Below, in pieces: positions 1-32,715 of a DNA stretch of 32,715 bases. This stretch comes from Planctomycetota bacterium. Lineage in GTDB: Bacteria; Planctomycetota; JAJSAM01. How positions within the stretch are numbered: position 1 is the stretch's first letter; every line of letters starts with the position of its first letter. The notes under the pieces were generated by a model. The model was given only the letters and a program-made list of their open reading frames with translations. It did not search any database and had not been told where the DNA came from. The stretch spans positions 1 through 32,715 of the forward strand of contig JBDLIY010000001.1 in assembly GCA_039714635.1 (NCBI GenBank), in the 5' to 3' direction. Made by a program: the position numbers and the translations under genes.

Positions 1-1128
1 TCCGGGCAGGCTGTCGTTGAGCGCCGTGGCGGCGAGGGCGACGGCGTAGATGCGGAGACCGAACTCGATGCCGTGACAGCCCGCCAGGACGAGTGACTCC
101 GGGATGTTCACATTGAGCCAGTCGACCCACCCAAGGTGGATCAGGGCGAGTCGGAGGATGCTGCCCGGCGATAACAGGGCCAGGGCGCAGAGGCCGACGA
201 CGGTGGCGGCGAACGCCCCGGTGCGTCGCGTGACGATGCGGAGGAGTGTTCGAAGCGCGGATCGGAACGAGTGTCCACGCAGGACGATCAGGCCGGGGAC
301 GAGGAAGAGCAACCCGGCGAGGATCGGCACCGAGTATTCCGTGATTGGGCCTATCGCCTCGTGGAACGCGATTTCCGAGTCTCCGAGCGCTCCGCTCCAG
401 GATTCCATGTTCCACGACAGTGCGAAGGACTGGATCAGGAACGTCGTGACCAGGACGAGATTGAACGAGACCAGTGCCGCTGCGGCCAGTGCCGCGGCAT
501 TCGCAGCGTAGGGGACCTTCGGCGATGCCAGCCCCGTTGCGCGGTGGCCCAGCCAGACCACCATTGTCGCACCGGCCAACGTGCAGAGGATGTCGGCCGG
601 GAGAATTGACATGTACTCCGGAGGTGAGCCACCAGCGAGGGGAAGAAAGCCTGCCACCGCCCCGGTCGCGATGCAGGCGGCGCCGACAAGCGTCTTCATC
701 GGTCTGCCGTTGGCGGATCGGATCAGGAGGAGGCCCGCGACCAGGACGAGCAGCGGGTGCATGCCGGAACTCGCGTAGTTCCACTGGGTGTACGTGAGAC
801 GGGCGAACTCGAGCCAGGGAGCCTCGATGCGCTCAATCAGCATGCTCCCGAGCGCCGTTGCGAATGACGCCTGCTCCGCCTCTCCCTCCCCTGGCCATGA
901 TGAAAACGTGGTGAGGGAAAGGCCGAGGTCTCTGCCCAGCCAGGAGAACAGGGAGCAGAAGAGGATCGTCCCGAACAGTCCCCGCCACGACGGCCGAAGT
1001 GCTCGCCGGAATGCCGACAGGTCCTCACCGATCCGGCGCAGGATCCCGAGGTCCCCGTGCCCGGCCAGGCCCAGACGCTTCAGGTCCTCGGGGGAGAGGG
1101 TGCGGTCGTCCGAAGGTAGCTCCGCCAT
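1..1128 (-). CDS. polytopic membrane protein, unknown family (paralog 1; 3' end runs off the window)
   Basis: Absent from the ORF track because it has no stop in the window. The reverse frame is open from ATG 1128..1126 down to base 1 (376 codons): MAELPSDDRTLSPEDLKRLGLAGHG..ALRPSWRG..VLRGHSF..YAVALAATALNDSLPG. It has many hydrophobic helices and G/C-rich third positions, and is collinear with the 1270..2436 product. Confidence 0.75.
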   Translation of the reverse strand, partial: MAELPSDDRTLSPEDLKRLGLAGHGDLGILRRIGEDLSAFRRALRPSWRGLFGTILFCSLFSWLGRDLGLSLTTFSSWPGEGEAEQASFATALGSMLIERIEAPWLEFARLTYTQWNYASSGMHPLLVLVAGLLLIRSANGRPMKTLVGAACIATGAVAGFLPLAGGSPPEYMSILPADILCTLAGATMVVWLGHRATGLASPKVPYAANAAALAAAALVSFNLVLVTTFLIQSFALSWNMESWSGALGDSEIAFHEAIGPITEYSVPILAGLLFLVPGLIVLRGHSFRSALRTLLRIVTRRTGAFAATVVGLCALALLSPGSILRLALIHLGWVDWLNVNIPESLVLAGCHGIEFGLRIYAVALAATALNDSLPG

Positions 1129-1269
1129 CGCGGCATTCTACGCGAGTGGAACATCGCTGACAGGCGTCGGTTCTTCACAACGGAAACCCCCGGAATCGTT
1201 TTCCGTGGGTGCCCGCCTTCCCACGGATCCGGAAGGACCGGGAGATGGCGGACCGCGAGAGGGTGATCC

Positions 1270-2436
1270 TCAGTCCGCGTCTGTTGGAGTAGCGTCGACC
1301 GCGGCCGGCAGGCTGTCGTGGAGCGCCGTGGCAACAAGGGCCGTGGCGTAGACGCAGAGACCCGTGTGGATTCCCTCCGACAGCGCCCGGAGGAAAGACC
1401 CGGGGAAGAGATCGACGATACCGATCCAGCCGAGCGCGGTCGGGACCGCGAGGAGAAGCCGACCGATCGGGAGCGAGGCGACCAGCGCGAGCCCCCCGAG
1501 TGCGGCAACGAGAACGGCCGGTCTCGCGATCGCGAAGCGGACCACGGTACGGCCGGCCGATACGAACCGGTAGCCTCGAAGAACGACGAGGGCGGGGGTG
1601 AACAGGAGCAGGCCTCCGAGGACGGGGACGGTGTACCCGGTGATGTCCCAGACGGTCCGGTGGAAGTCGATGTCGATGAACTCGGCGCCGGAGAACTGGA
1701 TCGGTCCCCGGAAGAAGAACCGGAGGCTCAGCGTGGGTGCCCCGGTCAGGATCCGCAGGTTGAGGGCGAGCAGCGTGGCCAGAAAGAGGGCCAGCGCGCA
1801 GTCCGAGAGACAGACGCGCTCGCGCGAGAGCCCGGTGGCGCGAACCACCAGCCAGAGGGCCGTCGTGGCGCCGGCGAGGAGGACGGCGGACTCGACGACC
1901 TGGACGGTGAAGTAGTCGACGCTCATCCAGTGCCGGTCCGACGCGAAGAGGGAGAACCCGACACCGGTAACCGTGAGCGCGGCCAGCGCCCCTCCGGCCC
2001 AGAGACGCCCCGGGCGGGCCCGGGATGAACGGAACAGGATGATCGCGAGGAAGATCGCGAGAAACGGGGCCGCGGACGCTTCCGCCATGCTCCACTGGGA
2101 CGTCAGGCACCTCAGCGGCCAGCGGAGTGGTGCCGCCGCCAACTCCTCGAACGGTGCCGACAGGGCCTCGACCAGCGTCACCTCAGGCAGGCCTACTTCC
2201 GTGAAGAAGGGGGCGGGATGCAGGGCGTGGGACAAGTGCCAGTCGAACCAGCACAGACCCCAGCACAGCAGGATCGTGAGCAGCGCGCCGCGCCAGGATG
2301 GCCGCAGCGCCCCGAAGAACTCCGGGAACCCCTCGAACCGCCGCATGAGCCAGATCAGATTCCCCTGCCCGCCAAGTCCCAGGCGCTTCAGGTCCTCGGG
2401 GGAGAGTGTCACGTCGTCGGGGTGGCCATCCTCCAT
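1270..2436 (-). CDS. polytopic membrane protein, unknown family (paralog 2)
   Basis: ORF 1270..2526(-). I prefer the start at M31 (ATG 2436..2434: MEDGHPDDVTLSPEDLKRLGLGGQG), which aligns with the paralog 1 start. About 9-10 predicted TM helices. Shares TLSPEDLKRLGL, ALRPSWRG, VLRG(Y/H) and ATAL(H/N)DSLP with paralog 1. No family recognised. Confidence 0.8.
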   Translation of the reverse strand: MEDGHPDDVTLSPEDLKRLGLGGQGNLIWLMRRFEGFPEFFGALRPSWRGALLTILLCWGLCWFDWHLSHALHPAPFFTEVGLPEVTLVEALSAPFEELAAAPLRWPLRCLTSQWSMAEASAAPFLAIFLAIILFRSSRARPGRLWAGGALAALTVTGVGFSLFASDRHWMSVDYFTVQVVESAVLLAGATTALWLVVRATGLSRERVCLSDCALALFLATLLALNLRILTGAPTLSLRFFFRGPIQFSGAEFIDIDFHRTVWDITGYTVPVLGGLLLFTPALVVLRGYRFVSAGRTVVRFAIARPAVLVAALGGLALVASLPIGRLLLAVPTALGWIGIVDLFPGSFLRALSEGIHTGLCVYATALVATALHDSLPAAVDATPTDAD

Positions 2437-2548
2437 CGCGGCATTGTACGGCAGGAGCCGTCCGGCCATTCGCCGGAGCGAGGAGCAGTGCCGCGGGAGG
2501 CGGAACTCCCGGCTTGACTTGACCAACTATCAGATCTACTATCTGGTC

Positions 2549-2794
2549 ATGAAGCGGTACAACCTGTACGAACTGAAGAAGAACCTCTCCCGGTACATCG
2601 AGTGCGTCCGGGAGGGGGAGACGATCATCGTGTGCAAGCGCAACGTGCCGGTCGCGGAGATCCGCCCGATCAAGCCCCGGCGGACGACAAAGCGTCCGAT
2701 CGGCGTCGCGAAGGGAGAGTTCACGATTCCGGAGGAGTTCTACGAACCCCTCGATGAGGAAACTCTGGCCGCGTTCGAGGCTCCCATCGAGTGA
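2549..2794 (+). CDS. Phd/YefM-family type II antitoxin (VapB-type partner)
   Basis: 81 aa: MKRYNLYELKKNLSRYIECVREGETIIVCKRNVPVAEIRPI, a typical Phd/YefM N-terminal fold signature. Its stop overlaps the GTG start of the downstream PIN gene (GTGA, 2791..2794). Confidence 0.8.
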   Translation: MKRYNLYELKKNLSRYIECVREGETIIVCKRNVPVAEIRPIKPRRTTKRPIGVAKGEFTIPEEFYEPLDEETLAAFEAPIE

Positions 2795-3177
2795 AGCTCC
2801 TCCTAGACACGTGCACGTTTCTCTGGCTGGTGCTCGATGAGAGTCGACTCTCCGCCGCGGCCCGGGAGTCGTTCCAGGATCCCGCGAACGACACCTACCT
2901 CAGTGCCGTCTCGGTGTGGGAGATCTCGCTCAAGCACGCAGCCGGGAAGCTGCCCCTGCCCGAATCCGTGGACCGTTTCGTTCCACGGGTGCGCGGGTTG
3001 CTGGACGTCGAACCGCTCCCCCTGGACGAGGAGTCGGCACTCCACCTCGCCAGACTCCCGGCCATCCACGGCGATCCCTTCGACCGGATGCTCATCAGCC
3101 AGGCGCTCATGGGGGGCATGGTTCTGGTGACTCCGGACCAAGTGATCACGCAGTATCCCGTCCGGACTCTCTGGTAG
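2791..3177 (+). CDS. vapC: VapC-family PIN-domain toxin
   Basis: 128 aa with LLLDTCTF (first acidic residue), SVWEISLK and HGDPFDRMLISQAL, the characteristic PIN signatures. 4-nt overlap with the upstream antitoxin. Confidence 0.85.
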   Translation: MKLLLDTCTFLWLVLDESRLSAAARESFQDPANDTYLSAVSVWEISLKHAAGKLPLPESVDRFVPRVRGLLDVEPLPLDEESALHLARLPAIHGDPFDRMLISQALMGGMVLVTPDQVITQYPVRTLW

Positions 3178-3196
3178 GCGGTCGAGCCACCGGCCC

Positions 3197-3228
3197 GTCT
3201 CAACAACGAGACGTCTCGGTTTTGAGAC
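3197..3228 (+). terminator. tandem double hairpin GTCTC-aacaac-GAGAC / GTCTC-ggtttt-GAGAC downstream of vapC
   Basis: Read directly from the sequence. Two adjacent 5-bp stems form an imperfect 32-nt palindrome; the second loop contains TTTT. Could be a weak terminator or an operator. Confidence 0.3.
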
Positions 3229-3367
3229 AGGATCGCATGCCGCTTGCCCCGTTTTATGGGTCGGGTATCATTCAGTCGCTTGACTGGCTCGTCCAGAGCC
3301 CGCGCCGCCGCGCACACACCGGGTTGCAGACGTCCGTCCTAAAGATCCGTGCGGGAGACTCTCCGAC

Positions 3368-4291
3368 ATGAGCTTGCTCTATGTCTTCTGTTACGCGTGC
3401 GTCGCCGTCTTCTTCGCCTGCGTCATCAAGCGCTTCCTCAAGCTGGCCCGACTGCCGGTCCACGTCCGCTGGGAACTCTACCCGGTGGCCCACGAACCCG
3501 GGGAGAAGGCGAAGTACGGAGGCTCCATCCTCGAAGAACCCGAGTGGTGGACGAAGCCGCGCCACAGCTCGAAGCTCAACGAGCTGAAGGTGATGGTGCC
3601 GGAGATCCTCCTCCTGCAGGGCGTGAAGGAGCACAACAAGTCCCACTGGGCGAAGACCTTCCCGTTCCACTTCGGGCTGTACCTGCTGATCGGCGCCACG
3701 ATGCTGCTCGTCCTCGGCGGCCTGTTCGGCGCGACCGGGCCGGGCGGCTTCTTCGGGACGCTGATCCCGCTCGCAGCCTACGCGGGTCTCGCGCTCGGCC
3801 TCTTCGGCGCGGTCGCGCTGCTCCACCGCCGGATGACCGACGAGGAGTACCGCGATTTCTCGCTGCCGGTGGACTTCTTCAACCTGGTCTTCTTCATCGC
3901 CGCGTTCGGCATCGCGCTGCTCGGGCAGATCACGGCCGACCCCGACTTCGCGAAGATGCGCGGGTTCTTCCACGGGCTGTTCACGTTCGACGGGGGAGCG
4001 CTCGGCGGGTTGCAGGTCGTCCAGGTGATCCTGCTCACGCTGCTGATGACGTACATCCCCTTCACCCACATGTCGCACTTCTTCACGAAGTACTTCATGT
4101 ATCACGACGTCCGGTGGAGCGATGAGCCGATGACGGCGGGGTCGAAGCTGGAGCGGCGGGTCGGCCGCGCGCTCGCGCTGAAGCCGACCTGGGCCGCGTC
4201 GCACATCGACGCCGCCGACGGGACGAAGACCTGGGTCGACGTCGCGACCTCGACCGGCATCCCGGAGGAGTCCGAGGGAGGTGAGTCATGA
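3368..4291 (+). CDS. NarI-family (DsrM/HmeC-like) membrane cytochrome b, second copy
   Basis: 307 aa with about 5 TM helices and conserved His in helices (FPFHFGLYLL; IPFTHMSHFFTKYF, compare DsrM FPFSKLMHLPGVF at 19944..20948). ATGA overlap with the following HdrD-like gene. Confidence 0.75.
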   Translation: MSLLYVFCYACVAVFFACVIKRFLKLARLPVHVRWELYPVAHEPGEKAKYGGSILEEPEWWTKPRHSSKLNELKVMVPEILLLQGVKEHNKSHWAKTFPFHFGLYLLIGATMLLVLGGLFGATGPGGFFGTLIPLAAYAGLALGLFGAVALLHRRMTDEEYRDFSLPVDFFNLVFFIAAFGIALLGQITADPDFAKMRGFFHGLFTFDGGALGGLQVVQVILLTLLMTYIPFTHMSHFFTKYFMYHDVRWSDEPMTAGSKLERRVGRALALKPTWAASHIDAADGTKTWVDVATSTGIPEESEGGES

Positions 4292-5889
4292 GCTACGACC
4301 GCGTGAAGCCCGAGGACATCTCGAAGGAGAGGGAGGAGTTCCTCAGCAAGACGCGCAAGGAGGAGTTGAAGGAACTGCCGGTGCTCGACGAGACGCCCGA
4401 GTTCGCGAATCTCAACGGCAAGGCGCTCGAGTGCGCCGGGAGCGACCTCGACGGCACCCTCGTTCTCAACATGCCGGAGCCGAAGGACGAGGCCGAGAAG
4501 AAGGCGCTGGTCGAGAAGTTCCTCGGCGGTGTCCAGAAGCTCTTCGAGGGTCACAACAACTGGACGTTCCTGCAGCCGCTGCTCCTCACGATGGACCACT
4601 GCGCCAAGTGCCACACGTGCTCCGACGCGTGCCACACCTACGAGATGAGCGGGCGGAACCCGATCTACCGGCCGGCCTACCGCACCGAGATCCTCCGGCG
4701 GATCTACAAGAAGTTCGTCAAGACGAACGGGAAGCTTCTCAGCAGCTTCCGCTCCGGGAAGTTGACGCTCAACTGGCGGACCGTGGCGCGGCTGGCCGAG
4801 CTGGCCTACCGCTGCAACCTCTGCCGCCGCTGCGCCCAGACCTGCCCGGTCGGCTGTGACAACGGCCTCGCGGCGCGCGAGATCCGGAAGGTCTTCTCCC
4901 AGGAGATGGACATCTACCCGAAGGAACTGCACGAGAACGGCTCCGTCCTGCAGATGAAGGTCGGCTCCTCGACCGGCATGAACGCGCTGGTCGTGAAGGA
5001 CAACGTCGAGTTCATCGACGAGGACATGACCGAGATCACGGGGATGAAGGTCGAGACCCCGTGGGACGTGGAGGGCGCGGACATCCTGCTCCTTCACAAC
5101 GCCGGCGAGATCATGGCCTGGCCGGAGAACGTCGGCGCGTTCGCGACGATCTTCGAGGCGGCGGGGCTCTCGTGGACTCTGTCCAGCGAGATCGCGGGCT
5201 ACGACTCGATCAACTACGGTCTCTTCTACGACGACGCCCAGTTCGCCCGGGTGGCGATCCACCACGCGTCCGCCGCGAAGAAGCTCGGCGTGAAGAAGAT
5301 CGTCATGGGCGAGTGCGGCCACGCGCACAAGGCGCTGACCGTCATCGCCGACCGTGTCCTGACGGGCGACCTGAACATCCCGCGCGAGAGCTCGATGGCG
5401 GTGCTCGAGGATCTGGTCTGCAACGACAAGCTGAAGCTCGACCCGTCGCGGAACGACTTCCCCGTGACGCTGCACGACCCGTGCAACATGGTGCGGCTGA
5501 TGGGGATCGTCACGCCCCAGCGTCGGGTCCTCGAGAAGATCGCGCCGCGGTTCCGCGAGATGAACCCGCACGGCGTGGAGAACTACTGCTGCGGGGGCGG
5601 GAGCGGCTTCGCGATCATGAGCGGCCACAACTTCGCGGACTGGCGCGCCCAGGTCTCGGGCCGGAAGAAGATCGAGCAGACGATTCTGGCCTTCGAGGAC
5701 GAGATGGACCCCTCGATCCGGAAGTACGTCGCCGCGCCCTGCAGCAACTGCAAGGGCCAGTACCGGGACATGATCTCGTACTACGACCTCTGGGAGAAGC
5801 ACAGCATCCTGTACGGCGGGCTCGTCGAGCTGATCGTCAACTGCATGGAAGACGTCAACCCCGGTTTCATCGACTGGGAGTGGAGCTGA
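4288..5889 (+). CDS. HdrD/DsrK-like iron-sulfur protein with CCG domain, second copy
   Basis: 533 aa. Two ferredoxin-type clusters (CAKCHTCSDACH; CNLCRRCAQTCP). CCG signature HDPC-x34-CCGGGSG-x49-CSNC. Collinear with DsrK at 20953..22575. Confidence 0.85.
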   Translation: MSYDRVKPEDISKEREEFLSKTRKEELKELPVLDETPEFANLNGKALECAGSDLDGTLVLNMPEPKDEAEKKALVEKFLGGVQKLFEGHNNWTFLQPLLLTMDHCAKCHTCSDACHTYEMSGRNPIYRPAYRTEILRRIYKKFVKTNGKLLSSFRSGKLTLNWRTVARLAELAYRCNLCRRCAQTCPVGCDNGLAAREIRKVFSQEMDIYPKELHENGSVLQMKVGSSTGMNALVVKDNVEFIDEDMTEITGMKVETPWDVEGADILLLHNAGEIMAWPENVGAFATIFEAAGLSWTLSSEIAGYDSINYGLFYDDAQFARVAIHHASAAKKLGVKKIVMGECGHAHKALTVIADRVLTGDLNIPRESSMAVLEDLVCNDKLKLDPSRNDFPVTLHDPCNMVRLMGIVTPQRRVLEKIAPRFREMNPHGVENYCCGGGSGFAIMSGHNFADWRAQVSGRKKIEQTILAFEDEMDPSIRKYVAAPCSNCKGQYRDMISYYDLWEKHSILYGGLVELIVNCMEDVNPGFIDWEWS

Positions 5890-5893
5890 TCCG

Positions 5894-6295
5894 ATGGCGC
5901 ACATCCTGATCGTGGACGACGAAGCGGACGTCATCACCTATCTCTCCGCGATGCTCACGGACGCGGGCCACCGGGTGACGACGGCGAACAACGGCGCCGA
6001 GGCGATGGACGCGGTGAAGGCCGACCGGCCGGACCTCGTCTCCCTCGACATGTCCATGCCGGAGAAGTCGGGCGTGCGGTTCTACCGGGAGATGAAGGAG
6101 GACGCGGACCTGGCGGGCGTCCCGATCGTGATCGTCACCGGCGTGACGAACCCGTGGTCGGGCCGCGGCGGCGAGGGGACGTTCGAGGGCTTCATCTCGT
6201 CCCGGAAGCAGGTCCCGCCGCCGGAGGGCTTCTTCGAGAAGCCGGTAAAGAAGGACGCCTACCTGGCGAAGGTGGCGGAGCTGACCGGAGCCTGA
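5894..6295 (+). CDS. stand-alone CheY-like response regulator receiver
   Basis: 133 aa: ILIVDDE acidic pocket, SLDMSMP phospho-acceptor Asp, IVIVTGV Thr, FFEKPV Lys. No output domain. Starts 5 nt after the HdrD-like gene. Confidence 0.85.
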   Translation: MAHILIVDDEADVITYLSAMLTDAGHRVTTANNGAEAMDAVKADRPDLVSLDMSMPEKSGVRFYREMKEDADLAGVPIVIVTGVTNPWSGRGGEGTFEGFISSRKQVPPPEGFFEKPVKKDAYLAKVAELTGA

Positions 6296-6296
6296 C

Positions 6297-6333
6297 AATC
6301 TGCAAATCGGGGTCTGACCCCGATTTGCAGATT
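6297..6333. terminator. perfect 17-bp stem / 3-nt loop hairpin between convergent genes (bidirectional terminator candidate)
   Basis: AATCTGCAAATCGGGGT-ctg-ACCCCGATTTGCAGATT read directly. It fills the whole gap between the receiver stop (6295) and the NtrC-type stop (6333..6335). No clear U-tract. Confidence 0.6.
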
Positions 6334-7700
6334 CAGTCCACCAGGACGTTCAGTTCCTTGATCTTTTCCCACAGGCGCTTGCGCGAGATGCCCAGGAGGT
6401 CGGCGGCGCGCGTGCGGTTGCCGCCCGTGCGCCCCAGCGCCTTGCCGATGATCATCCGCTCCGTCTCGCGGACATGGCAGTGGATGTCCAACTCGTCCGG
6501 GCAACTGCCCTTCAACTCCTCGCGGTACTGGCGGAGGTCCGGAGGGAGGTCGGCGATCCCGATCTTCTTCGTCCGGCAGAACATCACCGCGCGCTCGATC
6601 GTGTTCTCCAACTGTCGCACGTTGCCCGGCCAGCCGTACGCCTTCAGCAGACGGACACAGGTCGGGGCGATCTCCGCCACCTGCTTCCCCTGGTTGAACG
6701 AGGCCTTCCGCATGAAGTGCTCGACCAGCAGCGGGATGTCCTCCGGCCGGTCGCGCAGCGCCGGCGCCTCCAGCGTCACGACGTTCAGGCGGTAATACAG
6801 GTCCTCCCGGAACCTCCCCTCGTCGACCATGGTCTTCAGGTCGAAACGGGTGGCGCACACGACGCGCGTGTGCGGTTCGATCGTCGTCGTGCCGCCGACG
6901 CGCTCGAAGGCGTGCTCCTGCAGGACGCGGAGCAGCTTCACCTGCACGACGGGGGAGATGTCGCCGATCTCGTCGAGGAAGATCGTTCCCTCGTGCGCGA
7001 GCTCGAACCGGCCGATCTTCCGCTGGTGGGCGCCCGTGAAAGCGCCCTTCTCATGGCCGAAAAGCTCCGCTTCGAGGAGCGTCTCGGGCAGGGAGGGGCA
7101 ACTCACCTTCACGAAGGGGCCGGAGCCGTGCTCACTCTGGTCGTGGATCGCCCGGGCCACCAGCTCCTTGCCGGTCCCGCTCTCCCCGGTGATCAGGATT
7201 GTCGCGTGGTTGGTGGCGACGATCTCGATCTGGCCCAGGAGCTCCCGGATCTGGCGGCTCTCCCCGACGATCGGGTGGTCGACGCGCTCCTGACGGAGGA
7301 CGAAGTTCTCCTCACGGAGCCGGATGAGGTCCTCATACCGCTCGAGCCGCTTCACGAGGTCCTCGGTGCGGAACGGCTTCGTGAGGAACTCGTTGGAGCC
7401 GAGCTTCATCGCCTCGACGGCCGTCTCCACGGTGCCGTGGGCCGTCATGATGATGACCGGGATCCCGGTGTCCCCGGCGCGGATCTCCTCCAGGACGGCC
7501 ATCCCGTCGACGCCGGGCATGACGAGGTCGAGGAGGATCAGGTCGAACCGCTCTTCCCGCCAGGCGTTGAGCCCGGCGCGACCGTCCTTCTCCGCGCGGA
7601 CGTGATAGCCCGCGTCCGTGAGGAGATCCGTGAGGGACTCCCGCAGGAGCGCCTCGTCTTCCATCATCAGGATGCGGATGGGCCGGGACCTCGGAGGCAT
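6333..7700 (-). CDS. sigma54-dependent NtrC-family response regulator (REC + AAA+ + Fis-type HTH)
   Basis: ORF 6333..7820(-). I prefer the start at ATG 7700 (MPPRSRPIRILMMEDE), 1 nt after the kinase stop. Motifs: LLDLVMPGVDG receiver Asp, GESGTGKE Walker A, GHEKGAFTGA (GAFTGA sigma54-contact motif), C-terminal AADLLGISRKRLWEKIKEL HTH. Confidence 0.92.
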   Translation of the reverse strand: MPPRSRPIRILMMEDEALLRESLTDLLTDAGYHVRAEKDGRAGLNAWREERFDLILLDLVMPGVDGMAVLEEIRAGDTGIPVIIMTAHGTVETAVEAMKLGSNEFLTKPFRTEDLVKRLERYEDLIRLREENFVLRQERVDHPIVGESRQIRELLGQIEIVATNHATILITGESGTGKELVARAIHDQSEHGSGPFVKVSCPSLPETLLEAELFGHEKGAFTGAHQRKIGRFELAHEGTIFLDEIGDISPVVQVKLLRVLQEHAFERVGGTTTIEPHTRVVCATRFDLKTMVDEGRFREDLYYRLNVVTLEAPALRDRPEDIPLLVEHFMRKASFNQGKQVAEIAPTCVRLLKAYGWPGNVRQLENTIERAVMFCRTKKIGIADLPPDLRQYREELKGSCPDELDIHCHVRETERMIIGKALGRTGGNRTRAADLLGISRKRLWEKIKELNVLVD

Positions 7701-7701
7701 C

Positions 7702-8916
7702 TCAGTCTTCTCCGTCGGGGCCCGGTGCGGCGGGCAGGCGGATCGTGAGCCGCGCGCCGCCCTCGGGCCGGTTCGAAGCCTCGATCGTACCCCCGTGGGC
7801 CTGCACGATGCCAAGAGCAACGGACAGCCCGAGTCCGGTTCCCTCGCCGACCTCCTTCGTCGTATAGAAAGGCTCGAAGATGCTCTCGAGCTCCTCGACG
7901 GGCAGGCCGGGGCCCGTGTCCTCGAGGCAGACGACCGCGTTGTCCTCCTCGTCGGTGCTCGTGGTGGTCGTGAGGATGCCGCCGTCCGCCATCGCCTGGA
8001 AGGCGTTCATGGAGAGGTTCAGGAACAGCTGGTTCAGGAGGTCCGTGTCGCCGTCCACCAGCGGGATCTCTCCGAACCGGGTGACGATGTGCATCCGGGA
8101 CGAGCGGTACTGCAGCCGCGCGAGGTGGGAGACGTCCTGGACCATGGCGTTCAGGTCCACGAGGTCGCGCTGGCCGGAGGGCTGACGGGCGAAGCGCAGG
8201 AGTTGGTGAACGATCTCGCCGATGCGCTCCAGGCCGGACTTCATCAGCACCATGTAGTCCTTGTACCGCCGGGATTCCGGGTTGAGGTGGCCGATCACCT
8301 CCAGGGCGGTCAGGATCCCGCCGACGGGGTTGTTGATCTCGTGGGCCACGCCGGCGGAGAGGCGGCCGAGGGCGGCGAACTTCTCGATGTTCGCCTGGCG
8401 CTGGTTCGCCTCCCTCGACCGTTCCCGGGTCCGGCGGATGGCCTGCACCATCTCGTTGAAGTGCCGGCCGAGCTCCCCGATTTCGTCCTCCCGCTCCACC
8501 GGCACTTCGACGGAGAGGTCTCCGGCCTGGACCTCCTCCATCTTCCGGGCGAGACGCGAGACGGGGTCGAGCCACTTGCGCGCGAGCCAGCCCACGAAGA
8601 GGGCGGCGAGGCCGGCGCAGAGGACCGAGAGGCTCACGGCGACGATCGCGACCGTGTCCAGCCCGACCGTGCCCGGGCGGCAGAGAACGATGACGACGGT
8701 GGCGATGAGCAGCCCCGGCACGAGAGCCAGGAAGCCCGCGGCGAGCTGGTATTTCGTGGCGCTGCGTTTCAGATCGGACCTCCGGGCTCCGGCGGAATAT
8801 CGCGTGAACCGGGAAGATTTCCCCGGCCGCTTCCCATGCTCCGACCGGGAGGATCGTGGTCCCCGGCCGGGCCGGATTCGCCCACCGGCGCGCCCTGCCG
8901 TCCAGAGGGGCAACAT
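7702..8916 (-). CDS. sensor histidine kinase (2 TM, HAMP, HisKA, HATPase) lacking an extracytoplasmic sensor domain
   Basis: ORF 7702..8952(-). Two TM helices are separated only by CRPGTVGLDT. HAMP region (EDEIGELGRHFNEMV), H-box SAGVAHEINNPV, N-box NLSMNAFQAM, G-boxes EDTGPGL and GTGLGLS. Start uncertain: ATG 8916 or TTG 8952. The N-terminus is Arg-rich. Confidence 0.85.
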   Translation of the reverse strand: MLPLWTAGRAGGRIRPGRGPRSSRSEHGKRPGKSSRFTRYSAGARRSDLKRSATKYQLAAGFLALVPGLLIATVVIVLCRPGTVGLDTVAIVAVSLSVLCAGLAALFVGWLARKWLDPVSRLARKMEEVQAGDLSVEVPVEREDEIGELGRHFNEMVQAIRRTRERSREANQRQANIEKFAALGRLSAGVAHEINNPVGGILTALEVIGHLNPESRRYKDYMVLMKSGLERIGEIVHQLLRFARQPSGQRDLVDLNAMVQDVSHLARLQYRSSRMHIVTRFGEIPLVDGDTDLLNQLFLNLSMNAFQAMADGGILTTTTSTDEEDNAVVCLEDTGPGLPVEELESIFEPFYTTKEVGEGTGLGLSVALGIVQAHGGTIEASNRPEGGARLTIRLPAAPGPDGED

Positions 8917-9029
8917 CCGTGCCGGGGACGATCCGACGGTCCGCGGAATCAAGTGCGGAATAGTCCCGGTCCAGCTGTTGATCCGTCCCCAGCCGAGGGC
9001 GGAAACGGGGAATCAGGGCCGAGGGACGC

Positions 9030-9110
9030 AAAACTGCTCTAAATCATGAGATCCACAATGCTTAGATCCTAAATCGGACCTATCTGGTACGGAAACGTAA
9101 CATCCATGCA
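9030..9110. promoter_or_regulatory. AT-richer island with short repeats in the kinase/dsrA divergent intergenic region
   Basis: Visibly lower GC than the surroundings. CTAAATC occurs at 9039 and 9069 (30 nt apart), AGATCC at 9049 and 9064, an imperfect inverted repeat AGATCC-N6-GGACCT at 9064..9081, and CGGAAACG at about 9000 and 9090. Confidence 0.3.
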
Positions 9111-9194
9111 ACTCCTTTCCACACAAGGAGTAGAGGTGTTCCACGTCCATCCGCGGGAATCGGGGCTTCCCGGCCCCGCCTCCGAGGGGGGTAT

Positions 9195-9210
9195 TGGCTT
9201 GGTGTTTGCG
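9195..9210 (+). promoter_or_regulatory. candidate sigma54 (-24/-12) promoter upstream of dsrA
   Basis: TGGCTT-ggtgt-TTGCG matches the TGGCAC-N5-TTGCW consensus with correct GG/GC spacing. It lies about 205 nt upstream of the dsrA ATG and next to a divergent NtrC-type activator gene. Confidence 0.35.
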
Positions 9211-9413
9211 CATTTGCGCGCCGTTCGGGCGACTTATGCCGCCGCCGGACCGATCAGATCGGCTCGCCGGGCGTCTTTCAGGGTTGTGCCTGTCCGCCGA
9301 GCTTCATCTGTCTGCCGCATCTTCGGTCCGGCGTCGGACTCATCCGTAACTGGAACGGCCGGTCATTCCCACGAGGACCGGTCGCCATTCGAGGGAGCGA
9401 GGAGGATTGCGGC

Positions 9414-10616
9414 ATGGCGGAACTACCGGAAACTCCCCTTCTAGATGAACTGGAGAAGGGACCCTGGCCGAGCTTCGTGACGGAGATCAAGACCGCCGCG
9501 AAGCGGACGGAATCGGCCAAGGACCTGCTCGGCCAGCTCGAGCGGTCCTACAGAGAGCGGATCGGCCACTGGAAGCACGGCGGGATCGTCGGCGTCCTCG
9601 GGTACGGGGGCGGCGTCATCGGCCGTTACTCGGACCTCCCGGACGACTTCCCGGGGATCTCCCACTTCCACACCCTCCGCATCAACCAGCCCGCGGGCTG
9701 GTTCTACACCTCGGAGGCCCTGCGCGGTCTCTGCGACATCTGGGAAGAGCACGGGTCCGGCCTGACGAACATGCACGGCTCGACCGGTGACATCATCCTG
9801 CTCGGAACGTCCACTCCCGAGCTGGAGCCCACCTTCAAGGCGCTGACGGATCTGGGGTTCGACCTCGGCGGCTCCGGCTCCGACGTGCGGACGCCCAGCT
9901 GCTGCCTCGGTCAGGCGCGCTGCGAGTGGGCCTGCTACGACACGATGGCCCTCACGCAGGACCTGACGATGTCGTTCCAGGACGAACTCCACCGTCCGAT
10001 GTTCCCGTACAAGTTCAAGTTCAAGATGGCGGGCTGCCCGAACGACTGCGTCGCTTCGATCGCTCGCGCGGACATGAGCATCATCGGGACCTGGCGGGAC
10101 GAGATCCAGCAGGACGACGCCGAAGTGAAGAAGTACGTCGACGACGGCCTGGACATCGTCCAGGACGTCATCCTGAACTGCCCCGGCAAGTGCATGGCCT
10201 GGGATGGCGAGAAGCTCGCCATCGAAAACGGCTCCTGCCGCAAGTGCATGCACTGCATCAACGTGATGCCGAAGGCGCTGGCCCCCGGGAAGGACCGGGG
10301 CGCGACGATCCTGCTCGGCTCCAAGGCCCCGATCGTCGAGGGCGCGCTGCTCTCGTCGGTGCTGGTGCCCTTCTGGAAGCCGGAAGCCCCCTACGAGGAC
10401 CTCAAGGAACTCGTGGAGGAGATCTGGGACGTCTGGGGCGAGGAAGGCAAGAACCGTGAGCGCGTCGGTGAGTTCATCCAGCGCGTCGGCCTCGGCAACT
10501 TCCTCGACGCGATCGGGCTCGACCCGGAGCCGGAGATGGTCGCCTTCCCGCGTGAAAACCCGTACGTGTTCTACGAGATGGACGAGGACGAGGACGAGGA
10601 GGACGACGATGAGTGA
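9414..10616 (+). CDS. dsrA: dissimilatory sulfite reductase alpha subunit
   Basis: 400 aa. Siroheme/[4Fe-4S] motifs CLGQARC (Cx5C) and CPNDC (Cx3C); ferredoxin-insert cysteines NCPGKC and CRKCMHC. Typical DsrA N-terminus [28 protein letters not shown]. Unusual acidic tail [13 protein letters not shown]. Confidence 0.97.
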
Positions 10617-11691
10617 TGCCGCCAAGAGGGTCACGGACATCGGCCCCCCGCATTACGACAAGTTCCTGCCTCCGGTCATCAAGGCCAACTACGGCAAGTG
10701 GAAGTACCACGAGATCCTGCGGCCGGGCGTGATGGTTCACGTCGGCGAGTCGGGCGACGAGATCTTCACCGTTCGCGGTGGCTCGCCCCGCCTCCTCTCG
10801 ATCGATCGCATCCGGGAATACGCGGACCTGGCCGACAAGTACTGCGACGGCCACCTGCGCTTCACGAGCCGCCACAACGTCGAGTTCCTCCTGTCGGACA
10901 AGGAGAAGATCGACCCGCTCATCGCGGACATGGACGCGGCGAAGATCCCGGTCGGCGGCATGGGCGCCTCGATCACCAGCATCGTTCACACGCAGGGCTG
11001 GGTGCACTGTCACTCGGCGGCGACGGACGCGTCCGGCATCGTCAAGGCGGTCATGGACGGCGTTCACCCGTACTTCACCGGTGAGAAGAAGGTCCCCGGG
11101 AAGCTGCGCATCGCCCTCGCCTGCTGCCTGAACATGTGCGGTGCCGTCCACTGCTCGGACATCGCGATCCTCGGCATCCACCGCAAGGCGCCGGTGACCG
11201 ACCACACCACGCTGAACAAGGTGTGCGAGATTCCGAACGTCGTGGCGTCCTGCCCGACGGCGGCCATCCGCCCCCAGAACATCGAGGGCAACCCGTCCGT
11301 CGAGGTGATCGAGGAGCAGTGCATGTTCTGTGCGAACTGCTTCACGGTCTGCCCGTCGATGACCCTGAACGACCCCGTCAACGACGGCGTCTCGATCTGG
11401 GTCGGCGGCAAGGTCAGCAACGCCCGCTCCGAGCCGATGTTCTCGAAGCTGGCCATTCCCTACATCCCGAACAATCCGCCGCGGTGGCCGGAAGTGACCG
11501 ATGCCGTTCTGAAGCTCGTCGAGCTGTGGGCCGACAACGCCAAGCCCTACGAGCGGATGGGCGAGTGGATCGACCGGATCACCTGGCCGAAGTTCTTCCG
11601 GATGGCCGGGATCGATTTCCAGAAGGAGCACATCGACGACTTCAAGCACGCCGGGCTGACCTTCAAGCGGTCGACCCAGATCGTGCACTGA
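10609..11691 (+). CDS. dsrB: dissimilatory sulfite reductase beta subunit
   Basis: Start at ATG 10609 inside ORF 10456..11691, overlapping dsrA by 8 nt. [76 protein letters not shown]. Confidence 0.97.
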
Positions 11692-11724
11692 GTCGAACTC
11701 ACCGGAGAAGGACAGGAGGCGGAA

Positions 11725-11973
11725 ATGTCTGACATGGTCAGTATCGACGAGATCGCCGACAAGATGTTCGAGCAGGTCAAGGCGGCCGCGGGCCAGAAGA
11801 AGCTGAAGCCCGGCGACCTGACCAAGATGATGATCGAGCTCTTCGGCGACCGGGTGGACAAGAAGCTCTGCAAGAAGGCCATCCGCCAGTTGATCGAGAC
11901 CGAACGCTGTGTCTACACATACTTCGGCGGCTCGTACATCGAGCTGCCGCACAAGGAAGGCGCAGAGAACTAG
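11725..11973 (+). CDS. dsrD: DsrD-like small winged-helix protein
   Basis: 82 aa directly after dsrB with an AGGAGG RBS. Lys-rich helix (KKLKPGDLTKMM, KKLCKKAIRQLIE) followed by YTYFGGSYIEL, resembling the DsrD Y..GS motif. The position after dsrAB is canonical. Confidence 0.8.
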   Translation: MSDMVSIDEIADKMFEQVKAAAGQKKLKPGDLTKMMIELFGDRVDKKLCKKAIRQLIETERCVYTYFGGSYIELPHKEGAEN

Positions 11974-11989
11974 GTCTCTCGATCGCTCG

Positions 11990-13408
11990 ATGACCGCCGC
12001 ACCTCCGAGACTCGTGGTAGCGGGTGCCGGGGGGGACTCGGGTAAGACCCTGGTCTCCCTCGGCCTCGCGAGCGCATGGCGGCAGGCCGGATTCGCCGTC
12101 TCCGCGTTCAAGAAGGGGCCCGACTACATCGACGCCGCGTGGCTTTCCCGCGCGGCGGAACGCCCCGCCCGCAACCTCGACACCTGGCTCATGGGTGAGC
12201 CGGGGGTGCTCCATTCCTTCGCCGTTCACTCCGCAGATACCGACGTCGCCGTGGTGGAGGGAAACCGGGGACTGCTCGACGGGCTCGACGGTACGAGTAC
12301 CGCGGCCCTGGCGACCACCCTCGGCGCCCCCGTCCTCCTCGTGCTCGACGTCACCAAGGTCACCCGGACCGCGGCCGCCTTCGTGGCCGGCTGCCGGGCC
12401 CTCGCGCCCGAGGTCCACATCGCCGGGGTCGTCGCCAATCGCCGGGCCGGGTCTCGACATGAATCCGAGGTCCGCCGTGCGATCGAAGGAGAGACGGGCG
12501 TCCCCGTGCTGGGTGCGATCCCGAAGCTATCGGACTCTCACCTGCTTCCCGACCGTCACCTCGGCCTCGTGCCGCCGGAGGAACACGACCGCATGGTCGA
12601 CGTCGTCCGACGGCTCGGCGGGGTGATGGCGGAGCACGTGGATCTGGACGCCCTTCTCGAAACCGCCCGTTCGGCCGGACCGCTCGAGTCGGTCCCGGAG
12701 CCGGACGGCGTGGACGCAACGGGTGCAGGCCTCCGGGTCGCGGTCTTCCGCGATTCCGCCTTCACCTTCTACTACCCGGAAAACCTGGAGGCGCTCGAGG
12801 CCGCCGGCGCGGAAGTCGTTCCCGTGTCCGCGCTCGACGATCCTCTCCTTCCCGAGGTCGACCTCCTCTACATCGGAGGGGGCTTCCCGGAGACTCACGC
12901 CGCCGCTCTGGCCGGAAACCGGTCCCTGATCGATTCCGTCGAGGGCGCCGTCCGGGACGGCCTTCCCGTCTACGCCGAGTGCGGAGGGCTGATCTGGCTC
13001 TCCCGTTCGGTGACCTGGCGGGGCCGGACCGCGGAGATGGCCGGTGTCCTCGGCGTGGACATCGAGGTCATGGAGAGGCCCCAGGGGCATGGCTACGCCG
13101 AGATGGCCGTCGACGAGGCCAACCCGTTCTTCGCTCCCGGCACGATCCTCAGGGGTCACGAGTTCCACTACTCCCGCCTGACGGGCGCGCCCGTCGACAC
13201 GCGGACGGTGATGGAGGTCCGCCGGGGGAAGGGGAGCCGGGACGGCCGGGACGGCCTGGTCGCGAACAACGTCTTCGCGTCGTGGAATCACCTGCACGCG
13301 ACCGCGACTCCCGAATGGGCGCCGGCCCTCATGGCGGCGGCCCGGGCCCGTCGCGGACGAAGTGGGGAAAGTCAGGAACGCGCAACCTGTGGAGGACGAA
13401 GCCGATGA
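11990..13408 (+). CDS. dsrN: cobyrinic acid a,c-diamide synthase family protein; siroheme amidase DsrN
   Basis: Start at ATG 11990 inside ORF 11909..13408. GGDSGKT ATP-binding loop and YAECGGLIWL glutamine-amidotransferase Cys. The dsr context gives the DsrN call. Confidence 0.85.
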   Translation: MTAAPPRLVVAGAGGDSGKTLVSLGLASAWRQAGFAVSAFKKGPDYIDAAWLSRAAERPARNLDTWLMGEPGVLHSFAVHSADTDVAVVEGNRGLLDGLDGTSTAALATTLGAPVLLVLDVTKVTRTAAAFVAGCRALAPEVHIAGVVANRRAGSRHESEVRRAIEGETGVPVLGAIPKLSDSHLLPDRHLGLVPPEEHDRMVDVVRRLGGVMAEHVDLDALLETARSAGPLESVPEPDGVDATGAGLRVAVFRDSAFTFYYPENLEALEAAGAEVVPVSALDDPLLPEVDLLYIGGGFPETHAAALAGNRSLIDSVEGAVRDGLPVYAECGGLIWLSRSVTWRGRTAEMAGVLGVDIEVMERPQGHGYAEMAVDEANPFFAPGTILRGHEFHYSRLTGAPVDTRTVMEVRRGKGSRDGRDGLVANNVFASWNHLHATATPEWAPALMAAARARRGRSGESQERATCGGRSR

Positions 13409-13854
13409 GCCCGAAGGAGAAGAAGTCCCAGAAGGAGCAGCAGGAGGAGCTCGTCGCTCTCCTCAAGAAGTGGCAGAAGCTCGAGGAGTCCGGCATCGCC
13501 CTGCTGAAGAGCCTCCAGGACCAGACGGACAATCCGGTCCTGCTGGAAGTCCTCGAGATCATCAAGCAGGACTCGGGGCAGCACCGTCGCGTCCAGCAGC
13601 TCATCCTCGATGGCCTCACGAAGGAGGCCTTCACCGTGACCCCGGAAGAGGTCGCGGCGATCTGGGACAAGGTCGAGGAGCACGACGAGCTGGAGAAGGA
13701 CGCGATCAGCATGGCCCACGAGGCCCGCAGGAACTCGAACCAGCTGTTCGTCCGTTTCTTCCTCGGCTACCTGCTGGCCGACGAGGAGAAGCACCACCGC
13801 ATGCTCGAGAACCTGGAGGACGTGAAGCGTGGGCTGTATCCATATGCGGGCTGA
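13405..13854 (+). CDS. hypothetical all-helical protein, possibly degenerate ferritin/rubrerythrin-like four-helix bundle
   Basis: 149 aa from ATG 13405 (ATGA overlap with the dsrN stop, GGAGGA RBS at 13391). Internally duplicated helical halves (EIIKQDSGQHRRVQQL vs LLADEEKHHRMLENL). Only the second half has a clean ExxH. Family not recognised with certainty. Confidence 0.6.
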   Translation: MSPKEKKSQKEQQEELVALLKKWQKLEESGIALLKSLQDQTDNPVLLEVLEIIKQDSGQHRRVQQLILDGLTKEAFTVTPEEVAAIWDKVEEHDELEKDAISMAHEARRNSNQLFVRFFLGYLLADEEKHHRMLENLEDVKRGLYPYAG

Positions 13855-13949
13855 GCCCTCTGGCCCTGCGGGCCCGGGCACCGGCCTGTGGGAGCTTGTT
13901 CCATGCGGGCTGGGCCCTCTGGCCCTGCGGGCCCGGGCACCGGCCTGTG
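13844..13949 (+). repeat. two copies of a 47-nt GC-rich element (period 59 nt, 1 mismatch)
   Basis: ATGCGGGCTG(A/G)GCCCTCTGGCCCTGCGGGCCCGGGCACCGGCCTGTG at 13844..13890 and 13903..13949. Copy 1 contains the stop codon of the preceding CDS. Each copy holds mini-hairpins GGCCC-tgc-GGGCC and CCGG-gca-CCGG. Confidence 0.9.
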
Positions 13950-13982
13950 AAAGTCTGATCTAGAACTGGAAAGCGAGGTTCC

Positions 13983-15695
13983 ATGGCGATCAAGCGCTCG
14001 GGAAAGAAGAAGAAGAAGAAGCTCGGAAGTCTGAGGAGCTCGTCCAGCGGGTCCAGCACCGTGCAGTCGGATCGCCGGCCGAAGTGGGTGGCGAAGACGC
14101 CGCCCTGCCAGCTGAACTGCCCGCAGGGCACCGACATCCGGGGCATCCTCCGGACGATCGCCGACGGGGAGAAGCACGAGAAGCCGCGCGACGAGACGTT
14201 CCTGACCGCCTTCACGATGCTCACGAAGAACAACCCGTTCCCCTCCGTCTGCGGCCGCGTCTGCCCGCACCCGTGCGAGACCGGATGCAACCGCAACGAG
14301 TTGGACGAGGCGGCGAGCATCAACGCGATGGAGCGCTTCATCGGCGACTGGGGTCTCGAGAAGGAGCTGGCCCTGCCCGCGGGCGAGATGGAGCACGCCG
14401 ACAAGCCGATCGCCGTGATCGGCGCCGGCCCCGCCGGGCTGTCCGCGGCCTTCCACCTGCGGAAGCACGGCTACCCGGTCACCGTGTTCGAGGCCTTCCC
14501 GAAGGCCGGCGGGATGCTGCGCTACGGCATCCCGGCGTACCGGCTGCCCCGGGACGTCCTCGACGCGGAGATCCAGCGGATCGTCGACATGGGCGTCACA
14601 CTGAAGTGCGACGTCTCGATCGGCCGCGACATCCCCCTGGAGGAGATCCGGCAGCAGTACGCCGCGGTCTTCGTCGGGATCGGCGCCCACCAGGGCCGCC
14701 TCCTGCGCTGCCCGGGCGAGGACGCCGAGAACGTCTGGACCGGCACCTCGTTCCTGAACGAGGCGAACCAGGGCAAGACGATCGACGTCGGGAAGAACGT
14801 CGTGGTGATCGGCGGTGGCGACACGGCCATCGACGCGGCCCGGATGGCGCGTCGCATGGGTTCCGACGCCATGATCCTGTACCGCCGGACCCGCGAAGAG
14901 ATGCCGGCCATCCAGGAAGAGATCGACGGGGCGGAGAAGGAGGGCGTGGACATCCGCCTCCTCGCCGCGCCGCTCGAGATCAACGTGGAGAACGGCCGGG
15001 CCGTCTCGATGCGCTGCCAGGTGATGGAACTCGGCGAGCCGGATGACTCCGGCCGTCGCCGTCCCGTCCCGATCGAGGGCGAGGAGTTCACCATCCCGGT
15101 GGACACCATCGTCGCCGCGATCAGCCAGGAGCCGGACTTCACCGGCCTCGAGGACCTGCGCGAGACGCCGAAGGACTGGATCAAGGCCGACGAGTACGGC
15201 GCCACGCAGGTCGACGGCGTCTACTCCGGCGGTGACAACCTCAACCTCGCGCTCGTCACGACCGCCATCTTCCAGGGGCGCGTCGCGGCGGAGACGATCG
15301 ACTACGGCATCCGCGGTATCGAGCGTCCGGCCGAGGAGACGAAGCCCGAGATCAAGGCCGACAAGATGGTCCTCACCTTCTACGAGAAGAAGCTGAGGGA
15401 GCACGGGGAGGAGATGGCCGCCGAGGCGGCCCTCGCCGATCCGGACGCGGAAATCCAGTCCGGACTGACGGAGGAGCAGGCGGTGGAGGAAGCCGCCCGC
15501 TGCCTCTCCTGCGGGGAGTGCTTCGACTGCGGCACGTGCTGGAGCTTCTGCCAGGACAACGCCATCGTCAAGCCGCTGATCGTGGGCGACCCCTACAAGT
15601 TCAAGCTGGAGTTCTGCAAGGGCTGCGACAAGTGCGCGGAGCAGTGTCCGTGCGGCTACATCGAAATGTACGACCCCATGACCAGCTCCGCGTAG
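13983..15695 (+). CDS. dsrL: DsrL-type NAD(P)H oxidoreductase (GltD-like, two dinucleotide folds, C-terminal 2x[4Fe-4S] ferredoxin domain)
   Basis: 570 aa. N-terminal Cys clusters CQLNCPQG and CGRVCPHPCETGC. VIGAGPAGLSAA and VVVIGGGDTAIDAA. C-terminal CLSCGECFDCGTCWSFC and CKGCDKCAEQCPCG. Located between dsrN and dsrC. Confidence 0.85.
   Translation: MAIKRSGKKKKKKLGSLRSSSSGSSTVQSDRRPKWVAKTPPCQLNCPQGTDIRGILRTIADGEKHEKPRDETFLTAFTMLTKNNPFPSVCGRVCPHPCETGCNRNELDEAASINAMERFIGDWGLEKELALPAGEMEHADKPIAVIGAGPAGLSAAFHLRKHGYPVTVFEAFPKAGGMLRYGIPAYRLPRDVLDAEIQRIVDMGVTLKCDVSIGRDIPLEEIRQQYAAVFVGIGAHQGRLLRCPGEDAENVWTGTSFLNEANQGKTIDVGKNVVVIGGGDTAIDAARMARRMGSDAMILYRRTREEMPAIQEEIDGAEKEGVDIRLLAAPLEINVENGRAVSMRCQVMELGEPDDSGRRRPVPIEGEEFTIPVDTIVAAISQEPDFTGLEDLRETPKDWIKADEYGATQVDGVYSGGDNLNLALVTTAIFQGRVAAETIDYGIRGIERPAEETKPEIKADKMVLTFYEKKLREHGEEMAAEAALADPDAEIQSGLTEEQAVEEAARCLSCGECFDCGTCWSFCQDNAIVKPLIVGDPYKFKLEFCKGCDKCAEQCPCGYIEMYDPMTSSA
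14004..14021 (+). repeat. (AAG)6 trinucleotide repeat encoding Lys6 in the DsrL N-terminus
   Basis: gga aag aag aag aag aag aag ctc read directly; in frame with ATG 13983. Confidence 0.95.
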
Positions 15696-15776
15696 GAGTG
15701 GGCCGGGGCCCTGAGAGAAGGAACCGGGTCTTGTCCTTATCGAAAGACAAAGGGACGAAGGATCCAGGAGGAAACG

Positions 15777-16100
15777 ATGAGTGATTTCGTCAAGGTCATC
15801 GATGGTGTCGAGTGCACGCTGGACGAGGATGGCTTCCTGCAGGAGCCGGATCTCTGGTCGGAGCGGGTCGCCGAGGAGTTCGCGAAGGACGAGGGCGTCG
15901 AGGCTCTCACCGACGACCACTGGAAGGTGATCAACTACCTTCGGGAGTACTACCTGAAGAACAAGATCGCGCCGATGGTCCGCCGCCTCTGCAAGGAGAC
16001 CGGCTTCAACGTCAAGCAGATCTACGAGCTGTTCCCCAGCGGCCCCGCGAAGGGCGCCTGCAAGCTCGCCGGCCTGCCGAAGCCGACCGGCTGCGTCTAG
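15777..16100 (+). CDS. dsrC: DsrC, sulfur-carrier/trisulfide substrate protein of DsrAB
   Basis: 107 aa. C-terminal arm CKLAGLPKPTGCV has both conserved cysteines (penultimate Cys and a Cys 11 residues upstream). HWKVINYLREYY core. AGGAGG RBS. Confidence 0.95.
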   Translation: MSDFVKVIDGVECTLDEDGFLQEPDLWSERVAEEFAKDEGVEALTDDHWKVINYLREYYLKNKIAPMVRRLCKETGFNVKQIYELFPSGPAKGACKLAGLPKPTGCV

Positions 16101-16117
16101 CACGGAGATCCGGGTGA

Positions 16118-16145
16118 GGGAGCGCCCGTTCGCGCGGGCGCTCCC
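16118..16145 (+). terminator. GC-rich hairpin after dsrC (11-bp perfect stem, 6-nt loop)
   Basis: GGGAGCGCCCG-ttcgcg-CGGGCGCTCCC, 18 nt after the dsrC stop. No U-tract, so it may attenuate or stabilise rather than fully terminate. Confidence 0.5.
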
Positions 16146-16174
16146 ACCGGAAACCTGATCGAACGCAGGGCAGA

Positions 16175-17554
16175 ATGCGCGGAGATTCCCATAGCTCCGG
16201 GTCGGGGGATGCGTTTCGTACGCTCCCGATCAACCTGCTTCTGAAGGACCGGCTCTGCCTCCTCGTGGGGGCGGGGCACGTGGCCCATCGGAAGCTGGTG
16301 AACCTCCTCGATCACGGTGCGCGAGTCGTCCTCGTGGCGCCGGAGATCGACCCGGAGGTGAGGGCGCTTGAAGAGGACCCGGACGTCCGAATTCGGATCG
16401 GCCGCTACGACCCGACCCTGCTCGACGAATTCGAACCCTTCCTCGTCTATGCGGCGACGGACGACGACACGCTGAACGTCCGGATCGCCGCGGACGCCGC
16501 CGACCGCGGTCTCCTCTCCTCCTCCGCCTCCTCCTGGCGCGCCGGGGACTTCATCTCCCCGTCCGTGCTCCGGTGGGGGCGGGGCCAGGTGAGCATCACC
16601 ACCGAAGGCGCCTCCTGCCGCCAGGCCAAGTTCATGCGCCTGCGCCTGGAGGACCTGCTCGGAGGGGACCGCGAGCTGGTCGTGATCGGCGTGGATGTCC
16701 GAACCCTCGGCTTCGAGACCTTCGAGGCCGTCCGTCCGGACGTGGAACGCCGGGAGCGGGTCGAGGCGATGCTCCGGCATCTCGCCTCCCTGGAGGAGTT
16801 CGCGCTCCTCGTGACCTGCAACCGCATGGAGCTCTACGCATGGTCGCGGATGGACGACTCCCTGCGGGGCGCGGTCCGTTCCGTGATGGGGCTCGACGCG
16901 GTCGCCGACCACGTGTACGTCCGGCGCGGGGAAGAGGTCCTCACCCACGCCGCCGACGTCGTGGCCGGCCACCTGTCCGAGGTCGTCTGCGAGACCCAGA
17001 TCACGGCCCAGTTCAAGGAGGCGTTCCGCCGGGCGTTTGCGGCGAACGTGGCGGGCGTCCACCTCCAGAATCTGCACGACCGTGCGCTGCGGCTCGCGAA
17101 GCGCGTGAGGGCGATGCAGGGCGTGGACCGGGACGGCCTGAGGTCGCTCGTGAAGGACCGGATCCCCGAGGGGAGCCGCGTCCTCCTTCTGGGCGCCGGT
17201 CACCTCGCGACGGAGATGGCCGACTCCCTGCCGACGCCTCCGGACCGGGCCAACCGGACGGTGGAGCGCCTGCCGGCCGGCGGGATGAGCCTCTCCGACG
17301 CCGTCTCGAGGCTCGACTACTGGGACGTCGTCGTCTGCGCCGTCGGGTGCGGCCATCCGGTCGTTCGCGTCGAGCACGTGGCCGGCCTCCCGACTCCGCC
17401 GCTCCTGATCGACCTCGGCCTGCCGAGGAACGTGGACCCGGCCGTGCGCGAGCACGCGACCGTGCTCACGCTGGAAGACTTCAAGACCCCGGACGAAGAC
17501 CGCGAGCGCCTGAGCTCGCTGACGCGCTCGGTGGCCGAGGTGCTCCATGGTTGA
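16175..17554 (+). CDS. fusion: precorrin-2 dehydrogenase/sirohydrochlorin ferrochelatase-like (SirC/CysG-N) domain + glutamyl-tRNA reductase-like (HemA) domain
   Basis: 459 aa. N-terminal LPINLLLKDRLCLLVGAGHVAHRKLVNLLDHGARVVLVAPE (siroheme synthase Rossmann domain). From about residue 165, LVVIGVD..VTCNRMELY (HemA catalytic Cys motif), GHLSEVVCETQITAQFK (diverged GLDS..GE.QIL.Q.K) and LLLGAGHLATEM. Confidence 0.75.
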   Translation: MRGDSHSSGSGDAFRTLPINLLLKDRLCLLVGAGHVAHRKLVNLLDHGARVVLVAPEIDPEVRALEEDPDVRIRIGRYDPTLLDEFEPFLVYAATDDDTLNVRIAADAADRGLLSSSASSWRAGDFISPSVLRWGRGQVSITTEGASCRQAKFMRLRLEDLLGGDRELVVIGVDVRTLGFETFEAVRPDVERRERVEAMLRHLASLEEFALLVTCNRMELYAWSRMDDSLRGAVRSVMGLDAVADHVYVRRGEEVLTHAADVVAGHLSEVVCETQITAQFKEAFRRAFAANVAGVHLQNLHDRALRLAKRVRAMQGVDRDGLRSLVKDRIPEGSRVLLLGAGHLATEMADSLPTPPDRANRTVERLPAGGMSLSDAVSRLDYWDVVVCAVGCGHPVVRVEHVAGLPTPPLLIDLGLPRNVDPAVREHATVLTLEDFKTPDEDRERLSSLTRSVAEVLHG

Positions 17555-19310
17555 GAGGGGGGCTGAACGGGGGGTTGAGAAGGGGGCTGAGACGCGGATC
17601 GCACCTCGCAGCCGGCGGTCGCCGCGGGAGCGCGTCGAGGAGACGGTGGCGCGCGACTTCCCCGCCGTCACCCCCGAGTTCGGGGACGACCTCGTCGTCG
17701 TCGGTGCGTCGGAGATCGAAGGCACGCCGCCGGCCGGGTTCGAGGAGATGGTCTTCCCGAAGGACTCGCCCGCCGCGGGACAAGGCGTGCGTTTCCGGTC
17801 CGACGACGCGGTGTGGCTTGCGCTGCGGCGCTTCTACACGCCGCCGGTGGTCCTCGCCGGCGCGGGGCCGGGCGGCGTCTCCACCATGACGGTCGGGACC
17901 TGCCGGGCGCTGTCGAAGGCGGACGTGGTCCTGACCGACGCGCTCTGCGGCACGGACGTTCTCGAGTGCGTGGCCGACGACGCCGAGGTCATCCCCGTCG
18001 GCAAGCGCTGCGGGAAGCACAGCGCTGCGCAGGAGGACATCAACCGCCTCCTGCTCGAGAACGCGCGCCGCGGCCGCCGGGTCGTCCGGCTCAAGGGGGG
18101 AGATCCCTCGGTCTTCGGTCGTCTCGAGGAGGAGATCGCGACCCTCGGGGGGCAGTCGTTCTCCTATCGGGTTCTTCCCGGAATCGGGGCGGCGTCGGCG
18201 GCGGCGTCCATCGTCGGCCAGCCGCTCACGGTCCGCGAGGTGGCCAGCGAGATCATCTTCTCCACCGGCCGCCTGGCGGGGGGTGGGAAGAACCCGTTCC
18301 CCCTCAACGGCCCGACGGCGCCGGCGATCGCGCTCTACATGAGCCGCCGCGTGCTGGCGGAGCGGATGGCCGACCTCGAGACGGCGGGCTACGGCGAGAA
18401 CACCCCCGTGGCGGTCGTGGAGAGGATCGGTTCTCCCGAGGCCCGGGCCGTGGTGGGGACGGTGGGGACGATCGCCGCCGTCGCGGACGAACGGAAGGTC
18501 GGAACCCCGGCCGTCGTCCTCGTCGGCGCGCAGTTCACGAAGCCGCGCCACCTGCCGCTGGCCGGCGTCCGCATCTGGCTGCCGGGCGAGGCGGAGACGG
18601 CGGAGGGGCAGCGGGAGCCGCTCGAGGAACTGGGTGCGACCTGCGTCATGCGGCCGCTCATCGAGCCGGAGCCCTACCCGGTGGACGAGGGCGGCGTCTT
18701 CTCCCGGTCGTTCGACTGGGTGGTCTTCACCTCGAAGAAGGGCGTCGACTACCTGTTCGAACTGCTCGGGAAGTGGGGCCTCGACTCGCGCTGGTTGCCG
18801 CGGGTCGCGGCCATTGGCCATTCGACGATACGAAAGCTCAGGGCGCGCGGGATCGAGCCTGATCTCATGCCGTCCGAACACACCCGGGTTGCCCTGAGCG
18901 AATCCCTCATCGCCACCGGCCTCGATGGCCGCCGCGTGCTGATCCCCGCATCGAAGGTGGCGCCGGACCACGTGCGGGAGGCGCTGGCTCCCCACGCGGC
19001 GGAAGTCGTACGCCTGGATCTCTACGGCCTGCGCTTCCCGCGGGTCGAGACGGTTCCCGACGTGGACGTGATCCTCTTCTCCTCCGAGTCCACCGTGCGC
19101 TCCGCGGCGGAGAACGGACTCGTCGACGCCATCCGGGAGATGAACCCCGTGATCGGCGGCATCGGCCCCGCGACCTGCGGGACGCTCGACCGGATGGGGC
19201 TGACTCCGGCCATCGTCCCGGACGGCGTGAGCCCGACGAGCCTCGCATGGGCCACGAAACGGTTCTTCGCGCGCCTCGACCCGGCGCTCAGGGAGGCGAA
19301 CGCCCGATGA
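17547..19310 (+). CDS. fusion: uroporphyrinogen-III C-methyltransferase (CobA/SUMT) + uroporphyrinogen-III synthase (HemD), with N-terminal extension
   Basis: 587 aa. VVLAGAGPGG, LKGGDPSVFGR, VLPGIGAASAA (SUMT). The C-terminal half (WVVFTSKKGVDY, VILFSSESTVR) is HemD-like. GAGGTG RBS 6 nt upstream; 8-nt overlap with the previous gene. The first ~100 aa resemble nothing I recognise. Confidence 0.8.
   Translation: MVERGAERGVEKGAETRIAPRSRRSPRERVEETVARDFPAVTPEFGDDLVVVGASEIEGTPPAGFEEMVFPKDSPAAGQGVRFRSDDAVWLALRRFYTPPVVLAGAGPGGVSTMTVGTCRALSKADVVLTDALCGTDVLECVADDAEVIPVGKRCGKHSAAQEDINRLLLENARRGRRVVRLKGGDPSVFGRLEEEIATLGGQSFSYRVLPGIGAASAAASIVGQPLTVREVASEIIFSTGRLAGGGKNPFPLNGPTAPAIALYMSRRVLAERMADLETAGYGENTPVAVVERIGSPEARAVVGTVGTIAAVADERKVGTPAVVLVGAQFTKPRHLPLAGVRIWLPGEAETAEGQREPLEELGATCVMRPLIEPEPYPVDEGGVFSRSFDWVVFTSKKGVDYLFELLGKWGLDSRWLPRVAAIGHSTIRKLRARGIEPDLMPSEHTRVALSESLIATGLDGRRVLIPASKVAPDHVREALAPHAAEVVRLDLYGLRFPRVETVPDVDVILFSSESTVRSAAENGLVDAIREMNPVIGGIGPATCGTLDRMGLTPAIVPDGVSPTSLAWATKRFFARLDPALREANAR
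17550..17597 (+). repeat. imperfect tandem 24-nt repeat at the hemA-like/cobA junction
   Basis: GTTGAGAGGGGGGCTGAACGGGGG / GTTGAGAAGGGGGCTGAGACGCGG, encoding VERGAERG/VEKGAETR. Confidence 0.8.
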
Positions 19311-19428
19311 TCTTCACCGAGACGGGGTATGAACTTCAGGCAGCCCCCTGCAGCCACGACACGTGGAGGCGGGACCGGCCACGGCCGGGACGGGATCCAC
19401 GAGGCCCCGTTCGACCACGGGCTGCAGC

Positions 19429-19947
19429 ATGTTGAGATCCCGGTTCACCGAACTTCTGGCGTCGAACCGGAAGGAGATCCACGACCGGTGGATCGCCCGC
19501 ATCCTCGCCGCCTATCCGCAGGAGTCCGCGAAGTTCATCGGGCGCGAGAAGGACCGCTTCAGGAACCCCATCGGCTCCACCCTCCAGGAGGGGACGACCG
19601 CCGTCCTCGACGCGCTCGAGGCGGGCGGGGAGGCCGAGGCACTTCGCGACGCGGTGGAGGGGATGATCCGGCTGCGCGCCGTGCAGGTGGACAAGGCGTC
19701 GGAAGCGGTTTCCTTCATCCCCGCCCTCGCCGACGTGGTGAAGCGCGTCCTCGGGGACAGCGTGACCGCGGAAGAAGTCTCGAAGTTCGAGACCCGGATG
19801 GAAGTCCTGCTGCTGGACGCCTTCGACACCTACATGCAGTGCCGGGAGAAGGTGTTCGAGATCCGACTGACGGAACTCAGGAACCGGACCTTCAAGCTTC
19901 TCGAGAGAGAGGGGGAGGTCTCATTGAAGCGAGGTGCTGATCGATGA
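19429..19947 (+). CDS. dsrT: DsrT (RsbRD N-terminal domain protein)
   Basis: Start at ATG 19429 inside ORF 19363..19947. MLRSRFTELLASNRKEIHDRWIARILAAYP..DRFRNPIG is the RsbRD_N-type signature. Immediately precedes dsrM with an ATGA overlap, as in sulfate reducers. Confidence 0.75.
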   Translation: MLRSRFTELLASNRKEIHDRWIARILAAYPQESAKFIGREKDRFRNPIGSTLQEGTTAVLDALEAGGEAEALRDAVEGMIRLRAVQVDKASEAVSFIPALADVVKRVLGDSVTAEEVSKFETRMEVLLLDAFDTYMQCREKVFEIRLTELRNRTFKLLEREGEVSLKRGADR

Positions 19948-20948
19948 ACGCTCTTGTCTCGTTCCTCGCGGTGGTCGCGCTCGTGGTGATCGCCCTGGCT
20001 GGTATTGGCTTGGGGGCGGGCGCCGGGGCGGACGTGGTGTTCGGGGTGATCATCCCGTACGCCGCCATCCTCCTGTTCCTCGTCGGGTTCGTCGTGAAGG
20101 TCCTCACTTGGGCGAAGGCCCCCGTGCCCTTCCGCATCCCGACGGTCGCGGGCCAGGCCGAGAGCCTCGACTTCATCCCGCAGCAGAAGCTGGAGAGCCC
20201 GAGCACGGGCGGGCAGGTCTTCGTCCGGATGGTGCTCGAGGTCCTCTTCTTCCGCTCCCTGTTCCGCAACACGCGGGCGGACATGAAGGCCGGCCCGCGC
20301 ATCGTCTACGGCGCCGACAAGCTGCTCTGGGCCGCGGCGATGCTGTTCCACTGGACGTTCCTGATCATCTTCCTGCGGCACCTGAGGTTCTTCACCGAGC
20401 CGGTCCCGTTCTGGATCTCCGGGATCGAGAGCCTCGACGCGTTCTTCGAGGTCACGGTGCCCGCGCTCTACCTGACGAACATTCTGATCGTCGTCGGCCT
20501 CGGCTGGCTCCTCCTGCGGCGGTTCCTCGAACCCCAGGTCCGCTACATCTCGCTGGCGTCGGACTACTTCCCCCTCTTCCTGCTCTTCGGGGTGGTGATC
20601 TCCGGCGTCTTCCTGCGCTACCTCACGAAGACGGACGTCGTGGCGATCAAGGAGCTGGCGATGGGCCTGCTCTCCTTCAAGTTCGCGGTGCCCGAGGGGA
20701 TCGGGGCGCAGTTCTACGTCCACCTCTTCCTCGTGAGCGCGCTGATCGCCTACTTCCCCTTCAGCAAGCTCATGCACCTTCCCGGCGTCTTCCTCTCCCC
20801 AACGCGGAACCTGGCGAACAACAACCGGAAGGTGCGCCACGTGAACCCCTGGAACCCCGAGGTGAAGAAGCACGAGTTCGACCACTGGAAGGAAGAGTTC
20901 GCAGAAGAGATCGCCGAGGCGGGCTACGAGCTAGAGGAGAGGGAGTAA
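19944..20948 (+). CDS. dsrM: DsrM, NarI-like dihaem cytochrome b membrane subunit
   Basis: 334 aa, multiple TM helices, conserved His (MLFHWTFLIIFLRHLRF; FYVHLFL; FPFSKLMHLPGVF). First gene of the dsrMKJOP order. Confidence 0.92.
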   Translation: MNALVSFLAVVALVVIALAGIGLGAGAGADVVFGVIIPYAAILLFLVGFVVKVLTWAKAPVPFRIPTVAGQAESLDFIPQQKLESPSTGGQVFVRMVLEVLFFRSLFRNTRADMKAGPRIVYGADKLLWAAAMLFHWTFLIIFLRHLRFFTEPVPFWISGIESLDAFFEVTVPALYLTNILIVVGLGWLLLRRFLEPQVRYISLASDYFPLFLLFGVVISGVFLRYLTKTDVVAIKELAMGLLSFKFAVPEGIGAQFYVHLFLVSALIAYFPFSKLMHLPGVFLSPTRNLANNNRKVRHVNPWNPEVKKHEFDHWKEEFAEEIAEAGYELEERE

Positions 20949-20952
20949 GGCC

Positions 20953-22575
20953 ATGGCCGACGAATACAAGCAGGAGGAGCTGGCGGCCGTCGACTACGGG
21001 TCGGTGCCGAAGACGGGCTGGATGGACACGCCGGCCGACTTCCGGAAGGGCAACTGGCTCTACGCCGGCGGGAAGAAGCACTTCGACTACCTCGACATGC
21101 CGAACTCGCACGAGTGGGCGCCGCTGGACGAGGACTGGAACCTGCCGGCGAACTGGAAGGAGATCATCCTCGAGGGGATGAAGGAGCGCCTCGCGAAGTA
21201 CCGCTCCTTCCGGCTCTTCATGGACATCTGCGTGCGCTGCGGCGCCTGCGCCGACAAGTGCCACTTCTACCTGGGCTCCGCCGACCCGAAGAACATGCCG
21301 GTGCTGCGCGCCGAGCTCCTCCGGAGCGTCTACAAGCGCTACTTCACGAAGGCGGGGAAGACCCTCGGCAAGCTGGTCGGCGCCCGTGACCTCACGATCG
21401 ACGTGCTGAAGGAGTGGTTCTACTACTTCTACCAGTGCACGGAGTGCCGCCGTTGCTCGGTCTTCTGCCCCTACGGGATCGACACCGCCGAGGTGACGAT
21501 GATCGGGCGCGAACTGCTGGCGCTCGTCGGGATCTCGGTCGGCTGGATCATGGAGCCGGCGGCGAACTGCTACCAGACCGGCAACCACCTCGGCGTGCGG
21601 CCGAACACCTTCAAGGACAACCTGGAGTTCGCGGCCGAGGACCTCGCGGACATCACGGGCATCGAGGTCGAGGTGCCGATCGACAAGGCCGGCGCCGACG
21701 TCCTCGTGGTCGTGCCCTCCGCCGACTACTTCGCCAACCCGCACTACTTCACGTTCCTGGGCTACCTCGCGCTGTTCCACGAGATCGGGCTCAACTACAC
21801 GTTCAGTCCGTTCGCCACGGAGGGTGGCAACTTCGGCCTCTTCCTGTCGAAGGACATGATGAAGAGACTGAACGTGAAGATCTACCAGGAGGCGAAACGC
21901 CTCGGGGTGAAGTGGATCCTCGGGTGCGAGTGCGGCCACATGTGGCGCGTGCTGCACCAGTACATGGACACGATGAACGGCCCGGCGGACTTCCTCGAGG
22001 TCCCGAAGTCGCCGGTCACCGGCACCGTGTTCAAGAACGCGGCGGCGACGAGCACGGTCCACATCTGCGAGTTCACCGCGGACCTGCTCAAGCACGACAA
22101 GCTGAACCTCGACATCAGCCGGAACGACGAGTTCAAGGTCACGTTCCACGACTCCTGCAACCCGGCCCGCGCGGTCGGGCTGCTCGAGGAGCCGCGCTAC
22201 ATCCTGGACCGCGTCCTCAACCACTTCGTCGAGATGCCGGAGAACACGATCCGCGAGCAGACCTTCTGCTGCGGCGGCGGCTCGGGCCTCGGCGCGGATG
22301 AAAACATGGAGGCGCGCCTGCGCGGTGGCCTGCCGCGGGCCAACGCGGTGAAGTACGTCCACGACAAGTACGGCGTGAACACGCTTTCCTGCATCTGCGC
22401 GATCGACAAGGCGGTCCTGCCGCCGCTGGTGGAGTACTGGGTGCCCGGGGTGGAGGTCGCCGGCATCCACGAGTTCGTCGGCAACGCGCTCATCATGAAG
22501 GGCGAGAAGAAGCGGGAGCTGAACCTCCGCAGCGAGCCGCTCCCGAACGGCGGGGAGGAGGTGGCCGATGAATGA
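20953..22575 (+). CDS. dsrK: DsrK, HdrD-like catalytic iron-sulfur subunit
   Basis: 540 aa. CVRCGACADKCH, CTECRRCSVFCP, and CCG domain HDSC-x36-CCGGGSG. Confidence 0.95.
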   Translation: MADEYKQEELAAVDYGSVPKTGWMDTPADFRKGNWLYAGGKKHFDYLDMPNSHEWAPLDEDWNLPANWKEIILEGMKERLAKYRSFRLFMDICVRCGACADKCHFYLGSADPKNMPVLRAELLRSVYKRYFTKAGKTLGKLVGARDLTIDVLKEWFYYFYQCTECRRCSVFCPYGIDTAEVTMIGRELLALVGISVGWIMEPAANCYQTGNHLGVRPNTFKDNLEFAAEDLADITGIEVEVPIDKAGADVLVVVPSADYFANPHYFTFLGYLALFHEIGLNYTFSPFATEGGNFGLFLSKDMMKRLNVKIYQEAKRLGVKWILGCECGHMWRVLHQYMDTMNGPADFLEVPKSPVTGTVFKNAAATSTVHICEFTADLLKHDKLNLDISRNDEFKVTFHDSCNPARAVGLLEEPRYILDRVLNHFVEMPENTIREQTFCCGGGSGLGADENMEARLRGGLPRANAVKYVHDKYGVNTLSCICAIDKAVLPPLVEYWVPGVEVAGIHEFVGNALIMKGEKKRELNLRSEPLPNGGEEVADE

Positions 22576-22966
22576 GGCGATGAACGACATGCCGAAGATC
22601 GTCGCGGGGATCGTGATCTTCCTGGTCCTCGTGCTCTTCCCGATCTGGTTCACGACCGCGGCCGGCGACTTCACGCCACCCGACCTGGGGGACGTGAAGA
22701 AGATCACCGGCGAAGAGGACTGCGTCCGCGACGTGGAGTGGATGCGCGCGAACCACATGGACCTGCTGGACTGCTGGCGGGACGACGTGGTGCGCCACGG
22801 AAACCGGGAGGACGAGAAGTCCGGCGAGGAGATGAGCCTCACGCGCACCTGTCTTCACTGCCACAGCGGCGAGGGGCGGAAGGCGAACTTCTGCGACCGC
22901 TGCCACGACTACGTCGGGACGAAACCGAACTGCTGGGACTGCCACATCGACCCGGAGGCCGAGTAG
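22568..22966 (+). CDS. dsrJ: DsrJ, trihaem cytochrome c
   Basis: 132 aa. N-terminal signal anchor and three CxxCH motifs (CLHCH, CDRCH, CWDCH), plus a conserved upstream Cys (EEDCVRD). Overlaps the dsrK stop; GGAGGAGG RBS. Confidence 0.92.
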   Translation: MNEAMNDMPKIVAGIVIFLVLVLFPIWFTTAAGDFTPPDLGDVKKITGEEDCVRDVEWMRANHMDLLDCWRDDVVRHGNREDEKSGEEMSLTRTCLHCHSGEGRKANFCDRCHDYVGTKPNCWDCHIDPEAE

Positions 22967-22968
22967 TC

Positions 22969-23739
22969 ATGGAACACTCCAGCGAAAAGACCACCCGGCG
23001 GACCTTCCTGACGACCACGGGCGCCACGATCGTCGCGATCGGCGTGGGCGGGCCGCTGCTCGCCTCCGCGGTCTCGAGGAAGCCGGCGGGTGACGGCCCG
23101 CGCTGGGCGATGGTGATCGACACGCGGAAGTGCCTCGAGAAGGGCGACTGCAACGAGTGCGCGCTCGCCTGCCACAAGGTCCACAACGTGCCGGACATCC
23201 CCTCGAACGGGCACGAGGTGAAGTGGATCTGGAAGGAGGACTTCAACCACGCCTTCCCGGGGCAGGAGCACGATTTCGTCCCGAAGCACATCGAGGGCCA
23301 GAAGCTGCCGGTGCTCTGCAACCACTGCGAGAACCCGCCGTGCGTGCGGGTGTGCCCGACGACGGCCACCTGGAAACGCGACGACGGCATCGTGATGATG
23401 GACATGCACCGCTGCATCGGCTGCCGCTACTGCACCGTCGCCTGCCCCTACGGATCGCGAAGCTTCAACTGGATGGATCCGCGGCCCCACATCAAGGAGC
23501 TGGATCCCGTCTTCCCGACCCGGACGAAGGGCGTCGTGGAGAAGTGCAACTTCTGCGCGGAGCGCCTGGTGAAGGGCGAACCGCCGGCCTGCGTGGCCGC
23601 CTGCAAGGGCGGCGCGATGGCGTTCGGCGACATCGGCGACGAGAACTCGGACGCCCGGAAGGCCCTGGCGTCGGCGGGCTTCACGATCCGCCGGAAGCAG
23701 GAACTCGGCACCGTCCCCCACGTCTTCTACATCGTGTGA
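22969..23739 (+). CDS. dsrO: DsrO, periplasmic 4Fe-4S ferredoxin-like subunit
   Basis: Start at ATG 22969 inside ORF 22738..23739. Twin-arginine signal TRRTFLTTTG. Cys clusters CNHCENPPCVRVCP, CIGCRYCTVACP and CNFCAERL..CVAAC. Confidence 0.92.
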   Translation: MEHSSEKTTRRTFLTTTGATIVAIGVGGPLLASAVSRKPAGDGPRWAMVIDTRKCLEKGDCNECALACHKVHNVPDIPSNGHEVKWIWKEDFNHAFPGQEHDFVPKHIEGQKLPVLCNHCENPPCVRVCPTTATWKRDDGIVMMDMHRCIGCRYCTVACPYGSRSFNWMDPRPHIKELDPVFPTRTKGVVEKCNFCAERLVKGEPPACVAACKGGAMAFGDIGDENSDARKALASAGFTIRRKQELGTVPHVFYIV

Positions 23740-23749
23740 GGAGGCAGAG

Positions 23750-24973
23750 ATGATCGAGAAGGCGCTCACGGGAAGTCGGCGGTACTGGACGCTGCTGACG
23801 GTGTTCGGCGGCCTGGTCTTCATCGGGCTGCTCTGCTACCTGCGCCAGTATCACGCCGGCCTGCAGGTCACCGGGCTCTCCCGGGACGTGACGTGGGGCT
23901 TCTACATCGCCCAGTTCACGTTCCTGGTCGGCGTCGCGGCCTCCGCGGTGATGGTGGTGCTGCCGTACTACCTGCACAACTACAAGGCGTTCGGGAAGCT
24001 GGCGGTGCTCGGCGAGTTCCTCGCCATCAGCGCCGTCATCATGTGCATGCTCTTCATCTTCGTGGACATGGGGAAGCCGACCCGCGTCCTGAACGTGATG
24101 CTGTACCCGAGCCCGAACTCGCTGATGTTCTGGGACATGGTCAGCCTGATGGGCTACCTGCTCCTGAACATCCTGATCAGCCGCGTGACGTTCGCGGCGG
24201 AGCGCAAGAGCATCGCGCCGCCGTCGTGGATCAGGTTCTTCGTCGTGCTCTCGATCCCGTGGGCCGTCTCGATCCACACCGTGACGGCGTTTCTGTACTC
24301 GGGCCTCGGGGCGCGCCCGTTCTGGATGACGGCGATCATGGCCCCGCGCTTCCTCGCGACCGCGTTCGCGGCCGGCCCGGCGCTGCTGATCCTGCTCAGT
24401 CTCCTCCTCAAACAGCTCAAGCTGTTCGACCCGGGGAAGGAGGCGGTCAAGAAACTCGCGGTGATCATCACGTACGCGATGGCGGCGAACATCTTCTTCC
24501 TCCTGATGGAGATCTTCACCGCGACGTACTCGGCCATCCCGGGCCACGTCGATCACCTCAAGCTCCTGTACGTGGGGCTCGACGGGAACACGACACTGGT
24601 GCCGTGGATGTGGCTCTCCTCGATCTTCTCCGTGATCGCCATGACCCTTCTCTTCGTCCCGAAGTGGCGGGAGAGGAAGGGCCTGCTGGTGGCGGCGTGC
24701 TTCATGGTCTTCTTCGGGATCTACTTCGAGAAGGGCCTGGGGATGGTCGTCGCCGGCTTCATCCCGACCACGATGCACACGGTCGTCGACTACGTGCCGT
24801 CCGGCACCGAACTCGGCATTTCGATCGGGATCTACGGGCTGGGCGCCCTGATCCTCACCATCCTCTACAAGGTCGCGGTGACGGTCCGCCGGCGCGAGCC
24901 GGAGGCGGCCTGGGCCGAGGAGAGGCCGGAGAACAAGGAAGAGGTTGCGGTCGCCGCGGCCGCCGGAGACTGA
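23750..24973 (+). CDS. dsrP: DsrP, NrfD/PsrC-family integral membrane subunit
   Basis: 407 aa with about 10 TM helices. Position after dsrO. GAGGAGG RBS. Confidence 0.9.
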   Translation: MIEKALTGSRRYWTLLTVFGGLVFIGLLCYLRQYHAGLQVTGLSRDVTWGFYIAQFTFLVGVAASAVMVVLPYYLHNYKAFGKLAVLGEFLAISAVIMCMLFIFVDMGKPTRVLNVMLYPSPNSLMFWDMVSLMGYLLLNILISRVTFAAERKSIAPPSWIRFFVVLSIPWAVSIHTVTAFLYSGLGARPFWMTAIMAPRFLATAFAAGPALLILLSLLLKQLKLFDPGKEAVKKLAVIITYAMAANIFFLLMEIFTATYSAIPGHVDHLKLLYVGLDGNTTLVPWMWLSSIFSVIAMTLLFVPKWRERKGLLVAACFMVFFGIYFEKGLGMVVAGFIPTTMHTVVDYVPSGTELGISIGIYGLGALILTILYKVAVTVRRREPEAAWAEERPENKEEVAVAAAAGD

Positions 24974-25027
24974 TCCGGAGGACTCGGAAAGACGCACCAC
25001 AGGCAGGCTTCGAACGAGGGAACGACG

Positions 25028-26131
25028 ATGAAACGACTGTTCCGATCGCCGTGGCTCGAAGTCAACGTGATGCTCCTCATCCTCGTCATGTCCTACGTCG
25101 GGCTCGCCATCATGGGGCTCGGCGAGGAGCAGGTGGGCGAGGGGATGGGCATCGGCGAGATCACGGTCTGGTTGCTGGGCTTCTTCCTTCTGTCCTTCGC
25201 GATCGCCCTGGTGGCGGTCATCGGCGGGATCGGCGGGGGAGTCCTCTTCACACCCACGATGATGGCGTTCACCGACGTGAACAGCCTCATCATCCGCGCC
25301 ACCGGGCTCATCGTGGCCATGTTCTCCGGCCTCGTCAGTACGGGGCCGTTCATGAGGCGCGGGCTCGCGAACCTGAGGATCTGCATCTTCTGCGCGGCGG
25401 CCTACGGGGTCGGCGCGTTCAGCGGCGCGATGCTCGCGATCGTCGTCGCCGAGCACATGGGGCCGGCCGGGGAGGGCTTCGTCCGGCTTTCCCTCGGCGT
25501 GATCCTCGCCTCCCTCGGGGTCTACTTCCTCGTGGGCGGAAAGAAGATCGAGTGGCCCGAGGTGAAGAAGGTCGATGGCTTCACGAAGCGGCTGAAGCTG
25601 AGCCAGCCCTACTACGAAGCCTCCCTCGACAAGGTCGTCGACTACCCGCTGACCCGCGCGGCCTGGGTGATCTTCGCCATCATGGGCGTCGGACTGCTCT
25701 CCGGGTTCTTCGGTCTGGGAGCGGGTTGGGCGATCGTCCCGGCCCAGAACCTCATCATGGCGGTGCCCCTGAAGGTCGCGGCGGCCAACAGCGGCGTCCT
25801 CCTCGGGATGGGGGACTGCATCGCGGTCTGGCCCTACCTGCACCAGGGGGCGATCATCGCGCTCTTCGCCGCGCCGTGGCTCGTGGGCCAGGTGCTCGGC
25901 GGCCTCTTCGGCGCGCTGATCCTCATCCGGATCCAGGCGGGCTTCGTTCGCTTCCTTCTCATCGGGTTCATGTTCTTCGCCTGCTTCGGGTTGTTCACGA
26001 AGGCGCTCGAGATGTTCGGCGTGATCGGCTCGACCCCGGTCTGGCTGCGCGGGCTCGTCTTCGTCGGGATCTTCGGGGCGGTGATCCGATCGATCCTCAA
26101 GCAGGCGAAGGAGAAGGAGGTGCGGGGATGA
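25028..26131 (+). CDS. TauE/SafE (TSUP, DUF81) family anion permease, putative sulfite/sulfonate transporter
   Basis: 367 aa. Duplicated TSUP signatures GIGGGVLFTP and GLGAGWAIVP, with about 8 TM helices and a central hydrophilic loop. 54 nt after dsrP on the same strand. Confidence 0.75.
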   Translation: MKRLFRSPWLEVNVMLLILVMSYVGLAIMGLGEEQVGEGMGIGEITVWLLGFFLLSFAIALVAVIGGIGGGVLFTPTMMAFTDVNSLIIRATGLIVAMFSGLVSTGPFMRRGLANLRICIFCAAAYGVGAFSGAMLAIVVAEHMGPAGEGFVRLSLGVILASLGVYFLVGGKKIEWPEVKKVDGFTKRLKLSQPYYEASLDKVVDYPLTRAAWVIFAIMGVGLLSGFFGLGAGWAIVPAQNLIMAVPLKVAAANSGVLLGMGDCIAVWPYLHQGAIIALFAAPWLVGQVLGGLFGALILIRIQAGFVRFLLIGFMFFACFGLFTKALEMFGVIGSTPVWLRGLVFVGIFGAVIRSILKQAKEKEVRG

Positions 26132-26856
26132 GCGCCGCGGAGAAGAAGAAGCCGGAGGTCCCGGTCGAGAGCGTCGTCTACGGGGAGGTCATCTACTGGC
26201 TTACGATCCTCGCGGCAATCCTCTGCATGGTCGGCCCGGTCATCGCGCTGGCGAGCCCCGGGAACAACTGCCTGAACCCGACGCTCGTCTTCGAGAACAT
26301 TTTCGCCGAGGAGGAGCCCGGCGGCGTCTGGGCGCTCTCCGCGGCCGTGGAGCCCGAACTTCCGGTCCGCGTTGCGAACGCGCCGGAGGCCGGCGAGTAC
26401 GAGGCCATGGGCGTGCGGAAGGCGATCGGGATCCTCGCGGACTTCGAGGCCCCCGCGATGGACGACCCGGCGCCGGAGATGACCGTCGGAGGCGAACTCC
26501 GGCTCATCCGGAGCGACGCCGGGAAACCGAAGGGCTGTGAGTTCCGGCTCCATCGCATCCACGACGGCCACGAGGATTCGGGCACGCTCGTCTCCACCTG
26601 GAAGGCCCGCACCGAGGTCCTCGACGAGTACAAGGACGTCGTCGTGACGGACGGCCACTTCTGGATGGAGAACATGACGAGTGGCTGCAGCCTGACGCAG
26701 TTCGGTCTCGCCCTCGGCTGCAGCGTGGCGCTCTGGGGCCTGCTCCTGGCGGCCGGGATCTACCTGGGAAAGAGGAACGTCCGGTTTGCGGTCCTCGCCC
26801 TGTGGGTGGCGGTACTCGTGTTCGTGTCCGCCGCGGGATTCGTGAACCTGCACTGA
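26128..26856 (+). CDS. hypothetical membrane protein (1 + 2 TM with ~140-aa non-membrane insert); possibly an expanded DUF1634-like TauE partner
   Basis: Last 243 codons of track ORF 23893..26856, starting at ATG 26128 (ATGA overlap with the TauE stop). MSAAEKKKPE..VIYWLTILAAILCMVGPVIALA..soluble region..LTQFGLALGCSVALWGLLLAAGIYL..FAVLALWVAVLVFVSAAGFV. Confidence 0.6.
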   Translation: MSAAEKKKPEVPVESVVYGEVIYWLTILAAILCMVGPVIALASPGNNCLNPTLVFENIFAEEEPGGVWALSAAVEPELPVRVANAPEAGEYEAMGVRKAIGILADFEAPAMDDPAPEMTVGGELRLIRSDAGKPKGCEFRLHRIHDGHEDSGTLVSTWKARTEVLDEYKDVVVTDGHFWMENMTSGCSLTQFGLALGCSVALWGLLLAAGIYLGKRNVRFAVLALWVAVLVFVSAAGFVNLH

Positions 26857-26887
26857 GACGTCGTAGACTGGACGGAGGGGAGTCACC

Positions 26888-27688
26888 ATGGCCATCATCA
26901 CCATCTCCCGCGGGTCCTACAGCAAGGGGCGTGAGATCGCGGAGCACGTCGCGAACCGGCTCGGCTACGAGTGCATTTCGCGCGACATCCTGATCGAGGC
27001 TTCGGAGGAGTTCAACATCCCCGAGGTCAAGCTGGTCCGCGCTCTGCACGACGCGCCCGGCGTGCTGGACCGCTTCCGGTCCGGCAAGCAGAAGTACGTC
27101 GCCTACATCCAGCAGGCGTTCCTCGAGCACGTGCAGAAGGACAACGTCGTCTACCACGGCCTGGCGGGCCACTTCTTCCTGAAGAACGTCTCGCACACCC
27201 TGAAGGTCCGCATCATCGCGAACTTCGACGATCGCGTGCAGACGGAGATGGTGCGCGAGAAGGTCAACGAGGACACGGCCCGGAAGATCCTCAGGAAGGA
27301 CGACGAGGAGCGCCGCCGCTGGGCGTTGTCGCTCTACGGGATCGACACGGGCGACTGCCGTCTCTACGACCTCGTGATGCACATCCGCAAGTTCACGGAG
27401 GAGGACGCGGTCGACACGATCTGCCAGACGATCGAGCGCGAGCAGTTCGCGACGACGCCGGAGTCTCAGCAGGAGTTGGACGACCTGTTGACGGCGGCGC
27501 GTGCGAAGAGCGTGATCGTGAAGCGCTGGCCGAACGCCGAGACGGACTGCGAGGGCGGCCTGGTCTTCGTTTCGGTGGCGGCGGTCCTGGCCCAGGAGGA
27601 GCAGGTGGTGTCGGAGATCACCCGCCGGGTGAAGCGGGTCGGCGGAGTAACGGGCGTGCGGGTAAACATCCGCCCGATCCGCCTGTAG
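26888..27688 (+). CDS. cytidylate-kinase-like family protein (Cytidylate_kin2-type) with BON-like C-terminal segment
   Basis: 266 aa. ITISRGSYSKGREIAEHVANRLGYECISRD resembles the Cytidylate_kin2 N-terminus but lacks a canonical GxxGxGK P-loop. The C-terminus GGLVFVSVAAVLAQEEQVVSEITRRVKRVGGVTGVRVNI is BON-like. Confidence 0.6.
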   Translation: MAIITISRGSYSKGREIAEHVANRLGYECISRDILIEASEEFNIPEVKLVRALHDAPGVLDRFRSGKQKYVAYIQQAFLEHVQKDNVVYHGLAGHFFLKNVSHTLKVRIIANFDDRVQTEMVREKVNEDTARKILRKDDEERRRWALSLYGIDTGDCRLYDLVMHIRKFTEEDAVDTICQTIEREQFATTPESQQELDDLLTAARAKSVIVKRWPNAETDCEGGLVFVSVAAVLAQEEQVVSEITRRVKRVGGVTGVRVNIRPIRL

Positions 27689-27691
27689 CCC

Positions 27692-27732
27692 GAATCCGGT
27701 AATACGGAGGCGTAACCGTTTTTACCGGATTC
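27692..27732 (+). terminator. hairpin after the cytidylate-kinase-like gene (11-bp perfect outer stem, inner ACGG/CCGT, T-run)
   Basis: GAATCCGGTAA-tACGGaggcgtaaCCGTtt-TTACCGGATTC starts 4 nt after the stop. Likely marks the end of the long + strand transcription unit. Confidence 0.55.
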
Positions 27733-27769
27733 GCCCGATCCCGCTCTCGATCAGGATGCCGTGCGCCGT

Positions 27770-27808
27770 GGGGTGAAACAACGCTGACAGGCGCCGCTTT
27801 TTCACCCC
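27770..27808 (-). terminator. hairpin downstream of the 27816..30131(-) gene
   Basis: GGGGTGAAA / TTTCACCCC 9-bp stem with a 21-nt loop, directly 3' of the minus-strand stop. Confidence 0.35.
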
Positions 27809-27815
27809 GTGTCCG

Positions 27816-30131
27816 TCAGGGCATGACGACGTCCACGCGCAGCCCTTCCGCCGGTAGCCGGACCCTCCGCTCCACCGTCGCGTGGTCCGGATGGATGACG
27901 CGGATCTCGTAGGTCCCGGGCGCGAGTTCGTAGACGTAGCGGCCCTTCTGCGCGTCTCCGAAATCGTCCCCCCAGTCCCGCATGAACGGCGCCATGTCGG
28001 CGCCCCCGGCCTCGCGGATCTCGACCACCGCGCTCCGGACGGGGCGGCCGCGGGAGTCGAGGAGCCCGAGCGTCAGGCGGGCCGATCTCCGCAGGGCGAT
28101 CCGGCGATGGTCTCCGGACACTCCGGTCGCCGCGCTCAGGGGCGCCGGGCCGTAGCCGCCCGCGAAGACCAGGGCGTCCGACATCTCCTCCCACGAGCCC
28201 GGCAGGACGAGGCGGCCCTCTTCGTTCGCGACCGCCCAATAGGCCCGCACGACGAGGATGCTGGCCCCGGGGATCGGCGACCCGGACTCGGCATCGACGA
28301 CGACGAGAACCGGTCGGTGCGCGTCGAGATCGATGTCGTGGAGGTTCTCCCCGCGAAGGGTGTCCACTCGCTCCACCGAGTTCGGGGGACCGGACCATCT
28401 CTCGGAGACCGTGATCCAGACCGGGCCCGGGAGAAGCTGGTCCAGGCGGTAGCGACCTTCGTAGTCCGTCTGCGTGGCGAGTTGGAAGACCCTCCCCACG
28501 GTGTCCTCGAACTTCACCTCGACACGGCGGCCCCCGACCGGCTTCCCCCCGCGTCGCACGACCCCCCGCACGAAGGTCCCGGACGCGGGCATGAGGACCT
28601 CGACTTCGGTGACCTTGCCGGCGGCGACGTCGACTTCCACGTTGACCGTCCGGGCCCAGGTCGTGTCGATCTGGATGTGGCGCCGGCCGGGCGGCACGCT
28701 GTCGAACCGGCATTCTCCCCGCGCGTCCGTGGTGCCGTCGAACGATCCGGACTCCTGATCGAAGTTGACGATGACGTCCACGTCGTACTCCGGTTTTCCA
28801 TCGCCTCCGACCAGGCGGACGACGAGTCCGGCCGCCGCCGGCAGTCGGAGATCGGGCACCGCGTCCGGAGCGAGGAGCTTCACACCCCGGCGGGCCACGG
28901 GCCGGAACCCGGCCGCGACGGCGGCCATGGAGCACGTTCCCGGTTTCAATCCCACGATCCGGTAGCGGCCCTCTGCGTCCGTCCGCGCGGAGAAGGCTCC
29001 GTTGATCCAGGCCGACTCCTCGTCGAGGATCATCATGAGGATGATCGGTCCCCAGCGCTCCTGGGCCGCGACCACGACGAGCGCGTCGGAGACGGGCGTG
29101 CCGTCGGCGGCGGAGACCACGCGTCCGGCCAGGCTCTGGCCCTCCGAGACCTCGAGCTTCACGCGGGTCACGCGCCCGGCCTCCACACGGATCTTCTCCA
29201 GATCCGCGCGACCCACGCCCCGGACGAGCGCATCCAGGCGCCATGTGCCCGGGGCCAGTCCGCGGAACCGGAACTCGAGGCCGTCGCAGTGCTCGGGCTC
29301 CTCGTCGGAGTCGAGGAAGGCCTCTTCTGATCCCTCGGAGTCGAGGAGCCGGACGCGGTAGGGCGGAGCCGAAGGCGTGGGGGAGGGGAGGACCATGGTC
29401 CCGTGGATCTCGCCCGCGGCCACCAGTTCGAGGACCAGGTCGGTCCTCCCGGCGGCGGTACGACAACTGCTGGACGCGCGTAAGGGAGCGTGGGCCGTCA
29501 CCGTCACCGGGCCCTCGGGAACGCCCTCGATCCGGAAGCGCCCGTCGGGACCGGTGCGGGGGTGGTCGATGCTCGAAAAGACCGGACCGCCTTCTCCGTG
29601 GGGGTACGCAGACACCCTCGCCCCGGCCAGGGGCTGACCGTCGGCGGAGGTGACCCTCCCGGCGACGGGGAGACCGCCGGGGACGAGCACGAAATCGAGC
29701 TTCGCCTCGACGTCGGCCTCGATCCGCACCTCCCGCATGGCCGGTGGGTGGCCCGGCGCCGCGGCCGCGACCCGGTGTCGGCCCGGCGGCATCCCTTCGA
29801 TGCGGTACCGACCTTCGACCACCTCGGCTTCGAGGTGCCAGGCGGCGGCGACGCGGGCTCGCGCGATCGGCCGGCCCTCCCGGGAGAGGACGGTCCCGGT
29901 CAGGGTCCCCGTGGTGGGAGGTGGTCTCGGTGCGTCGGCCGTCGGGGATTCGGGCGCCGGGGGCTCCGGGGCCGTCCCGACCGGCGGAGTCTCCGGGGAA
30001 GTCTCGGAGGTGGGGCGGGGTAGCCCGGGGCCGTCGGGGCGGTCGGACGGCGCGAACAGGGCGGCCGCGCAGAGGGCAAGGAGCAGAACGAGGGCCGAGA
30101 GCGAGCGGCGGGACACCGGATCCACCTCCAT
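27816..30131 (-). CDS. secreted protein with about 8 carboxypeptidase-regulatory-like (Ig-like beta-sandwich) repeats
   Basis: 771 aa. Signal peptide RRSLSALVLLLALCAAALFA, then a Pro/Thr/Glu linker. The pattern G.V...dG.P..gA.V......T..dGrfri.g.ppG recurs (e.g. VAGRVTSADGQPLAGARVSAY, LAGRVVSAADGTPVSDALVVV). The competing 999-aa frame is Arg/Gly/Pro junk. Confidence 0.8.
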   Translation of the reverse strand: MEVDPVSRRSLSALVLLLALCAAALFAPSDRPDGPGLPRPTSETSPETPPVGTAPEPPAPESPTADAPRPPPTTGTLTGTVLSREGRPIARARVAAAWHLEAEVVEGRYRIEGMPPGRHRVAAAAPGHPPAMREVRIEADVEAKLDFVLVPGGLPVAGRVTSADGQPLAGARVSAYPHGEGGPVFSSIDHPRTGPDGRFRIEGVPEGPVTVTAHAPLRASSSCRTAAGRTDLVLELVAAGEIHGTMVLPSPTPSAPPYRVRLLDSEGSEEAFLDSDEEPEHCDGLEFRFRGLAPGTWRLDALVRGVGRADLEKIRVEAGRVTRVKLEVSEGQSLAGRVVSAADGTPVSDALVVVAAQERWGPIILMMILDEESAWINGAFSARTDAEGRYRIVGLKPGTCSMAAVAAGFRPVARRGVKLLAPDAVPDLRLPAAAGLVVRLVGGDGKPEYDVDVIVNFDQESGSFDGTTDARGECRFDSVPPGRRHIQIDTTWARTVNVEVDVAAGKVTEVEVLMPASGTFVRGVVRRGGKPVGGRRVEVKFEDTVGRVFQLATQTDYEGRYRLDQLLPGPVWITVSERWSGPPNSVERVDTLRGENLHDIDLDAHRPVLVVVDAESGSPIPGASILVVRAYWAVANEEGRLVLPGSWEEMSDALVFAGGYGPAPLSAATGVSGDHRRIALRRSARLTLGLLDSRGRPVRSAVVEIREAGGADMAPFMRDWGDDFGDAQKGRYVYELAPGTYEIRVIHPDHATVERRVRLPAEGLRVDVVMP

Positions 30132-30417
30132 CGCTCAGTCTACCTCTGCCGTGAATCTGTGGCCACCGGCCGATCCGCTCGTGGCCGTCGTCTCCTCGAC
30201 CCTCACCCTTGACTGTCGAGGCGACGTGAGTGTCGTCGGCTCGGAATCCCGCCGCACGGTCCGCAGGCTCCTGGAGCGCTCTGCCGCGGACTGTCGGCAA
30301 CACGGCACGGATGTGCCGCATCACCTGGCAAAGCTCATCGAGCAGTTCGCGGAGCCACCCGGGCCGAAGTAGGGCGCGGCCCCCGCGAGTGTCACCGGGG
30401 CGTGGCATGATGGGGCC

Positions 30418-30678
30418 ATGGATGAGCACATGGTCAGGATCGATGTCACCGTGCCCGAGTCGCTGATCGTCCGACTCCTCGCCGAGGCGCGGCGGCAGGG
30501 GAAGTCGACCGGGGAGATCGCCCGGAGCGCATTGGAGCACTGGCTCCGCGACGTGGAGTGGAAGGGCATCTCGACCTACGCCGCGGAGATGGCCGGGACT
30601 CCGGCGGATCTCGACGAAGACCTCGAGGAGGCCGGACTCGAGCATCTCGATGATGAGGAGCGAGCAGGCTCGGCCTAG
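30418..30678 (+). CDS. ribbon-helix-helix (CopG/antitoxin-like) protein, no cognate toxin adjacent
   Basis: 86 aa. VRIDVTVPESLIVRLLAEARRQGKSTGEIARSALEHWL fits strand-helix-helix; acidic C-terminal tail. Confidence 0.6.
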   Translation: MDEHMVRIDVTVPESLIVRLLAEARRQGKSTGEIARSALEHWLRDVEWKGISTYAAEMAGTPADLDEDLEEAGLEHLDDEERAGSA

Positions 30679-31169
30679 GGTCCGTCCACCCAGATCCGTC
30701 GCCGGCACGCCGCGTCCCCGTCCGGCAGCGCCGACAGCGTTTCGAACCGCAGCTTCGTCCCCAGCTTCTGGTTGATCCGGTCGACCGTCGCCGTGAACCA
30801 CGCGTCACACCCCGGTCGGTCCTCGTGGAGAAGCCCGTGCTTCTCGTGCCACCGGTGCCAGGGGCAGGCCTCGTGGACCACGAACCACTCTCCCTCGCCG
30901 GCTGCGAGCAGCGCGTCCTCGCCCATGCACTGGCTCGACCAGACGATCGACGCTGCGAACTGGTTTGCCAGGTCGCCGGCGGGGTCGATGCGCCCGAGGT
31001 AGGCGTCCGCCGTCTGCTCGCCGGTGATCCGCCACATCTCGAGGACGACCTCAGTCGGGTCGACGTCCGGGCAGAGCCTCTGCACGGCCTCCCGCCAGGC
31101 GAAGTGGCTGGCGCGGTTGATCTCGACGAGGACCTTGAAGCGCTTCTCGACGGGGATGGGCTCGCTCAT
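30675..31169 (-). CDS. ATC-hydrolase-family-like (L-2-amino-thiazoline-4-carboxylate hydrolase-like) protein
   Basis: Start at ATG 31169 inside ORF 30675..31322 (GAGGAG RBS). VVHEACPWHRWHEKHGLL..GCDAWF..TLSALPDGDAACRRRIWV matches the C..(w)..G..C.D...G(D)..C pattern I associate with that family. Confidence 0.5.
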   Translation of the reverse strand: MSEPIPVEKRFKVLVEINRASHFAWREAVQRLCPDVDPTEVVLEMWRITGEQTADAYLGRIDPAGDLANQFAASIVWSSQCMGEDALLAAGEGEWFVVHEACPWHRWHEKHGLLHEDRPGCDAWFTATVDRINQKLGTKLRFETLSALPDGDAACRRRIWVDGP

Positions 31170-31302
31170 GACTTCCCGTACTCCTCGCTGCTGGGGACAC
31201 AACATGTTGCCGCCCGTGCGCCGGGACGTCCACGGGAGATATCGGACGGGCGTGATCGCGCCGTCCCCCGCTTGCGTGACCAGGACGGTAGCTGCACTAT
31301 GC

Positions 31303-31605
31303 TCATCCCTCGTACTCCTCAATTTGCTCCAGCACCTGGAATTCCCGTTCCCGCGCGTGATACAGATCCCAGCGCTGCTGCAGGTTCAGCCAGAAGCCCG
31401 GCGTCGTCCCGAAGAACCGTGCGAGGCGCAGCGCTGTCTCGGCCGTGACGCCGCGGCGACCGTTCACCAGTTCGTTCACCCGCTGGTAGGGCACGAGGAT
31501 CCTCTCCGCCAGGTCCCGCTGCGTCAGGTCCATCGGCCGGAGAAAATCCTCGAGCAGCACCCGGCCCGGATGCGTCGGCCGGCGGTAGGTCGGCACTCTC
31601 ACCAT
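31303..31605 (-). CDS. higA: HigA-family antitoxin (XRE-type HTH)
   Basis: Start at ATG 31605 inside ORF 31303..31620. HPGRVLLEDFLRPMDLTQRDLAERILVPYQRVNELVNGRRGVTAETALRLARFFGTTPGFWLNLQ is a typical HigA signature. Confidence 0.88.
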   Translation of the reverse strand: MVRVPTYRRPTHPGRVLLEDFLRPMDLTQRDLAERILVPYQRVNELVNGRRGVTAETALRLARFFGTTPGFWLNLQQRWDLYHAREREFQVLEQIEEYEG

Positions 31606-31616
31606 GCTGGCACCTC

Positions 31617-31910
31617 TCAATGGTAGTCCGTGATCTGCACGTCCTTCGGCCCTGAACGGGACCAGCGGAAGCAGATCCGGTACTGGTCGTTGATCCTCAG
31701 GCTGTGCTGTCCGCGCCGGTCCCCTCGAAGGGCCTTCAGGCGGTTGCCCGGAGGGATCCTCAGATCCTCGAGGGTTACGGCGGAGTCCAGGTGATCCAGT
31801 CTCCTTGCCGCCGTCTCCATCAACGCCGCCGGCAGCAGCCCCCGGGCCTTGCGGGACGGATGTCCATGGAAGACGTCCTCCGTTCCGCGGTCCCGAAAGG
31901 TCTGTATCAC
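31617..31910 (-). CDS. higB: HigB-family toxin (RelE/ParE superfamily, killer protein)
   Basis: 97 aa, GTG start. MIQTFRDRGTEDVFHG..LEDLRIPPGNRLKALRGDRRGQHSLRINDQYRICFRW. The toxin sits upstream of the antitoxin, as in higBA. Confidence 0.88.
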   Translation of the reverse strand: MIQTFRDRGTEDVFHGHPSRKARGLLPAALMETAARRLDHLDSAVTLEDLRIPPGNRLKALRGDRRGQHSLRINDQYRICFRWSRSGPKDVQITDYH

Positions 31911-31936
31911 GCTATCACGGTATCACGGTATCCATG
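31905..31936 (-). promoter_or_regulatory. four tandem 8-nt repeats (TATCACGN on + strand; CCGTGATA on - strand) spanning the higB start
   Basis: tatcacgc tatcacgg tatcacgg tatccatg read directly. The higB GTG start lies inside the first unit. Likely higBA operator/promoter. Confidence 0.45.
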
Positions 31937-32041
31937 CTGCATCAAGCCCCGGTGCCTCAACCGAACCGGGGGGATGCATTGAATCCGGCGCCCTGCTAGC
32001 ATCTGTTTCGGGCGAACGTTCGTTCGGTACGGAGATCGTGC

Positions 32042-32715
32042 ATGGCGACAGGCAGGATGCGGGACCTTCTGGCGGCCGAAGCAGGGGAGGCCGTCGTTCT
32101 CCAGGGCAACCTCGCCTTCGCCCTGGGCTGCGCGCGCGGCGGGATCCACGCCGCCGACGGCTACCCCGGCACGCCGTCCACCGAAGTCATCGACAAGGGC
32201 CTGCGGCACCTGCAGGACCACATGCGGGTCGGCTGGTCCGTCAACGAGGCGACCGCCGTCGGGCTCGGGTTCGGGGCGACGATGGCCGGTGACGACGTCG
32301 TCGTCACGCTGAAGATCCCCGGGCTCTTCCAGGCCGCGGACGTCGTCGCGACCGTGGCGGCGTACACCGCGCCGCGCGGCGGCCTCGTCCTCTACATCGC
32401 GTCCGACTTCACGCCGAGTTCGACGCAGTACGTCACCGACCCGCGCTACTTTTTGAAGTCCTGCTTCGTGCCGATCCTGGAGCCGCGCTCCCACCAGGAG
32501 ATGTACGACGTCGGTGCCCGGGCCGCGGCGCTCGCGCGGGAGGTCAAGGCTCCTGTCGTCGTCCTGGCCTCCGGGATCCTCTGCCACAGCGAGGGCCTCG
32601 TTCGACTCGACGAGCGGCGGGAGGTCCCGCGCCTCGACGGCGACCTGCCGTGGAAGCGGTTCATGAACCTGCCGCGGATCGCGCGGCAGAACTACGAGAC
32701 GATCCACGGCACGCG
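32042..32715 (+). CDS. indolepyruvate/2-oxoacid:ferredoxin oxidoreductase alpha subunit-like protein (5' part, runs off the window)
   Basis: Not in the track because it has no stop. ATG 32042 with GGAG 7 nt upstream. LQGNLAFALGCARGGIHAADGYPGTPSTEVID..WSVNEATAVGLGFGATMAG..LEPRSHQEMYD resembles the IorA/pyruvate-flavodoxin-oxidoreductase N-terminal domain. Confidence 0.65.
   Translation, partial: MATGRMRDLLAAEAGEAVVLQGNLAFALGCARGGIHAADGYPGTPSTEVIDKGLRHLQDHMRVGWSVNEATAVGLGFGATMAGDDVVVTLKIPGLFQAADVVATVAAYTAPRGGLVLYIASDFTPSSTQYVTDPRYFLKSCFVPILEPRSHQEMYDVGARAAALAREVKAPVVVLASGILCHSEGLVRLDERREVPRLDGDLPWKRFMNLPRIARQNYETIHGT

Follow-up and report, generated by a model that had tools for sequence, protein, structure and literature searches.

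The 32,715-nucleotide stretch of Planctomycetota DNA analyzed here (the window) carries, at positions 3368-6295, a tightly coupled three-gene unit that encodes a DsrM-like membrane protein (M2), a DsrK-like Fe-S protein (K2), and a stand-alone CheY-like receiver (REC) and that ends in a perfect 16-bp hairpin. REC belongs to a receiver subfamily, new here, that is a dedicated partner of DsrMK-like modules. Our leading explanation, to which we give a little less than an even chance, is that M2K2 is a working DsrMK paralog and that its dedicated receiver, once phosphorylated, acts on the M2K2 enzyme.

The three genes lie on the forward strand in the order M2 (3368-4291; 307 aa, a DsrM/NarI-like integral membrane protein with about five predicted membrane helices), K2 (4288-5889; 533 aa, a cytoplasmic DsrK/HdrD-like protein), and REC (5894-6295; 133 aa). 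The M2 stop and K2 start codons overlap as ATGA at 4288-4291, the REC ATG follows the K2 stop after a gap of 4 nt, and a Shine-Dalgarno-like GGAG stands ahead of each start. An earlier note on this DNA had described the unit as an ATGA-coupled NarI-type cytochrome b, an HdrD/DsrK-type protein with two FeS motifs and a CCG domain, and, just after it, a stand-alone receiver with intact phosphotransfer residues, closed by a perfect hairpin and separate from the canonical dsrMKJOP genes. Each of these features is present; the canonical set starts at 19944, 14 kb past the end of K2, and no J, O, or P gene accompanies M2K2 in the window.

In the 190-nt gap between a PIN toxin gene and M2, a sigma70-like promoter match (TTGCCC-16-TATCAT, 3244..3271, forward strand) agrees with the consensus at 9 of 12 positions. 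Two such sites were found in 7 kb, with 0.4 expected, and we take the element as weak evidence for a candidate promoter of the M2-K2-REC operon. At the other end, the hairpin at 6297-6333, an inverted repeat with a 5-nt loop, lies between the convergent REC and regulator genes and shares 1 nt with the stop codon of the latter, a sigma54-type regulator. Folding with ViennaRNA closes one extra pair, leaving a 3-nt loop, at -33.8 kcal/mol (z-score -6.6; 0 of 200 shuffles as stable). Because it is followed by no U-tract (no T-run on either strand), the hairpin falls outside the definition of an intrinsic (rho-independent) terminator, and a terminator scan did not call it. It is probably a transcript-end or stability element that serves both convergent operons; the closest relative (locus L167) has another strong hairpin, a different sequence element, at the equivalent place.

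The catalytic features of DsrK and HdrD are a CXnCCGXnCX2C non-cubane cluster motif and the cysteine in T/GECGH (PMC10861901). K2 carries both, as well as two ferredoxin-type motifs. Pfam recognizes Fer4_8 (E 6e-10) and CCG (26 bits vs a cut-off of 20.6) in K2, and its two CX2CX2CX3C motifs, C105/C108/C111/C115 and C176/C179/C182/C186, do not vary among 16 aligned sequences. The GECGH motif is formed by G341-E-C343-G-H345 and the CCG motif by C399, C434-C435-G436, and C485-x2-C488. All cluster-binding and catalytic cysteines of K2 are kept and invariant across 14 orthologs, and cross-phylum conservation of K2 is similar to that of canonical DsrK. The top NCBIfam model for K2 is DsrK (NF045796), at 326.8 bits and thus under the equivalog cut-off of 400, whereas the canonical DsrK of the window scores 700.6 bits. 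The same holds for all 14 K2 family members examined, for which DsrK is the best model, always under its cut-off (strongest E-value 2e-101). The HmcF and TmcB models give K2 only 185.8 and 200.5 bits vs cut-offs of 750 and 735, and these scores (327 vs 186-200 bits) place K2 closer to DsrK than to either of the other two.

The DsrMK module of DsrMKJOP is a menadiol:DsrC-trisulfide oxidoreductase (PMC10861901). M2K2 resembles it in combining a homologous membrane subunit with an Fe-S subunit that has two [4Fe-4S] motifs, GECGH, and CCG. However, identity to the canonical proteins of the window is only 32% for K2 (E 1e-52) and 25% for M2, model scores lie below the NCBIfam cut-offs, and the J, O, and P partners are missing. 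In addition, K2 has a conserved N-terminal extension of 95 residues that is its own, and its CCG motif ends in Cys where the canonical DsrK of the window has Asp. Among solved structures, no useful sequence relative was found for M2 or for K2, for which the single match was weak (9ojn, E 1e-4).

M2 shares the NarI/DsrM membrane fold: it matches Pfam Nitrate_red_gam (PF02665; 25.3 bits vs a cut-off of 22.9), and profile-profile alignment of the M2 and DsrM families with hhalign gave a probability of 98.9% (E 1.3e-17, 240 columns). On the NCBIfam DsrM equivalog, M2 reaches 25.5 bits vs a cut-off of 300. We compared the histidine pattern over 87 M2 sequences, 17 DsrM sequences, and 30 sequences of M3, the M subunit of the related modules described below. 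Canonical DsrM has four heme-ligand histidines in 17 of 17 sequences (H136, H146, H260, and H278 in the window DsrM), two in helix 2 and two in helix 5, the pattern of a protein with two hemes b. M2 and M3 retain only the first and the last, which in M2 are H101 and H237; at the two middle positions, His is absent from all M3 sequences and present in 0% and 5% of those of M2. By analogy with NarI, the retained pair presumably belongs to the cytoplasm-proximal heme, and M2 probably holds only this heme b. Since M2 lacks two of the canonical ligands, its quinol coupling may differ from that of DsrM, and the fact that M2 and M3 seem to have lost the distal heme bears on whether such modules conserve energy.

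REC matches Pfam Response_reg (PF00072; 69.2 bits, E 4e-19) and has the residues D8, D9, D52, T82, and K116, which are conserved at 91-100% in 113 distinct family members. Its sequence thus predicts a CheY-like receiver with the REC fold, an acidic pocket, an acceptor Asp, a Thr/Ser, and the Lys. Among the 113 members, D52, T82, K116, F100, R104, and P110 stand at 100% and D9 at 97%. The alpha4-beta5 face is strongly conserved and carries the signature F97-x2-F100-I-S-x-R104-x-QVPPPEG[YF]-x2-K116-P, or FISxRxQVPPPEG[YF]xxKP in short, and an insertion (PWSGRGGEG, positions 87-95) follows beta4. The window REC has its aromatic switch residue at F113, three positions ahead of the Lys; most relatives have Tyr there. 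The best NCBIfam model for REC and all relatives is the "DVU0259 family" (NF045717), although the window REC (90.2 bits) and its relatives (69-98 bits) stay under the cut-off of 160. DVU0259 itself, which we take to sit a few genes from tmcABCD (DVU0263-0266), was not mentioned in the literature that we searched. Like CheY at the flagellar switch, DivK, and CpdR, REC is a stand-alone receiver with an intact D-D-D-T-K set, an aromatic switch residue, and no output domain. Unlike in those proteins, its alpha4-beta5 signature is family-specific, its genes sit with a redox enzyme, and its target is a proposed one.

In species-representative genomes, relatives of K2 were found at no fewer than 543 places; the 80 best matches are 64-76% identical, and the closest relative of K2 is 88% identical. 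In 85 of 86 related loci, M2 directly precedes K2 on the same strand, and in 25 of 73 species loci a receiver of the REC subfamily begins no more than 300 bp after K2 (28 of 73 within 1.6 kb); the M2-K2-REC order is therefore not a chance arrangement. The earlier note had suggested mining gene neighborhoods for the triplet, which proves to be conserved beyond close relatives, across at least seven phylum- or class-level labels. Moreover, in 31 loci a K2-related, HmcF/TmcB-like protein (K3) is fused in one reading frame to the same type of REC, which sits at the C-terminal end and is followed by a two-PAS kinase and then a second REC of the same family. These M3/K3 modules score best to HmcE/HmcF and TmcC/TmcB, and the M3-K3::REC-PAS kinase module is absent within the 32.7-kb window. 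A metagenome scan that started from the receiver and was seeded only with QVPPPEG[YF] returned 80 loci, of which 66 contain DsrMK-like module genes or their kinases and 45 an M or K enzyme gene; in 13 of the remaining 14, the sequence upstream is shorter than 750 bp. A signature specific to the family unites the receivers, and by itself it led the scan to the modules; for these reasons we reject the idea that a common domain co-occurs with them by chance. The tie between receiver and DsrMK-like module is thus real.

In 19 of the 73 species loci, M2K2 stands in a dsr gene cluster or next to one and has no receiver. Roughly every second M2K2 locus lacks both REC and a K3::REC module within 10 kb, which means that receiver control would not be universal, and REC linkage and dsr adjacency come together in one GTDB locus only (L058). 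In addition, M2K2 adjoins aprBA, qmo-like genes, and a sulfate permease, and tandem DsrC-like genes are recurrent neighbors.

Paralogs named dsrM2 and dsrK2 have been reported in Acidobacteria (Hausmann et al. 2018, PMC6018796) and in a Desulfosporosinus MAG (PMC6372793), with no function and no receiver reported in either source. Judged by homology and gene context, M2K2 is the pair described for Acidobacteria: it is a second DsrMK-family pair in addition to dsrMKJOP, it lies near dsrAB (dsrA starts at 9414) in a locus that also has dsrL, dsrC, and dsrN, and K2 is 64-71% identical to Acidobacteriota copies directly upstream of dsrAB or downstream of dsrP. It differs from the published pairs in its co-operonic receiver and in the kinase/regulator operon that stands between it and dsrAB.

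In the mechanism that we propose, K2 would be an HdrD/DsrK-type thiol/(tri)sulfide reductase held at the membrane by the DsrM-like M2, with DsrC or a DsrC-like protein as its most plausible substrate and menaquinol as its redox partner. A role as menaquinol:DsrC-trisulfide oxidoreductase would fit the dsr, apr/qmo, and DsrC-like genes that adjoin M2K2 in many loci, the link to DsrC being one of neighborhood. A sensor kinase would phosphorylate REC as a dedicated single-domain response regulator; in other lineages this would be the soluble PAS kinase beside REC, and here the adjacent HAMP kinase is a candidate. Phosphorylated REC would then bind the M2K2 complex and alter its activity or partners, so that the output of the two-component system would be an enzyme rather than a promoter. 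We read M2K2 as an enzyme and not merely a sensor because the catalytic cysteines of K2 are all kept and because M2K2 occurs in dsr operons without REC. The scores of K2 and M2 under the NCBIfam DsrK and DsrM cut-offs count against the proposed mechanism, as does the coupling of the sole kinase of the window to a sigma54 regulator of its own. Receivers that act as phosphate sinks or in adaptation, as in CheV and CheA-REC, are C-terminal as well, and the position of the fused REC thus does not fix the direction of signaling.

The adjacent operon, on the reverse strand, encodes a histidine kinase (7702..8952) and a sigma54-dependent response regulator of the NtrC/AtoC type (6333..7700; REC, AAA+, and HTH_8). 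The likely start of the regulator (ATG, 7700-7698) comes 1 nt after the kinase stop, and the two genes are translationally coupled. The true start of the kinase is probably downstream of 8952. As the earlier note had observed, this kinase has no sensor domain of its own: it consists of HAMP, HisKA, and HATPase_c only, and its two predicted membrane helices are joined by about eight residues, with no extracytoplasmic or PAS domain. The five-gene block of M2-K2-REC and regulator-kinase is kept in L167, with identities of 90% for the regulator, 77% for the kinase, and 59% for REC, the least conserved member, which in L167 is shorter by about 23 residues in the part that joins the region of D52 to beta4. 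In the other lineages, neither the HAMP kinase nor the sigma54 regulator was found beside M2K2, and the kinases beside REC are soluble PAS kinases with their own sensor domains, which points to a flow from kinase to receiver to enzyme. We do not follow the earlier note in taking the adjacent kinase as the partner of the receiver, since this kinase is coupled to the sigma54 regulator and the two are not retained together outside the closest relative. As a family-wide partner it was rejected; the convergent kinases at L142 and L143 are about 530 aa long, have a large N-terminal domain, and are non-orthologous.

A different explanation, in line with the earlier note, is that M2K2 serves mainly to sense the redox state of the quinone pool or DsrC; the state of the complex would then reach the receiver, for example via kinase or phosphatase access, and pass through a phosphorelay to dsr expression. 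We consider this unlikely. The receiver linkage and fusion are real, the sensorless kinase could rely on a membrane partner, and the five-gene block is kept in L167. Likewise, the absence of the distal heme ligands from M2 and M3 makes the two-heme electron path of DsrM unlikely and would suit a reporter that does not conserve energy. However, the same M2K2 stands receiver-free in dsr operons at 19 of the 73 loci, the catalytic cysteines of K2 are under strong purifying selection with a conservation like that of DsrK, and the pair corresponds to dsrM2/dsrK2, all of which speaks against "sensing rather than respiratory." Receivers take phosphate from a kinase and not from a redox enzyme, which would call for an extra, unobserved step; the kinases usual beside the receiver bring their own PAS sensors, and the HAMP kinase and its regulator are missing beside the triplet in other lineages. 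Control of dsr expression would further need a route to DNA, but no DNA-binding output is conserved with the module or the receiver family. A sigma54-like -24/-12 element (TGGCTTGGTGTTTGC, 9195..9209, forward strand) does lie about 205 nt upstream of the dsrA start, although it is weak, with two mismatches. A search of the window for TGGCAC-N5-TTGC with up to two mismatches gave 17 matches vs 19.8 expected from shuffles, and none of the elements is conserved in L167. Being no better than chance, these matches were rejected as a link from the regulator to M2K2 or dsrA.

It is quite improbable, in our estimate, that M2K2 is an ordinary respiratory paralog and REC a phosphate sink or branch of the HAMP kinase/sigma54 pair that tunes sigma54-dependent transcription of the neighboring genes. 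Single-domain receivers are well known as phosphate sinks, and the pair is immediately convergent to REC and retained in L167. Yet the receiver subfamily tracks K2 or K3 rather than the HAMP kinase, many M2K2-REC loci lack the kinase/regulator pair, and the divergence and shortening of REC in L167 would be odd for an essential component of the pathway.

The Hmc and Tmc complexes of Desulfovibrio offer a further comparison, as they too have NarI-like and HdrD-like subunits (HmcE/F and TmcC/B) and a response-regulator gene at the operon end or beside it. The M2K2 module differs from them in lacking a cytochrome c subunit and in a K2 nearer to DsrK. Downstream of hmcABCDEF lie rrf1 and rrf2, whose products regulate hmc expression (PMC10924467, which cites Keon et al. 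1997). That REC would likewise regulate its own operon with an unlinked DNA-binding partner has this precedent, and a MerR-type gene ahead of M2 in several Planctomycetota and Gemmatimonadota loci, in its favor, but we hold it very unlikely: Rrf1 works at the level of transcription together with Rrf2, which binds DNA, no gene for a DNA-binding protein regularly accompanies the receiver and none lies in the M2-K2-REC operon, and fusion to the enzyme in 31 loci is unexpected for a transcription cofactor.

We found no description of a receiver linked or fused to DsrK/HdrD-like proteins in the literature that we searched. To our knowledge, extra DsrMK copies are on record for many sulfate- and sulfite-reducing bacteria with no role assigned, and we know of regulation of dissimilatory sulfur metabolism almost solely at the level of transcription. 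The pairing of REC with these modules across many phyla suggests that two-component signaling may act directly on a respiratory enzyme. A receiver family tied by operon and by fusion to DsrMK-like and Hmc/Tmc-like modules offers a concrete, testable handle on the question of whether phosphorylation switches a respiratory enzyme on and off or the enzyme feeds redox information into signaling. With somewhat less confidence than in the local reading, and still tentatively, we suggest that these loci represent a widespread, undescribed class of two-component system in which a phosphorylated receiver gates the passage of electrons between the menaquinone pool and sulfur carriers of the DsrC type. 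If so, dissimilatory sulfur metabolism would be under post-translational control in Planctomycetota, Acidobacteriota, and several other phyla. The carriers, among them Acidobacteriota, Planctomycetota, Gemmatimonadota, and Methylomirabilota, include groups only recently recognized as dsr-bearing, and how these lineages choose between respiring sulfur and other modes has consequences for the cycling of carbon and sulfur.

The module at 3368-6295 comprises three closely packed genes, all called on the plus strand of the window. The first, M2 (3368-4291, +), encodes a 307-residue polytopic membrane protein whose match to the Pfam NarI model is just significant (25.3 bits, cutoff 22.9) and whose match to the NCBIfam DsrM model is weak. 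The start codon of K2 (4288-5889, +; 533 residues, with Fer4_8 and CCG domains in Pfam) sits within an ATGA overlap with the M2 gene, and the REC gene (5894-6295, +) starts 4 nt past the K2 stop codon and encodes a full receiver of 133 residues in which D8, D9, D52, T82, and K116 are all present. A perfect 16-bp inverted repeat at 6297-6333 (−33.8 kcal/mol, z = −6.6), at which a U-tract was looked for and none was found, stands between the REC gene and an operon convergent with it. There, translational coupling joins the gene of a HAMP-only histidine kinase (7702-8952, −) to that of a sigma54-dependent, NtrC-type regulator (6333-7700, −). At the gene level, the earlier note was accurate in every particular, from the ATGA coupling, the two FeS motifs, and the CCG domain to the intact receiver residues; the perfect hairpin it placed at the end of the unit was recovered by folding, and a domain search agreed that the adjoining kinase has no sensor domain of its own.

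Immediately 5′ of M2 lies a PIN-domain toxin gene (2791-3177), within a region (2563-3177) that includes a small, overlapping, antitoxin-like upstream ORF; a terminator-like hairpin follows at 3196-3213. The reality of a hydrophobic 418-residue ORF at 1270-2526 (−), which has no Pfam match, is uncertain because this window of 65-70% GC has long ORFs in many frames. Downstream, the dsr locus runs in the order dsrA, dsrB, dsrN, a dsrL-type gene, dsrC, siroheme genes, dsrMKJOP, and a TauE/SafE gene. The DsrL-type NAD(P)-binding Fe-S flavoprotein gene (13983-15695) lies between dsrN (11909-13408) and dsrC (15777-16100), an order, dsrL-dsrC, that has been reported from reductive-type dsr loci of Acidobacteria. 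Directly 5′ of dsrM is a 203-residue ORF (19329-19940) with no Pfam or NCBIfam match; the gene at the matching position of the related locus L001 encodes an RsbRD_N domain, typical of DsrT. After dsrP comes the TauE/SafE-family (sulfite exporter-like) membrane protein (25028-26131), and beyond it a cytidylate-kinase-like family 2 gene (26888-27688), a family also found near the module in locus L004. Between the kinase gene and dsrA, sigma54-like −24/−12 matches occur at 9195-9209 (+) and 8910-8924 (−); such matches showed no enrichment in the window over shuffled sequence.

The M2K2 pair is the known dsrM2/dsrK2 paralog of DsrMK. At the profile level, M2 is securely homologous to DsrM, as profile-profile alignment matched the M2 family to canonical DsrM over 240 columns with a probability of 98.9% (E = 1.3e-17). 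In NCBIfam, K2 ranked DsrK first (326.8 bits, below the cutoff of 400), ahead of TmcB (200.5) and HmcF (185.8), and it shares 32% identity (E = 1e-52) with the window's canonical DsrK (20953-22575). Relatives of K2 made up 5825 of 8000 scored candidates at E = 1e-3 or better; the best 120 of these match K2 at 68-88% identity along essentially their whole length, and those with names are Planctomycetota and Acidobacteriota MAGs. Species-representative genomes encode K2 relatives at no fewer than 543 places, and the best 80 (64-76% identical) carry the labels Planctomycetota, Gemmatimonadota, Acidobacteriota, Methylomirabilota, Poribacteria, Tectomicrobia, Binatia, Ignavibacteria, Myxococcales, Thermodesulfobacteriota, and "Deltaproteobacteria." Of 86 loci, all except one have an M2 gene immediately 5′ of K2 in the same orientation, and dsr genes abut the pair, directly 5′ of dsrAB or directly 3′ of dsrP, in 21 of the 73 species loci with enough flanking sequence. 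Such a second pair was named dsrM2/dsrK2 by Hausmann et al., who called it "not uncommon in SRM" (PMC6018796; also PMC6372793).

Alignment of the K2 family shows both [4Fe-4S] motifs, the GECGH cysteine, and the complete CCG motif to be invariant, and these constitute the catalytic equipment of DsrK/HdrD (PMC10861901). In Archaeoglobus fulgidus, DsrK homologs outside the main DsrMKJOP complex, including those from dsrMK-only arrangements, have a motif ending in Cys, whereas that of the DsrK in the complex ends in Asp (PMC10861901); the window copies follow this pattern, with Cys in K2 and Asp in the canonical DsrK. Given the strong conservation, the intact catalytic residues, and the frequent occurrence of the pair without any receiver, M2K2 appears to be an enzyme first, which runs against the earlier proposal of a redox-sensing rather than respiratory complex. 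Tandem DsrC-domain genes are recurrent neighbors of the modules: two-domain DsrC/TusE-like proteins of ~218 residues are encoded beside M2K2 and the related M3K3 modules in L004 (13386-14042), L015, L082, L143, and L167 (14628-15287), and are candidate substrates or partners. In a Planctomycetota MAG (GCA_040758315.1; L168, 3647-12032), the M2-K2-REC triplet adjoins aprBA, qmo/hdrA-like genes, and a Na/sulfate symporter gene, a neighborhood that links it to APS-reduction genes as well as to dsr.

Neighborhoods were surveyed within flanks of 10 kb. The triplet recurs among the 73 species-representative loci whose sequence extends 700 bp or more beyond K2: a receiver starts no more than 300 bp 3′ of K2 in 25 of them, and no more than 1.6 kb away in 28. 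The linked loci are labeled Planctomycetota (including Phycisphaerales), Acidobacteriota (including Thermoanaerobaculia), Myxococcales, Poribacteria, Methylomirabilis, Ignavibacteria, and Deltaproteobacteria. Across 113 distinct receivers, F97, F100, R104, Q106, V107, P108-P110, G112, K116, and P117 are 94-100% conserved, D52 and T82 are invariant, and the alpha4-beta5 face bears the subfamily signature F-x2-F-I-S-x-R-x-QVPPPEG[YF]-x2-KP; an additional loop follows beta4 in the window REC and the sequences closest to it. All members score best, yet below the cutoff, against the NCBIfam "DVU0259 family" model. In the reverse direction, metagenome contigs were scanned with the peptide QVPPPEG[YF] alone, and 66 of the best 80 loci had a module gene beside the receiver (in 45 a gene for an M or K enzyme, in the rest the associated kinase); 13 of the 14 others had less than 750 bp of upstream sequence. 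The link between receiver and module is thus real and specific. In L167, the closest relative, the receiver (11619-11975) retains the insertion that follows beta4 but is missing ~23 residues from the stretch linking the phospho-acceptor region to beta4, the explanation being either gene decay or misassembly; on that contig (K2 88% identical) a tandem DsrC-like gene follows the kinase in place of dsrAB.

Many metagenome loci, and 17 of the 73 species loci, have a second module next to M2K2; the window has no copy. This module begins with M3, a 222-residue protein best matching HmcE/TmcC, followed by K3, which best matches HmcF (325 bits) and TmcB (312 bits) and which carries a receiver of the REC subfamily at its C terminus, behind a Pro/Ala-rich linker, the two being read in one unbroken frame in 31 loci. 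Then come a soluble kinase with two PAS domains, each carrying a CYxVYKxRxxxCxxCP motif whose cysteines suggest a metal or Fe-S redox sensor, and a further free receiver of the subfamily (L006, 3532-8056; also L008, L012, L014, L028, L094, L142, L143, and others). Where the window has its PIN toxin gene, directly 5′ of M2, Planctomycetota and Gemmatimonadota loci encode a MerR-family regulator whose C-terminal half is rich in cysteine (L006, 8538-9056; L008, L009, L010, L013, L014, L017, L066, L143, L165).

DsrM is a di-heme cytochrome b with His/His ligation (PMC10861901). Four membrane histidines are conserved in all 17 canonical DsrM sequences collected, whereas just the first helix-2 and the last helix-5 histidine (H101 and H237 in M2) are retained throughout the 87 M2 and 30 M3 sequences, the remaining two ligand positions being essentially never His; M3 thus repeats the two-histidine pattern of M2. 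By analogy with NarI, H101 and H237 presumably ligate the cytoplasm-proximal heme, and one heme b is predicted for M2K2. H32, H42, H234, H246, and H279 are invariant and specific to the M2 family.

While dsrM2/dsrK2 by name and a response-regulator gene beside an Hmc-type complex were already known, the literature searched yielded no description of the dedicated receiver subfamily, its cross-phylum conservation 3′ of dsrK2, its fusion to an HmcF/TmcB-like protein, or the two-histidine membrane subunits.

Our tentative reading, to which we give slightly less than an even chance, is that M2K2 would be a quinol-linked DsrMK-type reductase acting on the thiol/(tri)sulfide of DsrC or a DsrC-like carrier, and REC its dedicated regulator, which a sensor kinase would phosphorylate and which would then act on the complex through protein-protein contact. 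The direction from kinase to receiver to enzyme is suggested by several features: receivers take their phosphate from kinases, the kinases usually found beside these receivers carry their own PAS sensors, no conserved DNA-binding output accompanies the receiver family in the loci surveyed, the receiver is fused to an enzyme subunit in K3::REC, and the enzyme occurs without a receiver in dsr operons. Two points weaken this reading. In the genome set, a linked REC and adjacent dsr genes hardly ever occur together; only one GTDB locus combines them, and the window and L001 are further examples. A C-terminal fused receiver can also serve as a phosphate sink.

The opposite direction, proposed in the earlier note, would have M2K2 sense redox state and signal through the receiver and a phosphorelay to dsr expression. 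The apparent absence of the distal heme from M2, the sensorless neighboring kinase, and the retention of the five-gene block (M2, K2, REC, regulator, and kinase) in L167 (K2 88%, regulator 90%, and kinase 77% identical) are in its favor; however, the block was not found in the other lineages examined and the sigma54-like element 5′ of dsrA is no better than chance, so we consider it unlikely. Somewhat less probable still is that the receiver is an auxiliary phosphate sink of the adjacent HAMP kinase, since the family-wide association is with K2 or K3 and not with any one kinase. An Rrf1-like transcriptional role, for which rrf1 and rrf2, downstream of hmcABCDEF, set the precedent (PMC10924467), is improbable given that this association does not extend to any DNA-binding protein.

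Judging from the histidine pattern, the M2K2 complex probably lacks the two-heme transmembrane wire of DsrM, in which case its quinone chemistry may take place near the cytoplasmic face and be electroneutral.

Follow-up and report, generated by a model that had tools for sequence, protein, structure and literature searches.

Little is known of how the genes for dissimilatory sulfate and sulfite reduction are regulated, particularly in the many uncultured lineages carrying dsrAB. In the window (the whole stretch of 32,715 nucleotides of Planctomycetota DNA analyzed here), dsrA (positions 9414 to 10616, plus strand; Pfam NIR_SIR and NIR_SIR_ferr) heads a co-oriented block, dsrABDN-dsrL-dsrC-(sirohaem genes)-dsrMKJOP, and the genes of a membrane histidine kinase and an NtrC-type activator lie divergently upstream of it. 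This arrangement raises the question of whether the dsr operon depends on sigma-54 and whether the adjoining pair controls it, as the original prediction had proposed from the DNA of this region. Gene content, promoter quality, the presence of rpoN, and the conservation of promoter, repeat, and synteny were computed. The rank of the promoter, an intact rpoN, the conserved box, the synteny, and an inverted repeat support the proposal, and we consider it likely that the region encodes a sigma-54 switch of the classical two-component kind, serving specifically dissimilatory sulfate/sulfite respiration.

The predicted sigma-54 promoter of the dsr operon

The candidate -24/-12 promoter, TTGGCTTGGTGTTTGCGC, occupies positions 9194 to 9211 of the plus strand, with GG at 9196 to 9197 and GC at 9208 to 9209. 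It is composed of TGGCTT (9195 to 9200), GGTGT (9201 to 9205), and TTGCG (9206 to 9210); the box originally described as TGGCTT-N5-TTGCG with sigma-54 spacing is thus present, and its GG and GC dinucleotides are spaced canonically (TGGC-N7-TTGC frame). By itself the bare 8-base pattern TGGC-N7-TTGC proves nothing, because 0.58 occurrences are expected per window in shuffles, and the box could be a chance match in a long GC-rich spacer. However, under a sigma-54 weight matrix, an approximate one based on the published consensus, it scores 15.5 bits and ranks 7th among 8.9 million genome positions, and it is the sole site above 12 bits in the window; its intergenic location and its orientation also suit a promoter of dsrA. 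The genome also carries an intact rpoN, a 502-aa open reading frame on contig C354 with the domains Sigma54_AID, CBD, and DBD. These are the activator-interacting, core-binding, and DNA-binding domains, respectively. Because canonical TGGCAC-N5-TTGC sites are enriched genome-wide (8, versus 0 to 4 at other spacings), this genome seems to use its sigma-54 machinery.

Conservation of the box speaks most directly against chance. TTGGC-N6-GTTTGC is present in every dsrA leader of the clade, 153 to 227 nt 5' of the ATG, including all ten other dsrA loci, with flanks that are otherwise unalignable. When nine other dsrA leaders were scanned with the matrix, a matching promoter came out as the top site every time (L196 among them is a near-identical copy of L195, and L033 is a contig of genome G002), and the dsrA locus of G001 likewise bears the motif. 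These relatives share ancestry with the window genome and are not independent samples; a metagenome scan with DsrA returned no relative closer than 79% identity. The same box was found again on sat/aprB, and the motif is invariant in 12/12 aligned promoters (8 of dsrA and 4 of sat/aprB), with 1.52 bits of information per column in the 12 anchored promoters versus 0.35 to 0.39 in the flanks. The reading of the dsrA box as a chance match is effectively refuted by this conservation. The original prediction had named the matrix score, rpoN, and conservation in related dsr loci as checks, and each came out in its favor.

A conserved box need not be a sigma-54 promoter. Together with the inverted repeat described below, it could be a repressor operator, an unusual sigma-70-type promoter, or an RNA-level signal, considering that its -24 half (TTGGCTT or TTGGCGT) differs from TGGCAC at two positions and that promoter rules for Planctomycetota are poorly known. 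We regard this as very improbable, since the invariant columns coincide exactly with GG, GC, and their canonical neighbors at canonical spacing, no sigma-70 promoters were detected on either strand of 8700 to 9450, and the box is located upstream of, not within, any conserved RNA structure. The genome-wide enrichment of TGGCAC-N5-TTGC points in the same direction.

Transcription from the putative sigma-54 promoter is predicted, from promoter geometry only, to start at about 9221, 12 nt after the C of the -12 element. The resulting leader of about 193 nt (9221 to 9413, plus strand) carries the AGGAGG ribosome-binding site of dsrA at 9400 to 9405 and shows good conservation with the closest relative alone. 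As for the stems earlier noticed in the 5' untranslated region, the hairpin CCGGTC-N11-GACCGG does exist (9359 to 9381), but it gives no detectable signal: it is conserved only in the closest relative, and the fold of the leader is unexceptional (z = -1.06). Rfam returned nothing above threshold for the leader, the best matches (Moco, 21.5 bits; M23, 23.6 bits) being on the wrong strand. A riboregulator in the leader was rejected on these grounds.

The activator and the kinase gene

The activator gene (6333 to 7700, minus strand) encodes an NtrC-type sigma-54 enhancer-binding response regulator of 455 aa with a complete architecture of REC, AAA+, and Fis-type HTH domains (Pfam Sigma54_activat, 8e-68; Response_reg, 2e-31; HTH_8, 6e-14; AAA_lid is also present). 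The GAFTGA motif ascribed to it earlier is found in the translation, within the AAA+ domain. Among families and structures it matches AtoC, NtrC, and ZraR best, and the closest solved structures are NtrC-family regulators (4e-100). It nevertheless fails to reach the NCBIfam cut-off for any named equivalog, among them AtoC (464 versus 714 bits), NtrC (405 versus 559), and ZraR (403 versus 760). AioR was tried as the nearest named relative by plasmid tblastn, in which ZraR, AtoC, and generic regulators came out on top at 40 to 46% identity; the comparison was uninformative, and neither it nor the NCBIfam scores place the activator particularly close to AioR in sequence. Orthologs of 56 to 90% identity form a group apart from paralogs of about 50%, and 8/8 orthologs compared share one recognition helix, ISRKRLWEK(I/M)KE, which differs from that of the six closest paralogs in the same genome.

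The kinase gene (7702 to 8772, minus strand) has three candidate starts, CTG at 8772, ATG at 8916, and TTG at 8952. The start is probably CTG 8772, because the N terminus is then homologous to that of long kinases (MLKARSARYQL versus LKRSATKYQL), a GGAGG lies six nt upstream, and the closest relative, L194, has an in-frame stop that, with the lack of conservation of the extension, disfavors the other two. The 460-nt upstream region originally given for dsrA presumed the TTG start and has to be revised: from CTG 8772 the spacer measures 641 nt, which falls inside the range of 533 to 802 nt found in relatives. Within it, the block CGGCACGGATGTTGC (8907 to 8924, minus strand) forms a sigma-54-like -24/-12 element that faces the kinase and scores 8.9 bits. 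It is 18/18 identical to L194 amid poorly conserved DNA; it is seen only in the window and L194 and is absent from more distant relatives. Peptides readable from the ATG inside it are not conserved. We suggest, with weak to moderate confidence, that the block may be an autoregulatory promoter.

The inverted repeat and the reach of the candidate switch

A candidate enhancer, or activator site, lies at 9086 to 9112 (no strand assigned) and is conserved in relatives. It comprises a 16-bp inverted repeat, GGTAC-GGAAAC-GTAAC (9086 to 9101), with one mismatch to GTTAC-N6-GTAAC, and a third half-site, GCAAC (9108 to 9112), one helical turn beyond. The repeat begins 110 nt 5' of the -24 GG, whereas in most relatives this distance is about 210 to 235 nt. 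The conserved element starts at the 3' edge of an AT-rich island (9030 to 9085); the island itself was rejected as an enhancer, its CTAAATC/AGATCC repeats not being conserved even in the closest relative. With at most one mismatch, GTTAC-N6-GTAAC occurs once in each of the dsrA and sat/aprB promoter regions (11/11), compared with 0 to 1 matches at other half-site spacings and 0.06 regions in shuffles. A second site, GTAGC-N6-GTAAC, lies about 100 nt farther upstream in 7 of these 11 regions, and no second site of this type was found upstream of the dsrA promoter of the window. In the loci scanned, which span 13 to 21 kb, the repeat is confined to dsrA and sat/aprB promoters. The whole genome contains 12 sites of the GTTAC-N6-GTAAC type, 10 of them labeled intergenic by a rough GC3-based gene caller that mis-called dsrB.

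Synteny ties the pair to dsrA, the divergent layout recurring in eight further genomes or contigs. Kinase and activator are divergent from dsrABDN in G003, L194, L195/L196, L197, L198, L199, and L200, and in G001 the kinase is so placed in a retrieved stretch that ends inside it. The adjacency is kept down to 56 to 67% ortholog identity while the surrounding genes change, and wherever the kinase adjoins dsrA, the inverted repeat is found upstream of the promoter. In three loci (G003, L211, and L212), the pair is placed between the dsr and sat/apr/qmo operons.

It is conceivable that the dsrA promoter is sigma-54 dependent but served by another enhancer-binding protein, with the adjoining pair controlling something else, such as its own operon or the downstream DsrMK-like/receiver operon. 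The genome encodes 25 sigma-54 activators, and the repeat also stands, in exact copies, before two unrelated sigma-54 promoters, those of HEAT-repeat exported proteins on contigs C216 and C253; it is thus not limited to sulfur genes and might be shared by another activator. Moreover, G002/L033 keeps the promoter with neither repeat nor kinase beside dsrA, no activator ortholog was found in that genome (79% complete), and the block CGGCACGGATGTTGC could make the kinase gene a target itself. Yet the pair remains next to dsrA amid changing neighbors, it sits between both proposed target operons in G003, L211, and L212, and the repeat tracks the adjoining kinase in every locus, being absent at the sole dsrA locus without the kinase. 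In the window, the weight matrix found no sigma-54 site above 8 bits upstream of the DsrMK-like operon. We thus judge control by a different activator to be unlikely. (The C216 HEAT-repeat protein was also considered as a conserved regulon member and rejected, since its G003 homologs, at 30 to 34% identity, lack promoter and repeat.) The DsrMK-like/receiver operon adjoins the pair only in the window and in one close relative, L193, where the pair stands beside a DsrC-like gene with no promoter; L197, the one further short-kinase locus with visible downstream genes, does not have it alongside the pair.

The candidate regulon would extend past dsr to apr, sat, and qmo. In the window genome, aprBA (contig C245) has upstream of it a promoter nearly identical to the dsr one, TTGGCTCGGTGTTTGCCA, as well as the repeat; the aprBA-qmo operon there is probably another target of the activator. 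Promoter and repeat also precede sat or aprB in three relatives; these regions were checked after the motif had been defined on dsrA, and 3/3 carry the repeat, 210 to 235 nt from the promoter. The adjoining pair very likely switches on sulfate respiration genes, dsr and aprBA being the cases at hand, through the conserved promoter and enhancer.

Under the favored reading of a dedicated switch, the membrane kinase (7702 to about 8772) would phosphorylate the NtrC-type activator (6333 to 7700), which would then bind the inverted repeat GGTAC-N6-GTAAC at 9086 to 9101. By DNA looping and ATP hydrolysis, the activator would open the sigma-54 promoter at 9194 to 9211, and transcription would proceed from about 9221 along the leader and on through dsrABDN to the following genes.

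The lost sensor domain, related systems, and meaning

Pfam matches and reading of the sequence give the kinase a layout of TM1, a 9-residue loop (CRPGTVGLD), TM2, HAMP, HisKA, and HATPase_c, without an extracytoplasmic sensor domain; the helices and the loop were read from the sequence and an ortholog alignment. The periplasmic loop of about 10 residues noted originally is thus recovered. Aligned with eight orthologs, the window kinase lacks a periplasmic segment of about 125 residues found in the long kinases, while the N-terminal K-Y-Q-L motif is kept. The kinases of G003, L195, L198, and L199 have about 125 to 135 residues between their TM helices, with weak single-Cache matches. By this comparison, the short loop is a derived state, a secondary loss of the periplasmic sensor domain, and the ancestor would have been a periplasm-sensing kinase. 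With the periplasmic input domain deleted, the signal would have to enter by the membrane, by the HAMP/cytoplasmic part, or by way of a partner protein.

In AioXSR, ArrXSR, and ArxXSR, a periplasmic oxyanion-binding protein, a histidine kinase, and a sigma-54 activator control arsenite oxidase or arsenate reductase operons (PMC5908839, PMC7565993, PMC5335332). As in AioXSR and ArrXSR, kinase and NtrC-type activator here adjoin a respiratory enzyme operon with a sigma-54 promoter, their presumed target. The GTTAC-N6-GTAAC repeat of the clade also falls within the 16-bp frame GTT-N10-AAC, the footprinted consensus of AioR (PMC5335332), a likeness seen at the level of the motif. Furthermore, L198, L199, and L200, which are the most distant orthologous loci, carry just upstream of the kinase a gene for a periplasmic binding protein whose best solved relatives are HtxB/PtxB (about 2e-10), ArrX (1e-8), and AioX (5e-3); in these loci, the ancestral-type kinase would partner an oxyanion-binding protein of the PtxB/ArrX/AioX family, much as in AioXSR/ArrXSR. 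The targets here are dsr, apr, sat, and qmo rather than an arsenic oxidoreductase operon, and the window kinase has no periplasmic domain between its TM helices. No PtxB-like homolog was found at E <= 1e-5 in the window and its family (G000 to G003).

With NtrB/NtrC (glnAp2), ZraSR, and AtoSC, the pair shares domain architecture, GAFTGA, a palindromic upstream enhancer (here a candidate), and a -24/-12 promoter. It differs in that the activator scores far below the curated equivalog cut-offs of NtrC, AtoC, and ZraR, in its regulon, and, compared with soluble NtrB, in a kinase that is membrane-bound with HAMP. Intramembrane-sensing kinases of the BceS/LiaS type have two TM helices and an outside linker of under 25 residues. 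The input part of the window kinase is built alike, and its 9-residue loop implies that the signal is sensed within the membrane or by way of a partner protein. Unlike that type, it appears to have arisen when a periplasm-sensing kinase of another lineage underwent a deletion, the regulator paired with it is a sigma-54 activator and not one of the OmpR or NarL type, and there is neither a partner transporter nor a LiaF-like gene. The adjacent DsrMK-like/receiver operon is the sole candidate for a signal partner.

Desulfovibrio vulgaris Hildenborough is a sulfate reducer with many sigma-54 activators over energy metabolism operons, and in the available parts of its sigma-54 regulome, no dsr, sulfite reductase, or sulfate reduction operon was found (PMC4641369). 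Within that scope, the present case differs in that the core pathway of sulfate respiration itself bears predicted sigma-54 promoters. The literature searched yielded no sigma-54 link to dsr, apr, or sat; it comprised, among others, this regulome, a survey of sigma-54 regulons across phyla, and two wide-ranging studies of genomes with dsrAB.

Taken to its furthest, the analysis would make the pair the master switch of sulfate respiration (dsr and aprBA-qmo, with sat in relatives) in an uncultured Planctomycetota clade, of AioXSR-type ancestry and with a sensor-deleted kinase cued by an adjacent DsrM2K2-receiver module. As a whole, this combined proposal is doubtful. If the pair were such a master switch, sulfate respiration in the clade would be induced, not constitutive; if the cue were the DsrM2K2-receiver module, expression of the pathway would follow the redox state of the membrane and not an external oxyanion. 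The switch model predicts that sulfate is respired only on a signal, and it names the DNA sites and proteins concerned. A sensor-activator pair devoted to the pathway, its promoter and enhancer defined, would offer a concrete handle on dsr regulation, relatives that keep the periplasmic binding protein may provide a route to the signal molecule, and the promoter and enhancer motifs may serve for recognizing coregulated genes in related genomes.

Gene order and the predicted promoter upstream of dsrA

The gene map of the window, based on an ORF listing and Pfam scans, places a DsrM-like/DsrK-like/receiver operon on the plus strand (3368-6295), followed on the minus strand by an NtrC-type activator gene (6333-7700; REC, Sigma54_activat, AAA_lid, and HTH_8 domains) and a HAMP-HisKA-HATPase_c kinase gene (7702 to about 8772). 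Divergent from this pair, on the plus strand from 9414, are dsrA, dsrB, dsrD, dsrN, a gene for a DsrL-like protein, dsrC, sirohaem synthesis genes, dsrMKJOP, and a TauE exporter gene. The orphan receiver (5894-6295) encoded in the DsrMK-like operon has the DVU0259 (DivK-like) receiver family as its best NCBIfam model, at 90 bits, which is below the cut-off of 160. The window, contig C1, belongs to a genome (4.46 Mb in 782 contigs, 69% G+C, 93% completeness) that encodes 25 sigma-54 activators as well as rpoN, with all three domains present.

The sequence observation behind the original prediction is confirmed: the activator contains GAFTGA, and the proposed −24/−12 box upstream of dsrA reads TGGCTT (9195-9200)-GGTGT-TTGCG (9206-9210). 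A bare TGGC-N7-TTGC is no proof alone, because 0.58 matches are expected per window. The whole genome (8.9 million positions) was scanned with a sigma-54 weight matrix that approximates the published consensus. By this matrix the dsrA 18-mer, TTGGCTTGGTGTTTGCGC, scores 15.5 bits and ranks 7th genome-wide, all of the top nine sites are intergenic, and no other site in the window exceeds 12 bits. The canonical TGGCAC-N5-TTGC occurs in 8 copies in the genome, versus 0 to 4 at other spacings. In the predicted 193-nt dsrA leader, the stem CCGGTC-N11-GACCGG noted originally is indeed present (9359-9381), but the folding of this leader is unexceptional, Rfam yields no match, and the stems were dropped as a finding.

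Among 40 related genomes, only G003 has an ortholog of the activator (73% identity), the remaining matches being paralogs at about 46%. Its layout is that of the window, with dsrC-L-N-D-B-A divergent from the kinase-activator pair; in the related genome G001, dsrA is likewise divergent from the kinase. In a large protein collection, the activator orthologs form a separate group at 56 to 90% identity, after which identity falls to 50%. A dsrN-D-B-A cluster divergent from the pair is found in the related loci L194 (88%), L195/L196 (74%), L197 (73%), L198 (67%), L199 (68%), and L200 (56%; dsrAB fragmented). As an exception, the pair in L193 (90%) faces a gene for a 219-aa DsrC-like protein with a weak HTH match, and the leader scan found no sigma-54 promoter in the short spacer.

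That protein (L193 4101-4760) combines a DsrC domain with a weak LexA-type DNA-binding match. L193, which encodes the activator's closest relative, has DsrM/DsrK-like plus receiver modules on both sides of the pair, one of which has its own Cache-HAMP-PAS kinase.

Ten dsrA leaders were scanned (the window, G003, L194 to L200, and L033), and one element, TTGGC[TG]T[GA]NNGTTTGCG, gives the highest sigma-54 score in all ten; it is located 153 to 227 nt 5′ of the ATG and is also present in G001. The box is thus conserved in relatives, and the rest of the dsrA intergenic DNA is essentially unalignable among them. In a motif-anchored alignment of 12 promoters (8 of dsrA and 4 of sat/aprB), information per column is 1.52 bits in the promoter motif versus 0.35 to 0.39 in the 60-nt flanks.

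A sense-strand sigma-54 site of at least 12 bits is present at 9 of 151 dsrA loci; the antisense count is 1, and shuffles gave none. Sigma-54 control of dsrA may therefore recur outside the window's clade. Near-perfect promoters lie 100 to 300 nt upstream of dsrA in L070, L148, L161, L041, L152, L185, and L095, loci from other phyla such as Thermoanaerobaculia, Acidobacteria, and Spirochaetales (for example, ATGGCACAAGCATTGCAA). These seven loci have no activator gene within 4 to 5 kb upstream.

A candidate enhancer at the dsr, apr, and sat promoters

The promoter-anchored alignment brought to light a repeat, GTTAC-N6-GTAAC, of which each dsrA region with an adjacent kinase has one copy (at most one mismatch). 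The distance by which the repeat start precedes the −24 GG is 110 nt in the window (GGTACGGAAACGTAAC, 9086-9101), 167 nt in L194, 208 to 211 nt in L199 and L198, and 221 to 222 nt in L197, G003, L195, and G001. Several loci have a second site, GTAGC-N6-GTAAC, about 100 nt further upstream. Other half-site spacings gave 0 to 1 matches over 11 regions, and shuffled regions gave 0.06 regions with the repeat. All eight activator orthologs compared have an identical C-terminal recognition helix (ISRKRLWEK[I/M]KE), and the six closest paralogs of the window's genome have a different one. The consensus of the sigma-54 activator AioR is GTT-N10-AAC, footprinted as GTTCGGATTTCCGAAC (PMC5335332), and the repeat has this same frame, which supports a role for it as an activator site of the AioR-like sigma-54 class; this support extends to the class, not to a particular one of the genome's 25 activators.

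The whole genome contains 12 copies of the repeat (at most one mismatch), 10 of them intergenic. One match, on contig C245, lies between sat and aprB-aprA-(CxxCxxCC)-qmoA. Here a putative aprBA-qmo promoter, TTGGCTCGGTGTTTGCCA (C245 1189-1206), nearly identical to that of dsrA and the 5th-best site in the genome, is located about 242 nt before aprB, and the repeat, GTTCC-N6-GTAAC (892-907), is 299 nt upstream of the promoter GG. The sat/apr regions of relatives were left out of the motif definition and then tested. G003 has TTGGCGCACCGTTTGCCG about 100 nt before sat, with the repeat 224 nt upstream of GG; L211, a contig of L195, has TTGGCTCAGCGTTTGCCG 105 nt before sat, with the repeat at 235 nt; and L212, a contig of L198, has TTGGCGCAGTGTTTGCCC 223 nt before aprB, with an exact repeat at 210 nt. 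All three also have the GTAGC-type site further upstream. Within these 13- to 21-kb loci, in which the pair sits between the dsr and sat/apr operons, the repeat occurs at the dsrA and sat/aprB promoters only. The regulon is thus predicted to reach apr and sat.

The motif is not exclusive to sulfur genes, since exact repeats also occur about 100 nt upstream of strong sigma-54 promoters (TTGGTATCACCTTTGCGA; TCGGAATCACTCTTGCGT) of two exported HEAT-repeat paralogs, on contigs C216 (2449-2592; two copies) and C253 (187-323). Both proteins share the N-terminal sequence AHGGAYRGPAGEVPPG; their G003 homologs are without these promoter and repeat sites. A PrkA kinase gene is directly upstream of the HEAT-repeat gene on C216.

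The kinase and its sensor input

As described originally, the kinase loop is very short: two hydrophobic helices are joined by CRPGTVGLD. Alignment of eight orthologs revealed a long form of 476 to 499 aa (G003, L195, L198, and L199), with about 125 to 135 residues of weak single-Cache similarity between TM1 and TM2, and a short form (the window, L193, and L194; separately L197) in which this segment is absent. The N-terminal K-Y-Q-L motif seen in the long form survives in the window kinase, a sign that the segment was deleted internally. The most distant orthologous loci (L198, L199, and L200) each have a gene (about 3570-4530) for a periplasmic binding protein (PF12974) directly upstream of the long kinase. 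Among solved structures, the L198 protein resembles HtxB/PtxB, ArrX, and, weakly, AioX, which are oxyanion binders; ArrX and AioX serve sensor systems as their first component (PMC5908839). No homolog of the L198 protein was found in the four genomes of the window's family. Together with the kinase forms, this distribution makes a three-step history likely, from a three-component system through a two-component system with a periplasmic domain to a sensor-less kinase. The DsrMK-like/receiver operon, adjacent in the window and L193 only, is a candidate signal partner of the short kinase.

Three observations favor CTG at 8772 as the kinase start: homology, a GGAGG located six nt 5′ of it, and a stop codon that is in frame in L194. 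A conserved CTG (CTG AAA ...) is the apparent start of the short kinases at 8770-8790 and at the matching positions of L193 and L194; in the window, GGAGG comes before it. An 18-nt block (8907-8924), perfectly conserved between the window and L194 and absent in more distant relatives, reads CGGCACGGATGTTGC on the minus strand, a sigma-54-like box facing the kinase that may provide positive autoregulation. In L194, a 44-codon upstream ORF begins inside the corresponding block, and its TGA overlaps the kinase CTG, which suggests translational coupling.

Sigma-54 and sulfate respiration

Full-text literature searches found no sigma-54 link to dsr, apr, or sat; none was found in the D. vulgaris sigma-54 regulome paper, in a 2025 cross-phylum sigma-54 regulon survey, in a peatland Acidobacteria paper, or in a 2023 review of dsrAB-carrying genomes. 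The mechanism class is that of a classical two-component, sigma-54 system. Comparative genomics (conserved promoter, repeat, and synteny) supports the prediction that the neighboring kinase-activator pair controls dsr through the sigma-54 promoter. What is new is the predicted target, the core sulfate respiration pathway, together with the evolutionary loss of sensor input. The ligand of the binding protein in L198, L199, and L200, perhaps a sulfur oxyanion, would reveal the ancestral signal.

Follow-up and report, generated by a model that had tools for sequence, protein, structure and literature searches.

The window, a 32,715-nucleotide stretch of DNA from an uncultured Planctomycetota-like bacterium, carries a complete and intact gene cluster for sulfate/sulfite respiration, in which reducer genes and dsrL occur together as a genuine mix. 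We consider that this locus probably represents the sulfite-reducing half of the canonical dissimilatory sulfate-reduction pathway, and that the reductive direction is its most likely physiological direction.

Organization of the dsr cluster

Between positions 9414 and 24973 on the + strand lie dsrA, dsrB, a dsrD-like gene, dsrN, dsrL, dsrC, dsrT, dsrM, dsrK, dsrJ, dsrO and dsrP (Table 1). An earlier note on this DNA had described the set as intact and co-oriented, and this was borne out, since all twelve genes were recovered on that strand at or near the places where it had put them, and no internal stop was present in any. Its coordinates held overall, with the starts of dsrB, dsrN, dsrT and dsrO now refined; its list was correct for the named genes but incomplete, as three further genes lie at 13405-13854, 16175-17554 and 17547-19310. 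Adjacent genes overlap by 4-8 nt or are separated by gaps of 2-128 nt. Among the 59-74 related loci of sufficient length, 57-69 keep the order dsrAB-D-N-(orf)-L-C...MKJOP; two same-family genomes (loci L124 and L125) conserve the entire cluster, and DsrEFH was found in none of 80 related loci.

Table 1. Genes of the dsr cluster in the window. Curated models are from NCBIfam, with scores in bits against the model cut-off.
Feature	Position	Strand	Basis
dsrA, dissimilatory sulfite reductase alpha subunit, reductive bacterial type	9414..10616	+	TIGR02064 585 bits, cut-off 393
dsrB, beta subunit	10609..11691	+	TIGR02066 491 bits, cut-off 342; ATG start 10609; 8-nt overlap with dsrA
divergent dsrD, 82 aa, winged helix	11725..11973	+	homolog profile, AF2 fold, position after dsrB
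dsrN, siroheme a,c-diamide synthase homolog (CobB family)	11990..13408	+	NF002204 418 bits; Pfam GATase_3 and CbiA
149-aa conserved four-helix, ferritin-like ORF	13405..13854	+	ATGA-coupled to dsrN; directly before dsrL
dsrL, type 2, predicted NADP(H)-type iron-sulfur flavoprotein, 'DsrL-2C'-like	13983..15695	+	NF009410 612 bits
dsrC	15777..16100	+	Pfam DsrC E 4.9e-39; TIGR03342 121 bits
fusion of precorrin-2 dehydrogenase (DsrV/CysG-N-like) and glutamyl-tRNA reductase (HemA-like)	16175..17554	+	TIGR01470, TIGR01035
fusion of uroporphyrinogen-III C-methyltransferase (DsrW-like) and uroporphyrinogen-III synthase (HemD)	17547..19310	+	NF004790 227 bits
dsrT, RsbRD_N-domain protein	19429..19947	+	Pfam RsbRD_N E 1.5e-15; ATGA-coupled to dsrM
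dsrM, membrane dihaem cytochrome b	19944..20948	+	NF038037 477 bits, cut-off 300
dsrK, CCG-domain iron-sulfur subunit	20953..22575	+	NF045796 701 bits, cut-off 400
dsrJ, trihaem cytochrome c	22568..22966	+	NF038038 130 bits, cut-off 100; three CxxCH motifs
dsrO, periplasmic FeS subunit	22969..23739	+	NF045797 296 bits, cut-off 200; twin-arginine (Tat) leader
dsrP, NrfD-type membrane subunit	23750..24973	+	NF045798 440 bits, cut-off 350

DsrC ends in CKLAGLPKPTGCV and so has both C-terminal cysteines, as had been claimed, and the N-terminus of DsrO reads MEHSSEKTTRRTFL. The two siroheme-synthesis genes between dsrC and dsrT encode fusion proteins, with the Pfam domains NAD_binding_7 (20-130), GlutR_N (171-313) and Shikimate_DH (332-437) in one and TP_methylase (101-309) and HEM4 (357-566) in the other. 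Both are conserved, with homologs in the same place, in the two same-family genomes, while the 80 other related loci gave scattered weak matches at 28-33% identity, in two loci per fusion. The 149-aa ORF had no family match; 22 of 59 related loci carry it, 21 with the ORF immediately 5′ of dsrL, and it has the invariant residues E27, D56, H60, H93, E97, D126, E127 and H130. Its AF2 model consists of four long helices (pLDDT 89.9), for which Foldseek returned only weak ferritin, Dps and bacterioferritin matches.

Types of DsrAB, DsrL and the DsrD-like protein

We assigned DsrAB to the reductive bacterial type. DsrA is 62% identical to that of A. fulgidus and 60% to that of D. vulgaris, both crystallised reductive enzymes, compared with 46-49% to DsrEFH-linked DsrA (47-51% for DsrB), and for concatenated DsrAB the identities are 57% with D. 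vulgaris and 48% with a DsrEFH-linked reference (L104). The placement that the earlier note had proposed as a check gave the same answer: in a 104-row tree of DsrAB, drawn without the early-branching (archaeal or Moorella-type) sequences, 14 DsrEFH-linked sequences fell on one side of a branch of length 0.77 (SH-aLRT 100), and the window was nested with D. vulgaris on the opposite side. Placing the window inside the oxidative group cost 327 lnL units and was rejected (p-AU 4e-84).

The dsrL product (570 aa) has Fer4_20 (38-127), Pyr_redox_2 (142-432) and C-terminal Fer4_21 (512-562) domains. It groups with 64 other dsr-linked DsrL proteins (SH-aLRT 98), apart from the GltD/Nfn-like paralogs of its own genome; this clade and the C-terminal ferredoxin domain rule out an ordinary GltD homolog, confirming the DsrL identification that had been flagged for checking. 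We typed the protein by published criteria (PMC7596348). It has YRR, the NADP(H) motif, at residues 299-301 and S29..R32, where Arg32 replaces a Cys cluster ligand, and the 32-aa insertion is absent. Löffler et al. 2020 (PMC7596348) report the Arg-for-Cys substitution exclusively from DsrL-2 proteins whose hosts have reductive DsrAB. These features identify the window protein, as judged from sequence, as type 2, the reducer-associated kind. The reducer-associated subcluster has been named DsrL-2C (Diao et al. 2023, PMC10591310), and the window protein appears '2C'-like from its motifs, its context and our own tree, as distinct from the published DsrL tree.

The earlier note had taken dsrD and dsrT as reducer hallmarks. 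Homologs of dsrT occur in 49 of 80 related loci, and because one is also present in an oxidative, green-sulfur-type cluster (L141), dsrT is only a weak hallmark. The dsrD part of the claim stood even though the profile check failed: the Pfam DsrD model (PF08679) was silent for the 82-aa ORF even at E ≤ 10, and the label therefore needs indirect evidence. On the basis of its fold, a transitive profile link and its position, the protein is a divergent DsrD despite failing that model.

That the ORF is not a functional DsrD but a small winged-helix DNA-binding protein of other descent, placed after dsrB by chance, is very improbable; the locus would then be without a reducer marker. No Pfam or NCBIfam model matches the ORF, nothing in the whole draft genome reaches the cut-off of the Pfam DsrD model, and of at least 1670 homolog clusters none of the 120 listed has a Pfam annotation; however, a profile of the subfamily, run against a library of 1.8 billion proteins, retrieves two proteins (P0220 and P0242; E 6.5e-10 and 2.2e-7) that both exceed the gathering score of the Pfam DsrD model. 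A PDB sequence search missed 1UCR, hhalign reached a probability of only 27% against Desulfovibrio DsrD, and a narrow alignment (A1) was not significant in the same comparison, whereas 61 columns of a broader alignment (A2) were colinear with canonical DsrD (E 6.7e-4). Similarly, Foldseek ranked Fur-type regulators above DsrD, yet the AF2 model is a winged helix (pLDDT 88.6) of the DsrD length class, and the DsrD structures 1WQ2 and 1UCR are among its matches (target-normalised TM 0.69-0.76). A chance position is also difficult to reconcile with the 69 of 74 related loci, from many phyla, in which the gene lies directly 3′ of dsrB (median gap 25 nt), and orthologous acidobacterial proteins have been accepted as DsrD from conserved hydrophobic residues (PMC6018796).

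Direction of the pathway and the rest of the draft genome

The window belongs to a 4.46-Mb draft genome of 782 contigs (median 4.1 kb; 93% complete, 6% contamination) that contains one copy each of dsrAB and dsrC. The genome-wide search proposed earlier recovered sat, aprB (216 bits) and aprA (919 bits) on one contig (C245) and qmoA/B-like genes with qmoC (359 bits) on another (C109); soxB gave nothing above the cut-off and NrfA was not found. The statement that no dsrEFH was in view extends to the whole draft, in which neither HMMs nor tblastn with real DsrEFH detected any, although absence of dsrEFH and sox from a draft of this fragmentation and completeness is not proven.

In the pathway that we propose, Sat, AprBA and QmoABC, encoded on the other contigs, would convert sulfate to sulfite, which DsrAB would reduce onto the two cysteines of DsrC; the siroheme of DsrAB would come in amidated form from the embedded DsrV/W-like fusion enzymes together with DsrN. 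DsrL-2 would deliver electrons from NADPH to DsrAB, a role inferred from Desulfurella amilsii (Löffler 2020), and DsrMKJOP would release sulfide from the DsrC trisulfide with electrons from the quinone pool. By analogy with D. vulgaris, in which DsrD activates DsrAB allosterically (Ferreira et al. 2022, PMC8794893), the divergent DsrD may act likewise. The reductive direction also carries over from other organisms: the combination of DsrD, DsrL-2C and reductive DsrAB has been read as reductive (Diao 2023, PMC10591310; also PMC8794893 and PMC11406059). Membership in the DsrD- and DsrL-containing group, as the earlier note had it, stands, but because of this current reading the group is better understood than that note implied.

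The same genes might, partly or wholly, operate in the other direction, in sulfur or thiosulfate disproportionation or in sulfide oxidation through reversed Dsr, Apr and Sat with oxygen or nitrate, and DsrL-2 would then hand electrons to NADP+. The draft does contain a haem-copper oxidase subunit I (414 bits), a cytochrome bd (372 bits) and a NarG-like fragment, which on paper provide acceptors for sulfide oxidation, but the oxidase contigs are short (C561, 2.7 kb) and oxygen reductases are common in strict sulfate reducers, where they serve detoxification. The AU test did not reject attachment of the oxidative stem beside the window (p 0.14), which fits the position of genomes with DsrD and DsrL beside transitional clades (Klier 2024, PMC11406059). 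Desulfurivibrio alkaliphilus and peatland Acidobacteria have been put forward as candidates for both processes, and the option has been left open for organisms with DsrD and DsrL (Hausmann 2018, PMC6018796; Ferreira 2022, PMC8794893). Nonetheless, no known Dsr-dependent sulfur oxidiser has DsrD (PMC8794893), reductive use has been linked to YRR/NADPH specificity and to the Arg ligand (PMC7596348), and DsrEFH, SoxB and NrfA were not found in the draft, so that we regard operation in reverse as unlikely.

We attach still less weight to a binning artefact, by which foreign sat/aprBA/qmoABC or oxidase contigs would have made a sulfate reducer of a host that reduces only sulfite, thiosulfate or organosulfonates. 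Such short contigs could be mis-binned in an assembly this fragmented and contaminated, those with apr and qmo (6.3 and 10.2 kb) are separate from the window, a second DsrO/DsrP pair on a further contig (C314) may represent paralogy or contamination, and a TauE/SafE sulfite-exporter-family gene lies downstream of dsrP. However, an HdrA-like gene, putatively qmoA, lies at the end of C245, and C109 opens with the C-terminal portion of such a gene, which would fit a single broken sat-aprBA-qmoABC locus. Candidate coding frames retained on these contigs also have a third-position GC of 0.80-0.97, although this was an applied filter and not a comparison with the window.

Relation to known Dsr systems

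The nearest named relatives, like the named member of the family, are labelled Planctomycetota and belong to neither Acidobacteriota nor Nitrospirota, the phyla that the earlier note gave as examples. The acidobacterial loci that we fetched have 69-73% DsrA identity and the same gene order, and the likeness to peatland Acidobacteriota that the earlier note had pointed to proved correct. The MAGs SbA1-7 (Hausmann et al. 2018, PMC6018796) share reductive dsrAB, dsrD, dsrN, dsrL adjoining dsrC, dsrT, dsrMKJOP, the siroheme genes dsrV/dsrWa, upstream dsrM2K2 and syntenic unknown genes, with sat, aprBA and qmoABC elsewhere, oxygen reductases present and neither dsrEFH nor sox. The window differs in the Planctomycetota label of its host and in having its siroheme genes as two fusions between dsrC and dsrT.

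The divergent DsrD resembles D. vulgaris DsrD (1UCR/1WQ2) as a small winged helix (82 versus 78 aa) encoded directly after dsrB, and the 61 colinear columns include the Y-x-(W/F)-(S/G)-(S/G)-S wing motif; the similarity is nevertheless too low for the Pfam model, and C49 and C62, invariant in the subfamily, have no counterpart in D. vulgaris DsrD, which lacks cysteines. DsrL shares with DsrL-2 from organisms with reductive DsrAB, for which D. amilsii DaDsrL-2 is the biochemical model, the NADP(H) motif, Ser plus Arg at the two ligand positions of the distal cluster, short substrate-binding and linker domains, the C-terminal two-cluster ferredoxin domain and a gene just downstream of reductive dsrAB and dsrD, but it is only 47-60% identical to DsrL of the other reductive loci that we fetched.

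The oxidative loci L141 (green-sulfur-type dsrNCABLEFHTMKJOP) and L104 (dsrAB-EFH-C-MK-LL-JOP) have homologs of dsrAB, C, N, L, T and MKJOP in much the same order. In contrast to the window, they carry DsrEFH, no dsrD-like gene was detected in them, their DsrAB is 46-51% identical across the fully supported branch, and their DsrL has Cys in place of Arg and SGV/SLF in place of YRR, except that the second DsrL copy of L104 keeps the Cys but has YRR. The combination of reducer genes with DsrL has been published (Hausmann 2018, PMC6018796; Löffler 2020, PMC7596348; Diao 2023, PMC10591310; Klier 2024, PMC11406059). From 2018 onwards it has been reported from numerous bacterial phyla, so that the window cluster is an ordinary new example of it.

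The dsr gene row

Between 9414 and 24973, 15 genes on the + strand lie in one row with no internal stops; between neighbours there are either overlaps of 4-8 nt or gaps of 2-128 nt, and the G+C content of the window is 67%. DsrA and DsrB matched their NCBIfam equivalogs over the full length, and all five subunits of DsrMKJOP, encoded in one row, scored above the equivalog cut-offs. DsrJ has three CxxCH (haem c) motifs, DsrO has an N-terminal twin-arginine (Tat) leader, and DsrT carries RsbRD_N, the domain typical of this protein. The starts of dsrB, dsrN, dsrT and dsrO were revised. The dsr genes named in the earlier note are intact and on one strand, and its statement that DsrC has two C-terminal cysteines agrees with the C-terminus of the protein (...GACKLAGLPKPTGCV / ...CKLAGLPKPTGCV), in which both conserved cysteines of the arm are present. 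The genes that it listed are all there, but its list left out three further genes inside the span.

Features of the dsr row and its surroundings, with scores in bits and NCBIfam equivalog cut-offs in brackets
Feature	Position	Strand	Match or description
DsrA		+	TIGR02064, 585 (393)
DsrB	start 10609	+	TIGR02066, 491 (342)
82-aa protein	11725-11973	+	putative divergent DsrD
DsrN	start 11990	+	CobB-type a,c-diamide synthase, 418
149-aa ORF	13405-13854	+	ATGA-coupled to dsrN, directly before dsrL
Tandem duplication, ~60 nt	13836-13950		GC-rich
DsrL	13983-15695	+	570 aa, no stops, 2.3 kb downstream of dsrB
DsrC		+	Pfam DsrC, E 5e-39
Precorrin-2 dehydrogenase (CysG-N-like) + glutamyl-tRNA reductase (HemA-like) fusion	16175-17554	+	
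Uroporphyrinogen-III methyltransferase + HemD fusion	17547-19310	+	
DsrT	start 19429	+	directly before dsrM; RsbRD_N, E 1.5e-15
DsrM		+	477 (300)
DsrK		+	701 (400)
DsrJ		+	130 (100)
DsrO	start 22969	+	296 (200)
DsrP		+	440 (350)
TauE/SafE-family permease	25028-26131		Pfam E 4e-29
DsrM-like/DsrK-like pair, DVU0259-family receiver-domain protein, NtrC-type sigma-54 activator and 454-aa ORF	3368-6295, 6333-9031		upstream of dsrA

In the literature, the counterparts of the two siroheme fusion genes are named dsrV and dsrW/dsrWa (PMC6018796). Both are kept, along with the whole cluster, in two of the three other genomes of the same family that were sampled, and among the 80 other named related loci (DsrA relatives of the window from metagenome-assembled genomes) their homologs were scattered weak matches only, at 28-33% identity (L049, L084, L014 and L040). 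That the dsr operon of this family includes the siroheme pathway in the form of two fusion genes was new to us.

The 149-aa ORF, for which no family model matched, was found in 22 of the 59 related loci that extend far enough, directly before dsrL in 21 of these. Eight residues are invariant (E27, D56, H60, H93, E97, D126, E127 and H130), together with a C-terminal YPYA, and the predicted fold consists of four long helices (pLDDT 89.9), which Foldseek matched weakly, and only, to bacterioferritin, Dps and encapsulated ferritin (E 0.1-1). The protein may bind metal and act as a partner of DsrL-2. The stop codon of this ORF is covered by the tandem duplication (...cctctggccctgcgggcccgggcaccggcctgtg...), which occupies most of the 128-nt gap upstream of dsrL.

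The gene of the TauE/SafE-family permease, a sulfite/sulfonate exporter family, begins 54 nt past dsrP, and the green-sulfur-type dsr clusters L140 and L141 also have a TauE homolog nearby. Upstream of dsrA, the DsrM-like/DsrK-like pair is a second one in addition to that of the row, and on the opposite strand an NtrC-type sigma-54 activator adjoins a 454-aa ORF, which the earlier note had read as a kinase and which had no NCBIfam family match.

The 82-residue protein encoded after dsrB

This protein had been called DsrD, with a failed DsrD profile search set beforehand as a result that would refute the call. The standard search did fail: the protein had no match to the Pfam DsrD model (PF08679) even at E ≤ 10 and none in NCBIfam, and the best match of PF08679 across the whole genome was a chance-level 12.4 bits in an unrelated place. 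A PDB sequence search with the protein did not find the D. vulgaris DsrD, and comparison with the DsrD entries of the PDB by sequence and profile searches gave nothing significant. The family to which it belongs comprises at least 1670 clusters of ~82 residues each; among the 120 clusters listed, none had a Pfam annotation and most were named 'hypothetical protein'. Labels of individual members in the sources (homologs P0005-P0123) include 'hypothetical protein', 'transposase-like protein' and 'phage gp16-like protein'.

The other evidence still favours a divergent DsrD. An AlphaFold (AF2) model built from 35 homologs (pLDDT 88.6) predicts three helices and a two-strand wing, the small winged-helix fold expected of DsrD. 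Foldseek aligned this model with the DsrD structures 1WQ2 and 1UCR at target-normalised TM scores of 0.76 and 0.69, while many other winged-helix proteins matched equally well. A profile of the subfamily gave 164 matches among 1.8 billion representative proteins, and 8 of 40 aligned members fit the Pfam DsrD model at E ≤ 0.01. Two of these eight, P0220 and P0242, provide a transitive link, since the subfamily profile reaches them at E 6.5e-10 and 2.2e-7, respectively, and they score 27.1 and 26.2 bits on Pfam DsrD, for which the gathering cut-off is 24.2. When compared with 24 Desulfovibrio-type DsrD sequences by hhalign, a broader alignment of the family (A2) was colinear over 61 columns at E 6.7e-4, with a probability of only 27%, and the profile-profile comparison of the narrow alignment of 35 close homologs (A1) with Desulfovibrio DsrD was not significant.

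The gene lies 33 nt beyond dsrB. Of the 74 related loci that extend far enough, 69 have a DsrD-like homolog as the next gene after dsrB, with a median gap of 25 nt. Furthermore, acidobacterial members of the group have been accepted as DsrD by Hausmann et al. from conserved hydrophobic residues (PMC6018796). Because of its family, predicted fold, transitive profile link, position and the literature, we read the 82-residue protein as a DsrD from a subfamily outside the reach of the Pfam model, with putative DsrAB binding and activation. The DsrD call was upheld by fold and position after dsrB, but not by a Pfam or NCBIfam match. A difference from the known protein is that two cysteines, C49 and C62, are invariant in A1, whereas D. 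vulgaris DsrD has none.

It was new to us that the Pfam DsrD model is blind to a whole subfamily of more than 1600 clusters. Since the model misses this subfamily, pipelines that use it as a marker would misclassify such genomes as devoid of the reducer marker.

Types of DsrAB and DsrL

The DsrA of the window is 62% identical to that of A. fulgidus and 60% identical to that of D. vulgaris, both crystallised reductive enzymes, and 66-84% identical to those of the 80 named metagenome-assembled genomes, which are labelled as Planctomycetota, Ignavibacteria, Zixibacteria, Elusimicrobiota, Gemmatimonadota, Acidobacteriota and Myxococcota. Identities with the DsrEFH-linked references were 46-49% for DsrA and 47-51% for DsrB. 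One of these oxidative references was the second dsrAB of genome G065 (locus L104), which is followed by genes scoring as DsrE, DsrF and DsrH (141, 124 and 107 bits) and, downstream of these, by dsrC-MK-LL-JOP, the arrangement described by Diao et al. in a Myxococcota_B genome (PMC10591310). The others came from 13 genomes of 2-3 Mb with a green-sulfur-type cluster, whose order, checked in locus L141, is dsrN-C-A-B-L-E-F-H-T-M-K-J-O-P. In the phylum of genome G002, dsrA is mostly reductive, and one genome, G065, has a second, oxidative copy. Viral contigs scanned for rDsrA as a further oxidative reference yielded none, nor did a protein search of a plasmid collection with DsrA.

We built a tree of 104 concatenated DsrAB rows, 14 of them DsrEFH-linked, with D. 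vulgaris as an anchor and no early-branching (archaeal/Moorella-type) DsrAB among them. Lineages of that kind have neither dsrD nor dsrL (PMC10591310), so that the two genes in the window indirectly suggest a place outside them. The 14 DsrEFH-linked rows were split off by a single branch (SH-aLRT 100, length 0.77), and the window lay on the D. vulgaris side, inside nested clades with support of 100, 97 and 96, as the sister of L006 ('Planctomycetota bacterium GMC4.metabat2.66'). A position of the window within the oxidative group cost 327 lnL units and was rejected by an AU test (p-AU 4e-84). A looser constraint, under which a single branch had only to separate the window together with all oxidative rows from the others, passed the test (p 0.14); we read this value as uncertainty in the attachment point of the long oxidative stem and not as a sign that the window is oxidative, and such uncertainty fits the placement by Klier et al. 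2024, in which genomes with DsrD and DsrL adjoin transitional clades (PMC11406059). The concatenated tree, a check that the earlier note had proposed, puts the protein on the reductive side with D. vulgaris: the DsrAB of the window is of the reductive bacterial type, outside the rDsrAB clade. The oxidative type is ruled out by the tree split together with the AU test.

The domains of DsrL follow the order of an N-terminal 2x[4Fe-4S] ferredoxin (Pfam Fer4_20, residues 38-127), a FAD domain that encloses the NAD(P) domain (Pyr_redox_2, 142-432, and Pyr_redox, 272-340), a linker and a C-terminal 2x[4Fe-4S] ferredoxin (Fer4_21, 512-562). The neighbours of its gene are the 149-aa ORF and dsrN on one side and dsrC on the other, with no adjacent genes for a 2-oxoacid (pyruvate/ketoisovalerate):ferredoxin oxidoreductase. 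Löffler et al. 2020 count a protein as DsrL if its gene is complete and occurs in an organism with dsrAB, if its domains stand in this order and if no such oxidoreductase genes lie next to it (PMC7596348), and all three points apply to the protein of the window. In its NAD(P) domain, the motif ILYRRTREEMP (residues 297-307) contains the YRR that Löffler et al. tied to NADP(H) specificity (PMC7596348). The positions of the distal N-terminal cluster are occupied by Ser29 and Arg32 (S29-D-R-R32-P, against S-H-K-C-P in the DsrL of oxidative loci), with arginine at the position of NfnB Cys42, a replacement reported only for the DsrL-2 of organisms with reductive DsrAB (PMC7596348). The ~32-aa insertion and the long linker of DsrL-1A are both absent.

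Our own alignment agrees with this rule: S-x-x-R and YRR were present in all 64 DsrL sequences of reductive loci, and the DsrL of green-sulfur-type loci had S-H-K-C and SGV. The two DsrL copies of L104 (654-657 aa) both carry the insertion, and one has the cysteine and SLF. The other copy (L104:9753 onward, G065:C129) has mixed features, namely the long insertion of the DsrL-1A type, the cysteine ligand and YRR. In the DsrL tree, the 65 sequences from reductive loci were monophyletic (SH-aLRT 98), and outside this clade lay the L104 copies and the three GltD/Nfn-like paralogs of the genome, which are 34-39% identical to the DsrL of the window. Judged from the motifs and our tree, the DsrL of the window is of type 2 and corresponds to the DsrL-2C of Diao et al. 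2023 (PMC10591310). An ordinary GltD homolog is ruled out by the domain architecture, operon context and tree. The DsrL call of the earlier note, which had left type and NAD versus NADP motif to be checked, held up with a type 2 assignment, YRR and the arginine ligand.

Pathway direction, host lineage and published systems

The draft genome, in which the window forms contig 1, totals 4.46 Mb in 782 contigs, with 69% G+C, 93% completeness and 6% contamination. A full copy of sat is found on C206 (357 bits) and a partial copy on C245, which also carries aprB (216 bits, above the cut-off) and aprA (919 bits) and ends in an HdrA-like gene where qmoA would be expected. Contig C109 carries a C-terminal HdrA-like gene fragment, followed by a second HdrA-like gene of 760 aa and by qmoC (359 bits, above the cut-off). 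The HdrA-like genes matched no Qmo-specific model and only HdrA models, well below the cut-off; because of their position before qmoC we read the two as putative qmoA and qmoB. With sat, aprBA and qmoABC on separate contigs of the draft, the genome would hold a complete sulfate reduction pathway. Following qmoC, C109 (L122) has DsrJ-like (37%), DsrO-like (40%) and NrfD/DsrP-like genes, and another DsrO-like gene (187 bits) lies with a DsrP (409 bits, above the cut-off) on C314 (L123); these JOP-type genes could be a second module attached to Qmo, or contamination.

The earlier note had seen no dsrEFH in the window, and this extends to the whole 93%-complete draft genome, in which DsrE (TIGR03012) had no match at E ≤ 1 and DsrE, DsrF and DsrH had no tblastn match with the L104 proteins. 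Of the genes that it had suggested searching for, sat, apr and qmoC were thus found together with the putative qmoA and qmoB, and dsrEFH and soxB were not. The same draft contains no SoxB above the cut-off, no NrfA, and no second dsrAB or dsrC, and the DsrAB and DsrL of the window are not of the oxidative rDsrAB and DsrL-1 types.

By analogy with characterised systems, the pathway probably runs in the reductive direction. Genes for activating sulfate and reducing it to sulfite are present in the draft; DsrAB would reduce sulfite to the DsrC trisulfide, and DsrMKJOP would then reduce the trisulfide with quinol. DsrD would activate DsrAB allosterically, as in D. vulgaris (PMC8794893), and DsrL-2 would supply NADPH electrons to DsrAB, as in Desulfurella amilsii (PMC7596348). 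The operon includes genes for siroheme synthesis and amidation. Disproportionation, or reversal of the pathway coupled to oxygen or nitrate, is in our judgement unlikely. The draft contains a haem-copper oxidase subunit I, a cytochrome bd subunit I that is split in two, and a NarG-like fragment of 70 residues that lies at the end of a contig; the contigs concerned (C561, C231, C617 and C708) are all short and of uncertain assignment to the host. What probability remains belongs to the caveats of binning and of the 82-residue protein not being DsrD, which overlap with the reductive and the reversal readings.

The window-type DsrD co-occurs almost always with DsrL-2, and about one third of the loci add the ferritin-like four-helix gene before dsrL. 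It is conceivable, though we consider it very improbable, that this DsrD is a distinct subfamily which forms a redox-sensing module with DsrL-2, the four-helix protein and DsrAB. In facultatively aerobic hosts, this module would adjust the activity of the sulfite reductase, or even reverse it, instead of just activating reduction.

Gene content was counted among the 80 related loci, with counts referring, where stated, to loci with room for the feature: dsrL lies within 5 kb downstream in 57 of 59 with room, a dsrT homolog occurs in 49 of 80, and DsrEFH in none of 80. Among the genomes sampled, dsrA was present in all three others of the family but was rare beyond it, in 1 of 13 of the same order and in 1 of 24 from the rest of the phylum; the genome of L006 belongs to the same family as that of the window. 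A family-level lineage labelled Planctomycetota joins the uncultured bacteria with a DsrD + DsrL-2 sulfate-reduction pathway.

The observation of the earlier note that dsrD and dsrL stand together in one locus, and its interpretation, were correct. Planctomycetes were already among the dsrL carriers of Löffler et al. (PMC7596348). The combination of dsrD and dsrL without dsrEFH was a surprise in 2018, when it was found, along with the same set of accessory genes, in peatland Acidobacteria (PMC6018796); it was explained biochemically in 2020 (PMC7596348) and 2022 (PMC8794893), DsrD with DsrL-2C and reductive DsrAB was catalogued over many phyla in 2023 (PMC10591310), and genomes with DsrD and DsrL were recognised as a clade in 2024 (PMC11406059). 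Since it has been published in this way, the combination in the window is an already known one, and the view of how such systems work is unchanged.
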